In this document: piece by piece, positions 1 to 64,000 of the stretch
How positions within the stretch are numbered: the first letter of the stretch is position 1
How the letters are laid out: each line of letters starts with the position of its first letter
Assembly (NCBI GenBank): GCA_011911785.1
Contig: GCA_011911785.1_4084.1
Origin: a phage
Length of the DNA: 64,000 nucleotides
Strand: one strand, 5' to 3'
Translations under genes and position numbers: made by a program
The notes under the pieces: model-generated
The model's input: only the letters and a program-made list of their open reading frames with translations
Told to the model about the DNA's origin: nothing
Databases searched by the model: none

Positions 1-141
1 TGATTTGTCTATCCCGTTGCATTGTACTGTACAGAATGTTAAACGCAAAAAAGATCTTTAATTAGCTTTACTTTATGCAGATACTTTGATATAGTGTCTG
101 CATAGGGGAAAGAAATTAAATTAACTTAAGAGGATAGTATA

Positions 142-411
142 ATGAAAAATATCAGTACTTTAATCGATGCAGGTACGCATGTTCGTCGGTCTATGGTTGC
201 AACCAGTACTACAAAACAAGTACCAAGCGGTTATCTTGTATTTGTACACGATGGAAAACTCCTGGAACGTTCAATCAATTTTGATGTTAAGAACAATTGT
301 CGTTTTATTATCTTTAAGCGTGAACAATATAAAATTGATTTGCCAGCGAAGCCCATTAGCGGGGCGTACAACGTGCAATCATTGTTTGAGCGTCAACCAT
401 ACACCTATTAA
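142..411 (+). CDS. hypothetical protein (89 aa)
   Basis: RBS AAGAGGA 7 nt upstream of ATG; intact ORF. Confidence 0.55.
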   Translation: MKNISTLIDAGTHVRRSMVATSTTKQVPSGYLVFVHDGKLLERSINFDVKNNCRFIIFKREQYKIDLPAKPISGAYNVQSLFERQPYTY

Positions 412-462
412 TCAAAACATCGTTAGCGGTCGATTTAGGCCGCTAATATTGAGGATAATACC

Positions 463-633
463 ATGAACGTTAATCAAGTACTGAATGAAGTTGAAAGCAT
501 CATTAAACCTATGCAGCGTAGCGATGCTATTCCTACACCGGAAGAATGCAGACTATACGAACAATACAGCGTAGAACAAGCCCAGGCGATGGCCCGTATT
601 CGTCCGGTTGCTAGTACTGATAAGGCGGTGTAA
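463..633 (+). CDS. hypothetical small protein (56 aa)
   Basis: below track cutoff; RBS GAGGA upstream of ATG 463; stop TAA 631-633. Confidence 0.4.
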   Translation: MNVNQVLNEVESIIKPMQRSDAIPTPEECRLYEQYSVEQAQAMARIRPVASTDKAV

Positions 634-634
634 T

Positions 635-844
635 ATGCTTACTGTACAGGATAAGATCGACATCTTAAAGGTTAATATGTATGTGATTGATGCCGTACCT
701 GGTAAAGTATTTGCATACGATGATTCTAATCGTAGTCCTTTCTATTGTAGTCATGTAGTTGGATACGTGCCGTTGGCGTATGTTATCGAAAGAGTGGTTG
801 ATGCAGCATACAATCATTTTTTAGAAAATAATACTTGCAATTAG
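635..844 (+). CDS. hypothetical protein (69 aa)
   Basis: track ORF 608-844 trimmed to ATG overlapping upstream stop (TAATATG). Confidence 0.4.
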   Translation: MLTVQDKIDILKVNMYVIDAVPGKVFAYDDSNRSPFYCSHVVGYVPLAYVIERVVDAAYNHFLENNTCN

Positions 845-896
845 TTTTCAGTACTGTATAATTGTTTACATAGAGGGGGGAAATGGTTCTCCCCTG
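835..896 (+). promoter_or_regulatory. sigma70-like promoter (TTGCAA-N16-TATAAT) plus G-rich 5'UTR stem-loop (PeSL-like cassette)
   Basis: TTGCAA 835-840, AGTACTG then TATAAT 857-862, hairpin GGGGGGAAatggTTCTCCCC about 873-895. Confidence 0.55.
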
Positions 897-913
897 ATAC
901 TAGGAGAATCAAA

Positions 914-1066
914 ATGAAACAATACAACGCTCGGTTTGATGTTACTATCGGCAACGGCAAAGGTCAATTTTCTTTCAGTACTCGTCGCAGTTATACAGAA
1001 AACTTCCTGCGTAATTGTGCATTGACCGCCGCACAAATTAAACATTACTTCCAGGCTAAAAAATGA
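914..1066 (+). CDS. hypothetical small protein (50 aa)
   Basis: RBS AGGAGAA upstream; below track cutoff. Confidence 0.45.
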   Translation: MKQYNARFDVTIGNGKGQFSFSTRRSYTENFLRNCALTAAQIKHYFQAKK

Positions 1067-1152
1067 AATCATTGGCTTATTACAGTTCGGCGGTGATCGG
1101 TGCATTGATCGCGGCATTGTTAGTAACCTATCTATTCTTTGTGGTGATTTAA
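1063..1152 (+). CDS. hypothetical 29-aa hydrophobic peptide (single predicted TM helix)
   Basis: ATGA stop/start overlap with previous ORF; MKSLAYYSSAVIGALIAALLVTYLFFVVI. Confidence 0.3.
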   Translation: MKSLAYYSSAVIGALIAALLVTYLFFVVI

Positions 1153-1290
1153 ATGAATCCTAACGGTTTAATTTACAGTGCTCCTAAAACGAAAGCAGAT
1201 AAAGCGAAAGCACGTAAAGCGAAAGTAAAGGAGTACATCAAGCAAGGCATGACGCGAAAAGCAGCAGTACTAAAAGCTAAAAATAAATGA
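1153..1290 (+). CDS. hypothetical Lys-rich small protein (45 aa)
   Basis: ATG directly after upstream stop; KAxKAK repeats. Confidence 0.35.
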   Translation: MNPNGLIYSAPKTKADKAKARKAKVKEYIKQGMTRKAAVLKAKNK

Positions 1291-1297
1291 AAAAAGT

Positions 1298-1375
1298 GGT
1301 TGACTTCGGTCAGCCATTTTGCTATTATATATTCATTGAGAGATAGCTCACTAGCCCACCGGGTGCGGAAGTGTA
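1298..1375 (+). promoter_or_regulatory. repeat copy 1 of 4: intrinsic-terminator hairpin fused to sigma70 promoter (TTGACT-N17-TATTAT) plus conserved leader
   Basis: hairpin TGGTTGAC-ttcg-GTCAGCCA then T-run; -35 inside 5' arm of stem; leader block ...AGCCCACCGGGTGC... Confidence 0.6.
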
Positions 1376-1409
1376 AATAAAATATATCAATCTAATAAGG
1401 AGTACTACA

Positions 1410-1592
1410 ATGTTTAAACCAATCGAACTAGCGGCATCACATATCATCGGTAAACCTGCCGTTATCATACGCCAGGAAGACGTAAACCTATGGATCATCT
1501 ATGTAGACATGAAAGAGATTGAGCGTCACGATGATTTCAAATCAGCGTCAATTGCGTATGATATGGCGTTATGTGAGTATCAAAGAGATTAA
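1410..1592 (+). CDS. hypothetical protein (60 aa)
   Basis: RBS AAGGAG upstream of ATG. Confidence 0.55.
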   Translation: MFKPIELAASHIIGKPAVIIRQEDVNLWIIYVDMKEIERHDDFKSASIAYDMALCEYQRD

Positions 1593-1612
1593 AAGTATTT
1601 TGCAAAAAGTAC

Positions 1613-1671
1613 TTGCATTGTACTTAGAATCAAGTATAATGTTTTACATAGCAAGGGGAAACGGTTTCCCC
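1613..1671 (+). promoter_or_regulatory. sigma70-like promoter (TTGCAT-N16-TATAAT) plus 5'UTR stem-loop (PeSL-like)
   Basis: AAGTAC-TTGCATT-GTACTT inverted repeat around -35; TATAAT 1635-1640; hairpin GGGGAAACggTTTCCCC 1655-1671. Confidence 0.6.
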
Positions 1672-1691
1672 TGGTAATAAGGAAACGAATC

Positions 1692-2033
1692 ATGACTATC
1701 TCAATTGCTCAATCTAACTTTGAAAACGAAATCATCGCCCAGGCACTGCGTTTAAATGATGGTCGGGCCGAAATTAATTACGGTTTCAATTCAGGCGGTT
1801 GTGAAAACTATCAGTACTTTGTAACGGCTGATGGCGGTGTCCTGGGAATCAATACAGTTATTGTAAACATTCAGAAAATTAATTTCAATGATCCAGACGA
1901 TAGCCAGTTTTACATTGTCGGCGTAGACGTGAACTATGAGGATGACTCACTAACTGATGATTGCACTGGTGAGAAGTTAGAAAGTGCATACGGTGAAGAT
2001 GATTATCAGTCCGGTCCAGAAGATTTCGAATAA
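1692..2033 (+). CDS. hypothetical acidic protein (113 aa)
   Basis: RBS AAGGAAA; D/E-rich C-terminal half. Confidence 0.6.
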   Translation: MTISIAQSNFENEIIAQALRLNDGRAEINYGFNSGGCENYQYFVTADGGVLGINTVIVNIQKINFNDPDDSQFYIVGVDVNYEDDSLTDDCTGEKLESAYGEDDYQSGPEDFE

Positions 2034-2047
2034 TATTAAAAAATAGT

Positions 2048-2106
2048 TTGACAATAGATTATAGTACTGTATAATAGTTTACATCAAGGGGAGAATAGTT
2101 CTCCCC
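2048..2106 (+). promoter_or_regulatory. sigma70-like promoter (TTGACA-N16-TATAAT) plus 5'UTR stem-loop (PeSL-like)
   Basis: TTGACA 2048-2053, AGTACTG-TATAAT 2070-2075, hairpin GGGGAGAAtagTTCTCCCC 2088-2106. Confidence 0.65.
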
Positions 2107-2128
2107 ACTAACAGAGAGAGAAAACAAA

Positions 2129-2341
2129 ATGGCTAATATCCGGTCGAAATTGAAAAATGCAAAACAAGTTTTATTTTCAGACCATGAATACTTTAATAAA
2201 GATATTACAGGAGTTACAAGTATCAAGGAAGTAAAAGAAAAAACTGGCGTTTTGTGTGATGTGCGATTGGTTGGAACATTTGGGAATAACGTGCTATATC
2301 GATGCGGTGATTATAACTTTACATTAACCATTATCGATTAA
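2129..2341 (+). CDS. hypothetical protein (70 aa)
   Basis: ORF downstream of promoter cassette; RBS GAGAGAGA. Confidence 0.55.
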   Translation: MANIRSKLKNAKQVLFSDHEYFNKDITGVTSIKEVKEKTGVLCDVRLVGTFGNNVLYRCGDYNFTLTIID

Positions 2342-2360
2342 AAATATTATCACAGTACTA

Positions 2361-2389
2361 TTGACAAAGATTGATAGTACTGGCATAAT
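2361..2389 (+). promoter_or_regulatory. sigma70-like promoter (TTGACA-N17-CATAAT)
   Basis: TTGACA 2361-2366, AGTACTG, CATAAT 2384-2389. Confidence 0.5.
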
Positions 2390-2423
2390 AGATTTTATCA
2401 ACTACACTACTAAGGAATTAAAA

Positions 2424-2603
2424 ATGGCTATCATCGCAAAAACTGAAATCGTTGGTCTGGATTCTATCATCATGACGTTTGAAGATCAAAAAGGGATGTA
2501 TGTAGTTTCCTATGGTGATTATGTTCGGGAGTATGAAACGGTAGACGAAGCCTTTGAAAGTTACATTCGCCAGGTGAATAAAGCATACGACGACTACCGC
2601 TAA
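2424..2603 (+). CDS. hypothetical small protein (59 aa)
   Basis: track ORF 2361-2603 trimmed: its first ATG lies inside the promoter; RBS AAGGAA precedes ATG 2424. Confidence 0.5.
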   Translation: MAIIAKTEIVGLDSIIMTFEDQKGMYVVSYGDYVREYETVDEAFESYIRQVNKAYDDYR

Positions 2604-2630
2604 AATATATTACCAGTACTATTAAAGATA

Positions 2631-2658
2631 TTGACATAGTTTGATAGTACTGTATAAT
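2631..2658 (+). promoter_or_regulatory. sigma70-like promoter (TTGACA-N16-TATAAT)
   Basis: TTGACA 2631-2636, AGTACTG-TATAAT 2653-2658. Confidence 0.55.
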
Positions 2659-2702
2659 AAGTTTTATCAACAGTAGTTAACTTAACCTAAGAGAGAAAGA
2701 AA

Positions 2703-2846
2703 ATGATCGCACTGGATTCATTCATCGAAGCAGTACTGGCAAAAACTGGCGAAGATCTGACCGCAGAACAATACGCAATGATCGAACAATGCCAGCAAGA
2801 CGGTAAATCGGTGAAAGATACTGTTAAGATTATCCGCAAGATGTAA
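2703..2846 (+). CDS. hypothetical small protein (47 aa)
   Basis: RBS AGAGAGAAAG; below track cutoff; followed by intrinsic terminator. Confidence 0.45.
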   Translation: MIALDSFIEAVLAKTGEDLTAEQYAMIEQCQQDGKSVKDTVKIIRKM

Positions 2847-2852
2847 GATTAT

Positions 2853-2883
2853 AGCCCACTGGTTAACGCTGGTGGGCTTTTTA
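2853..2883 (+). terminator. rho-independent terminator
   Basis: stem AGCCCAC/GTGGGCT followed by TTTTT. Confidence 0.65.
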
Positions 2884-2967
2884 GTATATACCTATCCGAT
2901 AGTACTACAAAATAGATTAGCTCGTTAGAATGCGTTTGAGAGCGTTTAAATAAGTACTAAAAAGTAA

Positions 2968-2995
2968 TTGACAGTACTGAAAGATAGTATATAAT
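2968..2995 (+). promoter_or_regulatory. sigma70-like promoter (TTGACA-N16-TATAAT)
   Basis: TTGACA 2968-2973 then AGTACTG; TATAAT 2990-2995. Confidence 0.55.
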
Positions 2996-3024
2996 ATTTT
3001 ATATCTTAACTGAGGATAGAAATC

Positions 3025-3381
3025 ATGGGAATACAACACATCACGCGTACTACTGACAATGGTGAGATCACTGGTTATCAAGTACAGGGAAAAGCGTCAC
3101 AATTGCAGTACTGGTTTGAAAAACGTGGATTGATTGCACCGGATCTTGATTATGACCGTGTAGCGTTTATTGATTCTCTTTATGTTGATTCTGCTAGTCG
3201 GGGTAATGGTGAAGGCACGGAATTGATGAACGCCTTTATTGATGCCGCCGATGATTCAGATTGTATCATTTTAGAATGCGATACGGGAGAAGATAACGCC
3301 TTTAATCTTAAAGAATGGTACGAAGGTTTCGGATTCGAAGTACTGATCGATAGTGAATATCCTATCATGATTTTATCGTAG
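3025..3381 (+). CDS. putative GNAT-family N-acetyltransferase (118 aa)
   Basis: RBS GAGGA; segment VAFIDSLYVDSASRGNGEGTELM resembles GNAT motif A (R-G-x-G-x-G). Confidence 0.5.
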   Translation: MGIQHITRTTDNGEITGYQVQGKASQLQYWFEKRGLIAPDLDYDRVAFIDSLYVDSASRGNGEGTELMNAFIDAADDSDCIILECDTGEDNAFNLKEWYEGFGFEVLIDSEYPIMILS

Positions 3382-3394
3382 TACTAAAAAGTAA

Positions 3395-3451
3395 TTGACA
3401 GTACTGATAGATAGTGTATAATGTTTTACATGAAGGGGAAACATCTTCCCC
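3395..3451 (+). promoter_or_regulatory. sigma70-like promoter plus 5'UTR stem-loop (PeSL-like)
   Basis: TTGACA 3395-3400, TATAAT 3417-3422, hairpin GGGGAAacatcTTCCCC. Confidence 0.6.
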
Positions 3452-3463
3452 TACTAAGAGGAA

Positions 3464-3658
3464 ATGAAAATGGAAAACTTATCAAGTATTTTAGTACAAG
3501 ATGAATACGGCAATCCAGGAAGTGCTATCATTGTTCGGGGTAATAAGGCAACGTTTGTTATTGCTGGTGGACCTGTACAGCGTAGCATTAAAAACAATGC
3601 CGTTACTATTAATAATGTACGCTATCGCTTAGATAAAGAATTGATTCACAAACTGTAA
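3464..3658 (+). CDS. hypothetical protein (64 aa)
   Basis: RBS AAGAGGA upstream. Confidence 0.55.
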   Translation: MKMENLSSILVQDEYGNPGSAIIVRGNKATFVIAGGPVQRSIKNNAVTINNVRYRLDKELIHKL

Positions 3659-3685
3659 TATTAATTTAATAGAGGATAACAATAA

Positions 3686-4009
3686 ATGTACATTCATACT
3701 ACTATCACAAAGGAAGTCCGTTGCCAGTTCGAAAGTATTCCGGGCGTATGTTTCATCACTGGTACGTTTTCCCCTGGTGATCGTGATAATCCAGTACTGT
3801 TACAATTACGCCATCCATCATGGGATAAAGCATTTGATCTACCGTTGAATGAATTCGCAACTACTGCTGAAAAGTACATTAAAAATATTCGCGAGAATGA
3901 TCGACTATTCATTAATGCTTTTAGTGATTCCGCGTTAAGCGAGATCCACGGCGTATTGGTTGCAATCATGGAATCTATGCAGAAAACTAAATTCAAACAA
4001 GGTGAATAA
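3686..4009 (+). CDS. hypothetical protein (107 aa)
   Basis: RBS GAGGA upstream of ATG. Confidence 0.6.
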   Translation: MYIHTTITKEVRCQFESIPGVCFITGTFSPGDRDNPVLLQLRHPSWDKAFDLPLNEFATTAEKYIKNIRENDRLFINAFSDSALSEIHGVLVAIMESMQKTKFKQGE

Positions 4010-4015
4010 AAACTA

Positions 4016-4075
4016 TTGACAATGCAATCCAGTACTGTATAATAAGTTACATGAAGGGGAGAAATGATTCTCCCC
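4016..4075 (+). promoter_or_regulatory. sigma70-like promoter plus 5'UTR stem-loop (PeSL-like)
   Basis: TTGACA 4016-4021, AGTACTG-TATAAT 4038-4043, hairpin GGGGAGAAatgaTTCTCCCC 4056-4075. Confidence 0.65.
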
Positions 4076-4093
4076 AGTACTGAGGAAAGAAAA

Positions 4094-4306
4094 ATGCAAG
4101 GTCAACTAATCGTTCGTAAATGGTCTGATACTAACGAAAAACCGTGGGATGTACAATACATCGCCCCCAATGGTGAATCCAGATATCAACCAGGTGTAAC
4201 GCATAGTACTGAGCAATTCGCCGCCGCACACCGTGAACGCCTGTTACAATCCATGCAGCAAGGCTTCGGTGAAAAATTCATCCAAGATCATTGGCTGAAA
4301 GATTAA
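4094..4306 (+). CDS. hypothetical protein (70 aa)
   Basis: track ORF 4064-4306 trimmed: first ATG is inside the UTR hairpin; RBS GAGGAAAG precedes ATG 4094. Confidence 0.55.
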   Translation: MQGQLIVRKWSDTNEKPWDVQYIAPNGESRYQPGVTHSTEQFAAAHRERLLQSMQQGFGEKFIQDHWLKD

Positions 4307-4314
4307 AAAAGTAC

Positions 4315-4371
4315 TTGTGAAGTACTTAGAATCAAGTATAATGTTTTACATAGAGAGGGGAATAGTTCCCC
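4315..4371 (+). promoter_or_regulatory. sigma70-like promoter (TTGTGA-N16-TATAAT) plus 5'UTR stem-loop (PeSL-like)
   Basis: TATAAT 4337-4342, hairpin GGGGAAtagTTCCCC 4357-4371. Confidence 0.55.
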
Positions 4372-4393
4372 TCCTAACAAAAAGGAAAGTAAC

Positions 4394-4567
4394 ATGATCC
4401 AAGTAGAATTGACAGTACTGAAAGATCTGTTTTATCGGATGGGTACTACTGGCGAATATCCGAAAGGTGATACCGCAAAACTTTACGTATCGCTGGATGT
4501 ATGGCAACGCGAACAATTAGCAACGGCCTGGCGTAAAGGCAAAGCAGATCGCGAGGTGCAAGCATGA
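4394..4567 (+). CDS. hypothetical small protein (57 aa)
   Basis: RBS AAGGAAAG; below track cutoff. Confidence 0.45.
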   Translation: MIQVELTVLKDLFYRMGTTGEYPKGDTAKLYVSLDVWQREQLATAWRKGKADREVQA

Positions 4568-4713
4568 AAGAATACTTATTCGAAGTTACATTTTTGGGGC
4601 AAGGTATGCACCAACTAGTAAGATCCAGCGGTTATAGTCTTAACCAGGCATGGAATAACTTAAAGAAAATGTACCCTAACGCTATCACATATCGCAACCC
4701 AAAAGAAGTTTAA
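4564..4713 (+). CDS. hypothetical small protein (49 aa)
   Basis: ATGA stop/start overlap with previous ORF. Confidence 0.4.
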   Translation: MKEYLFEVTFLGQGMHQLVRSSGYSLNQAWNNLKKMYPNAITYRNPKEV

Positions 4714-4727
4714 AAATAATTGAAAAA

Positions 4728-4806
4728 GGGATTGACTCCGGTCAGTCCCTTTGCTATTATATACGCATAGAAACAAATCAGCCCACAGGGTGCATAAATG
4801 TATCTA
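4728..4806 (+). promoter_or_regulatory. repeat copy 2 of 4: terminator hairpin fused to promoter (TTGACT-N17-TATTAT) plus conserved leader
   Basis: hairpin GGGATTGAC-tccg-GTCAGTCCC then TTT; TATTAT 4755-4760. Confidence 0.65.
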
Positions 4807-4859
4807 TTATATGCTGGTGGACGTATTATCTAGTACTGAAAACTATTATAAAAAAGTAC

Positions 4860-4926
4860 TTGCATTGTACTTAGAATCAAGTATAATGTTTTACATCAGG
4901 ACGGGGAATGAAACAAGTAACCCCGT
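4860..4926 (+). promoter_or_regulatory. sigma70-like promoter (TTGCAT-N16-TATAAT) plus stem-loop
   Basis: TATAAT 4882-4887; hairpin ACGGGG...CCCCGT 4901-4926. Confidence 0.5.
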
Positions 4927-4975
4927 TAAGTAGTCCAGGAGTAAGACATAAGAAAACCTCCCCTGATAAAATAGT

Positions 4976-5003
4976 TTGACAATAGAAAGTAAACGAGTAT
5001 AAT
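4976..5003 (+). promoter_or_regulatory. sigma70-like promoter (TTGACA-N16-TATAAT)
   Basis: TTGACA 4976-4981, TATAAT 4998-5003. Confidence 0.55.
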
Positions 5004-5035
5004 ACTTACATCAACCACTGATAAGGAAACATAAA

Positions 5036-5311
5036 ATGCGGATTCTACTGACAGCTAACGAAATCGAACAAGTACTGACTACTAACCTGCAAGACTGGAA
5101 ACGTGAAGCAGATATCCAGGCGGTTCAATGGCTTAACGATAAGTTAACGCCGGATGACTTAAGCAAGATTGTAGATCCTCAATTCTATGAAGATATTCAC
5201 GACACCGCGTTAAGCGTCGAGGATGTACTTGATAAGCACTACATTGATATTGATTTGCAGGTTTACGGTCGTAAAAACTTTATCACTATTCACGACATTT
5301 ACAATAATTAA
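5036..5311 (+). CDS. hypothetical protein (91 aa)
   Basis: RBS AAGGAAA upstream of ATG. Confidence 0.6.
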   Translation: MRILLTANEIEQVLTTNLQDWKREADIQAVQWLNDKLTPDDLSKIVDPQFYEDIHDTALSVEDVLDKHYIDIDLQVYGRKNFITIHDIYNN

Positions 5312-5314
5312 GTA

Positions 5315-5375
5315 TTGACAAAGTATCTTAGTACTGTATAATAGTTTACATCAAGTGAGGGGAATGGTTCCCCTC
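5315..5375 (+). promoter_or_regulatory. sigma70-like promoter plus 5'UTR stem-loop (PeSL-like)
   Basis: TTGACA 5315-5320, TATAAT 5337-5342, hairpin GAGGGGAAtggTTCCCCTC; near-identical to cassette at 5585. Confidence 0.65.
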
Positions 5376-5398
5376 CTAACTAAAAGAGAGAAATAAAA

Positions 5399-5581
5399 AT
5401 GGCTAAGTGCACTATCTGTAAGAAAGAAATCGTATTAGTTCCAAGTGCCCGTGAACGTGCCGCTCGGTTCGGTGGCAAAGCGTCAGACTATACAAAAATG
5501 TTTACTACCCATGCAGATTGCCAGGTAGCAAAACGTTCACAAGAAAGCGTAGAATTAATGCGTAAACTTTCCAGAAAATAA
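5399..5581 (+). CDS. hypothetical protein (60 aa), possible Zn-ribbon (CxxC...HxxC)
   Basis: RBS AGAGAGA; CTICKK...HADC. Confidence 0.5.
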   Translation: MAKCTICKKEIVLVPSARERAARFGGKASDYTKMFTTHADCQVAKRSQESVELMRKLSRK

Positions 5582-5584
5582 GTA

Positions 5585-5646
5585 TTGACAAAGTATCTTA
5601 GTACTGTATAATAGTTTACATCGAGTGAGGGGAAACGGTTCCCCTC
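5585..5646 (+). promoter_or_regulatory. sigma70-like promoter plus 5'UTR stem-loop (PeSL-like)
   Basis: TTGACA 5585-5590, TATAAT 5607-5612, hairpin GAGGGGAAacggTTCCCCTC. Confidence 0.65.
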
Positions 5647-5669
5647 CTAACAAAGAGAGAGAAATAAAA

Positions 5670-5993
5670 ATGGCTATGATCCTCACCCAGAAAGTAGAAC
5701 TGAAAATTGTAACCTCCTTTGACATTAAAGTTAATCGGTGGACTGATTCACACGGCAATACTTACCACTCTTGCTACGTGTCTGCTTTGATTGGTGATCG
5801 CTGGGAGGATTTAGGACATGAAACCTTTACTTACGGTTACGGCACACAAGGCGAATACACAGGCTTGGAGATCATTAAAGAAACCGTTATAGGTTTCAAC
5901 CCGAAAGAAAAAGTTATTCATCAAATAGAAAAAGAGATCAACAAAGAAATAACAGTTCGATACTACGATGTAAAACGTAAGAAAGACATGTAA
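5670..5993 (+). CDS. hypothetical protein (107 aa)
   Basis: track ORF 5625-5993 trimmed to ATG after RBS GAGAGAGA; upstream part is promoter/hairpin. Confidence 0.55.
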   Translation: MAMILTQKVELKIVTSFDIKVNRWTDSHGNTYHSCYVSALIGDRWEDLGHETFTYGYGTQGEYTGLEIIKETVIGFNPKEKVIHQIEKEINKEITVRYYDVKRKKDM

Positions 5994-6015
5994 TAGAATC
6001 CATTTAAAGTACTAT

Positions 6016-6044
6016 TTGACATTGCCCAGATAGTACTTTATAAT
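6016..6044 (+). promoter_or_regulatory. sigma70-like promoter (TTGACA-N17-TATAAT)
   Basis: TTGACA 6016-6021, TATAAT 6039-6044. Confidence 0.5.
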
Positions 6045-6092
6045 AGACTCTAGCTTGTAGTACTAATTAACTTAACTAATAGGATGTATACC

Positions 6093-6488
6093 ATGATTAC
6101 TAAATTCTACGCTACCCGTGAAGCTGCCCGTATTGTTGCACGCGAGGAAGGAGCAGCATTTAAAGACATGGGCACGACCGCACCGAAAGGCCAACGCTGG
6201 GCCGTACAGTTCAAAGAAATCTCTGATATTGTGCATTCACCTGAGCCAGTACTAACAGCAGCAGAACTAAAACGAGCGGATATGCTGGCGGCAGTACTTA
6301 ACGCACAAGATGAGTTTATCGCTGGTTCTGATATCAAAGTACAGGTAAATGCTAATGCATGGACTCACGCGGATCACCTGGCTAACCTGAAGCGTCCAAG
6401 TGAACTGGTTCGCAACCAAAAAGAGATCCGTCATGATCGTAAGGGTAATCGTGTAACAGTATACAGTAAACGCCGCCAGGTTATCTAA
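6093..6488 (+). CDS. hypothetical protein (131 aa)
   Basis: RBS AGGA then ATG 6093 (track starts 6084); followed by terminator. Confidence 0.6.
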   Translation: MITKFYATREAARIVAREEGAAFKDMGTTAPKGQRWAVQFKEISDIVHSPEPVLTAAELKRADMLAAVLNAQDEFIAGSDIKVQVNANAWTHADHLANLKRPSELVRNQKEIRHDRKGNRVTVYSKRRQVI

Positions 6489-6510
6489 TAACTTGCAGTA
6501 CTAACAACAC

Positions 6511-6536
6511 GGCGGGATCAGTTCCCGCCTTTTTTA
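6511..6536 (+). terminator. rho-independent terminator
   Basis: stem GGCGGGA/TCCCGCC followed by TTTTTT. Confidence 0.7.
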
Positions 6537-6550
6537 TAGGATAAACTAAA

Positions 6551-6805
6551 ATGATTAAGGTTCAACTATCAAAAGATAATATCTTGCGGGTACACTATAA
6601 AGCACCACAGAGAATCATCACAAAGGCCGTACAGCTTGCTAATGAGTTTATTAATGGTAATCTATTGCCCAGGAAGTTAAGCAACGGCAAACTGCGTGTA
6701 ATCGATGTAGACACTAACAACAGAATAGTAATCGAGAATACAGGAAAGATAAACCTATATGAACACCAACAATATAATAAGAAAATAAAACTAATATCAC
6801 GTTGA
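6551..6805 (+). CDS. hypothetical protein (84 aa)
   Basis: RBS AGGA upstream of ATG. Confidence 0.5.
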   Translation: MIKVQLSKDNILRVHYKAPQRIITKAVQLANEFINGNLLPRKLSNGKLRVIDVDTNNRIVIENTGKINLYEHQQYNKKIKLISR

Positions 6806-6830
6806 CAGTACTCAATTGTTTTAGTACTAT
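6802..6830 (+). promoter_or_regulatory. sigma70-like promoter (TTGACA-N17-TACTAT)
   Basis: duplicated cassette, also at 7078. Confidence 0.45.
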
Positions 6831-6858
6831 GTATCTATACCAACACGGGAGAAACAAA

Positions 6859-7077
6859 ATGAAATTATCTAAAATCGAAAAGAAAACTATTGATGAAGCA
6901 GTTAAGCACGGTTATACCTTTCGTAATGATTCACATTTTACCAATTTTCAACAAGGGTATCGTACTATTAAAAAACTTATTGACAAAGGTTTATTAGTTG
7001 AAGTCAATAACGGTAACGGTATCGAGTATCAACCAACACAAGACGCATTATCTTTAAAGAAATATGCAATTATCTAA
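6859..7077 (+). CDS. hypothetical protein (72 aa)
   Basis: track ORF 6802 trimmed to ATG after RBS GGGAGAAA. Confidence 0.5.
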   Translation: MKLSKIEKKTIDEAVKHGYTFRNDSHFTNFQQGYRTIKKLIDKGLLVEVNNGNGIEYQPTQDALSLKKYAII

Positions 7078-7106
7078 TTGACAGTACTCAATTGTTTTAG
7101 TACTAT
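7078..7106 (+). promoter_or_regulatory. sigma70-like promoter (TTGACA-N17-TACTAT)
   Basis: near-identical copy of cassette at 6802. Confidence 0.45.
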
Positions 7107-7142
7107 ATGTACATACCAACACGGAATAACTGGAGAAACAAA

Positions 7143-7370
7143 ATGATTAATATCTTAGAACGCATCAAAGAAACTACTACGCTGGTGGATCTACTCAATG
7201 TACTGACTTTTAAAGTAACTCGGTTTAGTACTCCTGAATTTATCAACCTCATTGATAGTAAAGGTGAATACCGCATCACTATTGAAAATGGTCGTGCTAA
7301 TGTATTCAGTACTAAATCAGGTAAAACCGCAATTCATTCAGTAATTGCAAATAAAACTGTTGCAATCTAA
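7143..7370 (+). CDS. hypothetical protein (75 aa)
   Basis: track ORF 7107 trimmed to ATG after RBS GGAGAAA. Confidence 0.5.
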   Translation: MINILERIKETTTLVDLLNVLTFKVTRFSTPEFINLIDSKGEYRITIENGRANVFSTKSGKTAIHSVIANKTVAI

Positions 7371-7378
7371 TTAGTACT

Positions 7379-7438
7379 AACATATAATAGTCACATCAAG
7401 GCAGGGAATACCTCCCTGCTATCTTAAAGAGTAAATGC
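7379..7438 (+). promoter_or_regulatory. sigma70-like promoter (TTGCAA-N17-TATAAT) plus 5'UTR stem-loop
   Basis: TATAAT 7402-7407; hairpin GCAGGGA...TCCCTGC. Confidence 0.5.
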
Positions 7439-7439
7439 A

Positions 7440-8024
7440 ATGCGTAATTATACTAAATTCATCCGTACACTGGCAGAAATGGAAACTAATAAAGAGATCC
7501 TTACAGCTTGTCGGTTGGCTGGTCTGGAGATCATCGGGGCCGGATCATCCCGTATCGTATTCGCTTTAAATGATCGGTTAGTGATTAAGGTCGCTAATTG
7601 TGACGCTGGCGTAGAACAAAATGAAACAGAATGTAAGGTATGGAATTTTTTAGATTATGACCGCCCTCACCTTAAACAGTACTTTGCTAAGGTGCATATG
7701 CATTTAAGCGATCCTGATAATATGTTTATTGTTATGGATCGTTTGAGTACTGCAAGCAAAGGCAGTGTAAAGCACGTTAACGCTTGCAATGAATTAAAGT
7801 ACAATGTCAAACGTAACACTATTGAACGCCAACACCATTTCGCTGATGCACTACAACACGTTGATGATACCTTATCAACACTAACGATAAGAGATATCAG
7901 AAAGCAGAACATAGGCCAAGATCGCAATGGCCTGATTAAAGTACTTGATTACGGTTTAACCCGCAATATCTGGAATCAGTACTATAAACAACGCGACGTA
8001 AAAGCCGTAACTATAACACGATAA
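7440..8024 (+). CDS. putative protein kinase-like protein (194 aa)
   Basis: Gly-loop IGAGSSRIVF, VIKV lysine, catalytic-loop-like IRDIRKQNI (compare HRDLKPENI), DFG-like LDYG. Confidence 0.5.
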   Translation: MRNYTKFIRTLAEMETNKEILTACRLAGLEIIGAGSSRIVFALNDRLVIKVANCDAGVEQNETECKVWNFLDYDRPHLKQYFAKVHMHLSDPDNMFIVMDRLSTASKGSVKHVNACNELKYNVKRNTIERQHHFADALQHVDDTLSTLTIRDIRKQNIGQDRNGLIKVLDYGLTRNIWNQYYKQRDVKAVTITR

Positions 8025-8038
8025 AAAAGATTAAAAAA

Positions 8039-8120
8039 GGGATTGACTCCAGTCAGTCCCTTTGCTATTATATAGTCATTGAGAGATAACTCACTGACCC
8101 ATAGGGTGCATAAGTGTATC
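8039..8120 (+). promoter_or_regulatory. repeat copy 3 of 4: terminator hairpin fused to promoter plus conserved leader
   Basis: hairpin GGGATTGAC-tcca-GTCAGTCCC then TTT; TATTAT 8066-8071. Confidence 0.65.
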
Positions 8121-8166
8121 TATAATATAAGTATTGTCAGTACTGAAAACTATTTTTAAAAAGTAC

Positions 8167-8229
8167 TTGCATTGTACTTAGATTCAAGTATAATGTTTTA
8201 CATAGAGAGGGGGAAATAGTTCTCCCTCA
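8167..8229 (+). promoter_or_regulatory. sigma70-like promoter (TTGCAT-N16-TATAAT) plus 5'UTR stem-loop (PeSL-like)
   Basis: AAGTAC-TTGCATT-GTACTT; TATAAT 8189-8194; G-rich hairpin. Confidence 0.6.
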
Positions 8230-8248
8230 AAGAATAAGGAATAAAATC

Positions 8249-8470
8249 ATGACTACAATGACTTGCATTTACGCTTCCAATCTTCTGAATGATGCGGCCT
8301 TTAATGTTGATTCAGAATATCAATGTTATCGGGATGAAAATAAAAAAGTTTTTGTAGTTGATAATAATGGTTTCCATATTGAATTACAATCCGGCTTCAC
8401 TGGTGTTGATGGTAAATCAGTATGGGGCGTTCAGGATGATAAAGGCACATATCATTTTAAACGTAATTAA
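8249..8470 (+). CDS. hypothetical protein (73 aa)
   Basis: RBS AAGGAA upstream. Confidence 0.55.
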   Translation: MTTMTCIYASNLLNDAAFNVDSEYQCYRDENKKVFVVDNNGFHIELQSGFTGVDGKSVWGVQDDKGTYHFKRN

Positions 8471-8473
8471 GTA

Positions 8474-8532
8474 TTGACAAAGTATATCAGTACTGTATAA
8501 TAGTTTACATCAAGGGGAGAATAGTTCTCCCC
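8474..8532 (+). promoter_or_regulatory. sigma70-like promoter plus 5'UTR stem-loop (PeSL-like)
   Basis: TTGACA 8474-8479, AGTACTG-TATAAT 8496-8501, hairpin GGGGAGAAtagTTCTCCCC 8514-8532. Confidence 0.65.
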
Positions 8533-8553
8533 GATACTAAAAGGAATAAAATC

Positions 8554-8961
8554 ATGACTACTACTAATCAAGCTCGGTCCATCACCAACGATAAAAATCA
8601 TGCTGCAATGGTCGCTGGTTACATTGAAGCTATGCAATTCAGTACTGTACACAATGAGAACGGCGACTACCTGGAAGATTATGAATTATCAGAGCAAGCC
8701 CATCAAGCGGCAGTGATTGCATGTTCTCGTTTCCTTGAGAAGTTTAGTAATGAAATGGAAGCAGTACAAAAACACCATAATCCTGATTATACTTATAGTC
8801 ATGCAGGTCATGATCTCTTTCTTACCCGCGAAGGTCACGGTACTGGCTTTTGGGATCGTGATATCGGTCACTATGACGATGTATTCACTAAGTACTGCGA
8901 AGAAATCAACGTTTGCGATCCCTATGTAGGCGATGATAATCTAATCTATATGGGCGAATAA
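8554..8961 (+). CDS. hypothetical protein (135 aa)
   Basis: RBS AAGGAA; His/Gly-rich motif HAGHDLFLTREGHGTGFWD. Confidence 0.6.
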   Translation: MTTTNQARSITNDKNHAAMVAGYIEAMQFSTVHNENGDYLEDYELSEQAHQAAVIACSRFLEKFSNEMEAVQKHHNPDYTYSHAGHDLFLTREGHGTGFWDRDIGHYDDVFTKYCEEINVCDPYVGDDNLIYMGE

Positions 8962-8967
8962 AAGTAT

Positions 8968-9026
8968 TTGACAAAGCATATCAGTACTGTATAATAGTTT
9001 ACATCAAGGGGAGAATAGTTCTCCCC
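8968..9026 (+). promoter_or_regulatory. sigma70-like promoter plus 5'UTR stem-loop (PeSL-like)
   Basis: near-identical copy of cassette at 8474; TTGACA 8968-8973, TATAAT 8990-8995. Confidence 0.65.
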
Positions 9027-9048
9027 ACTACTAAAAGGAAACAAAATT

Positions 9049-9321
9049 ATGTCTAGCTACTCCGCTACTATGATCATCAAAGATATGAACGGTAATCCTA
9101 CTTCCGCTGGTGGATCATTTGGAAACATTAACTTAGATGGTCGGTTATCAATGGAATCAGCCATCAATGCAGCGAAAGAAGTTTTTAAGAATGAATGTAC
9201 TGTAAGCAAGCTGGATTATATGGGCTTCGCTATCGAGAAAACTAAACGTTTTGTGGACTACAAAAATCCACTGATGATTGATACTAACCTGAAAGCTAAC
9301 GAAGTGGAATACTTATTATGA
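9049..9321 (+). CDS. hypothetical protein (90 aa)
   Basis: RBS AAGGAAA upstream. Confidence 0.55.
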   Translation: MSSYSATMIIKDMNGNPTSAGGSFGNINLDGRLSMESAINAAKEVFKNECTVSKLDYMGFAIEKTKRFVDYKNPLMIDTNLKANEVEYLL

Positions 9322-9509
9322 CAGTTGATGAAGTTAAAAAAGTACTGGCAGTACTACGCTATCATAATCATTGTAAGGTTAAGAATGATCCTGATTATGT
9401 TGATTCATCCCTGGAGGAAGACACCTTAAACGCGATAAGCCATATGCAAACATTAGCAAAGCGTATGACCGAAAAGAATAGGCCGGACTATATCGGAAAT
9501 AAAATTTAA
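9318..9509 (+). CDS. hypothetical protein (63 aa)
   Basis: ATGA stop/start overlap with previous ORF. Confidence 0.5.
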   Translation: MTVDEVKKVLAVLRYHNHCKVKNDPDYVDSSLEEDTLNAISHMQTLAKRMTEKNRPDYIGNKI

Positions 9510-9516
9510 AAAGTAC

Positions 9517-9578
9517 TTGCATTGTAGTTAGATTAACGTATAATGTTTTATATCGAGAGGGGGAAATGGTTTCCCCTC
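9517..9578 (+). promoter_or_regulatory. sigma70-like promoter (TTGCAT-N16-TATAAT) plus 5'UTR stem-loop
   Basis: TATAAT 9539-9544; hairpin GAGGGGGAAAtggTTTCCCCTC. Confidence 0.6.
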
Positions 9579-9596
9579 AAGTCCAGGAGATACACC

Positions 9597-9863
9597 ATGA
9601 ACACTATCGAAATCACTATCAATGCTCACGTATACGACAACGTAGTACTGCAAACTACTATGACCGCTAACGATACCAGTACTTTGCGGAATACTGTTAT
9701 AAGTGCTGTATGTGCCGCTATCGGTGATGTATCCCTGGAAAACGCAGAACACATCAATAACGGTTTCACTATGTGCAAACGTGATAACGCAAAACATATC
9801 ATCGTAGAAGGTTACGGCGGTGTAGAATATAATCTTTATATGAAAAAAGTACTTGCATCGTAA
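9597..9863 (+). CDS. hypothetical protein (88 aa)
   Basis: track ORF 9543 trimmed to ATG after RBS AGGAGA. Confidence 0.55.
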   Translation: MNTIEITINAHVYDNVVLQTTMTANDTSTLRNTVISAVCAAIGDVSLENAEHINNGFTMCKRDNAKHIIVEGYGGVEYNLYMKKVLAS

Positions 9864-9909
9864 GTAAAACAAAGTATAATGTTTTGCATAGGGGGAGATA
9901 TCCTCCCCC
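9853..9909 (+). promoter_or_regulatory. sigma70-like promoter (TTGCAT-N16-TATAAT) plus 5'UTR stem-loop
   Basis: TATAAT 9875-9880; hairpin GGGGGAGatatCCTCCCCC. Confidence 0.6.
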
Positions 9910-9928
9910 ACTAATAAGGAGTACTACG

Positions 9929-10153
9929 ATGGCTAATCATGATGAACTGATTCGGGAAGTAGCTAACCTGGCGGCAGAAAAGAAATCATTTGATTCTATC
10001 TATAACACCGCTCACCGTGATTCAGTACTGGCATGTAATCAGGATCAAAAAGATGAACTGATCGCAACCTATCATGAAGCGTGGAAGTATTACCGTCAAT
10101 GGGAGAAAGAAGAAAAAGCATCAACCATAAGAGGATTAAATAATCTAGTATAA
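9929..10153 (+). CDS. hypothetical protein (74 aa)
   Basis: track ORF 9884 trimmed to ATG after RBS AAGGAG. Confidence 0.55.
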   Translation: MANHDELIREVANLAAEKKSFDSIYNTAHRDSVLACNQDQKDELIATYHEAWKYYRQWEKEEKASTIRGLNNLV

Positions 10154-10160
10154 CAATAAA

Positions 10161-10189
10161 AGGGGATGATAATATCCCCTTAATAATTT
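10161..10189 (+). terminator. putative intrinsic terminator
   Basis: stem AGGGGAT/ATCCCCT followed by an A/T-rich tract. Confidence 0.45.
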
Positions 10190-10205
10190 CTATAATAGGT
10201 TAACA

Positions 10206-10472
10206 ATGAAAAAGAAAACAACATATCGCTATAATAAAAATTATCAATCCGTTGTATTAGATCACTCTATGCTCCCGCTCGTTGTCCCTGCCGTTGGTGT
10301 AGTCTATCAATCCATATACTGGTCAAGGAAACAACAAAAGTACTTAAAAGGCCCAATAGCACGCTATGAGGGTAATGGTGTATGGTCCGATCCGTTACAT
10401 CCAATCACTACGCGTTATATTGAATATTTTCCTTATTGTGACTACATTGAAATACATCCTAAATTTAATTGA
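10206..10472 (+). CDS. hypothetical protein (88 aa), paralog of 10553-10810
   Basis: shared motif GNGxWxDPxxP...DYIE with the next ORF. Confidence 0.55.
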   Translation: MKKKTTYRYNKNYQSVVLDHSMLPLVVPAVGVVYQSIYWSRKQQKYLKGPIARYEGNGVWSDPLHPITTRYIEYFPYCDYIEIHPKFN

Positions 10473-10477
10473 TAGTA

Positions 10478-10531
10478 TTGACAGTACTAACTGATAGTGT
10501 ATAATGTTTTGCATAGGGGGAATACTCCCCC
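10478..10531 (+). promoter_or_regulatory. sigma70-like promoter plus 5'UTR stem-loop
   Basis: TTGACA 10478-10483, TATAAT 10500-10505, hairpin GGGGG-aatact-CCCCC. Confidence 0.6.
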
Positions 10532-10552
10532 AATATTAAAAGGGGAAACATC

Positions 10553-10810
10553 ATGGAACAATTCACACAATATCGGGTAAATCCTCAAGCTATGGCCTAC
10601 GTAGAAGACCATAAAACGTTACCAGTACTGCAACCAGTTAAAGGCCGTATCTATCGTGGCCTTGCATGGAATACGGCCCAGGATGGATATAAAACCGTTG
10701 CCGTGGGGATGTATTGCGGTAATGGTGAATGGTTTGATCCAAATAATCCGGTAGCTATTGACAGTACTGAAAAAATGAAATGGGCCGACTATATCGAGGA
10801 TATCTCATAA
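10553..10810 (+). CDS. hypothetical protein (85 aa), paralog of 10206-10472
   Basis: RBS AAGGGGAAA; shared motif CGNGEWFDPNNP. Confidence 0.55.
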   Translation: MEQFTQYRVNPQAMAYVEDHKTLPVLQPVKGRIYRGLAWNTAQDGYKTVAVGMYCGNGEWFDPNNPVAIDSTEKMKWADYIEDIS

Positions 10811-10816
10811 AACTAT

Positions 10817-10877
10817 TTGACAGTACTATCATATAGTGTATAATGTTTTACATAGAGCGGGGGAATAGTTCTCCCGC
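10817..10877 (+). promoter_or_regulatory. sigma70-like promoter plus 5'UTR stem-loop
   Basis: TTGACA 10817-10822, TATAAT 10839-10844, hairpin GCGGGGGAAtagTTCTCCCGC. Confidence 0.6.
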
Positions 10878-10899
10878 CAATAGTTTGGAGTAAAACATT

Positions 10900-11100
10900 A
10901 TGTCAATCGCTAACGAAATGATCGCAGTACTGAAAGAAGCTAAAGCCAACCTGATCGACGTAAAGATCCAGGAACTACAATCCGGCTTAATCGGCTGTAC
11001 TTGTACCGCTGGTGGGGCGACAGATTATCGTGAATTCGAATCACTCGAATCGATGGTTCGGTATCTTACAATGATCGTGGAAGATTGGAAGATCATCTAA
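10900..11100 (+). CDS. hypothetical protein (66 aa)
   Basis: RBS GGAG upstream. Confidence 0.55.
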   Translation: MSIANEMIAVLKEAKANLIDVKIQELQSGLIGCTCTAGGATDYREFESLESMVRYLTMIVEDWKII

Positions 11101-11118
11101 CAAAAAAGAATAAAAAAA

Positions 11119-11196
11119 GGGATTGACTCCGGTCAGTCCCTTTGCTATTATATACGCATAGACAAAAACTAGCCCACAGGGTGCATAAGTGTATCC
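11119..11196 (+). promoter_or_regulatory. repeat copy 4 of 4: terminator hairpin fused to promoter plus conserved leader
   Basis: hairpin GGGATTGAC-tccg-GTCAGTCCC then TTT; TATTAT 11146-11151. Confidence 0.65.
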
Positions 11197-11264
11197 AAAA
11201 TATATAGTTAATAACGGTGAGTAACTATCTGCTGGTGGAGTGAAAACTATTAATAAAAAAAGTA

Positions 11265-11293
11265 TTGACAAAGTATATCAGTACTGCAATAAT
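11265..11293 (+). promoter_or_regulatory. sigma70-like promoter (TTGACA-N17-AATAAT)
   Basis: TTGACA 11265-11270, AGTACTG, weaker -10. Confidence 0.45.
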
Positions 11294-11347
11294 GTATCTC
11301 GTAGGGCGGCAATGGTGCGACGGCCCACAAAGTTAGGAGATTCACAA

Positions 11348-11680
11348 ATGAGTACTTCAATCGCCATCGTTAATGCTTTCATCCGTACCAATGTTTCTTC
11401 TGTATTCATCGACGGACTGGATCGGGAAGTAGAATACTCAATCATTATCGCACAGACTGCAAACGGTGCTCGGTATATCCTCAATGATAGCGAAGCAAAT
11501 CACTACTACTACACTAAAGCTACTGGCTTTAAACGCATCGATGCGGACGTAGTATACGCTAAGATGAATAAGCTGGTAGACAAGATTAACGCTAAAGGTA
11601 CTATCGATTTACAGTACTGGACCGAAACCGATCCAGAATATGGATCTCACCGCTACCTGAATCCAGGTATTAAAATGTAA
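11348..11680 (+). CDS. hypothetical protein (110 aa)
   Basis: track ORF 11240 trimmed to ATG after RBS AGGAGA. Confidence 0.55.
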   Translation: MSTSIAIVNAFIRTNVSSVFIDGLDREVEYSIIIAQTANGARYILNDSEANHYYYTKATGFKRIDADVVYAKMNKLVDKINAKGTIDLQYWTETDPEYGSHRYLNPGIKM

Positions 11681-11687
11681 AAAGTAC

Positions 11688-11749
11688 TTGCATAGTACTT
11701 AGTAAAGTGTATAATGTTTTACATAGAGAGGGGGAAATGGTTCTCCCTC
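11688..11749 (+). promoter_or_regulatory. sigma70-like promoter (TTGCAT-N16-TATAAT) plus 5'UTR stem-loop
   Basis: TATAAT 11710-11715; G-rich hairpin 11728-11749. Confidence 0.6.
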
Positions 11750-11769
11750 CTAAATTAAGGAGTACTACC

Positions 11770-12171
11770 ATGACTTTCTCAATCACTTCCTACGCTGACG
11801 TTTTAGTACTGGCTCGGACTTTTGGTAAAGCTGGCATGGAGTATGCTGTAAACAATGGTCACATGCACCCTGAATATTGCCGCATCATTGGAAGCTGTAA
11901 ACGTTGGGCAACTAACAATACGATTGAACTGGAAAACTTCAATGATGGTAACAATGAATATACTGTTGATGCAGTATTTGAAGCCGTTGATCTCGGCGGT
12001 ATCTATAACACTAACCTGAATGATGTGCGTATCGTTCGCACGGGGTTCGGTGCTTATGATGTATCCATCCGTGAAGCTATGGACACGGGATACATTAGTA
12101 AGGACTTGCTCGCTTACATCATGCAGCAGACTAAGGAGCGTAACGAAGCACGCACTATCTTAGGACTGTAA
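11770..12171 (+). CDS. hypothetical protein (133 aa)
   Basis: track ORF 11707 trimmed to ATG after RBS AAGGAG. Confidence 0.6.
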   Translation: MTFSITSYADVLVLARTFGKAGMEYAVNNGHMHPEYCRIIGSCKRWATNNTIELENFNDGNNEYTVDAVFEAVDLGGIYNTNLNDVRIVRTGFGAYDVSIREAMDTGYISKDLLAYIMQQTKERNEARTILGL

Positions 12172-12195
12172 GCATTACACATCACCAAACATCAT

Positions 12196-12215
12196 AGGCC
12201 GCTCTCTAGCGGCCT
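12196..12215 (+). other. GC-rich hairpin (weak terminator candidate, no T-run)
   Basis: stem AGGCCGCT/AGCGGCCT. Confidence 0.3.
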
Positions 12216-12239
12216 TAACTATATCAGGAGTACACACAC

Positions 12240-12449
12240 ATGATCTATACAGTATACAGCGTTCTAGGTACTATTGCAGGCGTACATGATAACGTCGATG
12301 ATGCTATGCGTACAGTACTGCAACAGGTTCCACTAAAGCCTAAGACTATTAAGCAGATGACAGCACGACTAACCAGGGCAAAGGCTGGCGGTGAAGTCTG
12401 GCAGGACTACGCGGATACGCAGATTATCATTGCAGTAAGTAATGATTAA
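12240..12449 (+). CDS. hypothetical protein (69 aa)
   Basis: RBS AGGAG upstream. Confidence 0.55.
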   Translation: MIYTVYSVLGTIAGVHDNVDDAMRTVLQQVPLKPKTIKQMTARLTRAKAGGEVWQDYADTQIIIAVSND

Positions 12450-12492
12450 TGAATTAAATGATTCAGTACTAAAACTATTAGTCAGAAAATAA

Positions 12493-12527
12493 TCGGTGCA
12501 TTTTAAAAATGCATCGTTTTTTATTTT
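12493..12527 (+). terminator. rho-independent terminator
   Basis: palindrome TGCATTTT-A-AAAATGCA followed by TTTTTT. Confidence 0.6.
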
Positions 12528-12684
12528 AACCAGTACACTATAACGTATGAAATAGTTTCGACCTGTGATTATATTCTTAGGCAACTAGGGGCAGGTAATG
12601 CTTAGCTGCGTGTATAGGGGTTCATAGGTGGGACAAAATTGTTTCGTATGCTACAATCATAACAAATAACATAAGGAGAAACCA

Positions 12685-13107
12685 ATGATTAAATTTAAAG
12701 TTGATTATAATTCTAATATACAAATGGATGCAAATGTTCAATTTCCAAAAAACTTACTAAAAATGTCATTCAGTTATCATATACCATCGAATTCTATGTT
12801 GATTGATTGTGTTAATAAGAATGAAGATGTTATGCGTTCAAGTGTTTATTTCATAAGTGATGATTCTGAAATATTTAACATTGAATATTCAGATTATAAA
12901 GGTCAATTTGTTTTAGATACACCCAGTAACCAATATAAATTCAACATTCTTGATGTATCAAATACAGTAATTAGTTCGTTTGATGTGGGTAATTTATCTG
13001 TTCCACATGACAACGGTGTATCTGGGGATTTATATGAAAACACCATGCCATATACTAAACAAGAAAATATGAGTATTAACGATATATGTAATTATTTGAA
13101 AAAATAA
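12685..13107 (+). CDS. hypothetical protein (140 aa)
   Basis: RBS AAGGAGA upstream; AT-rich composition like the downstream arrays. Confidence 0.6.
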   Translation: MIKFKVDYNSNIQMDANVQFPKNLLKMSFSYHIPSNSMLIDCVNKNEDVMRSSVYFISDDSEIFNIEYSDYKGQFVLDTPSNQYKFNILDVSNTVISSFDVGNLSVPHDNGVSGDLYENTMPYTKQENMSINDICNYLKK

Positions 13108-13114
13108 GTTCTAC

Positions 13115-13143
13115 TTGACATCATGCCTCGTATGGGGTATGAT
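13115..13143 (+). promoter_or_regulatory. sigma70-like promoter (TTGACA-N17-TATGAT) heading the small-protein array
   Basis: TTGACA 13115-13120, TATGAT 13138-13143. Confidence 0.55.
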
Positions 13144-13177
13144 GTTTTTTCATATATGAACCTATGGAATTTGCCCT

Positions 13178-13375
13178 ATGCGTATTTTAACCCAAGAAGA
13201 GCATCACGAAAGACTTATCAATAACATGGCTATGATAATGTATAAGTCACATAAACGTGGTAATGCCTATAAACGTGAATTAGTTATGGAACTATTCTTA
13301 GGAACTAACTTACAAAATGAATATGTTAAACTATATGTAAAAGAGTTATGTTTAGAGATAAATGGTAAACTATGA
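13178..13375 (+). CDS. LGTNYQ-family small protein (65 aa)
   Basis: motif FLGTNLQNEYV; first array member. Confidence 0.6.
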   Translation: MRILTQEEHHERLINNMAMIMYKSHKRGNAYKRELVMELFLGTNLQNEYVKLYVKELCLEINGKL

Positions 13376-13572
13376 AAATGCGTACATTAACTCAAGATGA
13401 ATATCATCATATACTACGTAAAAACACGGCAAGGATTTACCAAAGCAATGTGCACTTAGAAAGAGTTGAGTTGTACCTTTTGATTACGATGGGAACAAAC
13501 TATCAGGAAGTGTGGATAACTCACTATTTGGAATCTTTGAAAGCTGACATACGAGCGAGGTGCAAACATTGA
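13372..13572 (+). CDS. LGTNYQ-family small protein (66 aa)
   Basis: motif TMGTNYQEVWI; ATGA overlap. Confidence 0.6.
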   Translation: MKMRTLTQDEYHHILRKNTARIYQSNVHLERVELYLLITMGTNYQEVWITHYLESLKADIRARCKH

Positions 13573-13778
13573 AAATCATAACACAGACACAAGCATTTGG
13601 TCGTATATTGAAATACCTTGATGACATGATAGATATACATAGTGACCTCCCTAAAACTGTAATCGACGCCAAAAGAGCAGAATATCGCATGATGGCTGTA
13701 CTGGACACAAACTTTCAGGAAGAGTATGTCAATGATTGGATTGGATTTTTAATTGAAGATATAAAGAGTAAACTATGA
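13569..13778 (+). CDS. LGTNYQ-family small protein (about 69 aa), probable TTG start
   Basis: motif VLDTNFQEEYV; RBS GAGG 9 nt upstream of TTG overlapping the previous stop (TTGA). Confidence 0.5.
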   Translation: MKIITQTQAFGRILKYLDDMIDIHSDLPKTVIDAKRAEYRMMAVLDTNFQEEYVNDWIGFLIEDIKSKL

Positions 13779-13987
13779 TTATATTAACACCAGAGCAATA
13801 TAGGAAACGTTACAATTCTAAGCAGATTGAAATCTTGCTGATATATGCAGACAGGGATGATGTATACTTATCAAAAGTTATGGAAAAAGAATTACTTATG
13901 GGTGTCTTCTTAGGAACTGACCACCAGAAATCTTATGTCCAAGAGTATCTAATAGCTCTTGAGAAATACATCAGGAGTAAACTATGA
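13775..13987 (+). CDS. LGTNYQ-family small protein (70 aa)
   Basis: motif FLGTDHQKSYV; ATGA overlap. Confidence 0.6.
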   Translation: MIILTPEQYRKRYNSKQIEILLIYADRDDVYLSKVMEKELLMGVFLGTDHQKSYVQEYLIALEKYIRSKL

Positions 13988-14208
13988 ACTGCATTAATAA
14001 CTTTGAATACGAGGCTCGCTCAAGGTGTGCATCTCAAAAAGAGAACCACATTTACTTCACTATGATGTACTTATCTTGGAATGAAATTGAAGAAATGGTT
14101 GCTGAAGTATGGCTGTTTGAATTCATGGGGACGCAGTATCAGAATAGGTTTGTGGGTGAGTATCTTAATGTTCTTATGAAACATATAGAAAGAAAGGGAA
14201 TGAACTAA
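13984..14208 (+). CDS. LGTNYQ-family small protein (74 aa)
   Basis: motif FMGTQYQNRFV; ATGA overlap. Confidence 0.6.
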   Translation: MNCINNFEYEARSRCASQKENHIYFTMMYLSWNEIEEMVAEVWLFEFMGTQYQNRFVGEYLNVLMKHIERKGMN

Positions 14209-14459
14209 TGAAAGTATTATCAAGCACTGAGTATCAATCTGCCCTATTCTCTCTTATCAATACCCTTCGCAAGAACAATGAACTTTATCCTTCCCCTGAG
14301 AATGATGTAGTTAATGGTGACGTGTTTCTACTTAAATTCGTTGGGACTAATAAACAAGTTATCTTCACTGATCGTTATATCAATGCACTAAGAAACCTTG
14401 TAGCGTATAAAACCCGCCAGGCCAAAAGAGAATGGAAGAGACAATGCGATCCAGAATAA
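14208..14459 (+). CDS. LGTNYQ-family small protein (83 aa)
   Basis: motif FVGTNKQVIF; TAATG overlap. Confidence 0.6.
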   Translation: MKVLSSTEYQSALFSLINTLRKNNELYPSPENDVVNGDVFLLKFVGTNKQVIFTDRYINALRNLVAYKTRQAKREWKRQCDPE

Positions 14460-14692
14460 ATCACATCATGTACGTTAAACTATTTCAGAAACTAATCCAC
14501 AAACACTATGATACAGTATCTGATAAACTCACTAATGATATCAGCAGACTTATTCACTGTGAAGCAGAGATGCTTGTACTGATGACGGGAGACGATACAC
14601 AAACAATCGCTAAGGCAATAGAGAACTATCTGGAAGCATATCAACAACATATAAGAACGGAAGTCTGGAGACGAGAGAATGAAAATCCTTAG
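14432..14692 (+). CDS. divergent LGTNYQ-family small protein (86 aa)
   Basis: degenerate motif LMTGDDTQTI; start may be ATG 14444. Confidence 0.5.
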   Translation: MEETMRSRINHIMYVKLFQKLIHKHYDTVSDKLTNDISRLIHCEAEMLVLMTGDDTQTIAKAIENYLEAYQQHIRTEVWRRENENP

Positions 14693-14894
14693 TGGGTATG
14701 AATATTACAGGCTGTTGCGAACTATACAAGCAAAAGTTTCTAGTATTTCTTTAAACAAATCTATTGCACAAGTGGACAAATGTGTTATAATAACTGAAAT
14801 GAAGCTATCTATCTTCATTGGGACAAACTATCAAAGCATCTACACTGACGCATGGTTAGCAAGTCTACGTAACAAGGTGATATCCAGAGAATGA
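14679..14894 (+). CDS. LGTNYQ-family small protein (71 aa)
   Basis: motif FIGTNYQSIY. Confidence 0.6.
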   Translation: MKILSGYEYYRLLRTIQAKVSSISLNKSIAQVDKCVIITEMKLSIFIGTNYQSIYTDAWLASLRNKVISRE

Positions 14895-15109
14895 AAAATT
14901 TACAAGGTTTTGAATATATTAAGCTTCTGCAAACCTGTGAAATCCAAAGAAGAAAGATTCAAAAGGCTAAAAGAATTACCGCAGAACGAAAGTTTACACT
15001 GATAACTGAAGTCTATGTAGAGGCACTCTTAGGCACAAACTATCAACAAACGTATATAGACCTATGGATCGATGCACTCCAGAAAGAGGTTAAAAGTAAA
15101 TGCAAATGA
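14891..15109 (+). CDS. LGTNYQ-family small protein (72 aa)
   Basis: motif LLGTNYQQTY; ATGA overlap. Confidence 0.6.
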   Translation: MKNLQGFEYIKLLQTCEIQRRKIQKAKRITAERKFTLITEVYVEALLGTNYQQTYIDLWIDALQKEVKSKCK

Positions 15110-15324
15110 TTAATTTAAGTAAAGATGAATATTATGTACGTCTTGCAAAAACTTATTCATTACGCAAGGCCATTTATGAAAGTCACATTATTGAACAATC
15201 AAATAAGTGGATTGTAGTAAATGAGATCAAGATGCTTTCAGTCTTAGGAACAAACTATCAAGCGAGTGCTGTACTGAAGGTCATTAATGCACTTCAAAAT
15301 GAGGTCCAAAGTAAATGCAAATGA
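15100..15324 (+). CDS. LGTNYQ-family small protein (74 aa)
   Basis: motif VLGTNYQASA; conserved junction AAATGCAAATGA. Confidence 0.6.
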   Translation: MQMINLSKDEYYVRLAKTYSLRKAIYESHIIEQSNKWIVVNEIKMLSVLGTNYQASAVLKVINALQNEVQSKCK

Positions 15325-15578
15325 TTAATTTAAGTCAAGATGAATATAACGAGCGACTTGCAAAAATCTCACCTAAACGTAATGCAATCTATCACAGCCA
15401 AGAAATTCAACACAGTAAGAAGATGATTATGTTTCGTGAGTTAAAGATGGGTGTCTTCTTAGGAACAAACTATCAAGAGACAGAAGTAAATCGCGTCATA
15501 ACCGAGTTACTCATGGAAATCAGAGGTAAGCTGTACTTTCATCAAATGACCCAACCACTGAGGTGTAATGAGAAATGA
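15315..15578 (+). CDS. LGTNYQ-family small protein (87 aa)
   Basis: motif FLGTNYQETE; same junction as 15100. Confidence 0.6.
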   Translation: MQMINLSQDEYNERLAKISPKRNAIYHSQEIQHSKKMIMFRELKMGVFLGTNYQETEVNRVITELLMEIRGKLYFHQMTQPLRCNEK

Positions 15579-15811
15579 ATAAAATTAATAACATCAACTT
15601 AGCAGAAAGATTTGATAGAATTGGGGAAGCTCTGAGAAGATACGATAAAGCATATGGTCATTTAAGCTTTACCATAGAAACGAGATATGCCCTTGAAGAA
15701 GAGTTTAAAATGCATAGTCTCTTAGGCACACAGTATCAAAATCAATATGTTCAAAATTGGATTGAACTTTTAATCCAAACAATTCATGTGAGGAACATAA
15801 AATGCAAATGA
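15575..15811 (+). CDS. LGTNYQ-family small protein (78 aa)
   Basis: motif LLGTQYQNQY; ATGA overlap. Confidence 0.6.
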   Translation: MNKINNINLAERFDRIGEALRRYDKAYGHLSFTIETRYALEEEFKMHSLLGTQYQNQYVQNWIELLIQTIHVRNIKCK

Positions 15812-16056
15812 TATACTTAACAGACGATGAAATAAAAGAAAGAATAATTAAATCCAGAAAACATACAAATCAACTTCCAAAAGACCCAAATCAAACCCCT
15901 GCTGAAAGGAGTGCAGAAGTATTATATCAACAACTCCTGTACTTTCTTGGGACTGATAGACAGGATTATTATGTTCGATCGATTCTTAGATATCTTAAAA
16001 TGACTATTCAGGAAAAGATACATGACCAAATATATAAAAATCTTAACAGTCAATGA
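15802..16056 (+). CDS. LGTNYQ-family small protein (84 aa)
   Basis: motif FLGTDRQDYY. Confidence 0.6.
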   Translation: MQMIYLTDDEIKERIIKSRKHTNQLPKDPNQTPAERSAEVLYQQLLYFLGTDRQDYYVRSILRYLKMTIQEKIHDQIYKNLNSQ

Positions 16057-16279
16057 ATATCATAAGATTATCATGAAGACTAATATTGAGAATTCTAAAA
16101 AATCAAATACCAAGTACATTCTGGAACACACATTTGAAGAACGACAATTAGCTTTAGTTGAAGCAAAACTTCTTGCACTATTAGGGACTAACTATCAAGA
16201 CGAGTACGTAAGAAAACTAATATACCTTTTAACTAAACATATAAGAAAAAGAAAAGCACATGAAACACTTGACAGATGA
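16022..16279 (+). CDS. LGTNYQ-family small protein (85 aa)
   Basis: motif LLGTNYQDEY. Confidence 0.55.
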   Translation: MTKYIKILTVNEYHKIIMKTNIENSKKSNTKYILEHTFEERQLALVEAKLLALLGTNYQDEYVRKLIYLLTKHIRKRKAHETLDR

Positions 16280-16490
16280 CGAATACGGTGTTATCATCCT
16301 TGATGTTATCAATAAAGAATACCATAGGAAACAACGATACGCTTGTTATGAAGATAAACAGCTTTCTATAGCTGAACAACAATTAGTTCATTTATTAGGA
16401 ACAAACTATCAAGAACAATGCACTGAACGTTACCTGTATCTACTGTCGAGGAAAGCAAAAAGAGATTATGAAAATTTTAAACGAAGGTGA
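16260..16490 (+). CDS. LGTNYQ-family small protein (76 aa)
   Basis: motif LLGTNYQEQC. Confidence 0.6.
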   Translation: MKHLTDDEYGVIILDVINKEYHRKQRYACYEDKQLSIAEQQLVHLLGTNYQEQCTERYLYLLSRKAKRDYENFKRR

Positions 16491-16683
16491 TGAAGTAATA
16501 TTACTTATAGAGAATTCAAGTAAATTCTTAAACATATCACTGTCTGATATAGATGAAGATGACAAAGAAGTACTGAGAGCAGATTTAAGAGTACTGTTAC
16601 ATCTCGGAACAAACCTACAAGAGCAATTCGTTGAGGACTACATCGATGAACTTAAAGAATCAGTACTGAGAAGATGCAAATGA
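16468..16683 (+). CDS. LGTNYQ-family small protein (71 aa)
   Basis: motif HLGTNLQEQF. Confidence 0.6.
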   Translation: MKILNEGDEVILLIENSSKFLNISLSDIDEDDKEVLRADLRVLLHLGTNLQEQFVEDYIDELKESVLRRCK

Positions 16684-16925
16684 AAATCCTTTCACCAAGT
16701 GAATACCACGAACTATTAAGTAGTTTAATTCCAAAGTTACATCGTAGCTGGTCAGCAGAATTATCACAGGATGAAAAAAATATTCTAATAAGTGAAATCT
16801 ATGTTCTAGCTACTATAGGAACTAACTATCAAGAACACATCATCGTGGATTATATTAATACACTTCAAAGGTCTATCCAATGCAAATGCGAATCATTACC
16901 GGAGAAGAATACCGAACAATCATAA
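16674..16925 (+). CDS. LGTNYQ-family small protein (83 aa), C-terminally extended
   Basis: motif TIGTNYQEHI; the usual KCK-stop junction has lost its stop, giving a 13-codon read-through tail. Confidence 0.55.
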   Translation: MQMKILSPSEYHELLSSLIPKLHRSWSAELSQDEKNILISEIYVLATIGTNYQEHIIVDYINTLQRSIQCKCESLPEKNTEQS

Positions 16926-17122
16926 ATGGACTGTTTTTGAAGTTATTTGCCATTAACACATCAAAACTACCAGACACGGATAAAATTATTAAGTTAAATG
17001 AAATCTACGTTCAAGCAACTCTAGGAACTAACTATCAAGAAGCCAATGTTTATAATTACATTAATACACTTAAAAGGGTAATACAATTAAAATGCACAGA
17101 CAGCACATACACAAACCCCTAG
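16880..17122 (+). CDS. LGTNYQ-family small protein (80 aa)
   Basis: motif TLGTNYQEAN. Confidence 0.55.
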   Translation: MQMRIITGEEYRTIINGLFLKLFAINTSKLPDTDKIIKLNEIYVQATLGTNYQEANVYNYINTLKRVIQLKCTDSTYTNP

Positions 17123-17322
17123 GAACAGCAGAATACCTTGAACTAATGGCAGCAAACTTCTCATCCTTTCAGAAACTGATGCAAGAATCAAATAATGATT
17201 TAGAATATCATATCAAAAGTTCAGATTTAAGATTGTTACTCACTCTAGGAACAGACAGTCAGTACCAATTCGTACAGGAGCATATTAGAGCACTTTTAAA
17301 TGGCATCAGGAATAAACTATGA
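17092..17322 (+). CDS. LGTNYQ-family small protein (76 aa)
   Basis: motif TLGTDSQYQF. Confidence 0.55.
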   Translation: MHRQHIHKPLGTAEYLELMAANFSSFQKLMQESNNDLEYHIKSSDLRLLLTLGTDSQYQFVQEHIRALLNGIRNKL

Positions 17323-17534
17323 AGACAATATCTAATCAAGAGTACTTAGAACTATTCAGAAAGAATAATCACAAATTTTTAGTACTTGATACAAGAACTG
17401 ATATAGGGGAACTTGAAAAAAATCTTTTGCGTTCAGAGATGATAGTACTGACACTCTTAGGAACACAGCACCAAGAGAGAACTGTTAATTCACACATAGG
17501 GATTCTTATACAGATAGTACAGGAAAAGATATGA
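17319..17534 (+). CDS. LGTNYQ-family small protein (71 aa)
   Basis: motif LLGTQHQERT; ATGA overlap. Confidence 0.6.
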   Translation: MKTISNQEYLELFRKNNHKFLVLDTRTDIGELEKNLLRSEMIVLTLLGTQHQERTVNSHIGILIQIVQEKI

Positions 17535-17752
17535 GAATCATAACACAACAAGATATTCTTAAGTTCACAAGGGTTCATGCATCTGAATTTGATGCTATAT
17601 TATCAAAAAGTTACAACAACCCTTATACAGAAGATGTACACTACAGTGAATTATGGGTGTATATACTTTTAGATACAAATTATCAAGAGCAAGCAGTACA
17701 GAAGTATTTGACAGCTTTAAGTACTGCTATTGCTAATGGAATAGGTGTTTAA
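17531..17752 (+). CDS. LGTNYQ-family small protein (73 aa)
   Basis: motif LLDTNYQEQA; ATGA overlap. Confidence 0.6.
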   Translation: MRIITQQDILKFTRVHASEFDAILSKSYNNPYTEDVHYSELWVYILLDTNYQEQAVQKYLTALSTAIANGIGV

Positions 17753-17754
17753 AA

Positions 17755-18096
17755 ATGAAAACTAATATTCAACTTAAGGTTTATAAATCATTTGCAAGTA
17801 CATATATCAAATGCAGTCTATGTAAAGATGTAATGGACTACAAAGGTAAGCCATTCACGATTACTTACGATTCTACAAGAGGTTTTTATATATCTTTTGC
17901 TGATTACAAATATAACATGTACGAACACATTGACATTAAAGATTTAAGTACTTTATCTGAAGAAGAATACTTTCAAGAATCATTAGTATGGGATTTAGAG
18001 TTTCCTATGCCATTGGTACATAAGATGATAGTACTAATAAAAGAAACTAAACAGGAGCCTAATAGTGCTTATGAAGAACACATTATTGAGTACTGA
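17755..18096 (+). CDS. FQxS-motif family protein (113 aa)
   Basis: motif EEEYFQESLVWD. Confidence 0.65.
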   Translation: MKTNIQLKVYKSFASTYIKCSLCKDVMDYKGKPFTITYDSTRGFYISFADYKYNMYEHIDIKDLSTLSEEEYFQESLVWDLEFPMPLVHKMIVLIKETKQEPNSAYEEHIIEY

Positions 18097-18099
18097 ACC

Positions 18100-18330
18100 A
18101 TGAAAAGATTATCATTCGAAGAGTACTGCAAGCTTATTAATACTTTACAACCACAAATAAAACAAATAAATTCTCTTCCTATATCCCAAGAAGAACGTGC
18201 AGTACTGAAAGATGAGTTAATTTTAAAATGCACAGTAGGTACTAACTATCAAGCTGATAGTGTTCGTTATCTAATTTGGGGTTTAATGTGCATAATAGAG
18301 AACAAAGCAGTTGACAGTACTCTAATGTAG
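18100..18330 (+). CDS. LGTNYQ-family small protein (76 aa)
   Basis: motif TVGTNYQADS. Confidence 0.6.
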   Translation: MKRLSFEEYCKLINTLQPQIKQINSLPISQEERAVLKDELILKCTVGTNYQADSVRYLIWGLMCIIENKAVDSTLM

Positions 18331-18378
18331 TGCTATAGTACTTGTACTTTTCGAGCGTTCTAATAGAGGGTACAGATT

Positions 18379-18624
18379 ATGTTAAAATTTTTAAATTTTC
18401 TTATCGTCTTGTGTATTGTTCTTGGGATTGCACCGTTTGTATTAGCGTATCTGGATTCAGATGAAATGCACAAGATGAATTGCACAAAGACAGGACAGAG
18501 TAGAAAAGAGACGGTTATGATGCCCGTAACGGTTATTGTGAATAACATGCCGATTACAAACATGGTCCCTACCCTAACGACAACGTACCAGTACTCTTGC
18601 GATGACGGAGAGAGATGGAGATGA
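18379..18624 (+). CDS. hypothetical membrane protein (81 aa)
   Basis: N-terminal hydrophobic helix FLNFLIVLCIVLGIAPFVLAYL; RBS AGAGGG. Confidence 0.45.
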   Translation: MLKFLNFLIVLCIVLGIAPFVLAYLDSDEMHKMNCTKTGQSRKETVMMPVTVIVNNMPITNMVPTLTTTYQYSCDDGERWR

Positions 18625-18958
18625 TGCGATAATGCGTAAGATCAATTGTATAAAAAGAGCGAATACATGTTTCATTGCGTTGACCAATGTACCGGGTGGG
18701 TCTGGTGTTAAGATATTTGAGTACAATAAAGTTGATAATTGTTTCTATTGGGTAGAAGGTATCAAATCATATGAAAATACGATAGCAGTACCGAATCTAG
18801 TTGATATCTCTGAAGAAGAAGAGTTTCAGTACATGTTAGTACACGATGATTCTTTTGGGTTGACATACAAAGAGATGAAGGAAGTACAAAGGCAGATGAT
18901 ATCATGTATGAATATTTCTAAGCATTTCCTTCAAAATATTCATCCAATTTACGTATAA
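18602..18958 (+). CDS. FQxS-motif family protein (118 aa)
   Basis: motif EEEEFQYMLVHD. Confidence 0.6.
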   Translation: MTERDGDDAIMRKINCIKRANTCFIALTNVPGGSGVKIFEYNKVDNCFYWVEGIKSYENTIAVPNLVDISEEEEFQYMLVHDDSFGLTYKEMKEVQRQMISCMNISKHFLQNIHPIYV

Positions 18959-18967
18959 GAGATTAAT

Positions 18968-19303
18968 ATGAAATTCAACATTCATAGAATTAATTCCGGT
19001 TGTATATTTGCTTATACGCATGAGAATTACAAGAAGTACATGAATCATGAAGTACATTATGTTTTTGAGGACGGTAAAGAATATTTTGCTTATTTGAGTC
19101 CCAGGAGTTTAGGTAAGTACGAGTTGCTTCAGGATCTTTCTCTTATGCAGGAAGATGAATTATTTCAGTACAGTCTAATTCATGACCCTTATATGTTTGA
19201 TATAGATATTATGTGCAGTTTACAGAAGAGGATGAAAGAAGTTTGGGATTCGATTAAAAGAGGTGATTGTATAGAATATGATAGTATACAAGAAGATGCC
19301 TAA
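18968..19303 (+). CDS. FQxS-motif family protein (111 aa)
   Basis: motif EDELFQYSLIHD. Confidence 0.65.
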   Translation: MKFNIHRINSGCIFAYTHENYKKYMNHEVHYVFEDGKEYFAYLSPRSLGKYELLQDLSLMQEDELFQYSLIHDPYMFDIDIMCSLQKRMKEVWDSIKRGDCIEYDSIQEDA

Positions 19304-19496
19304 CGGATATGAATTGAAGTACAGACAGTTTATTCGAAATGTAGATTCAGATCCTTTTAATGTTAAAATGGCAGAGTTTGATTTATTATTTTATCTAGGA
19401 ACGAGAGCACAGCCACAATTCGTTGATGCATACATAAGGGCTTTACGAACAGAGATAGTATGCACACCAAAGGAGTCTAAATGTACAAAAATGTAA
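19278..19496 (+). CDS. LGTNYQ-family small protein (72 aa)
   Basis: motif YLGTRAQPQF. Confidence 0.55.
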   Translation: MIVYKKMPNGYELKYRQFIRNVDSDPFNVKMAEFDLLFYLGTRAQPQFVDAYIRALRTEIVCTPKESKCTKM

Positions 19497-19738
19497 ACCA
19501 TCATTTGTACGCATCGAAGTACAGGGATTTTTGTTTACAAGGGGGCGATGAAGATTTTGCTCTGCGATTATCGGAATTTAATATGTTATTTTATCTTGGT
19601 ACATCAGTACAAGAAGAAATGGTACAGAAATTTATCAAGCACCTTGAGCGAAAAATTCATACGCAAATTTTGGTTGTTAAGTTACAGAATGAGATAAATG
19701 AATACAATGCAGAATCTAACAATAGTACAGGATCTTAG
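19481..19738 (+). CDS. LGTNYQ-family small protein (85 aa)
   Basis: motif YLGTSVQEEM. Confidence 0.55.
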   Translation: MYKNVNHHLYASKYRDFCLQGGDEDFALRLSEFNMLFYLGTSVQEEMVQKFIKHLERKIHTQILVVKLQNEINEYNAESNNSTGS

Positions 19739-20099
19739 ACCAGTAATAATGATGTTAAATGCAAGACGAGATTTATGGCACGAAATGCATAACAAGAAGG
19801 ATTCATTTGCACAAATCAATTTAGTCTTTCAGGAGTTAATCCAGAGTGCATTGGGTGTTATCGAACCAAAATACAAAGATGGTATATTCTGTGTAAAGAA
19901 TGCAGTTCGTCCTCATGCAATTCCAAGGAAAATTAAGTTAGCCAGATTAACATTTGACGAGAGGGATTTCTTCAGTTATAATCCCAGTACAGCTTTATAT
20001 TTTATTCCTGATTCAGACAAATATCATCCTATCCATTACGGATGGATTATGTCTTATATAGTAAATGAAACGGAATACCCTATTAAATGGGAAAGATGA
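19698..20099 (+). CDS. hypothetical protein (133 aa), possibly a divergent array member
   Basis: ORF in array context; weak LVFQELIQSAL segment. Confidence 0.5.
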   Translation: MNTMQNLTIVQDLRPVIMMLNARRDLWHEMHNKKDSFAQINLVFQELIQSALGVIEPKYKDGIFCVKNAVRPHAIPRKIKLARLTFDERDFFSYNPSTALYFIPDSDKYHPIHYGWIMSYIVNETEYPIKWER

Positions 20100-20275
20100 T
20101 GATAGATACAAAGACATTAAATGCATTACAGGATTCATTATTAGATAGTATTAAGCTGTATTACAATATGCATTTGAGGGGTGGTATCAATGATTACAAT
20201 TATTATTTGAGTGTAATTATATTTGAGCATCTTTCAGTACAGGATAGAATTTTACACAAGTACAAACATTATTGA
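20087..20275 (+). CDS. hypothetical protein (62 aa)
   Basis: ORF coupled to neighbours. Confidence 0.4.
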   Translation: MGKMMIDTKTLNALQDSLLDSIKLYYNMHLRGGINDYNYYLSVIIFEHLSVQDRILHKYKHY

Positions 20276-20286
20276 GGAAACAAAAT

Positions 20287-20646
20287 ATGTTCAATAAAAT
20301 CATGTTCATTTTAACATTTGTGTTTTTATCATTCACAAACACCGCTCATGCAGCACAGGCAGTACAGGCATCATCGGATGTACCGTTATATGAAACATAC
20401 AAATTTGATTGCAGATTACAGAATAATGAAATAATCAATATCTTTTTACACAATACAGAAGTACCTTATTTGCAGATTGAAGCAACGAAGTACATGTATT
20501 ATGGTACGAATTCGGTACAGGAATTTTTATTTAAACACACAGAACAGGATGTAATTATATCATTGCAGTACGTTGATAGTTCATTGTCTTTAATGCATTT
20601 CAAGAATGCAGAGGGATTAGTTACAGTGCTCAAATGCTATAGGTAA
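20287..20646 (+). CDS. predicted secreted protein with Sec-type signal peptide (119 aa)
   Basis: N-terminus MFNKIMFILTFVFLSFTNTAHA-AQA; RBS GAGGAAA; contains YYGTNSVQEF segment. Confidence 0.55.
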   Translation: MFNKIMFILTFVFLSFTNTAHAAQAVQASSDVPLYETYKFDCRLQNNEIINIFLHNTEVPYLQIEATKYMYYGTNSVQEFLFKHTEQDVIISLQYVDSSLSLMHFKNAEGLVTVLKCYR

Positions 20647-20652
20647 TAATAT

Positions 20653-21168
20653 ATGAATGAAATTGAATTATTAACGCACAAGATTAGTACAATAATGCTT
20701 ATGCTCAAAAATAATCATCCTATACATAAGTACATTGATATAGATGAATTACGCATAGAAGATAGGCATGGTAAATTATCGTTTATGTTTCACAATGCAA
20801 ATAATGCAGGGAATGTTAACGTTTGTTTTGCAGCATTTACCCAAGCCAATCCAGTACAAACATCTCCTGTTGTATACGAAAATAAAGAAGGGTATTTGTG
20901 GGTAAACACAAACGATTATTTCTTTTATGATTTGAAACAAGATGATGAAGTAGAAGAACGAATTGATTTAATTGATATTAGTACAGATTGTAGTGCTGAA
21001 TTATTTCAGAAATCGTTATTATATAGTCCTCGTCAAATGCATTATCTAAAGTTATTCAGTTCATTGTACGCGAATCCTTTAATTAAGGGTTTTAAATTTT
21101 ATATAAAAGTTCCTGACATTCAAGCAGTTTATGATATTTTGATGCAAGGATATAGTTATGAAGTATAG
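20653..21168 (+). CDS. FQxS-motif family protein (171 aa)
   Basis: motif AELFQKSLLYS. Confidence 0.65.
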   Translation: MNEIELLTHKISTIMLMLKNNHPIHKYIDIDELRIEDRHGKLSFMFHNANNAGNVNVCFAAFTQANPVQTSPVVYENKEGYLWVNTNDYFFYDLKQDDEVEERIDLIDISTDCSAELFQKSLLYSPRQMHYLKLFSSLYANPLIKGFKFYIKVPDIQAVYDILMQGYSYEV

Positions 21169-21466
21169 AATGCTCTATACCAAAGATATGATTTATGTTG
21201 AATTAGAAGGCGATGAAGACGGTTGGAATTTGATTTATTCATGTAGTTCAGGTTGGTACATGGCACATTTAAATGATAACGAAGTCACAGATTATTTTGT
21301 AGATTTCAATACATTATCCGACGAAGAATTGTTTCAACAGCAATTAGTGATTGACACAGGTGGATATGATGTGTTATTATTAAAAAAGATACAGAAAGCT
21401 GTTATGAATTTTAATGCACATGTATCCGAATGGGAAAGGAAATATTATGACCTCGAAGTACAATAA
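21158..21466 (+). CDS. FQxS-motif family protein (102 aa)
   Basis: motif DEELFQQQLVID. Confidence 0.65.
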   Translation: MKYRMLYTKDMIYVELEGDEDGWNLIYSCSSGWYMAHLNDNEVTDYFVDFNTLSDEELFQQQLVIDTGGYDVLLLKKIQKAVMNFNAHVSEWERKYYDLEVQ

Positions 21467-21815
21467 TACATTTGATATTAATAAGTTAACAGAATGGTTT
21501 TATAATATTGAAATTGAAGCTATTCCGTATCACAAGTACGAACAACGTGATTTACGTAGTATAGATATTCGTGAGTTGTACGAGTATTATCAGAGTGCAT
21601 TAGAGATGCATAAGATATTTTTGAGTACAGAATACATGACACGTTGTAAGGATGCGTTTGATGAATTCAAGAAGAATGATAATTTAGTACAGAAATATGT
21701 AATAGCAAAGTACATGTACCTTCAGGGAATTACAAGTACAGTGCAATTCAATACAGTTCTTGCTTTAGTTGAGATTATTTTATTATGCAAAAATGTAAAG
21801 TGGAATTTAGTTTAG
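21447..21815 (+). CDS. hypothetical protein (about 122 aa), divergent array member
   Basis: track ORF 21414; segment ELYEYYQSALEMH. Confidence 0.5.
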   Translation: MTSKYNNTFDINKLTEWFYNIEIEAIPYHKYEQRDLRSIDIRELYEYYQSALEMHKIFLSTEYMTRCKDAFDEFKKNDNLVQKYVIAKYMYLQGITSTVQFNTVLALVEIILLCKNVKWNLV

Positions 21816-22282
21816 AGAGTGCTGTGCAGTACGTTAAGTACATTGAAGGTGTATACAATATAATGAAAGCATATGAAGGAAAAGGATATGCTTCAATAAA
21901 TCACAAATATGATTATATTAACAATCAGTTAGAAGAATCAAATTCAGGTAAAGTGCTTTTTAGTTTTTTATATTTTGCTCCTGACAATGTATATCCTGAT
22001 GAAAATGATCTTCGTCTGGAAAGAGATGACCTTTGGTATATGTATCCAGGACGTGATAAGCCAATGGATGATGCTTTGTTGGAAATCAAATACAGTCCAG
22101 AACCCTTGACACCGGAGTTGTGGTTCCAGTACAGTACAATACATGAAGAAATTGATATCTTTTTCTACGCAATATACAAGATGCTTTATGAGAATGGTGT
22201 GCTTAAGAATCATGTATATTTTTATTTCCAGCAAATGAAAAATGTATATGAGTCCTTTTACCCAACCGAGCCTGTATCGTAA
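21785..22282 (+). CDS. FQxS-motif family protein (165 aa)
   Basis: motif ELWFQYSTIHEE. Confidence 0.65.
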   Translation: MQKCKVEFSLESAVQYVKYIEGVYNIMKAYEGKGYASINHKYDYINNQLEESNSGKVLFSFLYFAPDNVYPDENDLRLERDDLWYMYPGRDKPMDDALLEIKYSPEPLTPELWFQYSTIHEEIDIFFYAIYKMLYENGVLKNHVYFYFQQMKNVYESFYPTEPVS

Positions 22283-22308
22283 GATATGGGCTTTTTTTCG
22301 TTTTGGTA

Positions 22309-22338
22309 TTGACACAGTACAGAATCGGTGCTAATATA
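22309..22338 (+). promoter_or_regulatory. sigma70-like promoter (TTGACA-N18-TAATAT)
   Basis: TTGACA 22309-22314, TAATAT 22333-22338; preceded by a T-run. Confidence 0.5.
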
Positions 22339-22362
22339 CCTGAACATTTTTAAGGAGAACCC

Positions 22363-22897
22363 CATGCAAACATCGCAAAAATCGCAAGTACAGAAAGCAA
22401 TGTCATTCAATGAAATTGGTGCATTTAAAGATAAGATTATTGATTGTATTGAATACGCGATTTGTAGTAATATCAAAAGTATAGAGGTATTTAACAAGTC
22501 AAATCGCTCTTACCATATGATGTACATTGCAAACAATAATGGTATCATTCCATTTGTTTCGGATAGTACAATATGGTTCGCTTGCGATGTGAAAAAATAC
22601 ACAATAGGTTCATATGTCTTCGGTAAACATGGTGATCTAATTATTCCTGAGCATTGTATGCAAGAAGAAGAATATTTTCAAAAGCAATGTGTACATGAAC
22701 CATTAGAGATGGTTGCTTTATATATGATACCTTATATCTCTAAATGTGTTCATGAGAATAAAGCTCCGTGGAATCATGAATTTGTATCGTTGAAGTTATT
22801 GTATAATGTTTTAGTACAATATTATGATTACAGACACGAGGGTACAATCAGCGATGTATGGGATTTCGAAAATTTAAGGGTAAAAACATATGAATAA
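22363..22897 (+). CDS. FQxS-motif family protein (178 aa)
   Basis: track ORF 22328 trimmed to ATG after RBS AAGGAGA; motif EEEYFQKQCVHE. Confidence 0.65.
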
Positions 22898-23528
22898 TTT
22901 TCCAAGAAATGCTTCACCGTATGAGGTGATGAAGTTCATGGAGCCTCATGTTCCTTATATGTTTGAAATGCTAAAGAAGTTCAATGCTATTTTCCCTGAG
23001 AATTCAAAATTGGAGATTCCATTTGATTCCGCATCCAGATACAGTGCATCCTGTGGTAAATTAGTTTTAGTTATCGGTAGTGACAGAATAGGTTTCAGGG
23101 AAGTATTTGACACGTCATTAGCATTTGGTATATTCGATAACAACAATAACATCACATACATTGACAAGTACATTTGCGACATAGCAGGTTCCTCTAAGCC
23201 GGATTCCTTTGTGGATTCAGTTGCAGATTATGGTGTTTCAAAAGATGGTAATGTAATAAGTACAAAGACGTTCATATCATTATCGTTAGAAGATGACATA
23301 TGTTACATTGCAGGGCAAGAGTACGAGGGTGTAGAGGAAGTGCTTTTTCAAATGTCCTTAGTACAGAAGGATATGGTGGACCCTACCGAAATCCTGAAGT
23401 TGTGCAAATATGCGAATGAGTACAAGAAATTGATTGAACCTGGGTTTAGTTTCAGTGCACAGAGTCCGCATTTTCAGATAAAAGTATATGAAGATTTCAT
23501 TTTGAAGTTAAAAGAGATTGTGTTATAA
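22890..23528 (+). CDS. FQxS-motif family protein (212 aa)
   Basis: motif EEVLFQMSLVQKD. Confidence 0.65.
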   Translation: MNNFPRNASPYEVMKFMEPHVPYMFEMLKKFNAIFPENSKLEIPFDSASRYSASCGKLVLVIGSDRIGFREVFDTSLAFGIFDNNNNITYIDKYICDIAGSSKPDSFVDSVADYGVSKDGNVISTKTFISLSLEDDICYIAGQEYEGVEEVLFQMSLVQKDMVDPTEILKLCKYANEYKKLIEPGFSFSAQSPHFQIKVYEDFILKLKEIVL

Positions 23529-23580
23529 TACGCAATAACATGCAATAACACACAATACAACAAAGACGGGAGTGATTTAG

Positions 23581-24117
23581 ATGATCCAGCACAAACATTT
23601 TGAGTACGAGTTCGCTGACAATTTAGTAAAAATCGTACAGGCGTTTGAGGCTGGGGATTTTGACCACATCTATCCTAAGCACAAGGAAGGATGGCTTGAG
23701 CCTAAGAGCGATATTGAAAAGTATCCATCTATTGTGTATTACAGGAGAGATACGGTAATGCACGCTGTAGGTGAGAAGATGCAGTTAGAGTATTGTCTTT
23801 TGTTCAATGCTATTACATCGGCTACATCAGCATCTGAAGAGTTCGCTCCAGTGAATTGGATTCGTTATTTGGATATGAGCAAGAGAGAGGAAGAAACCTT
23901 TTTTGGTTTAACAAAGCACGTTGATATTGCAACCTTGAATCCTAACATCCTGAGTCCTGAAGAATATTTTCAGGAGTCCTTAGTACAAGATCCTTATATT
24001 TTACAGGTGCAGCAAGTATATAATGTATTACGTGCTAATGTGAAAACGAATTTCTTTTTAGCTTTAACGTGGTACGATAGGTTAGTAAAAGATCTCAAAG
24101 AGATTAAGGGGGAGTAA
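23581..24117 (+). CDS. FQxS-motif family protein (178 aa)
   Basis: motif PEEYFQESLVQD; RBS GGGAG. Confidence 0.65.
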   Translation: MIQHKHFEYEFADNLVKIVQAFEAGDFDHIYPKHKEGWLEPKSDIEKYPSIVYYRRDTVMHAVGEKMQLEYCLLFNAITSATSASEEFAPVNWIRYLDMSKREEETFFGLTKHVDIATLNPNILSPEEYFQESLVQDPYILQVQQVYNVLRANVKTNFFLALTWYDRLVKDLKEIKGE

Positions 24118-24683
24118 TGCTGGACCTTCAGGACATAGAAAGTACATGCAAAGCGATAGAAGATGATTTAGAATACATCAAGGGGTTGTATTTAATTGTA
24201 GATAGGATTTACAAAAATCCGAATGCGTTTCAGGAAACGTACCAGCATGATAAATTTCGACACGAACCAATCATTACGCTTATGTCGGATTTATCGATTT
24301 ACGAAAGAAAATCCAACAAATCACATAGTGTATTATTTGTGAGTACAGATAGATTTTACAGTACAACATCAATTTGTTCAGATGTATCATGTGCATGGTT
24401 CAGTTCAAATGAATATATAACAGTTAAAAATAATGGCGAAAATGAGAAATTAAAAGTAAGTGAGCTTATTGATTTGATGCCATATAGTCCTGATGTAGTG
24501 TTTCAGTACAGTACATTGCACGATTATAATTCAATACGATATCGTTATTTTGTTAAGCATTATTATGATACCTTCGGGGAGTTAACGGAGAAGTTAACGT
24601 TGAGATTTGACCGTGATATTGATCTCGTTGCAATGCTTCAGTACATACAGTACGTGTTTGATAAGGACGCGGAAAAGGGGTAA
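24117..24683 (+). CDS. FQxS-motif family protein (188 aa)
   Basis: motif DVVFQYSTLHD; TAATG overlap. Confidence 0.65.
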   Translation: MLDLQDIESTCKAIEDDLEYIKGLYLIVDRIYKNPNAFQETYQHDKFRHEPIITLMSDLSIYERKSNKSHSVLFVSTDRFYSTTSICSDVSCAWFSSNEYITVKNNGENEKLKVSELIDLMPYSPDVVFQYSTLHDYNSIRYRYFVKHYYDTFGELTEKLTLRFDRDIDLVAMLQYIQYVFDKDAEKG

Positions 24684-24895
24684 TTTTAAAATGATAAATA
24701 TAGGCTTGTTTTTGGGGGCGTTTTGGGGGGTCAAAAAAATTTTCGCTGAAAAACATGTTAAGGTATATGTTTAATATAAAATTTTATATTGTGTTTTTCA
24801 GAGTACAGTTCATGTTTCCTTAAACAAAAAATACCCCGCCGCCGAACGTGCTCCTTATATTGTAGTTTACCTTATTAATTATAGTAGAGGTTATT

Positions 24896-25252
24896 ATGAG
24901 CAATGATTTTGCTATTCACAGTTTTTTCTACAAAAAGGTTGAGTTCTATTGTAATCTCGTTAAGGGTGATACCAATCATTCGTTGGACCAATATATTAAG
25001 TACACCTCAAATGGATTTTCTTTTATTGATTACGGTCGAGTGGGTGGTGGTGTTAATGAACCTATGCTGGACTATACAGAAATGGATGAGGCTACACTAT
25101 TTCAGGAATCATTAGTGTTCGATAAGAAATATATTTGTACACTAGATGAAGTTATTGGTATTCAGAATATCATGAAAGAACACTCTGCGAAGTGCATGAT
25201 AGAATTAACTCAAGATAAGCACAAGACTGTTCAGTACCATTTCAATCTTTAG
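24896..25252 (+). CDS. FQxS-motif family protein (118 aa)
   Basis: motif EATLFQESLVFD; RBS AGAGG. Confidence 0.65.
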   Translation: MSNDFAIHSFFYKKVEFYCNLVKGDTNHSLDQYIKYTSNGFSFIDYGRVGGGVNEPMLDYTEMDEATLFQESLVFDKKYICTLDEVIGIQNIMKEHSAKCMIELTQDKHKTVQYHFNL

Positions 25253-25263
25253 GGGTCTTAACT

Positions 25264-25608
25264 ATGACATACAATGAATACCGTGAAATAGATCTTCTCC
25301 AGAATACATTATATGAAATTGAAGATTTAATGCACGGATGGACAAGTCTTTCTTTCTTTAATGAAATGTTCGAAGAAATAAAAGTAGTACTACAGAAAAA
25401 ACATAATGGTACTAAAATTAAAATAAAGACTTTCACTGGAGAAGTCTGGTGCGGAGAAATTGTGAAATACATTATAACTCGCAATAACGCATCATTCTGT
25501 TTGAATACTGGTCATTACAGAAATCATTTCAACAATAGCAGTACTCAAGTTATTTCCGAGGAAGAATACAATGAGCACTGTAATAAACTTCTTAAGAGTA
25601 GATTCTAA
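25264..25608 (+). CDS. hypothetical protein (114 aa)
   Basis: ORF in array without the FQ motif. Confidence 0.5.
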   Translation: MTYNEYREIDLLQNTLYEIEDLMHGWTSLSFFNEMFEEIKVVLQKKHNGTKIKIKTFTGEVWCGEIVKYIITRNNASFCLNTGHYRNHFNNSSTQVISEEEYNEHCNKLLKSRF

Positions 25609-25934
25609 TGAATACTAAAATATATGTTTCTTCAAGTACAATGGGAAGTGGTTTTACTTATACGTGCTTTTTTACTACATTGAATAAAACACCTATATTG
25701 ATTATTCGTGATTTCAATGAATGTAATATAGAGTACGTATCCAAAACAGATAAGCTTCCTAATTACATCGAATGCGAATACATGGAGAACTATGAAAGTT
25801 TTATATTTCAGGAATCATTAGTATGGGATAAAGAAATCGATTTCTTTATGTACCTTGCATTACAAAAGTACTACAGAGATAACAAGGACCAAATAGTTCG
25901 TTCTTGCATTTATTCTATTAATCTGGAGTACTGA
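25608..25934 (+). CDS. FQxS-motif family protein (108 aa)
   Basis: motif ESFIFQESLVWD. Confidence 0.65.
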   Translation: MNTKIYVSSSTMGSGFTYTCFFTTLNKTPILIIRDFNECNIEYVSKTDKLPNYIECEYMENYESFIFQESLVWDKEIDFFMYLALQKYYRDNKDQIVRSCIYSINLEY

Positions 25935-26104
25935 TGCTTAAAAAAGAACAAATGGAATCATTAATGAATGCAGTTATTCGTCGTTTTGTTAAAGACATTA
26001 GTCATAAAAACTGTATTACAAATGACAGGTACGGTATAGAATTGTATATAGCTAATATTCACATGGCGTACAGAGAATATATTAAGACACGTCACAGGGG
26101 TTGA
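25934..26104 (+). CDS. hypothetical small protein (56 aa)
   Basis: below track cutoff; coupled start; ends in the duplicated junction CACAGGGGTTGAAATG. Confidence 0.35.
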   Translation: MLKKEQMESLMNAVIRRFVKDISHKNCITNDRYGIELYIANIHMAYREYIKTRHRG

Positions 26105-26105
26105 A

Positions 26106-26588
26106 ATGAGTTTAGAAAGTGCATTGAAAGAAGCAAAGAAGATTCATGAGTACATGAATATGGCAAAAGAAGGTTCAGTTTACGGTATTTTCAAAGACAC
26201 AAGTACTCAATATTATGTCTCTGATAACCTCATTGATAATGACTTCCCAGATACAGAAACGTGCGTACTAGATACCGACCCTAATGATTATGAATGTTTC
26301 ATTGATATGCATAATGAGTACATGGTCTATGTTAATGATGGAGATATTACCATCTACAGTACTGTCCACGATACCGATGACATTATAATTCCGTGTGCAG
26401 TACTGGAAGGTCCGTGGGATAGTGAAGAGTATTACTTCCAACAAAGTACTGTATACAATGAAGAAGAACTTGATTGTATTGTAATTATGTGGTACTTTAA
26501 AAGTATTGGTTCTGAGAACTTCTATTTCGATTACAGATACGTAAAGAAAACTGTAGATAACGGTATTAATAAACTTCACAGGGGTTGA
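26106..26588 (+). CDS. FQxS-motif family protein (160 aa), one of three recent paralogs
   Basis: motif EEYYFQQSTVYN; N-terminus MSLESALKEAKKIHEYM shared with 27033. Confidence 0.7.
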   Translation: MSLESALKEAKKIHEYMNMAKEGSVYGIFKDTSTQYYVSDNLIDNDFPDTETCVLDTDPNDYECFIDMHNEYMVYVNDGDITIYSTVHDTDDIIIPCAVLEGPWDSEEYYFQQSTVYNEEELDCIVIMWYFKSIGSENFYFDYRYVKKTVDNGINKLHRG

Positions 26589-26589
26589 A

Positions 26590-27033
26590 ATGAGTTTAGA
26601 AAGAGCACTAGAACTAGCCAACAAAATACATCACTTCCACGATAACATAAAAAGTGGGTTCTATGGTGATAAAGTAAGTGCATTTGGTAATGAGTATTAT
26701 CTATCAGGTATAAAGACATACTCTGCTGATATTTTACTTATGGGTCATGATAAAGACAATACTATACAGTACTCTTCATGTAGTCAATATACTAGTTTTA
26801 TGGTATATATTCCAGGTACTAAGATTACTTTTGACACATCAAATTCACCTGTTGACTTCGGGGTACTTGATGGCCCGTGGGGTACTGAAGAGTATTACTT
26901 CCAACAGAGTCTCATTTTTAACCAAGAAATGCTTGATTCCTTGGTTGTGTTGTGGTACTTTAAGGAATTGAATTTTGAACCATTCTTTCTTGACTGGGGA
27001 GCATGTGAATATTTAAGTACAGGGGATTTGTAA
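26590..27033 (+). CDS. FQxS-motif family protein (147 aa), recent paralog
   Basis: motif EEYYFQQSLIFN; N-terminus MSLERALELANKIH. Confidence 0.7.
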   Translation: MSLERALELANKIHHFHDNIKSGFYGDKVSAFGNEYYLSGIKTYSADILLMGHDKDNTIQYSSCSQYTSFMVYIPGTKITFDTSNSPVDFGVLDGPWGTEEYYFQQSLIFNQEMLDSLVVLWYFKELNFEPFFLDWGACEYLSTGDL

Positions 27034-27488
27034 TGTCGTTACAAAGTGCATTGAAAGAAGCAAAGAAGATTCATGAGTACATGATTAAGGTCAAAGGTGG
27101 AGAAATTCCAGGTATCTTCAAAATGTCAGAGACTGAATATTGCACGAAGAATATTGAGGATTTTGATGGTTCTGATACATTAGTACTGCAATGTGATGAT
27201 TATGATCATGATAATTGTGGTTATAACCCTTTGTACTACTTTATCAATTACTACCCAGGGTCAGATATAACCGTATACAACCCTGATTATTATGCTAAAG
27301 ATTTGACAATTCCGTTTTCAGTACTGGATGGTCCGTGGGATAGTGAAGAGTATTACTTTCAGCAAAGTACTGTATATACTGAACATGAACTCGATACTCT
27401 GGTCATTATGTGGTACTTTAAAAGTATAGATTCAACATGTTTCTATATGGATTATGAATACATAGAGACACAGAAATATAAGAGGTAA
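27033..27488 (+). CDS. FQxS-motif family protein (151 aa), recent paralog
   Basis: motif EEYYFQQSTVYT; N-terminus MSLQSALKEAKKIHEYM. Confidence 0.7.
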   Translation: MSLQSALKEAKKIHEYMIKVKGGEIPGIFKMSETEYCTKNIEDFDGSDTLVLQCDDYDHDNCGYNPLYYFINYYPGSDITVYNPDYYAKDLTIPFSVLDGPWDSEEYYFQQSTVYTEHELDTLVIMWYFKSIDSTCFYMDYEYIETQKYKR

Positions 27489-27493
27489 TTGTA

Positions 27494-27940
27494 ATGTTTT
27501 TTTATTATTATGAAGTAAATGATAAGTTGGTTCAGGATATTGTACAAATAATCAAGTACTTCAATGATAATCCTAAAGTATTGGGTAGTGAACTTGAATA
27601 CGAGAAAGGTGGGTGTGTATATTTTACTTTCTGCGGTGGGTGCTCTGATGAGCAATCATTTTTCAATTCTTATTCAAATTACATCTCCTATAATGCACTT
27701 GCAGACGAGTTGATTGTGGTACGTGACAGTAGTGATGACCGTACAGTGTATACCAGAGAGACAATACAAAGTGTAGGTAATGAAGAAGGATACTTTCAAT
27801 TGAGTACAGTACTTAATCATGAAGAACTACATGTATTACGTTTGTTTTATCTTATTAGTACTATGAACTTGAAGCACGATCAGGTATACATTGATTTAGA
27901 TTACTTTGAGTACTTACGTAAGATTAGTTCTAAAAAATAA
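27494..27940 (+). CDS. FQxS-motif family protein (148 aa)
   Basis: motif EEGYFQLSTVLN. Confidence 0.65.
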   Translation: MFFYYYEVNDKLVQDIVQIIKYFNDNPKVLGSELEYEKGGCVYFTFCGGCSDEQSFFNSYSNYISYNALADELIVVRDSSDDRTVYTRETIQSVGNEEGYFQLSTVLNHEELHVLRLFYLISTMNLKHDQVYIDLDYFEYLRKISSKK

Positions 27941-27950
27941 GTTCATGCTA

Positions 27951-27978
27951 TTGACAAGAGCCTGTACTGTGTTACAAT
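27951..27978 (+). promoter_or_regulatory. sigma70-like promoter (TTGACA-N16-TACAAT)
   Basis: TTGACA 27951-27956; TACAAT 27973-27978 flanked by inverted repeat CTGTG...CACAG. Confidence 0.5.
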
Positions 27979-28012
27979 GCACAGTAATATTAATTCAAAA
28001 GGTGCACATTAA

Positions 28013-28546
28013 ATGATTATTGATGCTTACAATGCTGAGGAAATGCAGGAATTATCTCGTAAAATCAACATTATAGTTCCTTTGCTTAAGGATTGCAGTA
28101 CTGGTTTGATTCCATCACGAGACATTATTAAAGAAGGATACTACCTACAGGCAGTCTATAAGGGTGGTACATTTCATCGTTGTCGTGTATTACGTGATGG
28201 CCTTCCTGCACTTACACTTATTGGTATTGGTATTGCCGTATGCGGCACGAACCGTTTGTACTTGAATGAAAAAAATCAAATCATGAATTTGTTTTATACA
28301 GGAAAAAGTACTGAATTATATTTTGGTATTCAGAACTGGTGGGATACAGTAAAGAGTAGTACTATTGAAATCCCAAAATACAATTACAACACATTTGAAG
28401 AGCAGATGTTTCAATTGTCATGTACAGATGACATGTACATGATTCTACGTCTCTATATGGAGATGCAAATGAACTTCAGAAGTAATTTATACATTGATAC
28501 TTCAACATTTGAATTCGAAGATGTATTCGTTGATGGTATATTATGA
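28013..28546 (+). CDS. FQxS-motif family protein (177 aa)
   Basis: motif EEQMFQLSCTDD. Confidence 0.65.
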   Translation: MIIDAYNAEEMQELSRKINIIVPLLKDCSTGLIPSRDIIKEGYYLQAVYKGGTFHRCRVLRDGLPALTLIGIGIAVCGTNRLYLNEKNQIMNLFYTGKSTELYFGIQNWWDTVKSSTIEIPKYNYNTFEEQMFQLSCTDDMYMILRLYMEMQMNFRSNLYIDTSTFEFEDVFVDGIL

Positions 28547-28770
28547 AGTATATTCCAAAACACCAGTACTACAGGATGTGTTCTGACATTTACACAAAAT
28601 GGAATACATTTCATCCCCTTTTGAAGAAGAGGCGTCCATATCATGATTACAAGTTGAATCATTTTCTTGGAACTAATTATCAAGAGGTTGTGATGAAAGA
28701 TTACATTTTTAACCTTCAGAAATTAATTCAGAATAAAGTTCAAGGAAAGGGGGAGTCACCGTGGGTATAA
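28543..28770 (+). CDS. LGTNYQ-family small protein (75 aa)
   Basis: motif FLGTNYQEVV; ATGA overlap. Confidence 0.6.
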   Translation: MKYIPKHQYYRMCSDIYTKWNTFHPLLKKRRPYHDYKLNHFLGTNYQEVVMKDYIFNLQKLIQNKVQGKGESPWV

Positions 28771-28967
28771 GACACAGAGACATGCAAGATATTCTTAACC
28801 AATACAGTGCTCAAATGTTCACTGCAATCAGGTCTTCCAATCAAAATGACGTGTCGGAATTACAGTTACTGATGTACATAGGGACACAATACCAGGAGGC
28901 TTCAGTTGAGACGTATATTAAGTACCTATTGGGTATTATAAGGATGAAAAATGGACAATACTTTTGA
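28761..28967 (+). CDS. LGTNYQ-family small protein (68 aa)
   Basis: motif YIGTQYQEAS. Confidence 0.6.
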   Translation: MGIRHRDMQDILNQYSAQMFTAIRSSNQNDVSELQLLMYIGTQYQEASVETYIKYLLGIIRMKNGQYF

Positions 28968-29187
28968 ACAAGCACCAGCATCGGATTTTAGTTATGGGTT
29001 TATTATAGATATATTTTCTGGTACTGAAGAATCGGATATACCTCTTTATATCTTTGCTAATATGCGTTATATTTTTCGTATTGCAGAGGACAGTGACAAA
29101 TCTGATATGTCTTTTATGATTAAAAAAATCATATACTTATCGTGCTATGAATATATGAATGAAATGAGCGAACACTATGACCTATGA
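28951..29187 (+). CDS. hypothetical protein (78 aa)
   Basis: ORF coupled to neighbours. Confidence 0.45.
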   Translation: MDNTFEQAPASDFSYGFIIDIFSGTEESDIPLYIFANMRYIFRIAEDSDKSDMSFMIKKIIYLSCYEYMNEMSEHYDL

Positions 29188-29725
29188 TGAGATAATTTCT
29201 TTTGCAAATAAGTTAAGTACACTAACCAAATTGACGGAAGTAGTACTGCAAGATGAGCGTATACTTTCTAGGAGTGAGCTAATTGTTTCACAACACGATT
29301 ACATGACGTATATGTCTTTCAGATCGTCAGGCCGAACAATTATTAAGTTCGGTTCTGTTCCTGAAACAAATGGAAAATTATCTATGTGCACCCATAACAA
29401 TGGGGAATTGTATGGATTAGTGTACAGAAAAGATTCGACAGTACTGAATACTTTTAATGCAGGTGCGAGTGCAGTTGATGTTACATCATTAAGCGATGTT
29501 GACAAACACATAGATTTACCACACATTGAAATTAATGAAGAAAGTGTTTTTCAGTTAAGTACTTTGTACAATGATATTGAAGTGTTTGGTATTTCTTTAT
29601 GGAATATCCTTCGTTTAAGGGATGATGCTCCTGTATTTGTATATGCAAATTATGAAGACATTGATACTTGTATTGATGAAATGGAGAAATACATTGATCA
29701 ATTTAAACAAAACTTCCACATTTGA
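29177..29725 (+). CDS. FQxS-motif family protein (182 aa)
   Basis: motif EESVFQLSTLYN. Confidence 0.65.
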   Translation: MTYDEIISFANKLSTLTKLTEVVLQDERILSRSELIVSQHDYMTYMSFRSSGRTIIKFGSVPETNGKLSMCTHNNGELYGLVYRKDSTVLNTFNAGASAVDVTSLSDVDKHIDLPHIEINEESVFQLSTLYNDIEVFGISLWNILRLRDDAPVFVYANYEDIDTCIDEMEKYIDQFKQNFHI

Positions 29726-30284
29726 TATTCACGAGAAAGCTAAGCTACTCATCAGTACTGCTGAATATTATTACGATACAGTACTGAGTCAATCACCTTC
29801 TACATTTCGTGATTTAGTTAAATCATTTAATAAAACACAAAAAGACTGTGAGCTTTCATATAATGGTGTGAACTTTATGTATATTAAACCATATATGTCA
29901 AAGCGTGATTTGATTAAATGCAATGATGATTTCAAGATTGATCGTGATTTAAATCGTTTCTTCTACGATGTAAGAAGCAATCTGTATCAACTTACATTAA
30001 ATTCCAGTACTTCTTTCATTATTGGATTGGGTAAGAATTTAGGCACAGGTACTTCATTTTATAATAAAGGTGCAGTACAAGATGTGGATCTCAATCCAAG
30101 TACTGATGTTGCATTCCAACAGGATTTGATTATGAATGTGGATTCAGCATCAGTATACAGTTCTAATGTTCTGTGTAAGGAATTTCAGAATTCCAAAATT
30201 CTTGAGTTATTGTACATTGCGGATTGCAATATACTGTACAAATTTTGTACTCATCTGAAGGAGATTTATGAAAAAAGAAATTAG
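29676..30284 (+). CDS. FQxS-motif family protein (about 202 aa)
   Basis: motif DVAFQQDLIMN; start uncertain, chose ATG 29676 (track 29622). Confidence 0.5.
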   Translation: MKWRNTLINLNKTSTFDIHEKAKLLISTAEYYYDTVLSQSPSTFRDLVKSFNKTQKDCELSYNGVNFMYIKPYMSKRDLIKCNDDFKIDRDLNRFFYDVRSNLYQLTLNSSTSFIIGLGKNLGTGTSFYNKGAVQDVDLNPSTDVAFQQDLIMNVDSASVYSSNVLCKEFQNSKILELLYIADCNILYKFCTHLKEIYEKRN

Positions 30285-30636
30285 AATCCAATTCGGTATG
30301 AGGAAAAAAGAGGTCATTTGTACACTGAATCATGCGGTCGTGGAAAGGTTTGATGCATTACAAAAATTCTCCCATTTTGTTCTTGTACTATATGAAAATG
30401 GGTCTTTTAAAATCTTCACATATGATGATTCAAAAAATTATCGTAATGATTTTGTAAATCTTACAGTACTGTCAGAAGAGGAATTCTTTCAGGAAAGTAC
30501 AGTCTGGGATTTACCAGGAGCACCAATTGAATACGTCCGTGCTACACAGGCAGAAATGATCAAAGCAATGCAGAACTATCCAGAAGATCATATGACTAAG
30601 TTTCCTGAATCTATTCATGTAGAGGTTGAGTACTGA
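30268..30636 (+). CDS. FQxS-motif family protein (122 aa)
   Basis: motif EEEFFQESTVWD. Confidence 0.65.
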   Translation: MKKEIRIQFGMRKKEVICTLNHAVVERFDALQKFSHFVLVLYENGSFKIFTYDDSKNYRNDFVNLTVLSEEEFFQESTVWDLPGAPIEYVRATQAEMIKAMQNYPEDHMTKFPESIHVEVEY

Positions 30637-30974
30637 TGGATTTAGTAAAAGTTACTATAGCCAAACATCAGTACTATGTAATGATTGAGTTAGGTTATAA
30701 CCACAAGAAAGAACATTTTTATTATCTTACATATGAAAAGAATATGTTCAAGATAATCACTAATAATTTAGCACGAGATGTATTTCATATTTTTGATTAC
30801 AGTGATTATAGTGAAGAAGAGTTATTTCAGGAATCATTAGTATGGGAGTACAATAGAATTGTAGATATTGAAAAGTTATTTAAGTATCAACAACTAATGA
30901 AAGATATAATGAATAACTATCCATGTGAACTACAAAGAGAACTGGAATTTATTGTCCAATACAAAGAGGTTTAA
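30636..30974 (+). CDS. FQxS-motif family protein (112 aa)
   Basis: motif EEELFQESLVWE. Confidence 0.65.
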   Translation: MDLVKVTIAKHQYYVMIELGYNHKKEHFYYLTYEKNMFKIITNNLARDVFHIFDYSDYSEEELFQESLVWEYNRIVDIEKLFKYQQLMKDIMNNYPCELQRELEFIVQYKEV

Positions 30975-30976
30975 TT

Positions 30977-31513
30977 ATGTTAGATTATGACAGAATAGAG
31001 AAAGATGATTGGGACGGTACTCACCATTTAAAGGTTGACACTTTTGAACACGCTCGCAGTACTGCTCAAGATCTTATGCAAATCCATGAGTTCATTTGTA
31101 ATAACAGAGAGACTTCTATTTGGACAAAATCTGACAGATTTATTGATTCAAGTTATGATTACTTCAGTATTCGTTCAAATCATCTAGATGATGACGGGTA
31201 CAGTGTTGATATGTTCAATATCAACAAATTTAATGACCCTGAATATGATCCAAAATACAGCGGTGGATTTTTAAGTTATTCCCCTAACTATGACAGAATA
31301 AAGTTCTTTTACGTAGATACTGACATTGTTCTTCCATTTATCGAAGAAGAACTTACCGAAGAACTGTTCTTTCAGATGAGTACTGTTGACGACCCGTACA
31401 TAGTTGGTGTACAATTCATGTTCTCTTGGCTTAAACAGAATAACTTCCCTCCTTTTTATGTTGACCTTACTTTTTACGATTTGATTTGGAATTTTGTTCG
31501 TAATCCATCTTGA
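30977..31513 (+). CDS. FQxS-motif family protein (178 aa)
   Basis: motif EELFFQMSTVDD. Confidence 0.65.
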   Translation: MLDYDRIEKDDWDGTHHLKVDTFEHARSTAQDLMQIHEFICNNRETSIWTKSDRFIDSSYDYFSIRSNHLDDDGYSVDMFNINKFNDPEYDPKYSGGFLSYSPNYDRIKFFYVDTDIVLPFIEEELTEELFFQMSTVDDPYIVGVQFMFSWLKQNNFPPFYVDLTFYDLIWNFVRNPS

Positions 31514-31539
31514 CACCTCCTTCTGTGCATGATATAATC
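31510..31539 (+). promoter_or_regulatory. sigma70-like promoter (TTGACA-N18-TATAAT)
   Basis: TTGACA 31510-31515, TATAAT 31534-31539. Confidence 0.5.
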
Positions 31540-31569
31540 TTTTTCATCTAATACGAAAAGGATCATATC

Positions 31570-32076
31570 ATGCAATTCAATCCTGAACTCTCATACAGTA
31601 ATGCTATAACTTTTGCAGACAATTTAATTCGCATTCATAACTTTTTAAGAGATGTTGAAACTAATTTTGACGTTACATATGTGGACCCCAAAAGTGGAGA
31701 GATGTTTACCGATACAGTACAGGTATCCAGTATTCTGTCATTTCGTATGCATATGTTATACAGCAAAGTTGAAGCACATAATAATGTAAGAATTCTTGGT
31801 TCGTCATTCTTTGGATTCAATGCGAAAGCGAAAGGTACTCTTCGTTTTTATAAAGAATTTTTGGAGTACGAAGATATAGAATATATAGATCTCATTGATA
31901 TCAATGATGAGTGTGAATACTTTCAGTACTGCACAATCTATTCAGAAGATGTGGTTTTTGCATTAACTGCAATATCTGAATTGCATAAAAAATTACCACC
32001 AGATGCCCAATTTTACTTTGACCTTAGTGATTATGATATCATGTTGGATCATATTAATCGTGTAGGAGAATTGTAA
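31570..32076 (+). CDS. FQxS-motif family protein (168 aa)
   Basis: motif ECEYFQYCTIYS; RBS AAAGGA. Confidence 0.65.
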   Translation: MQFNPELSYSNAITFADNLIRIHNFLRDVETNFDVTYVDPKSGEMFTDTVQVSSILSFRMHMLYSKVEAHNNVRILGSSFFGFNAKAKGTLRFYKEFLEYEDIEYIDLIDINDECEYFQYCTIYSEDVVFALTAISELHKKLPPDAQFYFDLSDYDIMLDHINRVGEL

Positions 32077-32579
32077 TGCCTGATATTAGCAAACTTAATT
32101 ACGATGAGATTGAACAGTACGCAAAAGATATCTACGAAATCTATGATGAATTCAAGAACAATACTACAGCATTTGGTTCAATGTATTCTCGAAAAAAGAG
32201 TCTTAACAGGGATAGGAAAAGTTGTTTAACATATACACAGAAATCGGGCGAAATGATGGAAATCTTCTGTGAATCATTTGATGATAGTGAATATAGTGTA
32301 GGCATGAATTACCTATCTTACTCAAAAAAAGGTGAAGTTGTAGTAGATTTACGTCTTGAAAATGGTCGTAATAGAAAGAGTAGTATCAATGAAGAAGATG
32401 TAAAACTAATTTCTGAAGAAGATTACTTTCAGTTAAGTACTACTATGAATATGTTGGTATTGAATGTCATAACACTCTACGGTTTCCTTCGATATAAGCA
32501 TGAAATTGAAACTGACTTCTATTTTGATTTGAATGATTTTGAAGTATGTAAGGGATATCTAAATGGGAAAAGTAGTTGA
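32076..32579 (+). CDS. FQxS-motif family protein (167 aa)
   Basis: motif EEDYFQLSTTMN. Confidence 0.65.
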   Translation: MPDISKLNYDEIEQYAKDIYEIYDEFKNNTTAFGSMYSRKKSLNRDRKSCLTYTQKSGEMMEIFCESFDDSEYSVGMNYLSYSKKGEVVVDLRLENGRNRKSSINEEDVKLISEEDYFQLSTTMNMLVLNVITLYGFLRYKHEIETDFYFDLNDFEVCKGYLNGKSS

Positions 32580-32901
32580 TATTGAGTACATGCACGATGG
32601 TGATGAAATTTTCATTGTCCAAAAAGAATGCAAGGCTGGACATTGGGTTATCTTCTCTGTAGAAGAGGATGAATCCATTGTATCTTTTATTTCTACTAAA
32701 CACAAAGATACGAATTTAGAACTTCTTTACAATTTAAGTGAAGAAGAACTATTTCAAATGAGCACTGCATTTGAATATGATGTATACGAATTATTAGATG
32801 TACAGAATATTTTGTTGGAGTCTCTTCAGAAACTAAAACACAAAGATTTATTTCTGGTTAAATCATTTATGATGCACAAATTTACACTTGAGGTGGATTA
32901 A
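32563..32901 (+). CDS. FQxS-motif family protein (112 aa)
   Basis: motif EEELFQMSTAFE. Confidence 0.65.
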   Translation: MGKVVDIEYMHDGDEIFIVQKECKAGHWVIFSVEEDESIVSFISTKHKDTNLELLYNLSEEELFQMSTAFEYDVYELLDVQNILLESLQKLKHKDLFLVKSFMMHKFTLEVD

Positions 32902-33332
32902 TGTATTTTGAAATTATAAAAGTTAAATCAAAGGCTTTACTTAATACAAGATTTCAAACGTATGGTTGCACTCATAGTGTAATGCTGGATGATAATAACG
33001 AATTGTATTATTCTAAAGTAACACAACCAGTACCGGAGAATAAATTCTATATCTATTCTCACAAAGATAACTCACAATATGACATTGAGAATCTCGCTGT
33101 AATGCCACCTGACGAGCTATTTCAGTACAGCTTAGTATGTCCTTACCGTGGTGATATTGACCTTCTCAAGAAGATTCAGGAGGGTTTAATGGACTTTGTG
33201 CCTAAGTCTAGCCCTGAATATTTTTCAACTAATGTAGAGTTTTTAAAGATCGAAAGAGAAATTCCTGATTATATGCTTAGTGATGATGAGTTCTACGATA
33301 AGCATTTCCCAGGAAAAAAATGGAGAGATTAA
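32901..33332 (+). CDS. FQxS-motif family protein (143 aa)
   Basis: motif PDELFQYSLVCP. Confidence 0.65.
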   Translation: MYFEIIKVKSKALLNTRFQTYGCTHSVMLDDNNELYYSKVTQPVPENKFYIYSHKDNSQYDIENLAVMPPDELFQYSLVCPYRGDIDLLKKIQEGLMDFVPKSSPEYFSTNVEFLKIEREIPDYMLSDDEFYDKHFPGKKWRD

Positions 33333-33802
33333 TGACATTCCAGGAAGATATTGATTTTGCAAAAAAGATTTACAAAATTCATCTTATAATGGAAAGTACT
33401 GAGTTCCAAAATCGTTCATATGTCGATAAGATTAAAAGCTGTGATAAAAGTTCATTTGTCATAAAACTACCTACATTCAAATCCAAAAGAGAGGCCATCT
33501 ACGCTACGATTTATGATGATTCAGAATACAATCTAATGGATTTGTACATGACCTTTACCCCAGGGAATACACTTGTATGTTACTTCCAATGGGAGGAAGA
33601 GACAATTGTACTTGATAATATAGGTTCTTATAAGCCTACTGAAGAGACGCACTTTCAGTTATCTTTGATCTATACAGAAGAAACAGTTCGTGCTATAATG
33701 TTGTATTCATATCTCAATAGTGTAAATGCCAGTGCTTTCTATCTGGATTTAGTACATCTTGAACTTATTGAGGAATTACTTGCAGAGGAACTTTCTCTAT
33801 GA
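33320..33802 (+). CDS. FQxS-motif family protein (160 aa)
   Basis: motif EETHFQLSLIYT. Confidence 0.65.
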   Translation: MERLMTFQEDIDFAKKIYKIHLIMESTEFQNRSYVDKIKSCDKSSFVIKLPTFKSKREAIYATIYDDSEYNLMDLYMTFTPGNTLVCYFQWEEETIVLDNIGSYKPTEETHFQLSLIYTEETVRAIMLYSYLNSVNASAFYLDLVHLELIEELLAEELSL

Positions 33803-34269
33803 TAGAATCCGAAGAGTTAGTACTGGATGGTCACGTTATCCGATACGATTCATATGCGGCGTGTATTGATTTTGCAAAGATTTTGATGAAGATTTATCAT
33901 GCTGGTAATAATGGTAAATTTGACAAAGTGTTTGAAAAATCATTTACTCATAATGCATGGTATTACGCTGGTACTGAAGTTTTAAACATAGGGGAATCAG
34001 TGTGTGATAATGAATCATTCATGAGCTTTGATTACTATTATATTCAGTACCATTCATACCTTGATAAAATTTGTGTTCATGACAGTGATTTTAAAGTATT
34101 ACCTTCATATATTGAAATATGTAATGAAGAGATGTACTTTCAAAACTCATTATTATATACAAGTAATATACTTTTACTATCTGTGATTGTAACATACTTA
34201 AGAAGCGAAGGACTTAATTCCTTTTATATTGATTTGGATTTCTTTAATACATTTTTGGAACATTTATAA
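33799..34269 (+). CDS. FQxS-motif family protein (156 aa)
   Basis: motif EEMYFQNSLLYT. Confidence 0.65.
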   Translation: MIESEELVLDGHVIRYDSYAACIDFAKILMKIYHAGNNGKFDKVFEKSFTHNAWYYAGTEVLNIGESVCDNESFMSFDYYYIQYHSYLDKICVHDSDFKVLPSYIEICNEEMYFQNSLLYTSNILLLSVIVTYLRSEGLNSFYIDLDFFNTFLEHL

Positions 34270-34278
34270 AGGTGCTAT

Positions 34279-34785
34279 ATGTCGAGGAAACTATCAGAAC
34301 TAATAAAGTTCGCAAAGGATTGTCTTGATACAATAACTTATTTGTACGTTAATGAAGTTAATTTGCATAGATATTTCGCTATCCATCACAGTACTGAATC
34401 GTCTTTCAATATTCGTCACGGTGCTCATAGTATATATTTTCATACTAAAGCTGAAGATCGTCTGGCTCATTCTATGTTTGAGAAAGGTAAAACGGACTAT
34501 ATTCTATTTCGTTCAGATGGTTCTGATATAAAATATATCGCTCACCAAAGAGGAAAAGCCCAATTTATTAATCATATACTTCCGTACATTACGGATTTAA
34601 CGGATGAAAATTATTTCCAAAATTCATTAATTTACAATGACTCTGAACTTAAAGCAATGTTTATTCTATCGTACTTTAAAAAATATAGTGAGTTTCAGAG
34701 AATTAGTTTTGAATTTGCTTCAATGAAGCACTTTATTAAACAGGTAAGGATTTTAAAAAATGCTGACAAACGAAACAATAGATAA
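34279..34785 (+). CDS. FQxS-motif family protein (168 aa)
   Basis: motif DENYFQNSLIYN. Confidence 0.65.
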   Translation: MSRKLSELIKFAKDCLDTITYLYVNEVNLHRYFAIHHSTESSFNIRHGAHSIYFHTKAEDRLAHSMFEKGKTDYILFRSDGSDIKYIAHQRGKAQFINHILPYITDLTDENYFQNSLIYNDSELKAMFILSYFKKYSEFQRISFEFASMKHFIKQVRILKNADKRNNR

Positions 34786-35374
34786 AATCAGTCAGATAAG
34801 TTTAGAACTAATTCGTATTCATGAATTTGCATGGCGTCTAACAAATCGTGTTATTTCATTTCATACCAGTACTGAACAAAATTCTACATACAAATTTGAC
34901 CGTGGTGACAAATGGTTTGATTTAATGGATGAAAATTGTAAAGCTATCATCTGCGTAAGAACAGAATTGACCGACCACAACAGAGAAAGAGATTTAGATA
35001 TATATATGCCCGGTTCTTATATTTGTATCTCAAGAAGCGATGGTATTTTTATTAGTTCATCTGGACTTAATTATCTTAATAAAGTCTACATTGATATGGA
35101 TGAAGAAGAAGAATACTATGTCACAACACATGAACCTGAATTTCTGGATATTCCAGATGATGATGTACTCGACGAAACATTGTTTCAGTACTCATTAATT
35201 CACAACGCCTGTGTTATTGATGCTATTAAATTTTGTAAAAATCTATCCCCTAAATTACCATTAACAAAGTATATCAAATTAGAACCTGAAATATTCAAAG
35301 AACAGGACTGGGATGGGTTATTACTTAAATTAAAAAGTATTACTGAAGAAAACATATGTACAATTGGGGATTAA
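34760..35374 (+). CDS. FQxS-motif family protein (204 aa)
   Basis: motif DETLFQYSLIHN. Confidence 0.65.
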   Translation: MLTNETIDKISQISLELIRIHEFAWRLTNRVISFHTSTEQNSTYKFDRGDKWFDLMDENCKAIICVRTELTDHNRERDLDIYMPGSYICISRSDGIFISSSGLNYLNKVYIDMDEEEEYYVTTHEPEFLDIPDDDVLDETLFQYSLIHNACVIDAIKFCKNLSPKLPLTKYIKLEPEIFKEQDWDGLLLKLKSITEENICTIGD

Positions 35375-35378
35375 TTGA

Positions 35379-36011
35379 ATGAGTACAAAAAGAAAACCAA
35401 TTTCAAAGTACGTGTTTCATCGCCTAGAGTATAAGCACTGCATTGCGTATGCACGAGCATTAACAGACATATTACCACGTCTGAAGGATGATAAGTTCCT
35501 TGAATGTTATGACATGCGTTTTCATAACAATGTTCTTGAGTACATAGAATCAGATGATAGTGAGTTGAATGAAGTATGGCTTGATTTCAGTCCTAGTGGT
35601 TTAGATAAAAATAGAGTTGGGAACTTGGGTCTATTTTATACGCACTGCTTGAACTTCGATTTGTCAGATAAAACATTAGTACTGGATAGTAATGAGGTAC
35701 TTAGATTGAACCTCAATGTTATGGATTATTCAGAAGAAGCATTCTTTCAAAATAGTTTAATATATGAACCGAATGATTTATTATATACTATTGTTTTCCC
35801 ATATCTACATGAGCACCTTAAAGGTACTACAGTTCAAAGAGCAGACATTACCTTTAGTTTAGTAAATTTATTCAAGTACAGTGACGTATTCAAAGAAATA
35901 TGTATTGAAGGCGGTTACTTCGATGACCTTGCTGATTTGAATAACATGGCGTTTGAAAATGATAATTATTTTAACGATACCTATATAGGCGGTTCAAGGA
36001 TAATGAAATGA
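35379..36011 (+). CDS. FQxS-motif family protein (210 aa)
   Basis: motif EEAFFQNSLIYE. Confidence 0.65.
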   Translation: MSTKRKPISKYVFHRLEYKHCIAYARALTDILPRLKDDKFLECYDMRFHNNVLEYIESDDSELNEVWLDFSPSGLDKNRVGNLGLFYTHCLNFDLSDKTLVLDSNEVLRLNLNVMDYSEEAFFQNSLIYEPNDLLYTIVFPYLHEHLKGTTVQRADITFSLVNLFKYSDVFKEICIEGGYFDDLADLNNMAFENDNYFNDTYIGGSRIMK

Positions 36012-36559
36012 GTCTACCATTAACAATAAACCCAGTACTAAAAGATCTATCTAAAGTTATTATTAACTTTTTTCCTATTGTACTACAAGATATAAAACCT
36101 ATATCAAATCTTGGTTCATGTTATATTCGACACAGTAATAATAAAAACGGTTCTATAGGTACTTTGTACATTAGTGATAGTTCATTGTTTCTTTTGCACC
36201 CTGAGTTATCAGATGAAGAAATTGCAGATGGTTGTTCGGAGGCACAGAATCGTGTACTCACACGTTATCCATATGTGTACATAAGCAGCATTAAACATAA
36301 AAATCTTGCTAATAACTTTTGCCAATGCAATCACGGTGATAACTTAATAGATTTAAATGTTGACGATGGGGTGCTTTTCCAGTACAGTACTCTATATGAT
36401 CAGTTAACAATGGATATCATCGAGTTGGATAAGCTAGTGCGTGATTACATCCCTGATGGTTTCTATCTTACAATGGATCTTAATGTACTGAATTCTGTAA
36501 TGGAACAAGGCACTCTACCAAACATTCTGAGAGACTTACGAGCATTTAAAAGACCCTGA
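36008..36559 (+). CDS. FQxS-motif family protein (183 aa)
   Basis: motif DGVLFQYSTLYD; followed by terminator. Confidence 0.65.
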   Translation: MSLPLTINPVLKDLSKVIINFFPIVLQDIKPISNLGSCYIRHSNNKNGSIGTLYISDSSLFLLHPELSDEEIADGCSEAQNRVLTRYPYVYISSIKHKNLANNFCQCNHGDNLIDLNVDDGVLFQYSTLYDQLTMDIIELDKLVRDYIPDGFYLTMDLNVLNSVMEQGTLPNILRDLRAFKRP

Positions 36560-36572
36560 TGGGTCTTTTTTC
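36551..36572 (+). terminator. rho-independent terminator
   Basis: stem AGACCC/GGGTCT followed by TTTTTT. Confidence 0.65.
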
Positions 36573-36581
36573 GTTTATAGG

Positions 36582-36610
36582 TTGACATTAGTAATGTAGA
36601 GTGTTAGAAT
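36582..36610 (+). promoter_or_regulatory. sigma70-like promoter (TTGACA-N17-TAGAAT)
   Basis: TTGACA 36582-36587, TAGAAT 36605-36610. Confidence 0.55.
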
Positions 36611-36641
36611 ATTGTAACCTATTTAAAAGAGAGCGTATTTT

Positions 36642-37190
36642 ATGGATAGCATTGTAAATATTATTGAATGCATGATTTATATTTTTAAAAACAGTCCTGA
36701 TAATAAGACTGTTAATTTTGAGTTAGGTGAATTAAATATCAACCCAAAAGAATCTCCATCAGTATATTCTAATATTACATTGTTCATTAGTGGTTTAGGT
36801 TATGTCGTAAAGATCATTAATGCAACACAACGTAGACAAGAATACAAGATGGAAATTCTACGCGGAGATAGTGAAATTCGTCTATATAATGTATCACGCT
36901 ACACTAAGATACTGGTAAAACATTCTTATGAAGATGACGAGAAGTTAGCTGTAGCTAAAATTGATTCAAACACTTTCAAAGAACAAATGTTCATGGCTGC
37001 TATGTCATATGATCAATTAACTTATAATAAGCTAGAAATGGGTTATAAATTACTTAGGTTATTAGAAGATCATTATGAAATTACAATTATGGACAAATTG
37101 CTTACCAAAAGCCAAGAGGAACTAGAGAAAATGCATTTGTTATTAAAAAAATATATTGATGATAATTTAAATTATGGAGAAGTACGTTGA
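36642..37190 (+). CDS. divergent FQxS-family-like protein (182 aa)
   Basis: degenerate motif [12 protein letters not shown]. Confidence 0.55.
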
Positions 37191-38599
37191 AAAGTAATTT
37201 AGAAAATATACGCAAAAAAGCCGATAATTTAGTACTATGTTGTATAGGGGCTTTATTTGCTGTTACTTTAGTTTCCGGTGTTGTTCATGGTAGTTTTATT
37301 ATTGCACTAATCGGTGCAGTTTTATTATTAGTAATGCTAACTCCTTTACTATTTGTTGAAAGTAATGCGTTCACTCGAACGTTGTTAAGTATAAATGTGA
37401 TGTGCTGGAGTGCGTTACTAATACATCTTGGCTTAGGGATGGTGGAATGGCACTTTACAGTTTTTGTCTTTTTAAGTTTATTGATTGTATGGCGTGACTG
37501 GCGTTGTGTATTAGCAGGTTCAGTACTGATTGCTATACATCATTTATTATTTGGATTGTTACAGGGTGCTGGAATTCCAATATTATTCGTGTTTTCTTTT
37601 CACCATATTTCGTTATGGCACATTATAGAGCACGCAATATATGTAGTAGTACAGGCAATAGTTCTGATGTACGTAGCGTACATTATGGAGAAAGATGCAA
37701 ATGAAGCAGATGAAATTCAACGAATTGCAAGATCAGTGAATTCTGAAGACGGCAATATTACTTTAGAAATACAAAATAATCATTTCAACTCCGAATTTGC
37801 ACAGACTTTTAGTAAAACAATATCAGCTATGCGTGAGGCAATTGAACAAGTACAAATTACAGTTCAGTCAATGAAAAGCAACTCCTATCATCTCGAAAGT
37901 AAAAGTAATGATTTAGCTTTCAGAACTGAAACACAAGGACAGGCACTTACTCAAATCGCTGCTGCTATGGAAGAATTAAGTGCTACATCTGCAAATACAT
38001 CTGATAACTCCAATACTGCAAAAAGTATGGTTAAAACTACAAAAGAATCCAGTACTAATGCAATTGAAAGTATCAATAATTGCAAAGAGCAGATGGATAG
38101 AATTAAAGAAGATTCTAATGCTATAGTTGCTATACTCAAAAATATAGAAACTATTGCTTTCCAGACTAATATTCTTTCTTTAAATGCCAGTATTGAAGCT
38201 GCTAAAGCTGGTGAACATGGTCGTGGATTCTCTGTTGTTGCACAGGAAGTTCGTAACTTAGCAATGAAATGTGATGCATGTAGTAAAGAAATTAAAGAAA
38301 TCGTTGATAACTCCGTAAAAAACAACAACCAAGGAATAGAACAAATCAACGAAACTGCAAGTGATATTGATTCTATTGTAAAAAATGTTGATTCACTCTT
38401 GCAGTTCATTGATGATTTAGCTATAATGGCTGAACAACAAAGCATTGCAATCCTTCAGGTTACCGAGAGTGTTAATATGATGGACCGTTCAGTACAGCAA
38501 AATGCGGAGCATGTAAAGGACACAATGATGATGGTAGACAATCAACAGTCTGAAGTACATGCTTTACAAAAAGCCACTTCGATTTTTAACGTGAAATAA
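37187..38599 (+). CDS. methyl-accepting chemotaxis protein (MCP)-like membrane transducer (470 aa)
   Basis: multiple N-terminal TM helices; C-terminal MCP signalling domain with core [35 protein letters not shown]; TTG start with TTGA overlap, RBS GGAGA. Confidence 0.8.
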
Positions 38600-38605
38600 T
38601 TTTAA

Positions 38606-38644
38606 AGCCAGGGTATTGACTCTGGCTTTTTTCTTTGCTATTAT
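38606..38644 (+). promoter_or_regulatory. intrinsic terminator fused to sigma70 promoter (TTGACT-N17-TATTAT)
   Basis: stem AGCCAG/CTGGCT with TTGACT in the loop, then a T-run that serves as spacer to TATTAT. Confidence 0.6.
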
Positions 38645-38672
38645 TTTAATATTATTTAACCGAGGATATCAT

Positions 38673-39227
38673 ATGGACAATTACCTATTAATCTTACAAA
38701 TTTACAACGAACTGGGAAAACTTCTTGAAACGTGTAATTCACAGGGACGTAAATTAAGAATCGGTTTCGATTATGAAATTGAATACACAGGAGAGGGTAT
38801 TGCAACGCAGCAGATGTTCACAGAAGAAAATAAAACTATTCTGTGCGTTTACCCACATGAAGGTGATGAGGAAGACTGTGTTGTTGATTTTTCATATGAC
38901 AGTTCTTGGGCTTTTATTTCACGTAATCCTCGAATGAAAGAGGCAGTGGATTACAAAGAACCATCATATGATCCTATTGCGTTGTTCAGTACTGAGAATT
39001 TAGAAGAACAAAATTTCCAGAGTTCTGTAACTCACGATAAATTAATCACTGATGCACTTACGATTGAAGCTTTAGCACGTAACTATAAATTTGATTTCAA
39101 TCTCAATAATTATTATATGTCATATAGTGCAACAGCATCATTACTCACTGATGATCAATTAGTAGTATTACTCAAGGACTTGAAAAACTACGCACAAACG
39201 AGAAAAGAACATGAAAACACTAATTGA
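38673..39227 (+). CDS. FQxS-motif family protein (184 aa)
   Basis: track ORF 38616 trimmed to ATG after RBS GAGGA; motif EEQNFQSSVTHD. Confidence 0.65.
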   Translation: MDNYLLILQIYNELGKLLETCNSQGRKLRIGFDYEIEYTGEGIATQQMFTEENKTILCVYPHEGDEEDCVVDFSYDSSWAFISRNPRMKEAVDYKEPSYDPIALFSTENLEEQNFQSSVTHDKLITDALTIEALARNYKFDFNLNNYYMSYSATASLLTDDQLVVLLKDLKNYAQTRKEHENTN

Positions 39228-39783
39228 TATTTTTAAAGTACTAGAAGAACTTACTCATAAGTTAGATGAACAAAAAAGAACTGAGAATATTTTTCATTAC
39301 TTCAACAATCCAATGTACCGATTAGTTTTTGATTGCAGTACTTTGTATCGTTATGCTAATATCCAAATACAACACTGCATTCAACATAAAACCAAAAATA
39401 TATGGTCAGTTGATGCTTCTTATGTGGCATCAGGCAGAGAGAGTAAATTTTTGGGTTCAGTTTCTGATTGTAGTCTTACTGTGAATAAACTCAAAGAAAC
39501 TAACGAATTAATCGTCAGAAATTTGTACGATGATTATTATGATGATGAAGAATATCTTCATATTGCACCTGAGCTACAAAATCCAGAAGAGCGAGAAGCA
39601 TATCTTTTCCAGTTGTCGTTGCTCCCAGGTTATGATATGATAGCTAAAGCTGATTTTGTATATCAACTATCAATGCAACTTGGTAGTGGGGAGTGTTCTG
39701 CTTTCAATAATCTATACAATGAAAGTACTGAAACACAAGAAGAATTATTGGAGGAATTAAATGCCTTTCTCAAATCTTTATAA
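39211..39783 (+). CDS. FQxS-motif family protein (190 aa)
   Basis: motif EAYLFQLSLLPGYD. Confidence 0.65.
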   Translation: MKTLIDIFKVLEELTHKLDEQKRTENIFHYFNNPMYRLVFDCSTLYRYANIQIQHCIQHKTKNIWSVDASYVASGRESKFLGSVSDCSLTVNKLKETNELIVRNLYDDYYDDEEYLHIAPELQNPEEREAYLFQLSLLPGYDMIAKADFVYQLSMQLGSGECSAFNNLYNESTETQEELLEELNAFLKSL

Positions 39784-40339
39784 TTACATGTCCGAAGAGT
39801 ATCAATATTACACTAAGATGGTTTTGAAAGTGAATGCTATTCTTAATAGTGATTTATGTAAAACTAAAAAGACATTTAATCTCCCATATATGCGTTTGAC
39901 GATTACTAAAGACCAGGAAGGTATGTATGATCATGCAGTAGTTTCGATGAATGATCTACGTGTCTTTCTGATAATTAAGTACAATAAAGAAGATTTAACC
40001 AACAACGATGGGTACATTAACTACGATTATATTATTGGAGGAAATGCTGAAGTTCCAGGGACAAGTGAATTTGCAGGGATTGTTATTTCAGGTAAAAAAA
40101 TTCCAAAGATTAATCTTAACAGTAGTACTATAGAAGAAGAACTATTCCAGTTAAGTACTATGTACAGTACTAACGAATTGGATTTATTACTTTTCAGTAC
40201 AATCGTCAATCATGAACTGGATAAGAAAGACAAATACTGTCCATTACAACAAATTGTTCATCGTTTTAAACGTAGTGAATTTAAAAGAATTCATGAAGGT
40301 CTGGACAGTCTTATCAACAATACTGGGGAGTTCTCATGA
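39761..40339 (+). CDS. FQxS-motif family protein (192 aa)
   Basis: motif EEELFQLSTMYS. Confidence 0.65.
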   Translation: MPFSNLYNYMSEEYQYYTKMVLKVNAILNSDLCKTKKTFNLPYMRLTITKDQEGMYDHAVVSMNDLRVFLIIKYNKEDLTNNDGYINYDYIIGGNAEVPGTSEFAGIVISGKKIPKINLNSSTIEEELFQLSTMYSTNELDLLLFSTIVNHELDKKDKYCPLQQIVHRFKRSEFKRIHEGLDSLINNTGEFS

Positions 40340-40896
40340 AATATAGTCTTTACAGTAGAGGAAAGTTTCTTGAGAAGTTCATTGAAGATTGTGTAGCTGC
40401 ACTGAGTTTAATTCGTGAAGGTGAATACATTAAAGTCAATCACACTGTACTAAGAGATCTTAATTTTTTTCTGAGTGGTGATTTGAATAATGATATGCAC
40501 TTCACAATAACGTACAACCACAAAGATATCATTGAAATCAATACACAACAACGACACATAAAAGAATACACCCGATTACGCAATACCAAGACAAAGCGTG
40601 TAGTAATTAAAAAAGGTGATGTAGAGTTGATGTGTAAAGATAGTACTGCAATAGATATCAGTACTTACTTCGATAATGAAGAAGATATGGATTGTGATTG
40701 CTTCCAGAAGAGTTTAATTATTGATGATCCGTATGTACTGTACGGTGCAGTACTGGCTCCGTTCTGTCAGAAGAACTTACCAGATGGATGTACGGTTGAA
40801 TTGAACTTGACAGAACTCATGAATGATGATATATTTGAGTACATGAGTACTAACTCCAAGGCAATGATTGAACATATTAAGGCAATCCAATGTTAA
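40336..40896 (+). CDS. FQxS-motif family protein (186 aa)
   Basis: motif DCDCFQKSLIID. Confidence 0.65.
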   Translation: MKYSLYSRGKFLEKFIEDCVAALSLIREGEYIKVNHTVLRDLNFFLSGDLNNDMHFTITYNHKDIIEINTQQRHIKEYTRLRNTKTKRVVIKKGDVELMCKDSTAIDISTYFDNEEDMDCDCFQKSLIIDDPYVLYGAVLAPFCQKNLPDGCTVELNLTELMNDDIFEYMSTNSKAMIEHIKAIQC

Positions 40897-41375
40897 ATCC
40901 AGAAGACGTTATTAAATTTTGTAAAATTCTTGTGAAGTATTCTCATAAATTTGTGCACGAAGTACAGATAATGATTGATGGTATTCCATTTAACTTCGTG
41001 AAAAACAACGACATTATATCTGTGTTCTGTGGCTCATGGACATTTTGTGAACTCAACTGTCAAGAATCTCAAAATGTTATTGTGAAACGAAACATGATCC
41101 TATCAAGGGAAAGTTCAGTATTCATTGAACCAAGTGGTGAAATCATATACGAGAAAAAGAACGGCGACAGAACTTTAGATGATTTTATGGCTGAATTGAG
41201 CCTTGATAATGAGTTTCATAGAAATGCAGTACTGATACATAGTGCTATGGTGCATGAAACTAATTTAAATTCTATATCAATTAATTTCGGTGTTTATTCT
41301 TATTACAAATTTACATTTGATATGATATTTCAAACACTTAACAAACATCCTATATTCTGGAAATGCAATGAATAA
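40890..41375 (+). CDS. hypothetical protein (161 aa), divergent array member
   Basis: ORF coupled to neighbours; motif degenerate. Confidence 0.5.
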   Translation: MLNPEDVIKFCKILVKYSHKFVHEVQIMIDGIPFNFVKNNDIISVFCGSWTFCELNCQESQNVIVKRNMILSRESSVFIEPSGEIIYEKKNGDRTLDDFMAELSLDNEFHRNAVLIHSAMVHETNLNSISINFGVYSYYKFTFDMIFQTLNKHPIFWKCNE

Positions 41376-41826
41376 AGACGATTACGAATTACTGAAAAAG
41401 TTAATCCAGTACTGCCTCAATGAACTGGATAATGGTAAAGCTCGAAAATCAGGTTCATGGTTTGATGTAAGCTATCCATCAGACGGCGATGATATGATGA
41501 CATTATGGTCAAATGAAAGATACATTGATTATAGTGTAATGGATAATACTACTATAGATTATGTCAATGACAATGTATGGTATTTCAATACACAGTTAAT
41601 CATTGATATTAAAAGTATAGATTTAAGTACTGAGATTGATGAAGCAACCATATTTCAATTAAGTACTTTGTATTCTGATGAAGTGATATATCCGTTATTA
41701 CTTCTCCTACAGTTGAGAGCCATTGCAGCGGAACGTGGTTTCACATCCATATCATTTGCTCATGACATTGATGTACGAAGAGCAGAAATTACAAAATTAG
41801 TTGAGGGATATGATGGAACACTTTAG
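41368..41826 (+). CDS. FQxS-motif family protein (152 aa)
   Basis: motif EATIFQLSTLYS. Confidence 0.65.
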   Translation: MNKDDYELLKKLIQYCLNELDNGKARKSGSWFDVSYPSDGDDMMTLWSNERYIDYSVMDNTTIDYVNDNVWYFNTQLIIDIKSIDLSTEIDEATIFQLSTLYSDEVIYPLLLLLQLRAIAAERGFTSISFAHDIDVRRAEITKLVEGYDGTL

Positions 41827-42304
41827 TACTAAAGACTTTGTGGAATTGCATAAAATTCTTGAAGAAAAATATATCAATGAACAATATGGTCGATTCGAAC
41901 TGGCTCCAGATATTATTCTTAAAATACAAAAAGATGGTATGATCCGAGTTGTATTTGAGCAGAAAAGAGGTTTAGACCATGACATTTTCATGCTCTTTGA
42001 TAGCAATAGTCCTATCTATGATGCACCAAGCTTCGATACAAGCACCATTGGTTCACAATCCGCAGTCTTTCATCCAGGAACTACTGTTGTAAAAATCGAT
42101 GGTGTAGATTGCAACATGCGACCTGTATCATTGGATGAAATTGATGAAGTTGAATTTCAGAACAGTACTGTGAATAATTATAGTGCAATGTTCACCTACA
42201 TGTGCTATCTTAACAGTACTTGTTGCAAATTTCTTATGTACACATCGTATGTAAATGAAGATGAAGTACTACACTATGTATTGAAAAAACTAAGAGAATT
42301 ATGA
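41801..42304 (+). CDS. FQxS-motif family protein (167 aa)
   Basis: motif DEVEFQNSTVNN. Confidence 0.65.
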   Translation: MRDMMEHFSTKDFVELHKILEEKYINEQYGRFELAPDIILKIQKDGMIRVVFEQKRGLDHDIFMLFDSNSPIYDAPSFDTSTIGSQSAVFHPGTTVVKIDGVDCNMRPVSLDEIDEVEFQNSTVNNYSAMFTYMCYLNSTCCKFLMYTSYVNEDEVLHYVLKKLREL

Positions 42305-42305
42305 T

Positions 42306-42908
42306 ATGATCATTGACATGCCTATTCTTAATAAAATGCTTAACCCTGTCATTACGTTAGCTAAAAGTATTTCTAATAATGAAAAGTTGCATCTCCCATA
42401 CTCTATGTTAACGTATGCAACTGATTTTTACAGGATTGAAATCTCGGCATGTGAACAACGAATTACACTAGCATTCAAACGCCTTGGTGCTGGACTTGCA
42501 AATGATTTTGATATTTCACTGATACTTCATGGTGAATTAGAAGATAGTAAAATTCTGTCCTATGAAAGAATTCTTCGCAGTACAAATGAAATAAAATTAT
42601 TCAAAACATTTTCACATTATAATGGTTCTGATGTTTCATATTATTTTGATAAGGATTCATTTAAGAATATCAAAAGTGTTGAAGTGAAAGATTTCAGCGA
42701 AGAATGGTATTTTCAAAATACATTAATTCATTCTTTACCTTCATATGAAGAAATGAAGATGAACATTGATCTTTATGAAAAATTAAAATCAGAACTGAAA
42801 TGTAATTTTCTATTATCAATGAACTACAAAAAGATCAGTACTGATGTGGTATTGGAAGATGAACTAATGAAACGAATTTGGTCTGCTATACCAGTTATTA
42901 AGGAATAA
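42306..42908 (+). CDS. FQxS-motif family protein (200 aa)
   Basis: motif EEWYFQNTLIHS. Confidence 0.65.
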   Translation: MIIDMPILNKMLNPVITLAKSISNNEKLHLPYSMLTYATDFYRIEISACEQRITLAFKRLGAGLANDFDISLILHGELEDSKILSYERILRSTNEIKLFKTFSHYNGSDVSYYFDKDSFKNIKSVEVKDFSEEWYFQNTLIHSLPSYEEMKMNIDLYEKLKSELKCNFLLSMNYKKISTDVVLEDELMKRIWSAIPVIKE

Positions 42909-42910
42909 TA

Positions 42911-43450
42911 ATGCACATTGCAACATTATCAAATACTAAAGAATTTGAGCTATGGCCTGAGAAAGTTAACAGCTTAAGACAGCGTTATGTGAATTTCTGC
43001 CGTGGTATCAGGAAAGCCAGTAGAATGTCACATTCACTAAGCATGTCAATTGATGGTTGTGTTATGAATGCAGATAAGAACCGTTTGTACGTTGAATCAT
43101 ACAGTTCGCAAGCTCTGTACATTATGCTTCATGCTGGTACACAAATCCCACAGAATTCGATTGGTTGTTATTCAATTACATGGTCTGGACGAAAGTCTAC
43201 TAAATTATATCCGTGCAAAAGAAACGACCAATCGTTCAGTGTTGATATTAATTACTGTGAGTACACTGAAGAAGAACACTTTCAGCACAGTACTCTTCAT
43301 GATATCATTGAGTACAATGAATGCATCAATGTACTGGATAAATGTTATGATTTAGAACATAATACTGGTATCGTTGTAGTTAATAATTGCTTTTTTGATA
43401 GTGATGTACTTGATACATTAGATTATTTTTTAGAGGGTTACAATGACTAA
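42911..43450 (+). CDS. FQxS-motif family protein (179 aa)
   Basis: motif EEEHFQHSTLHD. Confidence 0.65.
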   Translation: MHIATLSNTKEFELWPEKVNSLRQRYVNFCRGIRKASRMSHSLSMSIDGCVMNADKNRLYVESYSSQALYIMLHAGTQIPQNSIGCYSITWSGRKSTKLYPCKRNDQSFSVDINYCEYTEEEHFQHSTLHDIIEYNECINVLDKCYDLEHNTGIVVVNNCFFDSDVLDTLDYFLEGYND

Positions 43451-44060
43451 CATTAGAACAGAGTATGTTAAGTACGAGAAAGCACTACGTGATTTACTAA
43501 ACATTGCACCGGATTTAATTAGAGCTAAACAAACACTATTTGACAAGTACGGTCCGAAAAGTGAACTCAAGCTATCAAAAAAGGGAAAACCCACACAATA
43601 TACAACGCTGTATAATAGATATAGCGTTGGGATTTGTAATATCTATACAGATGAATTAGTACTGGAATTAACCCAAGACGATGATGAAGAAGCACATGAT
43701 TTATTTCCTGAATTTGAAGAGTGCATGTTTAGTCCAGGTAATCCAGTGTTTTTAACCTTAAATGATGGAAGAAAAACGCTAAAAGAATCGTTCATCACAT
43801 ATGATGCCAAAACTAAAACACTAATGGATATTGAATCTGGGTATAAGACTGATCTGAAATCACTTGAAGATTGTAAGGGTGCATTGTTTCAGATGGGTGT
43901 AATCACAGAGGTTACCACTACACCAGAAGAATTATGGCTTATGGTTTCAGTACTGAATGATTGGTACAAAGTGAAGAGTCTACGAAATATGTTCATTTAT
44001 ATCAAGCCTGATTGCATCAAGAAAGAAACACTAATTAACAATATGGTAATACCTGAATGA
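43443..44060 (+). CDS. FQxS-motif family protein (205 aa)
   Basis: motif KGALFQMGVITE. Confidence 0.6.
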   Translation: MTNIRTEYVKYEKALRDLLNIAPDLIRAKQTLFDKYGPKSELKLSKKGKPTQYTTLYNRYSVGICNIYTDELVLELTQDDDEEAHDLFPEFEECMFSPGNPVFLTLNDGRKTLKESFITYDAKTKTLMDIESGYKTDLKSLEDCKGALFQMGVITEVTTTPEELWLMVSVLNDWYKVKSLRNMFIYIKPDCIKKETLINNMVIPE

Positions 44061-44656
44061 AAAAAGATCCAAATGAAGACTTAATCAATTCTTTAAGTAC
44101 TATCAAAGATTTGTGGTTACGATATCGTGGATTGTATAGTGTTAAAGATACAGAAAATAACATACTCCAAAGTCTTAAAATCACGATTCGAATGCAATTC
44201 AAAAATGGAATGGCAGTTGATGTTGAGATGAACAAAACTGGAGTTTATGTATATGATGGTTCTCGAACTGCAATCTTTATGGCAGAATTCATAGATGAAG
44301 ACTGTAATCTATATTGTTCATACGACATTGAAAGTGGTGATATCGAAATGTTCGCTAATGAACCTATCCTGCTCCGTTTCACTAAATCATGGAATGAAGA
44401 TTACATTATATATCAAAATGGAGGCTTCTTAAATTCCGATGAGGAACCCATCGATAACATAGAAGAAATGGCATTCCAGAGTAGTACTGTTAATGATGAT
44501 GCATTATCTTATCAAGAAATCCTTGACACAGTGAATGGTTATGATAAGATACAGGCTGCAATGAAAGAGAACGGTATCTGTTACCTTACAGTACTGGACA
44601 AACTCTTCTACGATGAACTGTGTTCGTACCTGAACTGTATTCTCACTGAGGATTGA
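44057..44656 (+). CDS. FQxS-motif family protein (199 aa)
   Basis: motif EEMAFQSSTVND. Confidence 0.65.
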   Translation: MKKDPNEDLINSLSTIKDLWLRYRGLYSVKDTENNILQSLKITIRMQFKNGMAVDVEMNKTGVYVYDGSRTAIFMAEFIDEDCNLYCSYDIESGDIEMFANEPILLRFTKSWNEDYIIYQNGGFLNSDEEPIDNIEEMAFQSSTVNDDALSYQEILDTVNGYDKIQAAMKENGICYLTVLDKLFYDELCSYLNCILTED

Positions 44657-45072
44657 TGATGATTCTATACCATGCAAGTACTGTTAAAATTGACAACTTC
44701 TACATTCCTTATGGTGGTTTACATATGGGAGGGAAGCATAGTGCTCTTGAGGCTGCGTTACGCAAGCTGAGAAGCCCACTGAACGTTGTTGATGCTGACA
44801 CGGTGTACTTGCATACCTTAGAAGTTGACGTTGATAACGTGCTTCTGTGTGAGGATATGGGTAGTGATGACGAATGGCGATCACTTATTGAGTATTGTGA
44901 TACTGAAGGTTACGATGCAGTTCAGTACAAGAATGAATACGAGCCGGACAATGTTCCTAGTTATATGATTTGGGATACATCTAAAGTTCGTATTGTTGAA
45001 GTTGATGCTATGCATATGGATGAAGCTGAAATGATTATCGAAGATTTTCTTGATGAATATGAAGGTGTATAA
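44653..45072 (+). CDS. hypothetical protein (139 aa)
   Basis: ORF in array without the FQ motif. Confidence 0.5.
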   Translation: MMMILYHASTVKIDNFYIPYGGLHMGGKHSALEAALRKLRSPLNVVDADTVYLHTLEVDVDNVLLCEDMGSDDEWRSLIEYCDTEGYDAVQYKNEYEPDNVPSYMIWDTSKVRIVEVDAMHMDEAEMIIEDFLDEYEGV

Positions 45073-45596
45073 TGACTGATTCAATGACAGTACTGGTACG
45101 TACTAAGTTACTATTGAAGATTGGTGAGATTTTCACAGATCTTATGCACAATCAAATTGATATTACAGAACTAGATATTAAGCAACCGTGGGAAATTACA
45201 AGGTTCTCGGCGTTCCACCGATTGTCATATAAAGGTGAAACTGTTCTTGATTTTAATCACAAAGCAAAATTCATGGATTATGCCGCGTTGTACCGAAATA
45301 ATTATTCAGGTTGTATAACCAATAACTTCAAAGGAATAAAAGTACAGATTGAATCAATTGAATTTAACGAATTACTATATCCAGAATTTAAGTTAACTGA
45401 AGAATCTATGTTTCAGTACTCACTAATTCTAAAAGATCTAGAAACTCTAGAGTACTACAGAGAGTTAGTAGATATTTTTATGAATGTTCGTCTTTCAAAA
45501 GATATTGTGATATTCTGGTATACAGAGCGTATTACAGAGGAAGTACTTGAAGAATTTCTCGTAAATATGACAGCTATTAAGGAGAATTTATGTTAG
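45072..45596 (+). CDS. FQxS-motif family protein (174 aa)
   Basis: motif EESMFQYSLILKD. Confidence 0.65.
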   Translation: MTDSMTVLVRTKLLLKIGEIFTDLMHNQIDITELDIKQPWEITRFSAFHRLSYKGETVLDFNHKAKFMDYAALYRNNYSGCITNNFKGIKVQIESIEFNELLYPEFKLTEESMFQYSLILKDLETLEYYRELVDIFMNVRLSKDIVIFWYTERITEEVLEEFLVNMTAIKENLC

Positions 45597-46054
45597 ACAT
45601 TTTAGGAAACATTGATACGGTAAACTTTTTTATTCAAGACGCAATTATCAATATCACATCAAAGCCAATCCAAGTTAGAAGTAACTTTTATAGTGGGGAT
45701 GGTTATATGGTTGATATTGTTGAAGTTAAGAAAAATGTTTTCCAAATCAATATTCTCACACAAACGAGAACACAGATTTCTCGTATCATCATCAATAAAG
45801 ATGAAGCCGTCATTCGTTATAATTCAAAATTCATGATGTTCTTTAAAAAGAAAACTGGTATGTTCAGTACTAATCTCTTTGATGAATCATTTTATTCAAC
45901 CGATGTGGAATCTACCTTCTTCACACAAAGTACATTTATCAAATTTGATAGTATTGAGTTCGATTCAAATATCATGTCAGAAACATTACAATGCCTAAAG
46001 GTATTACATAATGAATTTACCAACTTTATCGATAGCCGAAACAAGATTAACTAA
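45590..46054 (+). CDS. divergent FQxS-family-like protein (154 aa)
   Basis: degenerate motif ESTFFTQSTFIKFD. Confidence 0.55.
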   Translation: MLDILGNIDTVNFFIQDAIINITSKPIQVRSNFYSGDGYMVDIVEVKKNVFQINILTQTRTQISRIIINKDEAVIRYNSKFMMFFKKKTGMFSTNLFDESFYSTDVESTFFTQSTFIKFDSIEFDSNIMSETLQCLKVLHNEFTNFIDSRNKIN

Positions 46055-46469
46055 TATAAATGAATTAGTTAATGCTATCTTATCATGCAAATTAAAAATT
46101 GATACCAAATGTAAGTACAATGGTATTAATTTATACAAATTAAAATATTCACGAATACATAATTCAGTAAAATACATTTACGGTACTAGTCAAATCATCT
46201 TTGAAACGGTTACAGTGAACAGTAAATTACTTATTGATGTTTATATCAGTAATAAGATTAAAAATTCACAAAAAGTGTTGACAGTTTCTTCTGATAATGT
46301 TACTATGTTTGATACCAACAATAAGAAGTTAGATATTGATTTAGATGTTATTCTTGATGGTGACTTATTCCAGTACGAGTGTATTGGTCTAAATAATCCA
46401 TTTGATAAATCAGTACTAGTCAATTTAATCAAACATATTAAGGGTATTTTAGATGAAACTAACAACTGA
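46011..46469 (+). CDS. FQxS-motif family protein (152 aa)
   Basis: motif DGDLFQYECIGLN. Confidence 0.6.
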   Translation: MNLPTLSIAETRLTNINELVNAILSCKLKIDTKCKYNGINLYKLKYSRIHNSVKYIYGTSQIIFETVTVNSKLLIDVYISNKIKNSQKVLTVSSDNVTMFDTNNKKLDIDLDVILDGDLFQYECIGLNNPFDKSVLVNLIKHIKGILDETNN

Positions 46470-46953
46470 TATGAAACTTTGCATTTCTTTGATTATGCGT
46501 TCATTCGATGACAAAAGGACAAGTAAAGTTACTATCACCAATGACCATTTACAATGCAGTACACTCAATAGTACTGTAGTTTTCGGATTACATAGCCTCC
46601 GTTTGACGATAGTAAATAATATTGACAATACGGCGATGTGTATTACCCCCTGCCACGTTCAGGATGAACATGGTGTTTATCTTCACCACATGGGGACTTC
46701 GTATTTCATTTTCAATGAAGAAAAGGGAGTACAAAAAGACTTTAACACGTTGTGCGTAGACGGCGGTGAATTGTTCCAGATGGGAACTTTATATCAGTGT
46801 GATTTTACTGATACATCTGAAGTACTTCCATTATTTCTTGATCTCATTAAGAATTTAGGTTCATTTACTGGTCGCTATAACAAATCATTAAAGGCACAGG
46901 CAATTCAAAATATCTCGGAAGCAATAGAATATTACGAAAACGCTGTGTCGTAA
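46453..46953 (+). CDS. FQxS-motif family protein (166 aa)
   Basis: motif GGELFQMGTLYQ. Confidence 0.6.
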   Translation: MKLTTDMKLCISLIMRSFDDKRTSKVTITNDHLQCSTLNSTVVFGLHSLRLTIVNNIDNTAMCITPCHVQDEHGVYLHHMGTSYFIFNEEKGVQKDFNTLCVDGGELFQMGTLYQCDFTDTSEVLPLFLDLIKNLGSFTGRYNKSLKAQAIQNISEAIEYYENAVS

Positions 46954-46993
46954 CACCAGCACATGGATGTGCGATGACGATCAAGGATAGATC

Positions 46994-47467
46994 ATGGAGA
47001 TTAAAACTGTTGAAAACGGAAAGATTGATGACATTTTAGAGTTGGACGCTTTCAAAGTGCATGATATAATGTTTAACGTAAGAGACATTATCCAATGCCT
47101 TTTCTTGTGCAGCAAGTCAATGTATGAACATTTCCATTGCCCACGTACTAATATTTTTATACTAACTATCAGTACTGAAAACTCATTTATAATGGGTATA
47201 CCAATGAATACGAATGAAGAATATATTGATTGTGTTGTTCGTAATGATCCTTCTATCACACCACAGAGTGAAGTGCATAAGAAGAAAAATACATATACTA
47301 TTAAAGACGATAAAATTATGATGTGCGTTACCAAGGGTTTTCTACTTGACAACTTCATAATCAAAGATAGTTATCATGACTTTAAAGTATCTGAGAAGCA
47401 AGTCAACGTAGTTCTATATGCAAGTGATATCGAGAGCCTTACAGTGAAAGATCCAGACCTGGAGTAA
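46994..47467 (+). CDS. hypothetical protein (157 aa)
   Basis: RBS AAGGA; preferred over the overlapping hydrophobic minus-strand ORF. Confidence 0.55.
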   Translation: MEIKTVENGKIDDILELDAFKVHDIMFNVRDIIQCLFLCSKSMYEHFHCPRTNIFILTISTENSFIMGIPMNTNEEYIDCVVRNDPSITPQSEVHKKKNTYTIKDDKIMMCVTKGFLLDNFIIKDSYHDFKVSEKQVNVVLYASDIESLTVKDPDLE

Positions 47468-47469
47468 TT

Positions 47470-47607
47470 ATGGCTAAGAAATCTAAAGTAAACAACTTTG
47501 TTGCAAAGCACTGTAATGAGTTTAATAAGGCTCAAGTGCACGTGGACCGCAAGAAAGCTGCAAAAAATGGAAAAATTAAACACCAGTCGAGATTTTATCT
47601 CGACTAA
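47470..47607 (+). CDS. hypothetical basic small protein (45 aa)
   Basis: below track cutoff; Lys-rich; stop sits inside the terminator stem. Confidence 0.35.
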   Translation: MAKKSKVNNFVAKHCNEFNKAQVHVDRKKAAKNGKIKHQSRFYLD

Positions 47608-47613
47608 TTTTTT
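47585..47613 (+). terminator. rho-independent terminator
   Basis: stem AGTCGAGA/TCTCGACT followed by a T-run. Confidence 0.6.
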
Positions 47614-47629
47614 GTCCGAGGAAATGTAA

Positions 47630-48466
47630 ATGTTCTTAAACTTCAAAGAGTATTCAGTACTTGATCATATCAAGATTCTATCTGAGAATCCTGAAACATT
47701 TGGTGCAGTAAAAACAGCAAATGGAGAATCTTATGATGTTTATAACATTACAGGACATACTGTTTCTGTAAAAAACAATATCCGTCCTTCGACACTAGAT
47801 ATTAATATTCGTAATAATGAAACTTATGAAACTTCACTATCATACGAATATGATTCAGATCTTAAGTCTGAAATATTCAACACACCATCAGTCCATTATT
47901 ACAAGTCAGAAGATACAATTCGTTACCGAGATACCACGATTAATGATATAGTTTTTAATCGTAGAATTAATGCCAGTGGTATAGTTTCAGTTCGTAGTAC
48001 TGATAGATTTGCAAAATATACTGTCGAAAATAATGTACGATCATTTGAAACAACTTTCCGTCTAACACAAGGTACAGAAGAAAGCAACATCACACTCCAA
48101 GAACGTTTGTCATCAGACGGGATTATTATGCGTAGTGTTGCTTTTTTCAGATATAACACCGAAGATGGGCGTCCAGTGATGTGTGATTTGGATATCACTC
48201 GTACAGGTGATAAAACAATCGCCACTATAACCTCTGGATACCGACATTCGTTTACATTAGAACTGGATGTACCTGATGCATCATTACTTGGTATTTTTGA
48301 TCCGCTGGCAGCATTTCAAGCAGAGTTAGTACTGAACCCTAAGCAGTACGAGATTCTTGATATCTTACGTAAAGGCATAGTTAATAAGTTGAAAACTTAC
48401 CAACAGTTAGGTGGTAAGATGAGTATAGTTAATACTATTCTCGAAAATATTGAAAGAGTAAGTTAA
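47630..48466 (+). CDS. hypothetical protein (278 aa)
   Basis: RBS GAGGAAA; long intact ORF. Confidence 0.6.
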   Translation: MFLNFKEYSVLDHIKILSENPETFGAVKTANGESYDVYNITGHTVSVKNNIRPSTLDINIRNNETYETSLSYEYDSDLKSEIFNTPSVHYYKSEDTIRYRDTTINDIVFNRRINASGIVSVRSTDRFAKYTVENNVRSFETTFRLTQGTEESNITLQERLSSDGIIMRSVAFFRYNTEDGRPVMCDLDITRTGDKTIATITSGYRHSFTLELDVPDASLLGIFDPLAAFQAELVLNPKQYEILDILRKGIVNKLKTYQQLGGKMSIVNTILENIERVS

Positions 48467-48486
48467 TACATGGAGATAGATTTAGT

Positions 48487-48789
48487 ATGGATACTAAATT
48501 TGAAATTAAATTCTTGACACAACCATATACTCCTAATACTGGGAAACGTTTTATTCCTGAAGGAGCAGTAGAGGTTGTTCACCCTGATGGTACTAAATTG
48601 TATTTGAATCCATGTTCATATGAGCGTGCTGTTGAAATGCTTATCATGAACTGTAAGCACAATACAAAGACAGAGGACAGTAAGTACATCAGTTATCTAT
48701 ATAGCGAGCACATCCTCGACTTCCAAGACGAGAATATGTTCATCCTTGCAATTCAAGACTTTGAAAATTGGATTGAAAATATTGTCTAA
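48487..48789 (+). CDS. hypothetical protein (100 aa)
   Basis: intact ORF. Confidence 0.5.
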   Translation: MDTKFEIKFLTQPYTPNTGKRFIPEGAVEVVHPDGTKLYLNPCSYERAVEMLIMNCKHNTKTEDSKYISYLYSEHILDFQDENMFILAIQDFENWIENIV

Positions 48790-48796
48790 AATCATC

Positions 48797-48824
48797 TGGA
48801 CATATGACAATTCAATGATATAAT
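48797..48824 (+). promoter_or_regulatory. sigma70-like promoter (TGGACA-N16-TATAAT)
   Basis: TGGACA 48797-48802, TATAAT 48819-48824. Confidence 0.45.
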
Positions 48825-48855
48825 GTTCGCATCTTTTTGATAAACGGAGATAAAG

Positions 48856-49242
48856 ATGAATACAAGTTCTATTCTAAAAGCAATTGGTGGTGTACTTCTC
48901 ATCGAGGTACAAGGTGAACCAAAACTATGTTGTTTAGAAGATATGAAACAAACTAAATTCTTTGGTACTGGTCAGATTTTCAATGCAATTCGCGTTTTGA
49001 ATGATAAAACAGTAGGTGACTACGGTCGTGCATGGCCTAACTATCGCAATGACGAAGGTGAAATCAGTACTGACTGGAAAACAATTGAAGCTGTTCGTCA
49101 GAATTGTGATTCAGATTGGGATTTCATTGTTGAAGTGTGTAATCAACTTCAAGAAGAAGTACCAGAGATTGTTGAACGTAAAGAAGTACTATCACAGCTA
49201 GAGAAGTTCCGTCACGGAACACTACAATACGAAGTACTGTAA
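48856..49242 (+). CDS. hypothetical protein (128 aa)
   Basis: RBS GGAGA upstream. Confidence 0.55.
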   Translation: MNTSSILKAIGGVLLIEVQGEPKLCCLEDMKQTKFFGTGQIFNAIRVLNDKTVGDYGRAWPNYRNDEGEISTDWKTIEAVRQNCDSDWDFIVEVCNQLQEEVPEIVERKEVLSQLEKFRHGTLQYEVL

Positions 49243-49296
49243 TATCTCCGATTATTAAAACAAACTAATTAAACATTATATAAAAAGGAATTTAAA

Positions 49297-49605
49297 ATGG
49301 AAGACAACGGAATGAAATTTGATATGTTTGAAGGTGTACCAGAGTTTGATTTCAACAAGCTTGAAAATGGCGAAGAAGCAGAACTCGTAAGTGTTACCTT
49401 AAAATCGGATACTAAGAAGAAATACTCTTCAGCAGTTCGTGCTCGTTCACAAGAAGAATATGAAACGTTCATTGAAAGTATTCATTATGAAACAATGACT
49501 CGTGCAGATGGAAGTACTTATGAAGTTCGCGTTACAGTACTGAAACCTGAAGTTAATCCTCTTGAGAATTTGAAACCAGTCTACTGCTGGGGAACCTCAA
49601 ACTAA
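49297..49605 (+). CDS. hypothetical protein (102 aa)
   Basis: RBS AAGGAA; followed by terminator. Confidence 0.55.
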   Translation: MEDNGMKFDMFEGVPEFDFNKLENGEEAELVSVTLKSDTKKKYSSAVRARSQEEYETFIESIHYETMTRADGSTYEVRVTVLKPEVNPLENLKPVYCWGTSN

Positions 49606-49620
49606 TACATAATAAAAAAA

Positions 49621-49646
49621 GGTCGGGAATATTCTCGGCCTTTTTG
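49621..49646 (+). terminator. rho-independent terminator (A-run and T-run flank the stem)
   Basis: AAAAAAA-GGTCGGGAATATTCTCGGCC-TTTTT. Confidence 0.65.
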
Positions 49647-49659
49647 TCTATGAGGCACT

Positions 49660-50499
49660 ATGAAATTAAATTTTATTATCAACTTTAATGTTAAAGAAAC
49701 CGATCATTACGCATCAGAAGATGACCGTGTTGCACCAGCTTCGTCTGAATACATCAGAAATGAAAATGTCCATATGCATGAAAATTATTTCGACTTTGGT
49801 AATTTTATTATCTACCGTGGATTTAAGGATGTTGTATTCCGTTCCAGATATGAAGACTTTGAACATGCACTCGTTGATGTACCGGATGAATTAGTATTCC
49901 AGTTCATGTTACTTGGTATTAAAGATTATGACTTTATAGTTTATAACCATTATACTAAGCGTATTATGATTGGTAATGATTCATATGATCTTACTTATTA
50001 TTCCAGTACTGATGAAGATTTAGAAAATATTAAACGCCGTTCTGGTGGTATACGTAATTGTTCATCTTCAAACTCCAGTAGAATGAGTGAAAGGTTTTTT
50101 GATTTCAAAAATAGCAATAATAACGACTGTGAAGACGCGGACAATACTGAACATGTAATGTTTGAAATTGACCACAATAATGGATATAATGACTTCCTTA
50201 ATGTTCTGAAGCCTTATATCAATCATAAATTCATCAAAGATGTAAATCTGGTAGCTCGTGACTTACAGTACAGTGATCGTACTGGTGGTATGCCTGTACC
50301 AATGGATCGTGTATGTACGAACAATACAGTGTTTAATGTACCACGAGAAGATGTTGCATTTGTATTTCTGGCATTTTTGAATTCAGATGCACTATGGGAC
50401 GATAATGAAAGACAATTTAGTTCAAGACATATTGAAATAATTCGTCAAAACACACTACTTCTGTGGAAGAAATTTACTGAAAATACCCAGGACAAATAA
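49660..50499 (+). CDS. hypothetical protein (279 aa) with Asn/Ser-rich linker
   Basis: intact ORF; partial family-like segment DELVFQFMLLG. Confidence 0.55.
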   Translation: MKLNFIINFNVKETDHYASEDDRVAPASSEYIRNENVHMHENYFDFGNFIIYRGFKDVVFRSRYEDFEHALVDVPDELVFQFMLLGIKDYDFIVYNHYTKRIMIGNDSYDLTYYSSTDEDLENIKRRSGGIRNCSSSNSSRMSERFFDFKNSNNNDCEDADNTEHVMFEIDHNNGYNDFLNVLKPYINHKFIKDVNLVARDLQYSDRTGGMPVPMDRVCTNNTVFNVPREDVAFVFLAFLNSDALWDDNERQFSSRHIEIIRQNTLLLWKKFTENTQDK

Positions 50500-50519
50500 A
50501 TTCTTGGTGATATAATGAT

Positions 50520-50552
50520 GAGTGGCAATATATCTTTGTCACTCTTTTTTTT
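50520..50552 (+). terminator. rho-independent terminator
   Basis: 9-bp stem GAGTGGCAA/TTGTCACTC followed by T8. Confidence 0.7.
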
Positions 50553-51191
50553 AATCCTGAAAGGTTCCATATGGAAATGATTAAGAGCCTAATCCACTCG
50601 AAAATGTAGAGGGTAGATGAGTAGTCCTTTCAGTACGAACAGCAGATGAAACCCGTCAGATGTGGGCATATTATGAACCCCTCACGGCAATGCGGCTGTA
50701 TAAAGAACTCCGATAAGCACACAGAGAGTTCCTAGATAGACATATAAGGATCGCACCTTACCAGATTTGCTAAGGGAGATTTCATTAGAAATTGCGGTCA
50801 ACTATTTGTACAAGATAGTTGCGTCCAAAATTTGGTGAAATCAAATACCAGTACTGTTCATATGGTACTCGTATTATGTGTCGGGATGTTTAAGACCGAC
50901 GACCGTTGCTACAAGAACCGCGATAGAGAGAAACAGAGCAACCCGCTTTCGCCTCGTTAAGAGAATTCGTGATATGAAATATGTGAAGACCACCAGCGTC
51001 AAATTTTAATTCTTTCCCCCAGTGGGGGGATGAAATATGCTCTTCCAAACCTCGTCAATATTAATTAAAACCATTTAGTACTATTAGAATTATTCAGAGC
51101 GTAGCGATGAATTAATTCTACTGATGTTGATTGAGTGCTAACGAAATCAACATCGAGTACATTATTTGATGTTTCCTAAAAAGGAATAATA
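50553..51191. other. ORF-free, GC-richer intergenic island (candidate structured RNA or regulatory region)
   Basis: about 640 bp with no ORF of 60 codons or more on either strand; visibly less AT-rich than flanks; contains hairpin CCCCCAGTGGGGGG. Confidence 0.35.
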
Positions 51192-51734
51192 ATGCCTGTA
51201 TTTTCAAAGAACAAAACAACAGAGATCATTTATAAATCAAAAGAATTTGAAGTACTAGAAGAATTTGATAGAGATTCATTTGATGGATATAAAATAGTAA
51301 AAGAAAAAGGAACTATCAATCATATTGTTGAGTACATGGGAGGTGTAGAACTAGCAAAAATCACTTGTAGACCTACAAAAAACCCAGTAATTTTTTCTGT
51401 TCGCTATGGACATTACGGAGAAGAGCGATATAATTCTAATACAGTATCAAGGAAATTCCATGTTGTAGATGGGAAATTAGAAGGGGAATCCAGACAATAT
51501 AGTGTTCTTGGACTTCCTTTGTCAGTGAAGTACTTCCATCAAGGACATGATGTTACTATTGAAATTATGGATTTTATTGGGTTCAATGGTACAGTAGATG
51601 ACTTCAACTTCTATGTATTAGCAGAAGATGAAGCATTCAATATAATGATGAAGTACGGTTCTAGATTTAAATTTTTATATGAGTACAACCTGGACAGTAA
51701 ACTGTTCGATAATATCTTACAGAACTGTCTATAA
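51192..51734 (+). CDS. hypothetical protein (180 aa)
   Basis: RBS AAGGAA upstream. Confidence 0.6.
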   Translation: MPVFSKNKTTEIIYKSKEFEVLEEFDRDSFDGYKIVKEKGTINHIVEYMGGVELAKITCRPTKNPVIFSVRYGHYGEERYNSNTVSRKFHVVDGKLEGESRQYSVLGLPLSVKYFHQGHDVTIEIMDFIGFNGTVDDFNFYVLAEDEAFNIMMKYGSRFKFLYEYNLDSKLFDNILQNCL

Positions 51735-51751
51735 TTAAAGGACTTAATGAT

Positions 51752-52279
51752 ATGGGGAAAAAGGATAATCCCACAAAAAACAAACATTCAGTACACTTCA
51801 GTACTGGAAAAGATAACTGGACTACTCCAAAGGAATTCTTTGAAGATTTGGATGAAGTCTGGGGATTTACACTTGATGCAGCATGTGTTAAAGAAACTGC
51901 ATTATGTGACAAGTTTTTTACACCGGAAGATGATAGTCTTTCACAGGATTGGGGAAACAATATCGTCTGGTTAAACCCCCCTTACAGTGACTTAAAACCT
52001 TGGCTATCTAAGGCAGTTGATGCTTATAATAATGGTGCAACAGTACTGATACTTGTTCCATCACGTACTGATACAATTGCATTTCAGGAATATGCATCTA
52101 AGCTTTGTGACTGTATTTGTTTTATTAAAGGACGTTTAAAATTTGGCATCCCTGAAGAACCAGATAAAAAGACTGATAGTGCTCCATTCCCTAGCTGTTT
52201 AATAGTACTGGATAAGTACTTAACACCAGCTAAAATCAACCATCTTAAATCTATCGGTCAGGTGATGAAGAATATATGA
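51752..52279 (+). CDS. dam: phage Dam-family DNA N6-adenine methyltransferase (175 aa)
   Basis: catalytic NPPY motif (WLNPPYSD) and overall organisation of small phage N6-adenine methyltransferases. Confidence 0.8.
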   Translation: MGKKDNPTKNKHSVHFSTGKDNWTTPKEFFEDLDEVWGFTLDAACVKETALCDKFFTPEDDSLSQDWGNNIVWLNPPYSDLKPWLSKAVDAYNNGATVLILVPSRTDTIAFQEYASKLCDCICFIKGRLKFGIPEEPDKKTDSAPFPSCLIVLDKYLTPAKINHLKSIGQVMKNI

Positions 52280-52815
52280 AAGACACTTGTATAGTAACGT
52301 ATGGACGTATAAATCCAGTGCATTTGGGACATGGGTTAATTTTTGATAAAGCCGTATCGATGAAAGAACAATACAATGCTGATTTAAAAATATACCTTAG
52401 TACTACACAAGATTGTATCAAGAATCCATTACCACCTGAATTGAAAATGTATTACACTGAGGGTTTCTATCCAAGAATTCAACACAACATCAGTACTGAA
52501 GATAATCTTTTTGATATTATGCAGGAATTGAATGGTAAGTACAGTGATGTTCTTTTCATATGTGGTTCAGACAGGATAGAAAACTTTCAAAATGTACTTG
52601 ACAGATACAATGGAAACTTGTATAATTTTCGTAATATAAAAGCAATCCAAGCTGGTATAGACCGAACCGTTAGCAAGTACAGTTCAACTGAAATGCGTTC
52701 TTTTGCTAAGCGTGATGATTTTGAAAGCTTCAGTTCTTATCTACCAGGTGATGATAATGACTTGAAAATAAAACTTTTTAAAGATGTAATAAAATACATG
52801 AGGAAAGAACCATGA
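52276..52815 (+). CDS. putative nucleotidyltransferase (HxGH / ISxT cytidylyl- or adenylyltransferase fold, 179 aa)
   Basis: N-terminal GRINPVHLGH (HxGH motif) and later SKYSSTEMR (ISSTxxR-like); ATGA overlap with dam. Confidence 0.55.
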   Translation: MKDTCIVTYGRINPVHLGHGLIFDKAVSMKEQYNADLKIYLSTTQDCIKNPLPPELKMYYTEGFYPRIQHNISTEDNLFDIMQELNGKYSDVLFICGSDRIENFQNVLDRYNGNLYNFRNIKAIQAGIDRTVSKYSSTEMRSFAKRDDFESFSSYLPGDDNDLKIKLFKDVIKYMRKEP

Positions 52816-53105
52816 CAGTACTCTTCAAAACTAACCCAGTACTATGGGAACAAAATGAAAGTTCAGGATATCGTAATATCCAAGTAGAATACAAAGGTAA
52901 CACTATTGTATCGGTTGTTGCGAACAAAACCCTAGGTGAATGGACATGTCAAGTGGTTCCAATGGGTTATTCATATCGTCTGGATGAAGTTGAATTTCTC
53001 GCTAATCTTTATTCACAAATGCAGTTCATTATGAACTTTCTTTGCACTGATACTGATCTTACACACGATGATGTAATCAACTTACTGGACAATTTACATG
53101 TCTGA
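52812..53105 (+). CDS. hypothetical protein (97 aa)
   Basis: ATGA overlap with previous ORF. Confidence 0.5.
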   Translation: MTVLFKTNPVLWEQNESSGYRNIQVEYKGNTIVSVVANKTLGEWTCQVVPMGYSYRLDEVEFLANLYSQMQFIMNFLCTDTDLTHDDVINLLDNLHV

Positions 53106-53388
53106 AATAAATGATATCACTTCTATCATATTGGATGAGTGTATTTTAGGATCATACGAAACATTTTCAGTACTAGACGGTATAGAACTATGGCACATTA
53201 AATGCCGTGGTATCAATGGCTTCAGTACTGAATGTAAAAAACTCTTGACTTCGTGCAGTACTGAAGGTAAACTGTGTACAGTGAGGTCATCACCGAGTCT
53301 TTCATATACTGGATATATAATTTATCTTGGAAGTGATCATTTATTCTATCTCACCAAGGAGAACTATTTTGACAAATACAAACAGTAA
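53098..53388 (+). CDS. hypothetical protein (96 aa)
   Basis: ORF coupled to previous. Confidence 0.5.
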   Translation: MSEINDITSIILDECILGSYETFSVLDGIELWHIKCRGINGFSTECKKLLTSCSTEGKLCTVRSSPSLSYTGYIIYLGSDHLFYLTKENYFDKYKQ

Positions 53389-53986
53389 TACATATTTTCG
53401 TTACCTACGCCTTGGGCTATCACTTCGTCCAATTCGAGGTAAATGTGATTCTCTTGCTGATTTAGATTATGCATATTCCATTTATGATGATGGTGTACAG
53501 TATGTTCTGGGTGACTTCGGTGAGTTTGAAGAAACCAATGACAGTACTGGTATTATGGACGGCATTGAGAATCTAGATTGCATCGTAAACAGTTCAAGAC
53601 ATGATGTAATCAAAGAAATTCATAAATTTATTGAAACTAACACAGCAAAAACTACATGGTGTTTAGTAGGTACAGATCCACAAATGGCAATTGCTTTTGG
53701 TAATGAAGATGGATATGTAGCACAACTTATCATGGATTTTGCATCTAAAGAGAAATTTGAAGAATTCAAAGCAAAGATGGTTCAATCACTTCTTCAGATG
53801 GGTATCCCTGAAGATAAGATGCCAGAGATTCAAGATATTGAAGAATTTGTCTTAATTCCTTCAGATGAAAAATATGACGTATTATTCAGTACTCTGAACA
53901 TTCCAGGTGTTATCGTTGAAAGCTTTGATGACGATGATGGTGAAATCTACATCGAACTGGATGATGATGACGACGACGATGAATAA
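53369..53986 (+). CDS. hypothetical protein with poly-Asp C-terminus (about 205 aa), probable TTG start
   Basis: RBS AAGGAGA 6 nt upstream of TTG 53369 (track starts 53327); C-terminus DDDDGEIYIELDDDDDDDE. Confidence 0.5.
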   Translation: MTNTNSNTYFRYLRLGLSLRPIRGKCDSLADLDYAYSIYDDGVQYVLGDFGEFEETNDSTGIMDGIENLDCIVNSSRHDVIKEIHKFIETNTAKTTWCLVGTDPQMAIAFGNEDGYVAQLIMDFASKEKFEEFKAKMVQSLLQMGIPEDKMPEIQDIEEFVLIPSDEKYDVLFSTLNIPGVIVESFDDDDGEIYIELDDDDDDDE

Positions 53987-53991
53987 TAATT

Positions 53992-54019
53992 ATGCCCGAC
54001 TTTGTTCGGGCATCTTTTT
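53992..54019 (+). terminator. rho-independent terminator
   Basis: stem GCCCGA/TCGGGC followed by a T-run. Confidence 0.65.
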
Positions 54020-54031
54020 AAGGAAAAGTAA

Positions 54032-54304
54032 ATGGACTATCGAGTACTGAATAGAACATATAAAGCTTTATACAAAACATATATTGAAAGTAAAGTACAT
54101 AATCCTATCATTTATAAAAATCCAGTTTATATTATATGGAATGAATATTTTACAATGATTCAAAATTACTTTTACTCTAACGAAATCTTTATAGATGGTG
54201 AAATGCGTAAGCTAACACGCGTTGATAGTATAGGTGGTGAAATTGTGTTATTCTATACTGATTCTATTATTGGACAACAATCTATAAATTTAGAGATATT
54301 ATAA
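54032..54304 (+). CDS. YIGK-motif ~90-aa paralog family member (90 aa)
   Basis: first of tandem paralogs; RBS AAGGAAAAG. Confidence 0.55.
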   Translation: MDYRVLNRTYKALYKTYIESKVHNPIIYKNPVYIIWNEYFTMIQNYFYSNEIFIDGEMRKLTRVDSIGGEIVLFYTDSIIGQQSINLEIL

Positions 54305-54570
54305 TGAATTATAAGGATTTACATTTCACCTATAAACTAACATTTTATATGTATCGTTACGCTGATAACAACTTAATGGATAATGCATTTTATCATCGTT
54401 TGTGGAGTGATTATATAAAATCTTTACGTGAACATTTTATAGGTACTATAATTCAATACGAAGGTAAAACAGTAAAAATATTTCAAGTTGATAGTTACAA
54501 CGGGGATCTATGCTTCAGGGGTAGAGATTCTAGTGATGGATTACATGAGATTTATATCTATGAATTATAA
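54304..54570 (+). CDS. YIGK-motif family member (88 aa)
   Basis: N-terminus MNYKDLHFTYK; segment REHFIGTIIQYEGK. Confidence 0.6.
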   Translation: MNYKDLHFTYKLTFYMYRYADNNLMDNAFYHRLWSDYIKSLREHFIGTIIQYEGKTVKIFQVDSYNGDLCFRGRDSSDGLHEIYIYEL

Positions 54571-54835
54571 GGATTTACAATTCACGTACAAAATTCTTCA
54601 TGAACAATATGAACGTGGTGAAGGAATATTAACTTACGATGAACGAGATTTTTTTCTTACATTGTGGTGTGAATATTTGGCAATGATTAACGAGATTTTT
54701 GTTGATAAAGAATATATGATTGACGACATGACTGTACGTATTATCAGAATTAAAAGTTATAATGGAAGTCTTGTTGGAATTTACTATAACAATGAAAAGG
54801 CGAAAAGCGGATTTGTTGATTTGGAGTACCTATGA
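54560..54835 (+). CDS. YIGK-motif family member (91 aa)
   Basis: track ORF 54488 trimmed to MNYKDLQFTYK start. Confidence 0.55.
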   Translation: MNYKDLQFTYKILHEQYERGEGILTYDERDFFLTLWCEYLAMINEIFVDKEYMIDDMTVRIIRIKSYNGSLVGIYYNNEKAKSGFVDLEYL

Positions 54836-55095
54836 ACTATCATGATTTACAATTCACATATCAACTTTTATATGATGATATGAATAACGAATTAGGTTTC
54901 TACTATGAAGTACGTAATAAAATATGGTCAAATTATCTATCTGAGATACAACATCATTTTATAGGACTTCCAATACGTAGAAATAATAAAAACTATCGTT
55001 GTACTGATGTAGTAAGTCATAGAGGTAGGTTGCGTTTAGAATTCTACCGCAGAGACGGGGACTTCATTGGTATAAATTTACTGGATTTTAAATGA
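54832..55095 (+). CDS. YIGK-motif family member (87 aa)
   Basis: N-terminus MNYHDLQFTYQ; segment QHHFIGLPIRRNNK; ATGA overlap. Confidence 0.6.
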   Translation: MNYHDLQFTYQLLYDDMNNELGFYYEVRNKIWSNYLSEIQHHFIGLPIRRNNKNYRCTDVVSHRGRLRLEFYRRDGDFIGINLLDFK

Positions 55096-55379
55096 TGAAA
55101 AACAACTTAAAGGAAATACAAGTATTTTATAGCTTCTTATACTTGTCATATGTAACAGATGAGTACTATGAAAGTGTGTATTATTTTTTATGGCAACATT
55201 ACCGTACTATAGTAAGAGATTTATATATAGGAAAATCTATCATATCCAATGGTGAAAAATGTACCTGTACTGATGTTGTTAGTTTTAATGGTTCTTTAAC
55301 ACTGTGTTTCAGATGCGATAATAATAGTGGGTCATTTTCATTAAACGTATATCAGTTAGAAGGAATAAATTTTGAATAA
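55092..55379 (+). CDS. YIGK-motif family member (95 aa)
   Basis: segment RDLYIGKSIISNGEKCTCTDVVS. Confidence 0.6.
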   Translation: MMKNNLKEIQVFYSFLYLSYVTDEYYESVYYFLWQHYRTIVRDLYIGKSIISNGEKCTCTDVVSFNGSLTLCFRCDNNSGSFSLNVYQLEGINFE

Positions 55380-55572
55380 GTGTCCATATTGTAACAGTAC
55401 TCAATTAGCTCGTTTCCGCTTAGATTCAGACTGGGCCACTGGTGCTGGGGATTTCTTTCCCATCAATGATGATGCGGAATACACTGAAGAACAGCACAAA
55501 GATTTTGATAAATCATGGCGACCAGACATTGAGTGCATTTATTGCCTTAATTGTGAGCGTGTACATGACTAA
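55372..55572 (+). CDS. small Zn-ribbon protein (66 aa)
   Basis: CPYC...CIYCLNC paired-Cys motifs. Confidence 0.5.
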   Translation: MNKCPYCNSTQLARFRLDSDWATGAGDFFPINDDAEYTEEQHKDFDKSWRPDIECIYCLNCERVHD

Positions 55573-55828
55573 AGCTGAACTAATAGTTCATACATATAAA
55601 ATGATAGCCAGTACTGAGTTATCCTGTGGTGCAGATAATCCAGTACTGGACTATTTTATAGAATCTTTGAAAGAACATTATATTGGTAAATCACTGATTC
55701 TTAATAATATTAATTTCACTGTAAAGGATGTAGCACCTGGAAAAAACGTACTAATAGTATGTGTTACTTCATCTGATAACCCAGTATACCCAATAACAAT
55801 AATTTTTGAGGTATTAGGTGATTTATGA
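55565..55828 (+). CDS. YIGK-motif family member (87 aa)
   Basis: track ORF 55442 trimmed to ATG overlapping the upstream stop; segment KEHYIGKSLILNNI. Confidence 0.5.
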   Translation: MTKAELIVHTYKMIASTELSCGADNPVLDYFIESLKEHYIGKSLILNNINFTVKDVAPGKNVLIVCVTSSDNPVYPITIIFEVLGDL

Positions 55829-56115
55829 ATATCATTTTAATACAGAAAACATATTCTATATTGGTGAAAGATTATTCCATTACTTTCGATTCACAAGAAA
55901 GTGCTCTACATAACCTATACAAAAACGTAACACAAGAATACAGAAATATGTTTTCTGACTTAGTAGTAGGAAGGTATTTCAGTACTAGAAAATATCCAAA
56001 ACTTCAAGCAGAGGATGTTTCTTTTTATTTCAATGGTCATATTACTATTCATAGTTTAGACCAAAATTCACCAACGTACTTAAACTTTTCATTCGATGAG
56101 GTAACCTTTTTATGA
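55825..56115 (+). CDS. YIGK-family-like protein (96 aa)
   Basis: ATGA overlap; divergent paralog. Confidence 0.5.
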   Translation: MNIILIQKTYSILVKDYSITFDSQESALHNLYKNVTQEYRNMFSDLVVGRYFSTRKYPKLQAEDVSFYFNGHITIHSLDQNSPTYLNFSFDEVTFL

Positions 56116-56294
56116 GAACATTATTTTTTATCTGGAGTCTTTTTTCTCTTGCAGTACTGACAGTTGCAGGTGCTTATTCATTTTCAACAATGAATACATG
56201 GTATATCAATTTACTATTTCCAATTGTCGGTGTAGGTTTAGGATTTACTTTACATAGTGTATGTAAGGATTTCAATGACAAATCAAACAAATGA
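56112..56294 (+). CDS. hypothetical small membrane protein (60 aa, two predicted TM helices)
   Basis: hydrophobic segments LFFIWSLFSLAVLTVAGA and INLLFPIVGVGLGFTL. Confidence 0.45.
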   Translation: MRTLFFIWSLFSLAVLTVAGAYSFSTMNTWYINLLFPIVGVGLGFTLHSVCKDFNDKSNK

Positions 56295-56559
56295 AGTACT
56301 TATTGCTGAAACAATGAAGATGATTTATAGTATTACTACAGCACAGAATATGCCCTATCCCATTAAGTCTTTATTGAGGACCGTGTATCTTGTGACTGTG
56401 CAGGAATACTATAAATCCAAGCACAAAAGCATTATTAGTGTTTATCGTGATTATGAAAGGATTCGTATTTTGTACTGGAACAAGAACCGAGTACGTTCTG
56501 AATGTGACCTTGCGGACTTCAAATTAGAGAATCTTTATTGTTATAAAGCGGGACAGTAG
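56275..56559 (+). CDS. hypothetical protein (about 94 aa)
   Basis: track ORF 56257; start uncertain. Confidence 0.45.
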   Translation: MTNQTNEVLIAETMKMIYSITTAQNMPYPIKSLLRTVYLVTVQEYYKSKHKSIISVYRDYERIRILYWNKNRVRSECDLADFKLENLYCYKAGQ

Positions 56560-56617
56560 TATAAGTAGTGATATAATTGTTGGTATGGAATAATAACTAA
56601 CACAAGGAGCGTGTAGA

Positions 56618-57346
56618 GTGATTGACCGTATCAGATTTGCCAGCGAGTTAGCAAACCAATTAAACATTGCAAATTTCCAAATGCTAACATCCGTAATGGC
56701 AGAACATGCAACTGCATATTCAGTAAGTGGTGTCCAATGCGGACAAGAGAATTTACTAGCTGATGTATACAGTGAAGTGCAAGGTAAACAATATTCAGTC
56801 AAAACATACAAGGATAAGTTTGTTAGTCTGTATATGAACGGCGATATTGAAGAAGAACGTAAGTTTACCGATTTTATTATTGAACGCCGTGTATCAGGTG
56901 TGTCAAACCCGAATGCTGCAAGTGATGTAGTATTTGATGAAGTACTGAAAGATATATACGAAAATGAAGCGAAAAGTAAGAATCATTACAATGTACGTGA
57001 AACTAACACAGTGCTCTTGGGATATGATGAAGACGAATTTTTCTATTATTTCCGTATAACTGAAGTACCTTTTGATTATAAAAAACCACATACCACATGT
57101 GCTCGTGAATTTACTGAAAAGAGTAAAAACTACAAAAAGCACGAAGGCAATCGTTGTAGTGTAAATGGTTATGATGAGAATGGTGTACACATTTATGAAT
57201 GGGTACATCCGAACTGTCAGACTTACACACGTTGCCTTAAAAAGAGATATAATTTAGAAGAACATGAATCTTTCTACTTCAAAGTTAAGAAGCAAGATTA
57301 TAACAGACCAGACGATTCTGAATTACTTGGTATGATTTACTTCTAA
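56618..57346 (+). CDS. hypothetical protein (242 aa), GTG start
   Basis: RBS AAGGAG 8 nt upstream of GTG; Cys/His-containing C-terminal region. Confidence 0.55.
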   Translation: MIDRIRFASELANQLNIANFQMLTSVMAEHATAYSVSGVQCGQENLLADVYSEVQGKQYSVKTYKDKFVSLYMNGDIEEERKFTDFIIERRVSGVSNPNAASDVVFDEVLKDIYENEAKSKNHYNVRETNTVLLGYDEDEFFYYFRITEVPFDYKKPHTTCAREFTEKSKNYKKHEGNRCSVNGYDENGVHIYEWVHPNCQTYTRCLKKRYNLEEHESFYFKVKKQDYNRPDDSELLGMIYF

Positions 57347-57354
57347 GGTAAGTT

Positions 57355-57633
57355 ATGAATTTACAAAGAGATGTGTGGACATATGAATATCTTTTAGAAC
57401 TTTATGGTGATATGTATCTTAAAAATAAACCATACATAGACGATATAAGGGCTATGATAGATGATTTTTCTTCTGAGTTTATTCCACTTTATACTAATAA
57501 AGAAGTTACACATAAATCAATGAATAAATCAGGTATTATTGATGAAATTGATTTTGATACACATGGTGTGTATTTTTATATTATTTTCTCCAATGATACT
57601 GTTGGTATATACACGTATAAAGAATTAAAATAA
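57355..57633 (+). CDS. hypothetical protein (92 aa)
   Basis: ORF followed by terminator. Confidence 0.5.
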   Translation: MNLQRDVWTYEYLLELYGDMYLKNKPYIDDIRAMIDDFSSEFIPLYTNKEVTHKSMNKSGIIDEIDFDTHGVYFYIIFSNDTVGIYTYKELK

Positions 57634-57638
57634 GTACA

Positions 57639-57666
57639 GGCCAGCATGGATTGCTGGTCTTTTTTG
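57639..57666 (+). terminator. rho-independent terminator
   Basis: stem GGCCAGCA/TGCTGGTC followed by TTTTTT. Confidence 0.65.
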
Positions 57667-57676
57667 TAGGTACATT

Positions 57677-57976
57677 ATGGACAAAATACAATTAGTTAGT
57701 AGTACGATAACAATGCTTGCTGATGTTGCCAGATGGAGCAGTGGTGGTTCAGTTAGTACTATGCTCGGTATACTCACGCAATACACCTATACCTGCAATG
57801 CAATGTTATATGGTAAGGAAGTTGAAATTGATGATCCCTATGGAATTCCCATATCATATGACCGAGGTGTAATAAAAAGAGTTACTCTGAGACTAACATA
57901 TCATCCATATTTTGTAGTAGAACTTCCTGATGGAAAATTAAGAGAATATGTTGCTAAAAGGTTAAAACTAAAATGA
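57677..57976 (+). CDS. hypothetical protein (99 aa)
   Basis: intact ORF. Confidence 0.5.
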   Translation: MDKIQLVSSTITMLADVARWSSGGSVSTMLGILTQYTYTCNAMLYGKEVEIDDPYGIPISYDRGVIKRVTLRLTYHPYFVVELPDGKLREYVAKRLKLK

Positions 57977-58551
57977 ATATTGTAGAATTAAGTACTAAGC
58001 TGATTACTATGCGTAACGAGTGGTACAATTGGTATTATAACGGTACTGACATGGATTTTTCAAAATATCCATTTATGGAATCAGGATGTGATTCAAGATA
58101 CCGCTGGTTGAGTAAAGATGATTCTGGTTTACATATTCGAGTTGATGATAGTGGTCAGGGAATTATAAAAGATTTACTTCAAGTTGAAGAACTCGTCCAT
58201 GATGAGTGGTGTGATAATGATCCATACCTAGGAAATATAATTTATGTAACTGAAGATGATTGTATATTCGTCATTCAGCGTCATGGTGATTCTATGTTTT
58301 ATATAGCAGACAGCAGTACACCTGAAGGTGCAGCATCAGATGGTCTTATTCCTAAGATTAATATATTAGATTTTGGCTTACCTGAGCACTTCCAGATGAG
58401 TACTCTATTCGATATTCCACCGTTTGAGTTTTTTGAAGAATTTAAATTGTACTACAGTGAACTTCAAAAATTGAGTACCGAGAGTCGTATTGAAATAACA
58501 GTCAGGTACATGGACGGGGTAAAATTAACCGACACGGGGATAGAATTTTGA
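57973..58551 (+). CDS. FQxS-motif family protein (192 aa), outlying member
   Basis: motif PEHFQMSTLFD; ATGA overlap. Confidence 0.6.
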   Translation: MNIVELSTKLITMRNEWYNWYYNGTDMDFSKYPFMESGCDSRYRWLSKDDSGLHIRVDDSGQGIIKDLLQVEELVHDEWCDNDPYLGNIIYVTEDDCIFVIQRHGDSMFYIADSSTPEGAASDGLIPKINILDFGLPEHFQMSTLFDIPPFEFFEEFKLYYSELQKLSTESRIEITVRYMDGVKLTDTGIEF

Positions 58552-59237
58552 TTAAAGACTTAGACCGAATTTTGTATGTACTAAGGGGTGTAATTACTTT
58601 ACAACCACAGATTAACCGCATGGAGAGAGCCTTTGAATTAAAATCAAGAGAAACTCCATATTCACATATATCAAATGTAGTTGGTTCATTCTGCTCTGAA
58701 GACTCTGCATATGATATATATGTGTGTGAAGTACAGCCCAGTAATGATCTTGGTTTTGCAATCTTCGATAAAAATCAAGTACTGGTCAGTATGTTTCAGT
58801 GTAATAATCCTTTCTGGAAAACATGCCTGTACCCTGATTGGGCTATGCTTGACCCTACGAATAGTAAGATTAAAGTATATGACTCTAAGAATGAAGAAGT
58901 TGTTATTGATTTAGATGAATCAATGACAGAGGAAGAACACTTCCAGCTTATGATGATGCGTGCGATGCCAGACTATGAAGCAATGATTAACACAGTACAA
59001 TACATTAAGGATACGATGAGATCATTGTGTAATCATGAGTTTTGTCATCCAGTATCGTATGAACATTTGGATTTAGATTTCAGTACTATCAAGTTTAAAG
59101 ATAGTGTTATTGAATATATCCAAGAGAACACTAAATTTGATTTTATTAGTACTATGATTAATAATCCTGATACAAATTTCAGACGACAGTACAATGAGTC
59201 TTTATCTAATGGACGTGATACCAGTTGGTGGAAATAA
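58548..59237 (+). CDS. FQxS-family-like protein (229 aa), outlying member
   Basis: motif EEEHFQLMMMRA. Confidence 0.55.
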   Translation: MIKDLDRILYVLRGVITLQPQINRMERAFELKSRETPYSHISNVVGSFCSEDSAYDIYVCEVQPSNDLGFAIFDKNQVLVSMFQCNNPFWKTCLYPDWAMLDPTNSKIKVYDSKNEEVVIDLDESMTEEEHFQLMMMRAMPDYEAMINTVQYIKDTMRSLCNHEFCHPVSYEHLDLDFSTIKFKDSVIEYIQENTKFDFISTMINNPDTNFRRQYNESLSNGRDTSWWK

Positions 59238-59238
59238 T

Positions 59239-59502
59239 ATGAATATCCAAGATAGATTGCAATTGTTGCACACACTTGAAGAAGCTGCTTTTGAACTTGT
59301 TAATAAAATTGCACAAGAACTCCCAAAAGGAACCAACATTCGTGTTCGTGAAATGGATTATTTAACGGGAGAAATTGAAGAAAAAGTTCTAACAGTGATC
59401 AAAGTAACATACTATGAATCAGAGTTATCAATTCAATGTAAGTCAGATAATGGTTACGTTTCCTACTATGGCACAGATGTAGATATAGAGGTAATTAGAT
59501 GA
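59239..59502 (+). CDS. hypothetical protein (87 aa)
   Basis: track ORF 59194 trimmed to ATG just after the upstream stop. Confidence 0.45.
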   Translation: MNIQDRLQLLHTLEEAAFELVNKIAQELPKGTNIRVREMDYLTGEIEEKVLTVIKVTYYESELSIQCKSDNGYVSYYGTDVDIEVIR

Positions 59503-60644
59503 GTAATTTACGAGAAATATACAATGATTTAATGGAACTATGTGAATCTAATGATGCATTTTTCTATATAGATCACACAAGCCCAGGTGGTGGTTTATAC
59601 CGTGTATTCACCTATCGTCTGGCATCTTATACTGATTTCACAAATAAAAATGCACTAGAAACTCGTGGTTCTATGTGGGAAATTGATTCCAACGGAATTA
59701 TGATTCGTTGTGCAGCACGTACAATGAAAAAGTTCTTCAATGCATATGAAAACCCTTACACAATGTTCAGTACTGATACTACCTGTGATGATATTGCGGT
59801 TGTAATGCCTAAGCTAGATGGTTCTATCATCAGCACATTCCGTGATAACGATGGTGAAATCCGTTGTAAATCACACACTTCGTTATCGTCTGACCATGCT
59901 ATTAACAGTACTCGCCTTTTGAACGAGAACCAAAATCTCTATCAATACATTGATGAAGCAGACCGTTTGGGCTATACTGTGAATCTGGAATACACAAGCC
60001 CAGAGTATCGAATTGTGTTACCATATCAGGTGGAACAGTTATTTGTTCTTAACGTTCGTCATCGTATTAGTGGTGAGTTGTTATGCGGTAAAGCACTACG
60101 TGATAAGTTTCCATGCCTTTCACAGTACAGTACTAATATGACAGGTAATGACATTCATCATACATTCCCGATTATGCCTACATTTAAAGAGTCAATCGAT
60201 AAAGTACGTTCTATGCTTGACATTGAAGGTTTTGTGTGTATAATGAAAGATGGTACAATGTGCAAAATCAAAACTGACTGGTATTGCTCTTTGCATTTAA
60301 CAAAAGATTCCATTCTTATTGATTCCCATTTATATGAAGCTGTACTGACTGGTGCAAGTGATGACTTAAAACAATTGTTCAGTACTGATACATATGCAAT
60401 GGATAAGATATTAAGAATGGAACAATTGGTATTTTCGTGCTATAATGCTTTACAAGATGAGGTAGAAAGCTTCGTCCATGCATACAAGCACTTAGAGCGA
60501 AAGGAATTCGCACAAAAGGTTCAGCAAGATTTACCTAATGTATTGAACCGACAAGGCTTGGCCTTTGCGTTGTACAATGGCAAAAGTGTCGATTATAAAG
60601 AGACTTTACTAAAGTACTACAAAGATGTACTAAAGGATTTTTAG
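59499..60644 (+). CDS. rnlA: RNA ligase 1 (T4 Rnl1 / gp63-like), 381 aa
   Basis: colinear similarity to T4 RnlA as recalled (LMELC...FFY start, adenylation KxDG motif VVMPKLDGS, EGFV and K-x-K segments). Confidence 0.85.
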   Translation: MSNLREIYNDLMELCESNDAFFYIDHTSPGGGLYRVFTYRLASYTDFTNKNALETRGSMWEIDSNGIMIRCAARTMKKFFNAYENPYTMFSTDTTCDDIAVVMPKLDGSIISTFRDNDGEIRCKSHTSLSSDHAINSTRLLNENQNLYQYIDEADRLGYTVNLEYTSPEYRIVLPYQVEQLFVLNVRHRISGELLCGKALRDKFPCLSQYSTNMTGNDIHHTFPIMPTFKESIDKVRSMLDIEGFVCIMKDGTMCKIKTDWYCSLHLTKDSILIDSHLYEAVLTGASDDLKQLFSTDTYAMDKILRMEQLVFSCYNALQDEVESFVHAYKHLERKEFAQKVQQDLPNVLNRQGLAFALYNGKSVDYKETLLKYYKDVLKDF

Positions 60645-60673
60645 TACTAACTAGCCCAGCACAAGGAGAAGTG

Positions 60674-60928
60674 ATGGCTAAACCTAAGTATAAAAATGAT
60701 GGTTCCCTTTCTCCTACTGAGTTCAGGAAAATACAACAAGAAATCGATGATTTACAGCACAAACGCTCAATGAAAGGTGTGAAGATTAGTAAGAAGCGAA
60801 TCGAGAATACTTTTGGGTGTAGTAGTACTGAATATAAGAAGAAAAGGAAACCAAAGGATGTTAAGCCGAGAATACATGATGTAACTCGCTATACATCAAA
60901 ACGTGAAAATAAATTCGATCCACTATAA
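60674..60928 (+). CDS. hypothetical basic protein (84 aa)
   Basis: RBS AAGGAGA; Lys/Arg-rich. Confidence 0.5.
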   Translation: MAKPKYKNDGSLSPTEFRKIQQEIDDLQHKRSMKGVKISKKRIENTFGCSSTEYKKKRKPKDVKPRIHDVTRYTSKRENKFDPL

Positions 60929-60937
60929 GGAGTTCAT

Positions 60938-61174
60938 ATGAAAGTTGAAGTTCAGCATAGTATTGTTCAGGATATGTCAGTGGTTAAGTTTCTTTCTCTG
61001 AAAGATTACTTCAGATGTATCAAGTTCCTTGAAGAATCTCAATTACAGTGGACCCCCTTAAAGTACAGTTCATCCAATGACACTGCTAGTATTCGTTGTG
61101 ATGAAGCTGTACTTGTAAAAATCTCCAAGCGATTTGGAGTTGGGAAATACAATGAAAAACAATCATTCAAGTGA
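60938..61174 (+). CDS. hypothetical protein (78 aa)
   Basis: RBS AAGGAG upstream. Confidence 0.5.
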   Translation: MKVEVQHSIVQDMSVVKFLSLKDYFRCIKFLEESQLQWTPLKYSSSNDTASIRCDEAVLVKISKRFGVGKYNEKQSFK

Positions 61175-61406
61175 TTTGTTATATTATAAAGTACTATCAG
61201 AATGTTTGACGGATATATTGTACCGTGAGAGTAATACTCTACGTGAAAAATATATTAACAAAAGAGTACGTTATAAATCATCTTATGATGGGATGAATGT
61301 TTATGGTAAAATCACTAATGTATATGTAGATGATGATTTTACATTGAATATCATTGTCGATAATTGTATTAGTATCTCAATTGATGATATTATTGAGGTA
61401 ATCTAA
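61134..61406 (+). CDS. hypothetical protein (90 aa), possibly related to the YIGK family
   Basis: segment KYINKRVRYKSSYDGMNVYGKI. Confidence 0.45.
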   Translation: MELGNTMKNNHSSDLLYYKVLSECLTDILYRESNTLREKYINKRVRYKSSYDGMNVYGKITNVYVDDDFTLNIIVDNCISISIDDIIEVI

Positions 61407-61717
61407 TGAATAAAGCATTAAAAGAACTTAATAATTTAATGAATGCAGAAATTGAATTAACTAATACTATTTCTGAAATTGTTCATGATATGATTACACA
61501 ATACAAGAAATCACTCATTGGTAAGAAAGTTGAATGCTGGGATTACAACACTAAAACATGGTTCGAAACTATCATTAGTGATGTTAATGTTAAATTTCAT
61601 GTAGTTACTCATCACATTTCTGACGAGTGCTATGTAGAAGTAACTATAGGACACAACACGCGACATGAACGTTTTTCGTGGTACAATCTAAAGAATGTGA
61701 AATTTATTGAGGATTAA
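61406..61717 (+). CDS. hypothetical protein (103 aa), possibly related to the YIGK family
   Basis: segment SLIGKKVECWDYNTKTWFETI. Confidence 0.45.
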   Translation: MNKALKELNNLMNAEIELTNTISEIVHDMITQYKKSLIGKKVECWDYNTKTWFETIISDVNVKFHVVTHHISDECYVEVTIGHNTRHERFSWYNLKNVKFIED

Positions 61718-62650
61718 ATGCCAACTATTACACTAACAGTTGGATTGCCAGGATGTGGTAAAACCACGTGGGCAGTGCAAGAAATTAAAAAAGCAAAGTC
61801 CAAGACTATCAACATCAACCGTGATGATATTCGAGAGTCTATGGCTGGGTCACATGATGCTTATAAATTCACTGATGCGAACGAGAAGTACGTAACTAAT
61901 CAACAGTTCAGTGCAGCAAACGCCGCAGCAGCGAATGGATGGAACATTATTGTGTCCGATACGAACCTGAAACAAGGTTTTCGTGATGAATGGAAACGTT
62001 GGGCTAAAGATAATGGTTATGATTACAAAGAAAAGAACTTCTATGATGATTTTGTGCCTAATGAAGACCGTGGTGCAGATGTTCATGAATTCTTTAAGAT
62101 TAAAGAGTTCGTAAAACTTTGTAAGAAATATAACCTCCAGCGTGAGCGTTCAGTTCAAGATGATATCATTGACACAATGGCAGATACGTACTATTATAGA
62201 AAGGCATTACACATTGGTTACTATGGTAATGCACGTGAAGCTGCTATCATTGTTGATATCGACGGTACTCTTGCTCATAAGTGGGGACGTAACCCGTTTG
62301 ATGAAAGTACTGTCCTTCAGGATACACCAGATGAAGAAGTAATTCTGTCTGTCATTGCTGAGGCTGTTTTCCATAAGCGTAAGGTAATCGTCATGAGTGG
62401 GCGTACTGAAGGGTGTCGTGCTGATACTGAACAGTGGCTTAAGAATTGGGGCATTCCCTACGATGTATTGTTAATGCGAGCTATCGATGATAAACGTCCT
62501 GATGATGTTGTCAAATTCGAGTTGTATATGAATAACGTTGTTAATCATTACGATGTTAAGAAAGTATTTGATGACAGGGCCGCCGTTGTATTCATGTGGC
62601 GTAAGCTACTAGGCTTGAAAGTATTTCAGGTGGAACCTGGACTATTTTGA
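61718..62650 (+). CDS. pseT: polynucleotide 5'-kinase / 3'-phosphatase (T4 Pnk-like), 310 aa
   Basis: N-terminal P-loop GLPGCGKTT and C-terminal HAD-type DxDGT motif (IVDIDGTLA); colinear with T4 PseT as recalled. Confidence 0.85.
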   Translation: MPTITLTVGLPGCGKTTWAVQEIKKAKSKTININRDDIRESMAGSHDAYKFTDANEKYVTNQQFSAANAAAANGWNIIVSDTNLKQGFRDEWKRWAKDNGYDYKEKNFYDDFVPNEDRGADVHEFFKIKEFVKLCKKYNLQRERSVQDDIIDTMADTYYYRKALHIGYYGNAREAAIIVDIDGTLAHKWGRNPFDESTVLQDTPDEEVILSVIAEAVFHKRKVIVMSGRTEGCRADTEQWLKNWGIPYDVLLMRAIDDKRPDDVVKFELYMNNVVNHYDVKKVFDDRAAVVFMWRKLLGLKVFQVEPGLF

Positions 62651-62657
62651 TTATTAC

Positions 62658-62688
62658 AAAGGGATCAGTACTGATCCCTTTTCTTTTA
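62658..62688 (+). terminator. rho-independent terminator
   Basis: perfect palindrome AAAGGGATCAGTACTGATCCCTTT followed by a T-rich tract. Confidence 0.65.
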
Positions 62689-62702
62689 ATTTAGGTGATA
62701 TA

Positions 62703-62963
62703 ATGGATAATAGTTATGATGTACATTTCAAACAATGCCAGTTGGTTTTACACTCCCTAATGGAAGAGTTGCGAATCAAGTACATAGGCAAAATTGCTAC
62801 ATGTTTATCAACTGGAAGACGTGGGCAAATTGTAGAGATTTATTATTCTCCACTTAGTGATGAAATTAAAATAAAAGCTAAAATATTCCTAACTGGATCT
62901 AACGATTTCTTGGGTGAACATATGGTAAAAATTATCTCTGAATTATCTATATCGGATGAATAA
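62703..62963 (+). CDS. YIGK-motif family member (86 aa)
   Basis: segment RIKYIGKIATCLSTGRRG. Confidence 0.55.
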   Translation: MDNSYDVHFKQCQLVLHSLMEELRIKYIGKIATCLSTGRRGQIVEIYYSPLSDEIKIKAKIFLTGSNDFLGEHMVKIISELSISDE

Positions 62964-62965
62964 AC

Positions 62966-63232
62966 ATGAATATTAATATAGATTTCCAATTTGTTAATTC
63001 ACATATTCAAGTACTGAAAAATTTAGTAAAGCAACTATCAGAAAAATATAAAGATACATATGTTAAATGTGTCTATGATACAAGTGACTGGGAACGCATT
63101 ATTAAAATTGATTCAGTATATCTTGATACTAACAATAATATAGTTGTATCTGGCGTTGATATGTATGGGCATAGATACCAATTCACAACGCGAGCAACAA
63201 TAACTACTGTGGATGGATATGAATACGAATGA
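62966..63232 (+). CDS. YIGK-family-like protein (88 aa)
   Basis: tandem paralog. Confidence 0.5.
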   Translation: MNINIDFQFVNSHIQVLKNLVKQLSEKYKDTYVKCVYDTSDWERIIKIDSVYLDTNNNIVVSGVDMYGHRYQFTTRATITTVDGYEYE

Positions 63233-63518
63233 ATTCCAAGCATTATTGAAAACATTATATCTTCTTAAAGAAGAATCTCTTGCAATGTATAATGAAAAAC
63301 AATACAAGTTTGAAGAACAACTCATTCATTTTCATGATGAATATCTTGACTTTTTGAATAAAAAATACTCAAATGTTCAGTGCAAATATCGAGGTAGTGA
63401 TGTTATTATTACCAAAATCGAATCCAGTACTTACGGATATCCATACCTTTGTTGCAAATATATCCCAAGTAATATAACATTTCGCTCAAGAATGTATTCG
63501 AGGTTTATTTTTTCATGA
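63213..63518 (+). CDS. YIGK-family-like protein (101 aa)
   Basis: tandem paralog. Confidence 0.5.
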   Translation: MDMNTNEFQALLKTLYLLKEESLAMYNEKQYKFEEQLIHFHDEYLDFLNKKYSNVQCKYRGSDVIITKIESSTYGYPYLCCKYIPSNITFRSRMYSRFIFS

Positions 63519-63796
63519 ATAATGATTCATTGAAGTTTTTTTATTATCATTATCGTATTTTACGTAGTTTATATTTTTCAGAATCCGATGAAAGATTACT
63601 AACATCATTATCAGTACTGATGGATAATTACGAGAACGAATTATCAAAAGTGGTTTTTGGTGTCAATGTTCTAGATGATACCGATTTAACATGGACAATT
63701 ATTGAAGTGGCGACCTGGAATGGTAATATTTTGTACAGGTGCGAACGAGCAGGTTTTTTATGGGATGCAACATATGACGAGATTAGAATTGTATGA
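63515..63796 (+). CDS. YIGK-family-like protein (93 aa)
   Basis: ATGA overlap; tandem paralog. Confidence 0.5.
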   Translation: MNNDSLKFFYYHYRILRSLYFSESDERLLTSLSVLMDNYENELSKVVFGVNVLDDTDLTWTIIEVATWNGNILYRCERAGFLWDATYDEIRIV

Positions 63797-63803
63797 CAGG
63801 CAA

Positions 63804-64000
63804 GTGAAATTGATAAGAGATACTCGTCGTTTCTTTCATACTCAATTAGTAGACCCATGTTATGATATTTCCGATTTCCTTGAAACCTATCTCCTTGATC
63901 TAACTACACCACTGCTTAAAAAATACGTAGGCACAAAAGCTATATATCTTGGAAGAGAAGTTGAAATTACCAACATATCATATTCTTATGGGGCATACAT
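63804..64000 (+). CDS. YIGK-motif family member, 3'-truncated by window end
   Basis: open frame to window edge; segment KKYVGTKAIYLGREVEI; GTG or TTG start. Confidence 0.4.
   Translation, partial: MKLIRDTRRFFHTQLVDPCYDISDFLETYLLDLTTPLLKKYVGTKAIYLGREVEITNISYSYGAY

Follow-up and report, generated by a model that had tools for sequence, protein, structure and literature searches.

HIP1 of cyanobacteria (GCGATCGC) is a palindrome of 8 bp built around a 6-bp core that occurs tens of times more often than expected, and its function is still debated. It was reportedly linked, by Elhai in 2015, to cognate orphan methyltransferases. Chi (GCTGGTGG) and KOPS (GGGNAGGG) of Escherichia coli are words by which a genome is recognized as self or a DNA-tracking enzyme is given its direction. 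The sites SBS, NBS and matS are bound by the dimeric proteins SlmA, Noc and MatP, respectively. Among phage proteins, TF1 of SPO1 and p6 of phi29 are abundant and have a preference for phage DNA; they bind at many sites, early promoters in terminal regions among them, and silence early transcription. Phages normally purge short palindromes, and T4 distinguishes its own DNA from that of its host by modified cytosine. The window analyzed here is a stretch of 64,000 nucleotides from an Asteriusvirus (121Q/PBECO4-like) E. coli jumbo phage, in which the palindrome AGTACT is strongly enriched. No earlier description of this signature was found in the literature.

Excess of AGTACT and evidence for selection

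An exact count gives 231 copies of AGTACT in the window (one per 277 bp) where about 19 are expected by chance, and the word ranks first among all hexamers. In 100 dinucleotide-preserving shuffles it occurred 18.8 ± 4.3 times with a maximum of 30, which corresponds to a 12-fold excess, and CAGTACTG is present 62 times against an expectation of 0.7. The roughly tenfold over-representation estimated in the initial annotation is thus confirmed, and the 1-kb samples counted manually there were recounted as 6, 2, 5 and 5 sites. The order-3 Markov comparison suggested at that stage predicts 91.6 copies (89.8 ± 9.2 in simulations), and masking of the motif copies in the training counts lowers this expectation to 30.1. 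An order-4 model predicts 201 copies because the motif itself inflates the counts of AGTAC and GTACT. Many other 6-bp palindromes are avoided within the same window, in line with the avoidance that the initial annotation described as usual in phage genomes. Words one substitution away from AGTACT show no depletion, and a Vsr-type repair signature is thus absent.

The excess is found inside genes and between them. Synonymous codon shuffling within genes yields 48.7 ± 5.9 copies and shuffling of codon order 20.3 ± 4.3, compared with 184 observed in coding sequence; the excess over synonymous shuffles is 3.8-fold (z about 23), and the observed/expected ratio is not near 1 under either codon or dinucleotide control. 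All three codon phases are used (81/29/65), in keeping with the coding occurrences seen earlier. Although 79% of the sites are intragenic, 48 touch intergenic DNA, and density is twofold higher there and directly after stop codons. The spelling AGT-ACT accounts for 70% of Ser-Thr pairs; in each genome region of A4, the closest relative (355 kb), it accounts for 40–69% where about 14% is expected, and this synonymous usage is fairly even among regions (0.40–0.69), late structural genes included. The Ser-Thr and Val-Leu dipeptides are themselves over-represented, and both synonymous choice and dipeptide usage are distorted in every gene class. The density gradient along the genome is partly a matter of how far protein sequence can bend. 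In maintaining AGTACT, the clade pays a measurable price in codon choice and even in the choice of amino acids.

The bases flanking the word are two-fold symmetric (position −1: A54 C113 G18 T46; position +6: T39 G113 C18 A61) although nearly all genes share one strand, and the extended word reads [C/A]AGTACT[G/T]. An interspersed repeat element of the REP or MITE type was rejected, since the window sites hold no information past positions −1 and +6 and 130 of the 231 have no palindromic extension at all.

Relatives show the same signature. A4 carries 922 copies genome-wide against 101 expected, and 224 copies of CAGTACTG against 4.8. AGTACT is the top hexamer in RaK2, GAP32, CBB, Yen9-04, Munch and 14 viral-contig relatives, and all enterobacterial RaK2-like lineages in the sample have the excess, which amounts to roughly 10 to 18 times chance at about one site per 280–390 bp. 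Pseudomonas phage PA5oct has no excess (4 sites versus 9.9 expected), the unrelated coliphage muut avoids the word (0 versus 12 expected) and E. coli has 3 sites in 50 kb, about 60 times fewer than the phage. Within the genus, 87–88% of AGTACT sites are conserved compared with 60–69% of other hexamers (Fisher p = 5e-9 and 1e-4). In comparisons across genera, the codon position is retained at just 4 of 18 sites and density is nevertheless maintained, which argues that the number of sites matters rather than their place. The preferred flanks also differ by genus (C/G versus A/T); together with the clade distribution, this suggests a reader that evolves along with the phage.

AGTACT is best read as a positively selected signature word of the RaK2-like enterobacterial jumbo phages. 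Selection on a DNA-level recognition signal, which the initial annotation had drawn from enrichment, is well supported because the excess survives codon and dinucleotide controls, distorts synonymous and dipeptide choice, involves sites conserved above background and is shared clade-wide, in a window that avoids other 6-bp palindromes. The packaging role also suggested there is not supported.

Strand-polar territories at the terminal-repeat edge

The initial annotation described the word as occurring throughout the window. This does not hold: there are no copies between 12,465 and 16,569 or between 18,590 and 25,386, and the motif-free, strand-polar territories and their link to the repeat edge, which were missed, are the most informative features of the sequence (Table 1).

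Table 1. Territories and other located features of the 64,000-nt window
Feature	Position	Strand	Details
Inner ~12.6 kb of direct terminal repeat; small early genes, sigma-70-type promoters	1..12600	.	81 AGTACT (6.4 per kb)
Island 1	12601..16568	-	0 AGTACT; GTACT only as TGTACT (n=6); 1 top-strand AGTACA
Block B	16569..18595	.	15 AGTACT (7.4 per kb); same paralog family as island 1
Island 2	18596..25385	+	0 AGTACT, 0 TGTACT, 0 GTACT; 45 AGTACA, all on + strand
Remaining window; paralogous and metabolic early/middle genes	25386..64000	.	135 AGTACT (3.5 per kb)
Promoter class I, TTGACA-N10-AGTACT-GTATAAT	2048..2076	+	AGTACT at 2063
Class I promoter, similar copies	starts 2631, 4016, 5315, 5585, 8474, 8968		variants at 6016, 11265
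Promoter class II, AGTACT overlapping 3' end of -35 (TTGAC/AGTACT)	2968..2997	+	site at 2973
Class II promoter, copies	starts 3395, 6802, 7078, 10478, 10817, 18311
Two-gene unit, 134-aa protein and 84-aa ParE-like protein	6084..6805	+	promoter with three AGTACT
Dam-family (PF05869) methyltransferase gene	51752..52279	+	modifier candidate of the initial annotation
Intrinsic terminator, AAAGGGATCAGTACTGATCCCTTT then T run	62658..62690	+	AGTACT at hairpin apex

The probability of finding no site is about 5e-8 for island 1 at the flanking rate and 3e-13 for island 2. TGTACT is AGTACA on the bottom strand, and island 1 is thus opposite in sense to island 2, with orientation ratios of 6:1 and 45:0 (binomial p = 6e-14 for island 2). 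The island 2 copies fall in all codon phases (12/18/13), the base following AGTAC is A in 45 cases, G in 7, C in 3 and T in none, and the preference for G at +6 is kept. As measured in A4, AGT-ACA spells 79% of the Ser-Thr pairs in this island and GTA-CTN none of the 13 Val-Leu pairs. Island 1 sits in a tandem array of old paralog genes of ~215 bp, the closest pair of which share just 71% nucleotide identity, and one family of paralogs has or lacks AGTACT according to position.

The terminal repeat of fEgEco12 is 20,993 bp long with experimentally verified termini (PMC13070987), and its edge was mapped to the window by alignment of fEgEco12 positions 19,501–20,902 to window positions 11,107–12,518. 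The final AGTACT ahead of the gap in fEgEco12 lies at 20,857, within about 140 bp of the verified edge, and in the window the word likewise ceases near the inner edge (~12.6 kb) of the roughly 21-kb repeat. The island 1 gap is also present in A4, 121Q, SD-15_S21 and fEgEco12, and the island 2 pattern is kept in the last three. Both fEgEco12 and Munch, a distant phage, repeat the order of dense palindromes, TGTACT zone, palindromes and AGTACA zone. The parts of GAP32, CBB, Yen9-04 and RaK2 that were sampled showed no polar territories. Since such territories were found only in the Asteriusvirus and Munch branch, polarity may be a lineage-specific add-on rather than the key to the general function.

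In the terminal-repeat part, 15 of 20 strong promoters carry AGTACT at one of two fixed positions, abutting the −10 or overlapping the −35 element. A two-fold symmetric site placed in this way relative to the promoter elements resembles the operator of a dimeric repressor. These positions are not independent events because the promoter cassettes are paralogous copies. The placements at −10 and −35 proposed earlier stand, but the TG-extended −10 does not: the TG in AGTACTGTATAAT directly abuts TATAAT and the 1-nt spacer of a canonical extended −10 is absent. The terminator at 62658, noted earlier for AGTACT in its stem center (apex at 62,667), is the sole site with a palindromic extension of more than 4 bp and the only such hairpin. 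The two-gene unit is kept in every motif-bearing genus sampled and is a candidate lead to the reader protein; its structure model reaches a pLDDT of 58 only.

Possible readers of the word

The preferred reading, to which a probability of roughly 40% is assigned, is that AGTACT follows the logic of Chi and KOPS and marks phage DNA for a putative orientation-sensitive, phage-encoded factor. We infer that such a reader exists, that it is most likely encoded by the phage and that it seemingly reads the word with regard to orientation. The signal would be required in large numbers over the whole phage chromosome and not at set positions. Past the repeat edge, the palindrome gives way to sparse bottom-strand AGTACA and then to dense top-strand AGTACA, and this replacement suggests that AGTAC(A/T) is at base a one-way signal, of which the palindrome is the two-way version. 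The word may mark DNA for a tracking or single-strand-acting enzyme, with nuclease-helicases, priming enzymes and nicking activities as examples. The terminal repeats, which carry the greatest density, adjoin the single-orientation zones at an edge where direction would matter, and copies in early-promoter spacers possibly double as operators. RecBCD was rejected as the reader because the phage also carries separate, genuine and oriented E. coli Chi sites. To our knowledge, a palindromic Chi-like or primase signal is without precedent.

Tentatively, and with less than even odds, the word may form a virus-specific chromosome identity code, a two-way Chi-like palindrome by which a putative phage enzyme separates phage from host DNA, with one-way versions beside the terminal repeat that would guide the processing of ends, the start of replication or the resolution of concatemers. 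Being ~60 times commoner in phage than in host, AGTACT is an obvious candidate self-signal for large phages with ordinary bases. If true, sequence-based self-recognition would thereby be described for the first time in a virus whose DNA is unmodified. At the repeat edge, the strand-polar territories offer a direct handle on mechanism, and the word serves as a one-line metagenome classifier for this phage clade.

A plain homodimeric DNA-binding protein would account just as well for the symmetric flanks and the fixed promoter positions. Such a global regulator or architectural protein of the phage would resemble TF1 of SPO1 or p6 of phi29 in that it would coat the DNA and shut early promoters, and orientation would be irrelevant. 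The word behaves as a two-fold symmetric site of 8–10 bp, is densest in the early, terminal-repeat region and is enriched in intergenic DNA and after stop codons. However, sites are not concentrated in regulatory DNA, synonymous selection is just as strong in late structural genes, and the promoter positions trace to paralogous cassettes. A symmetric dimer also leaves the strictly one-strand AGTACA of island 2 and the opposite orientation of island 1 unexplained. No DNA-binding domain was found among the conserved window proteins, and no reader protein for AGTACT was identified. This explanation is therefore regarded as doubtful, though worth weighing.

An epigenetic self-mark of the kind proposed for HIP1, in which AGTACT is the target of a phage-encoded DNA methyltransferase and is possibly kept by methylation-linked biased repair, is unlikely. 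A 6-bp palindrome is typical of type II methyltransferase sites, and among the phage genes are those for a Dam-family enzyme and a C5-methyltransferase conserved across genera. The avoidance in muut and the purging of other palindromes imply that a phage with >900 sites probably masks them somehow, and RaK2 DNA reportedly resists methylation-sensitive enzymes (PMC3622015). Bisulfite analysis of RaK2, however, places m5C in CpG context, absent from AGTACT (PMC3622015, data not shown there), so CpG is probably the target of the clade C5-methyltransferase; muut has a 50%-identical C5 enzyme yet no AGTACT. The Dam-family enzyme, which the initial annotation proposed as the modifier, is a small PF05869 protein that may methylate RNA according to Iyer et al. 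(PMC7824862), and the proposal is not supported. No evidence was found for modification of AGTACT by either encoded enzyme. Moreover, protective methylation would leave a site neutral rather than favored, and the intact neighbor words argue against biased repair. Ten enzymes, ScaI not among them, cut fEgEco12 DNA normally (PMC13070987); under ScaI-type restriction, these genomes should be either destroyed or shown to carry a modification.

A signal in transcripts, with AGUACU as the target of a PCIF1-like small methyltransferase or as a self-complementary pairing element between copies, is very unlikely. The proposal of Iyer et al. (PMC7824862), the location of nearly all genes on one strand and the strictly sense-strand variant of island 2 would suit it. 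An RNA reader, though, would not yield flank preferences that are mirror-symmetric between DNA strands, the island 1 variant lies on the antisense strand of its genes, and AGTACT is enriched in untranscribed promoter spacers.

That the word has no function and simply follows from codon or amino-acid bias, or from some mutational or repair drive, is highly improbable and already largely refuted by codon shuffles, masked training and territory counts. AGT, ACT, GTA and TAC are common codons in the window, but the motif causes the codon bias and not the reverse, because all three phases and the intergenic DNA show the excess, and codon-preserving shuffles yield only a quarter of the observed copies. 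The near match of the order-4 model is circular, as masked training reveals, neighbor words are undepleted, and a genome-wide bias cannot make sharp territories inside a single paralog array.

A host-protein site hijacked or titrated by the phage, with the nucleoid-occlusion factor SlmA as candidate, deserves almost no credence: its consensus GTGAGTACTCAC is centered on the identical hexamer (PMC3020112) and enrichment is confined to phages of Enterobacterales and absent from the Pseudomonas relative, but the SlmA half-site needs G1, T2, A4, G5 and a purine at position 3 (PMC3020112), and identity was rejected since the required G...C is the least frequent of the flanks (4 of 922 sites in A4 and 1 of the 231 window sites), the full 12-mer is absent, GT.AGTACT.AC occurs twice in 355 kb, no SlmA homolog was found among the encoded proteins and an unrelated coliphage avoids the word.

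Comparison with known systems

TF1 reads hydroxymethyluracil DNA and p6 bendability, neither a defined hexamer as here, and no homolog of either was found in the phage. The sites of SlmA, Noc and MatP resemble AGTACT as short palindromes that carry information by being present or absent in defined chromosome territories, but they number tens per chromosome compared with hundreds in 355 kb, and the flanks of the SlmA site, which shares the core (PMC3020112), are specifically disfavored in the phage. The single-orientation EcoP15I sites of T7, a strand pattern of a short word shaped by DNA-tracking enzymes, may be compared with the islands; that case concerns depletion or orientation of a harmful site, whereas AGTACT is enriched about tenfold.

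HIP1 is likewise a lineage-conserved palindrome far above expectation in all frames and intergenic DNA. It is carried by cellular genomes, whereas AGTACT is carried by a virus and is several-fold denser; it is linked to cognate orphan methyltransferases (see also PMC6105098; PMC6604393), of which none is evident here, and the strand-polar variant territories set the AGTACT phages apart from it. Chi and KOPS are also over-represented and needed in numbers but not at fixed places. They are asymmetric everywhere while the bulk AGTACT signal is palindromic, and strict single-strand orientation like theirs is a feature of islands 1 and 2, next to the repeat edge, but not of the bulk signal.

Abundance and form of AGTACT in the window

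The palindrome AGTACT occurs 231 times in the window, compared with 18.8 ± 4.3 times in 100 dinucleotide-preserving shuffles (maximum 30). It ranks first among all 4,096 hexamers and is followed by its own overlapping extensions, CAGTAC and GTACTG, while the octamer CAGTACTG is present 62 times where 0.7 copies are expected. Recounting the four 1-kb samples from which the initial annotation had claimed an excess gives 6, 2, 5 and 5 copies, which reproduces its figures. An order-3 Markov model predicts 91.6 copies (simulated 89.8 ± 9.2, maximum 111), and this expectation drops to 30.1 when motif copies are excluded from the training counts. An order-4 model yields 201, a circular result, since the high frequency of AGTAC and GTACT is due to AGTACT itself. 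In coding sequence, 184 copies are observed, compared with 48.7 ± 5.9 under within-gene synonymous codon shuffling and 20.3 ± 4.3 when codon order is shuffled. The claimed excess thus stays above a ratio of 1 under codon, dinucleotide and order-3 Markov controls, and the dinucleotide shuffles, codon-preserving shuffles and masked Markov counts rule out a codon or dinucleotide artefact.

The additional information around the 231 sites is confined to positions -1 (C in 49%) and +6 (G in 49%). These flank counts (-1: A54, C113, G18, T46; +6: T39, G113, C18, A61) are mirror-symmetric across strands despite the location of almost all window genes on the + strand, which favours recognition at the level of DNA and disfavours recognition at the level of RNA. 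No conservation was found beyond these two positions at the 231 sites, and a longer repeat or mobile element is ruled out by the lack of conserved sequence in the flanks. Palindromic extension is absent from 130 of the sites; the sole long extension is the terminator hairpin at 62,658-62,681, found where the word had been reported in a stem centre (62658). Helical phasing of the sites is weak at best, and paired sites show no peak at the 18-bp spacing needed for a LexA box, which rules out the formation of such boxes.

AGTACT is found in all three codon phases (81/29/65), and intergenic sequence, which makes up 10% of the window, is touched by 21% of the sites. Ser-Thr dipeptides are spelled AGT-ACT in 70% of cases, where codon usage predicts 14%. 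An excess of approximately 1.8-fold is also seen for Ser-Thr and Val-Leu dipeptides themselves but not for Thr-Ser and Leu-Val, so the pressure for the word appears to extend to protein sequence. The window lacks many GC-containing 6-bp palindromes altogether (CCATGG, GCATGC, CTGCAG, CAGCTG, TGGCCA, GTCGAC, GGATCC and others, with 4-7 expected), and those containing GATC are depleted, as is GATC itself in the Escherichia phage A4 genome (645 versus 1108 expected). This loss is classic restriction avoidance, in keeping with the remark in the initial annotation that phages usually avoid palindromic hexamers, and the enriched AGTACT stands out against it.

Conservation and breadth across related phages

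The window belongs to an Asteriusvirus, a 121Q/PBECO4-like Escherichia coli jumbo phage of the ~350 kb type, and its nearest relative is A4 (97-98% identity). Counted over the whole A4 genome, AGTACT occurs 922 times versus 101 expected and CAGTACTG 224 times versus 4.8 expected. AGTACT is densest over the first 25 kb (~7 per kb), falls to 2-4 per kb across the small-gene regions and is sparsest in the structural and replication modules (1.5-2 per kb). Since AGT-ACT accounts for 40-69% of Ser-Thr pairs in every A4 region, the pressure acts genome-wide, and the density gradient largely reflects how freely proteins and spacers take up sites. The tRNA set of A4 (L007, 4019-7088) includes Ser(GCU), which reads the motif-inflated AGU codon, and Thr(UGU).

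In blocks aligned with 121Q and Salmonella phage SD-15_S21 (85-87% identity), AGTACT is intact in 87-88% of cases versus 60-69% for other hexamers in the same blocks (p = 5e-9 and 1e-4). It is also the top hexamer in sampled segments of Klebsiella phage RaK2 (119 versus 12 expected), Cronobacter phage GAP32 (253 versus 14), Pectobacterium phage CBB (226 versus 12), Yersinia phage fHe-Yen9-04 (158 versus 9) and Salmonella phage Munch (145 versus 9), and in 14 of 14 viral-contig relatives found via a conserved protein (8.7-15x). The preferred flanks are C/G in Asteriusvirus and shift to A/T in the other genera. No enrichment is seen in Pseudomonas phage PA5oct, a distant relative (4 versus 9.9 expected). 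E. coli K-12 has few copies (3 in 50 kb), and the unrelated 41-kb coliphage muut, which has a similar GC content, has 0 copies versus 12 expected. The zero count in muut implies that E. coli phages are under real pressure from restriction at AGTACT.

Eight orthologous genes carry 18 sites in the window and 22 in GAP32, of which only 4 share a codon position. This turnover of positions between genera, together with enrichment across the clade, indicates that the trait is old, clade-specific and selected for number rather than place. Such a word fits a distributed signal read by a putative phage-supplied factor.

One-strand territories at the terminal-repeat edge

The excess had been described as extending throughout the window, which does not hold. 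Two stretches lack AGTACT altogether: island 1, between 12,465 and 16,569, and island 2, between 18,590 and 25,386. Gaps of this length have probabilities of 5e-8 and 3e-13, respectively, given the flanking rate. The islands correspond to the two longest AGTACT gaps of the entire A4 genome, and the 2-kb block between them carries 7.4 sites per kb.

In the relative fEgEco12, whose termini have been confirmed experimentally and whose direct terminal repeats measure 20,993 bp (PMC13070987), AGTACT occurs at 4-10 per kb over 99-20,857 and then not at all until 26,616. An aligned block that ends at fEgEco12 20,902 ends at 12,518 in the window, so the terminal-repeat edge maps to ~12,600, and island 1 starts at the inner edge of the repeat. 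In both the window and A4, the E. coli Chi octamer shows strong enrichment and a preferred orientation; A4 has 21 copies on the + strand versus 2 on the - strand, with approximately 1 expected per strand. The 21-kb repeat of fEgEco12 contains 10 + copies, together with two inverted ones close to the left terminus (578 and 6619). Such an arrangement suggests that the phage turns host Chi to its own use, blunting RecBCD at phage ends.

Features discussed in the text, in window coordinates unless another genome is named
Feature	Position	Strand	Description
E. coli Chi octamer GCTGGTGG	2868, 3563, 4813, 7181, 9106, 11008, 11231	+	Terminal-repeat part; 7 co-oriented copies
E. coli Chi octamer GCTGGTGG	50990	-	
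Promoter cassette AAAAAGGGATTGACTCCGGTCAGTCCCTTTGCTATTATATA	1300, 4732, 8043, 11123; related copy 38616		-35 within inverted repeat GGGA...TCCC; without AGTACT
Two-gene unit	6,084-6,805		134-aa protein and ParE-like protein; three AGTACT in promoter
Tandem array	13178-18330		~19 divergent small genes, 65-87 aa, period ~215 bp; LGTNYQ motif near C-terminal third
Overlapping tandem AGTACAGTACA	22128, 24505; Munch 23895, 24885, 29024		Inside AGTACA territories; far above chance
Run of ~40 genes	25264-47467		110-210 aa; one very divergent paralog superfamily, reaching into island 2 and Munch
Dam-family gene	51,752-52,279		Small PF05869 protein

Island 2 contains 45 copies of AGTACA where 3 are expected; every one lies on the + strand, and together they use all three codon phases. 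TGTACT is absent, as is GTACT of any kind; the base 3' of AGTAC is A in 45 cases, G in 7, C in 3 and T in none. AGT-ACA spells 79% of the Ser-Thr pairs in the homologous A4 segment, where Val-Leu is encoded through GTA-CTN in 0 of 13 cases. Together with the bias towards A, these spellings establish AGTACA as a separately maintained one-strand signal and not decayed AGTACT. Synonymous killing of AGTACT is ruled out as its origin by the use of all three phases and by the A that follows AGTAC in 45 of 55 cases. In island 1, all six GTACT words are TGTACT, which is AGTACA on the opposite strand, and their offsets and phases differ.

The ~75-aa genes of island 1 and the intervening block are old paralogs in a single tandem array (closest pair 71% nucleotide identity), and island 2 and the region that follows it form one very divergent paralog superfamily. 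Because the same array or superfamily spans both forms of the word, its form is set by position and not by gene family. Recent foreign insertion of the islands is ruled out by genus-wide synteny at ~80-85% identity, and recent amplification of a site-free gene in island 1 by paralogs that are at most 71% identical. The same territories are present in A4, 121Q, SD-15_S21 and fEgEco12. Munch repeats the order, with dense palindromes to 21.0 kb, only TGTACT at 21.1-23.4 kb, a mixed zone, only AGTACA at 25.2-27.5 kb and palindromes once more beyond that, in local genes barely alignable to the window. The segments sampled from GAP32, CBB, fHe-Yen9-04 and RaK2 showed no polar territories.

Readings of the word and candidate readers

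The results thus show that AGTACT is under selection as a DNA-level word throughout the clade, that many copies of it are needed, and that its strand polarity at the edge of the terminal repeat depends on position. We infer a phage-encoded reader and, because a symmetric dimer would be indifferent to strict one-strand orientation, a sensitivity to orientation either in this reader or in the process for which it works. By analogy with Chi and KOPS, words that serve tracking enzymes, the underlying signal may be one-directional, with the palindrome AGTACT as its bidirectional version. This reading is tentative, with a probability of roughly 40%. Pfam and PHROG scans of the island genes, the clade-conserved window genes and the neighbours of the phage sigma factor yielded no DNA-binding reader candidate. 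In the two-gene unit, the 84-aa ParE-like protein (6551-6805; PF24732, E = 6e-11) and its upstream neighbour are conserved in Munch, GAP32, CBB and fHe-Yen9-04, and the structure model of the 134-aa partner reaches a pLDDT of only 58.

A plain dimeric binder or regulator of AGTACT is doubtful, although the placement of the word in promoters is operator-like. The repeat part of the window has 20 strong sigma-70-type promoters, and in 15 of them AGTACT occupies one of two fixed places, in line with the initial annotation: it either abuts the -10 (TTGACA-N10-AGTACT-GTATAAT) or overlaps the -35 (TTGAC followed by AGTACT). These promoter cassettes are, however, paralogous copies, promoter sites are a small minority of the total, and the one-strand orientation in the islands cannot matter to a symmetric dimer. 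A third promoter cassette (TTGACTCCGGTCAG...) lacks AGTACT, and the cassette with the inverted repeat recalls T4-type phage promoter-plus-stem-loop cassettes.

Somewhat more doubtful still is a HIP1-type methylation mark at AGTACT. The C5-methyltransferase of the clade keeps 72-77% identity as far as CBB, but m5C in RaK2 bisulfite data lies in CpG context (PMC3622015), and muut encodes a C5 enzyme at 50% identity yet has no AGTACT, which rules out this enzyme family as a sufficient cause. In A4, the C5 gene (L006, 42647-44545) is split by an intein with Hint and LAGLIDADG domains; in relatives the enzyme is ~285 aa and uninterrupted. No solved-structure homolog was found for the Dam-family enzyme of the window, and the subgroup of this small protein may methylate RNA, according to Iyer et al. 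(PMC7824862). DNA of fEgEco12 is cut normally by ten enzymes, ScaI not among them (PMC13070987), so it carries no bulk hypermodification. The orientation-sensing, dimeric-binder and methylation readings are not mutually exclusive.

Explanations at the RNA level, by a mutational driver only or by a host factor are unlikely, given flank preferences mirrored on the two DNA strands, one-off neighbour words that show no depletion (which rules out a Vsr-like repair drive) and the flanks required by host SlmA. SlmA binds GTGAGTACTCAC and needs G1, T2 and a purine at position 3 (PMC3020112), exactly the flanks disfavoured around phage AGTACT; the phage encodes no SlmA homolog, and a hijack of this factor is ruled out.

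No earlier description of AGTACT enrichment was found in the CBB, RaK2, PA5oct and fEgEco12 papers, a jumbo-phage comparative study or full-text searches. The nearest precedent is cyanobacterial HIP1; what is new here is that a phage carries an iterated palindrome of this kind, with half-site variants in polar territories.

Follow-up and report, generated by a model that had tools for sequence, protein, structure and literature searches.

A terminal-repeat array of promoter cassettes in an Asteriusvirus jumbo phage: gene shuffling and a leader hairpin that probably protects mRNA 5' ends

Introduction

The locus analyzed here invites comparison with the PeSLs of T4-type phages, repeated cassettes that combine a promoter with a stem-loop. 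In some PeSL sets the stem-loop lies just upstream of the promoter and has been described as a terminator of upstream transcription (PMC4122927). A G-C stem-loop from an RB49 PeSL reportedly cut the expression of a downstream lacZ reporter as strongly as rrnB T1, and its authors also speculated on a DNA-binding protein (PMC2839356). There is no obvious U-tract in the RB49 stem-loops that we inspected. Additionally, PA5oct, a distant relative of the phage studied here, exhibits early and high transcription of many terminal-repeat genes, driven by sigma70-like promoters (PMC7318152).

The window, by which we mean the whole 64 kb stretch of DNA that was analyzed, comes from an Asteriusvirus (121Q/PBECO4-type) jumbo coliphage. 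Its best DNA matches are Asteriusvirus genomes, at 90-92% identity but with coverage of only 35-70% and in 5-15 pieces. The homologous stretch in vB_Ec-M-J is annotated within its Direct Terminal Repeats, and the annotated repeat end maps to ~12.6 kb of the window, just past the last cassette (c11688). By this homology, positions 835-11770 are assigned to the right part of the phage's direct terminal repeat. An interpretation of the array as a hyperplastic region of a T4-type phage was rejected, as this is an Asteriusvirus jumbo phage with the array in its direct terminal repeat.

Results

Promoter modules of the array

We identified 26 sigma70-type promoter modules at 835-11770, all on the + strand. 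They stand where a sequence-only reading of this DNA had placed its about 25 promoter plus stem-loop cassettes. Four further modules, at 1293, 4725, 8036 and 11116, are of a different type, being terminator-promoter composites (class II). These parts and the terminators among them are as follows.

835..913, +, cassette c835: -35 TTGCAA 835-840, -10 TATAAT 857-862, SD, ATG 914
874-895, +, c835 hairpin: 9 bp, one G.U, -14.3 kcal/mol
1293..1380, +, class II composite (z -5.4): terminator-like hairpin 1293-1320 encloses -35 TTGACT 1300-1305; -10 TATTAT 1323-1328; conserved leader AGCCCACCGGGTGC
1613..1691, +, cassette c1613: TTGCAT-16-TATAAT (1635-1640), hairpin 1654-1672, ATG 1692
2048..2128, +, cassette c2048: TTGACA-16-TATAAT (2070-2075), hairpin GGGGAGAAtagTTCTCCCC 2088-2106, ATG 2129; z -3.6
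2361..2423, +, promoter module c2361: TTGACA-17-CATAAT, no hairpin, ATG 2424
2631..2702, +, promoter module c2631: perfect consensus, no hairpin, ATG 2703
2853..2886, +, canonical intrinsic terminator: 11-bp stem then T-run, behind gene 2703-2846
2968..3024, +, promoter module c2968: perfect consensus, no hairpin, ATG 3025 (GNAT acetyltransferase gene); core near-identical to c3395
3395..3469, +, cassette c3395: perfect consensus promoter, hairpin 3434-3452, ATG 3464/3470
4016..4093, +, cassette c4016: perfect consensus promoter, hairpin 4056-4075, ATG 4094
4315..4393, +, cassette c4315: TTGTGA-16-TATAAT, hairpin 4355-4373, ATG 4394
4725..4800, +, class II composite: hairpin 4725-4752 around -35 TTGACT 4732-4737, -10 TATTAT 4755-4760, conserved leader AGCCCACAGGGTGC
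4860..4975, +, promoter c4860: TTGCAT-16-TATAAT; drives a predicted ORF-less structured transcript of ~82 nt
4901-4926, +, stem of the c4860 transcript fold: 5' end of the transcript pairs with its 3' end
4976..5035, +, promoter module c4976: perfect consensus, no hairpin, ATG 5036
5315..5398, +, cassette c5315: perfect consensus, hairpin 5357-5375, ATG 5399; left copy flanking variable gene 5399-5581
5585..5669, +, cassette c5585: perfect consensus, hairpin 5627-5646, ATG 5670; right copy, paired with c5315
6016..6083, +, promoter module c6016: perfect consensus, 17-nt spacer, no hairpin, ATG 6084
6511..6537, +, canonical intrinsic terminator: GGCGGGAtcagtTCCCGCC then TTTTTT
6802..6858, +, promoter module c6802: TTGACA-17-TACTAT, no hairpin, ATG 6859; left copy flanking variable gene 6859-7077
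7078..7142, +, promoter module c7078: promoter core as in c6802, no hairpin, ATG 7143
7360..7439, +, cassette c7360: TTGCAA-17-TATAAT, divergent hairpin GGCAGGGAataccTCCCTGCT 7400-7420, ATG 7440 (kinase-like gene)
8036..8110, +, class II composite (z -4.8): hairpin 8036-8063 around -35 TTGACT 8043-8048, -10 TATTAT 8066-8071, conserved leader
8167..8248, +, cassette c8167: TTGCAT-16-TATAAT, hairpin 8207-8228 (one G.U), ATG 8249
8474..8553, +, cassette c8474: perfect consensus, hairpin 8514-8532, ATG 8554; left copy flanking variable gene 8554-8961
8968..9048, +, cassette c8968: perfect consensus, hairpin 9008-9026, ATG 9049; right copy, 49-nt core identical to c8474
9517..9596, +, cassette c9517: TTGCAT-16-TATAAT, hairpin 9557-9578 (one G.U), ATG 9597 (variable gene)
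9853..9928, +, cassette c9853: TTGCAT-16-TATAAT, hairpin GGGGGAGatatcCTCCCCC 9891-9909, ATG 9929
10160..10190, +, terminator-like hairpin: AAGGGGATGataaTATCCCCTT, behind gene 9929-10153
10478..10552, +, cassette c10478: perfect consensus promoter, hairpin GGGGGAatacTCCCCC 10516-10531, ATG 10553
10817..10899, +, cassette c10817: perfect consensus promoter, hairpin 10857-10877 (one G.U), ATG 10900
11116..11195, +, class II composite: hairpin 11116-11143 around -35 TTGACT 11123-11128, -10 TATTAT 11146-11151, conserved leader
11265..11347, +, cassette c11265: TTGACA-17-AATAAT, variant hairpin about 11301-11328 (GGGCGG...CGGCCC), ATG 11348; a similar leader is present in A73
11688..11769, +, cassette c11688: TTGCAT-16-TATAAT, hairpin 11728-11749 (one G.U), ATG 11770; last cassette of the array

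Thirteen modules match TTGACA-N16/17-TATAAT at all 12 of 12 positions, every one of them on the + strand (window 1-12200). Chance alone would give ~0.004 such matches in 12 kb with both strands counted. The modules are thus far above chance, and the remaining 52 kb of the window holds only 3 perfect matches. Between 857 and 11724, TATAATNNTTTACAT occurs in 13 exact copies and 7 more with one mismatch. The genes behind the cassettes are small and mostly orphan, and the intergenic space of the array consists almost entirely of cassettes.

A promoter does precede almost every small ORF, as had been claimed, but the accompanying G-rich hairpin is present in only 17 of the 26 modules (at 874, 1654, 2088, 3434, 4056, 4355, 5357, 5627, 7400, 8207, 8514, 9008, 9557, 9891, 10516, 10857 and 11728). 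Two others, c4860 and c11265, have variant hairpins (stems at about 4901 and 11301) and seven have none (2361, 2631, 2968, 4976, 6016, 6802 and 7078); a hairpin is therefore not essential for expression. The motif (A/G)TTTACAT, previously read as the initial transcribed segment, requires revision, since its spacing from the -10 box would place most of TTTACAT in the discriminator and start site (-4 to +3). The original observation is thus partly confirmed, being real with these corrections, while start sites, early timing and hairpin formation in this phage group are predictions from sequence.

Position and structure of the leader hairpin

The leader hairpin is G/C-rich, has 8-9 bp and lies at about +5 to +27 of the predicted transcript, with loops of 3 to 6 nt that are variable in sequence. 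Among 240 Asteriusvirus promoters with a hairpin close by, it begins 10-14 nt past the -10 box in 167, and is therefore inside the module's own transcript. When the start is set 7-8 nt after the -10 box the unpaired 5' end measures 1-6 nt, the longer of these being at the tolerance limit of a 5' stabilizer. A covariance model of the hairpin alone, searched against the 64 kb, recovers 16 of the 17 hairpins, all on the + strand at 874-11749. Its other matches score lower and are intrinsic-terminator-like stems (16.4 bits at 10160, <=12.9 bits past 12 kb).

Covariation was analyzed with 122 + strand hairpin matches from the window and nine relatives. Pairing is maintained in 90.5% of cells, compared with 61-79% in slid controls, and both sides have changed at 6 of 9 stem pairs, giving 55 such cells versus 18.3 in shuffles, a statistic that is inflated because the sequences are paralogues and orthologues sharing ancestry. 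In a set of 45 distinct hairpins of the + strand, G.U pairs number 22 and A.C pairs 6, and stems with G.U are 3-4 kcal/mol weaker when read on the - strand. In 96 orthologous cassette comparisons divergence is 4% in the stem arms, 22% before the stem, 11.5% in the loop and 16% in the linker. These comparisons also contain 36 pair-breaking versus 20 pair-keeping single stem changes and 4 double changes that keep the pair, a result to which alignment slippage contributes in part.

The arms are strongly polar in Asteriusvirus, with 97% purine in the 5' arm and 2% in the 3' arm, and they are never flipped. Such strict polarity is not predicted by pure structural selection, and suggests either sequence-specific recognition or recent common descent with gene conversion among copies. 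In Klebsiella phage Muenster (Alcyoneusvirus) the offset of the hairpin is the same, but its stems, such as GGGAATGAA/TTCATTCCC, are unrelated in sequence. The SD-like GGGGAG that had been noted in the 5' arm is thus not general, and the different stems of Muenster make a role that depends on this sequence unlikely.

Cassettes and gene shuffling

Three cassette pairs had been described as nearly identical in front of unrelated genes. This holds for 5315/5585 (92%) and 8474/8968 (90%), measured over the stretch that begins 12 nt before the -35 box and runs up to the ATG, while 6802/7078 is identical over the promoter core but has a weak -10 (TACTAT) and no hairpin. The proteins behind each of these pairs exhibit no similarity by blastp at E<=10. 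Two more pairs, 2968/3395 and 9517/9853, had not been recorded.

Comparison of the window with nine related genomes found the cassettes present there, together with gene gain and loss and a signature of recombination. The variable genes are g1410, g3025, g3686, g5399, g6859, g8554, g9597 and g10206, and near-identical cassettes flank 5 of these 8. Genomes that do not have g5399, g6859, g8554 or g9597 carry in its place one chimeric cassette, with its left part from the left copy and its right part from the right copy. The empty site of g3025 also has a single cassette, but with a different left flank, so this is no clean junction. Phages differ in their crossover point at g8554 and at g5399. 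Overall, crossovers are scattered among the spacer, the promoter core, the 3' arm and the SD region, which fits general homologous recombination. Homology breakpoints are located at the start of the -35 box, at the end of the hairpin or at the SD/ATG. Because nearly all intergenic space is cassette, this pattern could in part arise from the loss of recombinants whose genes were disrupted. The cassette has been replaced in 27 of 123 orthologous genes, and g3470 has three different upstream cassette types among phages. The proposal that cassettes mediate shuffling of early genes is well supported by these variable genes between near-identical cassettes, chimeric empty sites and breakpoints at cassette edges.

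Discussion

Our proposal, to which we assign a probability of roughly 0.6, is that the array consists of self-expressing early-gene cassettes and that the leader hairpin most likely serves to protect the 5' end of the mRNA. In order, each cassette comprises an upstream stretch rich in A/T, a host sigma70 promoter near to consensus, a predicted start within the conserved ...TTTA-CAT motif, and an SD and start codon. There are strong indications in the sequence that host RNA polymerase would fire these promoters once the DNA end enters the cell, and covariation and strand asymmetry indicate that the hairpin would form in the sense-strand RNA. The hairpin and a bound ribosome could then guard the short leader against the 5'-end-dependent decay pathway of RppH and RNase E, and may do the same for 5' ends made by processing of read-through RNA. 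In E. coli a 5'-terminal stem-loop is an established mRNA stabilizer (Emory, Bouvet and Belasco 1992; Bouvet and Belasco 1992). A review references both 1992 papers on this stabilizer (PMC3997798). An effect on mRNA stability is our best functional guess. Termination would be left to separate T-run hairpins, including the four composites that enclose the next -35 box, with the leader hairpin not serving as the terminator of the unit. Finally, recombination between cassettes can, as comparative genomics shows, delete, insert or replace single genes and swap promoters. Being repeated in direct orientation, the cassettes of 50-90 bp act as homology patches, and every cassette recombinant retains its own expression signals.

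The hairpins could instead be terminators or attenuators of upstream transcription that insulate each gene and leave it dependent on its own promoter, as proposed for T4-type PeSLs. The PeSL stem-loops that cut lacZ like rrnB T1 are also of the GGGG...CCCC form (PMC2839356), those of RB49 likewise have no clear U-tract, and most array genes have a hairpin in front. However, transcription of the cassette starts upstream of the hairpin, so an efficient terminator would abort the cassette's own transcripts at about +30. Moreover, none of the 17 is followed by a T-run or flagged by a terminator scan, and seven T-run terminator-like hairpins (2853, 6511, 10160 and the four composites) are already spaced 1.5-3.5 kb apart in the array. 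A role as terminator or attenuator is thus unlikely, though the leader hairpins may cause some attenuation of read-through. A location just past the start site is also typical of roadblock repression, and the inverted repeats might act in duplex DNA, either as operators for a dimeric phage protein (early shut-off by a block at +5 to +27) or as enzyme-recognized recombination hot spots. Conservation of the GGGG...CCCC core and of arm polarity within Asteriusvirus, crossovers in or beside the hairpin and the DNA-binding protein considered for PeSLs (PMC2839356) are consistent with this. Yet the stems vary with compensation and are wholly different in Muenster with position unchanged, the loops vary in length and sequence, the excess of G.U over A.C is unexpected for a duplex-DNA site, and the spread crossovers identify no single site, which together make a DNA-level role quite improbable.

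An effect on translation, in which the SD-like 5' arm (GGGGAG) or anti-SD-like 3' arm (CUCCCC) competes with the true RBS or the hairpin provides a standby site, would account for GGAG or GAGG in many Asteriusvirus 5' arms, the resemblance of the 3' arm to the 16S anti-SD and the 17-23 nt between hairpin end and ATG, which corresponds to the edge of a ribosome footprint. We regard it as very unlikely, for the true SD is unpaired in the minimum-free-energy fold of every cassette tested, several stems do not contain GGAG, and the Muenster stems GGGAAUGAA, AGAGAUUCCA and GGGGAUACA are unlike SD or anti-SD with position kept.

The equation of these cassettes with the PeSLs of T4-type phages is partly supported. 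Repeated promoter and stem-loop cassettes with a PeSL recombination signature are present, but the phage is not T4-type and the stem-loop is positioned differently. Specifically, stem-loops of T4-type PeSLs are inside or upstream of the promoter, as we confirmed on RB49, while the Asteriusvirus hairpin is downstream of the start. The Asteriusvirus hairpins also have no T-run, while canonical terminators stand elsewhere in the same array. Because of the different stem-loop position, the class I cassettes fail one defining feature of PeSLs but are PeSL-like in behavior.

Genomic setting of the array

The array of small-gene cassettes at 835-11770 had been equated in the sequence-only reading with the promoter-early stem-loop (PeSL) cassettes of T4-type phages. 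A megablast search of the phage collection with positions 1-12000 matched 76 records, nearly all of them ~350 kb jumbo coliphages of the 121Q/PBECO4 type (genus Asteriusvirus), at an identity of 90-92% and a coverage of only 35-70% that is divided among 5-15 pieces. All close matches are to Asteriusvirus rather than to the T4-type myoviruses (Straboviridae) that host PeSL cassettes. In the record of one relative, vB_Ec-M-J, the stretch homologous to the array is annotated as part of 21.5-kb Direct Terminal Repeats whose annotated end corresponds to about 12.6 kb of the window; past ~12.6 kb the genes are tightly packed and overlapping and lack such promoters. Given this annotation and the location of the repeat end, the array is the right-hand 12 kb of a jumbo-phage terminal repeat and not part of a T4-type genome. 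The switch to small ORFs without individual promoters is evident from position 13174 onward, just after the inferred repeat end, and these ORFs are 72-83% identical to vB_Ec-M-J as opposed to 91% within the repeat.

Many terminal-repeat genes of PA5oct, a distant relative, show high early transcription, with sigma70-like promoters mapped around the start sites (PMC7318152), and in the relative CBB RpoD-like promoters are clustered before short hypothetical ORFs and on the terminal repeat (PMC5259590). Among the relatives' database records that we inspected, there is no promoter annotation in the array region.

Promoter modules and leader sequences

Promoter modules are named by the window position of the -35 box (c) and genes by that of the start codon (g). 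Class I modules are sigma70-type promoters followed by a leader hairpin and class II modules are terminator-promoter composites. A promoter scan located 13 perfect (12/12) matches to TTGACA-N16/17-TATAAT in 12.2 kb, on the + strand every time, and our own scan found only three in the remaining 52 kb of the window. Reading of every intergenic space yielded 26 sigma70-type promoter modules; the 13 perfect promoters are joined by 13 near-consensus ones, all on the + strand, and as in PeSL cassettes the upstream DNA is A/T-rich. Between 857 and 11724, TATAATNNTTTACAT is present in 13 exact copies and in seven with one mismatch.

A G/C-rich hairpin of 6-9 bp (-10.6 to -16 kcal/mol) follows 17 of the 26 promoters, two modules have variant hairpins (c4860, stem ~4901; c11265, stem ~11301), and the hairpin is absent in seven (2361, 2631, 2968, 4976, 6016, 6802 and 7078). 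The earlier count of about 25 cassettes is therefore appropriate for promoters and too high for complete promoter-plus-hairpin units (17 plus the two variants). Similarly, three cassette pairs had been described as nearly identical; 5315/5585 and 8474/8968 are indeed 92% and 90% identical and do drive unrelated ORFs, with no similarity between the proteins encoded downstream, but 6802/7078 differs in lacking the hairpin and in having a weak -10 box. Reading ACTGTATAAT as an extended -10 element (TGn) was discarded, as the G is at -13 and not -14 and the scan finds no TG before the second hexamer.

The hairpin-less promoters (6802-6858, 7078-7142) tend to have an A/C-rich leader, (C)ATACCAA(A/C)AC..., and similar leaders are present behind the PeSL promoters of RB49 (CATACCGAAACGAA) and behind many promoters of the Klebsiella phage Muenster, an Alcyoneusvirus (CATACCAAAC). 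Asteriusvirus, RB49 and Muenster may have a common unstructured leader type. Over the whole window the palindrome AGTACT occurs 231 times versus 21.5 expected from base composition, CAGTACTG occurs 62 times versus 0.6 expected, and the three most over-represented hexamers are CAGTAC, GTACTG and AGTACT. The AGTACT motif lies within genes as well as between them and very frequently just precedes the -10 box (cagtactgTATAAT), a placement also seen in Muenster. This over-representation suggests a genome-wide binding or modification site.

Class II composites and a candidate small RNA

There are four class II composites in the array:
1293-1380, terminator-promoter composite, differing from the other copies by compensatory stem changes
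4725-4800, terminator-promoter composite
8036-8110, terminator-promoter composite
11116-11195, terminator-promoter composite

In each, A and T runs flank a 12-bp hairpin (z about -5) with the -35 box TTGACT placed in the 5' arm and loop, and this is followed by a TATTAT -10 box and then by a conserved leader. These hairpins were called terminator-like by the promoter/terminator scan, and the record of the relative UE-S1 annotates the hairpin at the position homologous to window 8036 as "terminator". Together with T-run terminators at 2853, 6511 and 10160, the composites split the array into transcription units of 1.5-3.5 kb. There is no ORF in the conserved class II leader, and downstream of the class II promoters the sequence folds no better than shuffled controls (z +0.6 to -0.7), with only a small conserved hairpin. 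The leader motif AGCCCAC(A/C)GGGTGC-N5-TGTATCTATA is common to Asteriusvirus and Muenster. Class II-like copies occur in the Muenster locus near 2236, 8810, 13919, 17076 and 18636, and a similar TTGACT/TATTAT hairpin composite is located beyond the terminal repeat of the window at ~38.6 kb (38604-38650).

At 4860-4975 a consensus promoter drives an ORF-less predicted transcript of ~82 nt (CAUCAGGACGGGG...CCUCCCCUGAU) whose ends pair (-17.9 kcal/mol, z -2.3) and whose inner stem has one compensatory change and displays AGGAG in its loop. This element has two copies per Asteriusvirus terminal repeat (for example at 3563-3646 and 14017-14098 of the compared locus L001), is 94% identical in the Vequintavirinae phage A73 (locus L010, 9883-10000), has a looser relative in Muenster and has no match in Rfam. 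We regard it as a candidate conserved phage small RNA.

Small genes and their exchange through cassettes

A total of 35 small ORFs were defined in the array, and Pfam analysis of the 10 largest yielded no more than a GNAT domain, a DUF and a weak match to a kinase. As in PeSL systems, these are small orphan genes in the most variable genome regions, where coverage by relatives is patchy. The only two recognizable products are a GNAT acetyltransferase (3025-3381) and a kinase-like protein (7440-8024; weak, Pfam E 1e-3) with a Muenster homologue that carries the annotation "putative protein kinase". Both products would fit host-takeover early functions. The ORFs at 10206-10472 and 10553-10810 are adjacent paralogues (35% protein identity, E 9e-18), the first of which is present only in this phage among ten compared and is preceded by a terminator-like hairpin and not by a cassette.

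Gene order is colinear in nine relatives, and comparison with these relatives identified eight variably present genes (g1410, g3025, g3686, g5399, g6859, g8554, g9597 and g10206). Five of the eight are situated between two near-identical cassettes in the window, and phages without the variable gene have a single cassette at the empty site. This single cassette is clearly chimeric for four of the five (g5399, g6859, g8554 and g9597); at the g3025 empty site the left flank differs and the junction is not clean.

Switch points in single cassettes at empty sites (L numbers denote loci of the compared genomes)
Gene; genomes; position of the switch
g8554; L002, L004, L006, L007, L008; c8474-type through CCCCGATACT and c8968-type from ACAAAATTATG, with the crossover within a shared 11-nt ACTAAAAGGAA
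g8554; 121Q (L003); further left, in the 49-nt identical promoter-hairpin core
g5399; L005 and L006; in the 3' arm or linker
g5399; L003; at SD/ATG
g6859; L008; in the promoter core
g9597; L003; in the spacer right behind TTGCAT

Since the crossover points differ between genomes, these sequences point to homologous recombination that happened repeatedly and not to a single site-specific event, and site-specific recombination was rejected on account of this dispersal. As with PeSL cassettes, indel and replacement junctions fall in cassettes and flanking cassettes recombine, with different crossovers for both g8554 and g5399. [quoted passage not shown] In addition, a different cassette is present ahead of 27 of 123 orthologous genes, with g3470 having three upstream cassette types among phages. 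Gene g8554 was found in 15 phage records and g5399 in 41, and c8474 has matches at >=80% coverage in 48 records. Because nearly all non-coding DNA in this region is cassette, selection for intact genes would also place junctions in cassettes, so the chimeric single cassettes constitute the stronger evidence. With variable genes bracketed by near-identical cassettes and chimeric cassettes at the empty sites, the modular shuffling of early genes that had been proposed is borne out, and the suggested check in related genomes gave the anticipated result of cassettes being present, and flanked gene content being variable, in nine relatives.

Occurrence in other phages

The spread of the cassettes was assessed by blastn with one 88-nt cassette as the query. 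Asteriusvirus records contain 10-23 copies each, and matches were also obtained in the Alcyoneusvirus phages RaK2, K64-1 and Muenster and in several 140-150 kb coliphages (Vequintavirinae and relatives). For example, cassettes of phage A73 are almost identical to those of the window (e.g., TATAATacattacatcaaGGGGAGAAtagTTCTCCCC), and A73 also contains eight of the array's small genes in another order and at 29-86% protein identity. No blastn similarity was found between the array cassettes and RB49-type cassettes. A pattern scan of IMG/VR with TATAATNNTTTACATNNNNGGGG returned four stretches, two of them from the 121Q genome, and is too specific to address distribution. The rV5 genome paper lists sigma70 promoters and not the leader hairpin (PMC3606486). 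We found no description of these cassettes in the searchable literature on Asteriusvirus, RaK2-like and rV5-like phages, which is not proof of novelty.

Structure of the class I hairpin

Neither the MAFFT alignment of whole cassettes (A1) nor that of all hairpins (A2) was consistent in structure, and on A1 RNAalifold found nothing. These alignments were replaced by a covariance model of the hairpin only, built from seven hairpins of equal length. The model recovers 16 of the 17 class I hairpins, all on the + strand between 874 and 11749; matches outside this interval are lower-scoring stems resembling intrinsic terminators (16.4 bits at 10160, <=12.9 bits past 12 kb). In the window and nine related terminal repeats it identifies 122 + strand hairpins. 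On the model-based alignment pairing is present in 90.5% of cells, compared with 61-79% when the 3' partners are slid, and both-side changes occur at six of nine pairs (55 such cells versus 18.3 in shuffles), figures that overstate independence since the sequences are related copies. The stable G-run/C-run stem-loop in an intergenic module that typifies PeSLs is thus present here as 17 hairpins with covariation across 10 genomes.

Several observations bear on the molecule in which this structure forms. Among 45 distinct + strand hairpins, G.U pairs outnumber A.C pairs 22 to 6 in pairs 2-9, and stems containing G.U are 3-4 kcal/mol less stable when folded from the opposite strand. The G.U excess and weaker opposite-strand stems point to a structure in sense-strand RNA. 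Within Asteriusvirus the 5' arm is 97% purine and the two arms are never swapped, a polarity that may be due to common ancestry together with gene conversion, or to a preference for certain sequences. The terminal repeat of Muenster shares the layout of the window, namely TTGACA, a 16-17 nt spacer often ending in cagtactg, TATAAT, gtattaCAT, hairpin, SD and ATG, with the stems GGGGATACA/TGTATCCCC, GGGAATGAA/TTCATTCCC and AGAGATTCCA/TGGAATCTCT. As judged from these stems, the Muenster hairpins keep position and pairing but not sequence, which is the strongest argument for conservation of structure. Divergence of individual segments was determined from 96 orthologous cassette comparisons, leaving out L009 (phage CMSTMSU), a record that is flagged UNVERIFIED and looks error-prone.

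Divergence of cassette segments in 96 orthologous cassette comparisons
-10 box: 0.5%
Stem arms: 4%
-35 box: 4.3%
SD: 6%
Loop: 11.5%
Linker: 16%
Promoter spacer: 17%
Pre-stem segment: 22%

Position and possible role of the class I hairpin

The distance between the end of the -10 box and the nearest G/C-rich hairpin was determined for each strong promoter.

Hairpin position relative to the -10 box
Asteriusvirus: hairpin start 10-14 nt downstream of the -10 box in 167/240, and at -40 in 39 (class II)
Muenster: hairpin start 10-14 nt downstream in 10/18
A73: hairpin start 10-14 nt downstream in 4/4
RB49, where PeSLs were first described: hairpin start 16-25 nt before the end of the -10 box in 9/14

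The RB49 hairpins thus reside inside the spacer (TTGACA-ggggatc...gatcccc-TATAAT), with variants that overlap the -10 box in the RB49 intergenic sequences. A PeSL stem-loop precedes the promoter, forms part of it or overlaps it, or comes immediately ahead of the start site, and is transcribed only by read-through; in the array this holds solely for the class II composites (the -40 bin). In contrast, a class I hairpin would be transcribed from its own promoter, at ~+5 to +27. With a predicted start 7-8 nt past the -10 box, 1-6 unpaired nucleotides would precede the hairpin in a predicted leader of 41-51 nt whose folds leave the SD free. The hairpin would thus adjoin the 5' edge of an initiating ribosome.

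This location has consequences for what the hairpin could do. Termination as its main function was rejected, because an efficient terminator inside its own transcript would be self-defeating, because none of the 17 class I hairpins has at least five T in the following 8 nt as would an intrinsic terminator (stem then U-tract), and because canonical terminators are present elsewhere in the array; the terminator scan lists other hairpins and not those of class I. Attenuation of transcription may nevertheless occur to some degree. Antitermination of the nut/boxB type, which relies on a loop and stem of conserved sequence that a phage protein recognizes next to a boxA-like element, is not supported: the loops vary both in length (3-6 nt) and in sequence, and Rfam returned no match at the gathering score for the whole window and no family at E<=1 for 1-12200. 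Alternatively, the inverted repeat could function in duplex DNA as an operator or recombination site, or its SD-like arms could tune translation; the Muenster stems and the excess of G.U pairs speak against both.

The most likely role, to which we assign a probability of roughly 40-50%, is that of a 5'-terminal stabilizing stem-loop with a geometry like that of ompA and papA. In E. coli the 5'-terminal stem-loops of these transcripts block 5'-end-dependent attack by RppH and RNase E, and such stabilizing elements in the ompA and papA leaders were reportedly described by Emory, Bouvet and Belasco in 1992, work that is cited in the review PMC3997798. The class I hairpin resembles them in being stable and very near the predicted 5' end, in the absence of a U-tract, and in a short leader with an accessible ribosome-binding site behind the hairpin. 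It differs in being a repeated, recombining module common to dozens of phage genes, and in that its 5' end is a predicted one. A stabilizing hairpin would serve transcripts begun at the cassette's own promoter as well as 5' ends generated by cuts in read-through RNA upstream of the hairpin. A broader and, in our estimation, rather improbable extension is that the leader hairpin is a structure-specific signal common to several unrelated families of large myoviruses of enterobacteria (Asteriusvirus, Alcyoneusvirus and Vequintavirinae), which may protect early transcripts against RNA-targeting defences or 5'-end-dependent host nucleases, or give a phage factor a handle, and which together with the promoter would define an integron-like early-gene pool spanning families. 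Genes of this pool would be plug-and-play, passing between co-infecting phages via recombination within cassettes.

Comparison with known systems

Cassette-mediated gene shuffling, described so far only for T4-type phages, is extended by this array to jumbo phages and to terminal repeats. That a cassette design and some small genes are shared by at least three phage lineages is suggestive of a common currency in which host-takeover genes are exchanged. With the stem-loop in the transcribed leader, the part that the repeat plays in recombination is uncoupled from a terminator role, and a 5' RNA element conserved across dozens of early phage messages provides a clean, testable case. On a practical level, the cassettes are ready-made strong promoter and leader parts, and they mark sites for inserting or removing accessory early genes in therapeutic jumbo phages.

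PeSL cassettes are known from the T4-type phages RB49/phi1, T4/PST and KVP40/nt-1 (Arbiol et al. 2010, PMC2839356; Comeau et al. 2014, PMC4122927). Their stem-loops occur between the two boxes, overlapping one of them, ahead of the -35 box or right before the start site, and were read as terminators of upstream transcription (PMC2839356); those of PST and nt-1 immediately precede the promoter (PMC4122927). Both in the array and in these cassettes, a sigma70 promoter close to consensus and preceded by A/T-rich DNA is combined with a G-run/C-run stem-loop, an SD and an ATG, and the unit recurs ahead of small orphan genes where the genome is most plastic. Also shared are indel and replacement junctions of close relatives inside cassettes, and flanking copies that bracket single variable genes. 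In contrast, the array fills the terminal repeat of an Asteriusvirus, and the class I stem-loop is in the cassette's own 5' leader whereas that of RB49 is inside the spacer or over the -10 box. Class II, with a stem enclosing the -35 box followed by a T-run, fits a described PeSL positional subclass. Equating the cassettes with T4-type PeSLs is consequently apt for their behavior as self-expressing ORFan modules that recombine via regulatory repeats, and not for stem-loop position, terminator role or host lineage. The array is functionally PeSL-like, with class I lacking one defining feature, the stem-loop position, and hence the terminator role, which a location in its own leader makes implausible.

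The terminal repeat of coliphage T5 contains strong sigma70 early promoters, PN25 among others. The array likewise has a cluster of host-type promoters that are very strong and conserved in sequence near the start site, located in terminally redundant DNA that is expressed first; we know of no conserved leader hairpin behind the T5 promoters and of no link between them and cassette shuffling. Morons are thought to move by illegitimate recombination and have no conserved flanks, and integrons use a site-specific integrase and attC sites. As with morons and integron cassettes, accessory genes of the array move singly, along with or into expression signals of their own, and gene content varies at fixed intergenic positions. 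Unlike integrons, crossovers in the array are spread along the cassette, a pattern that fits homologous recombination and does not implicate an integrase.
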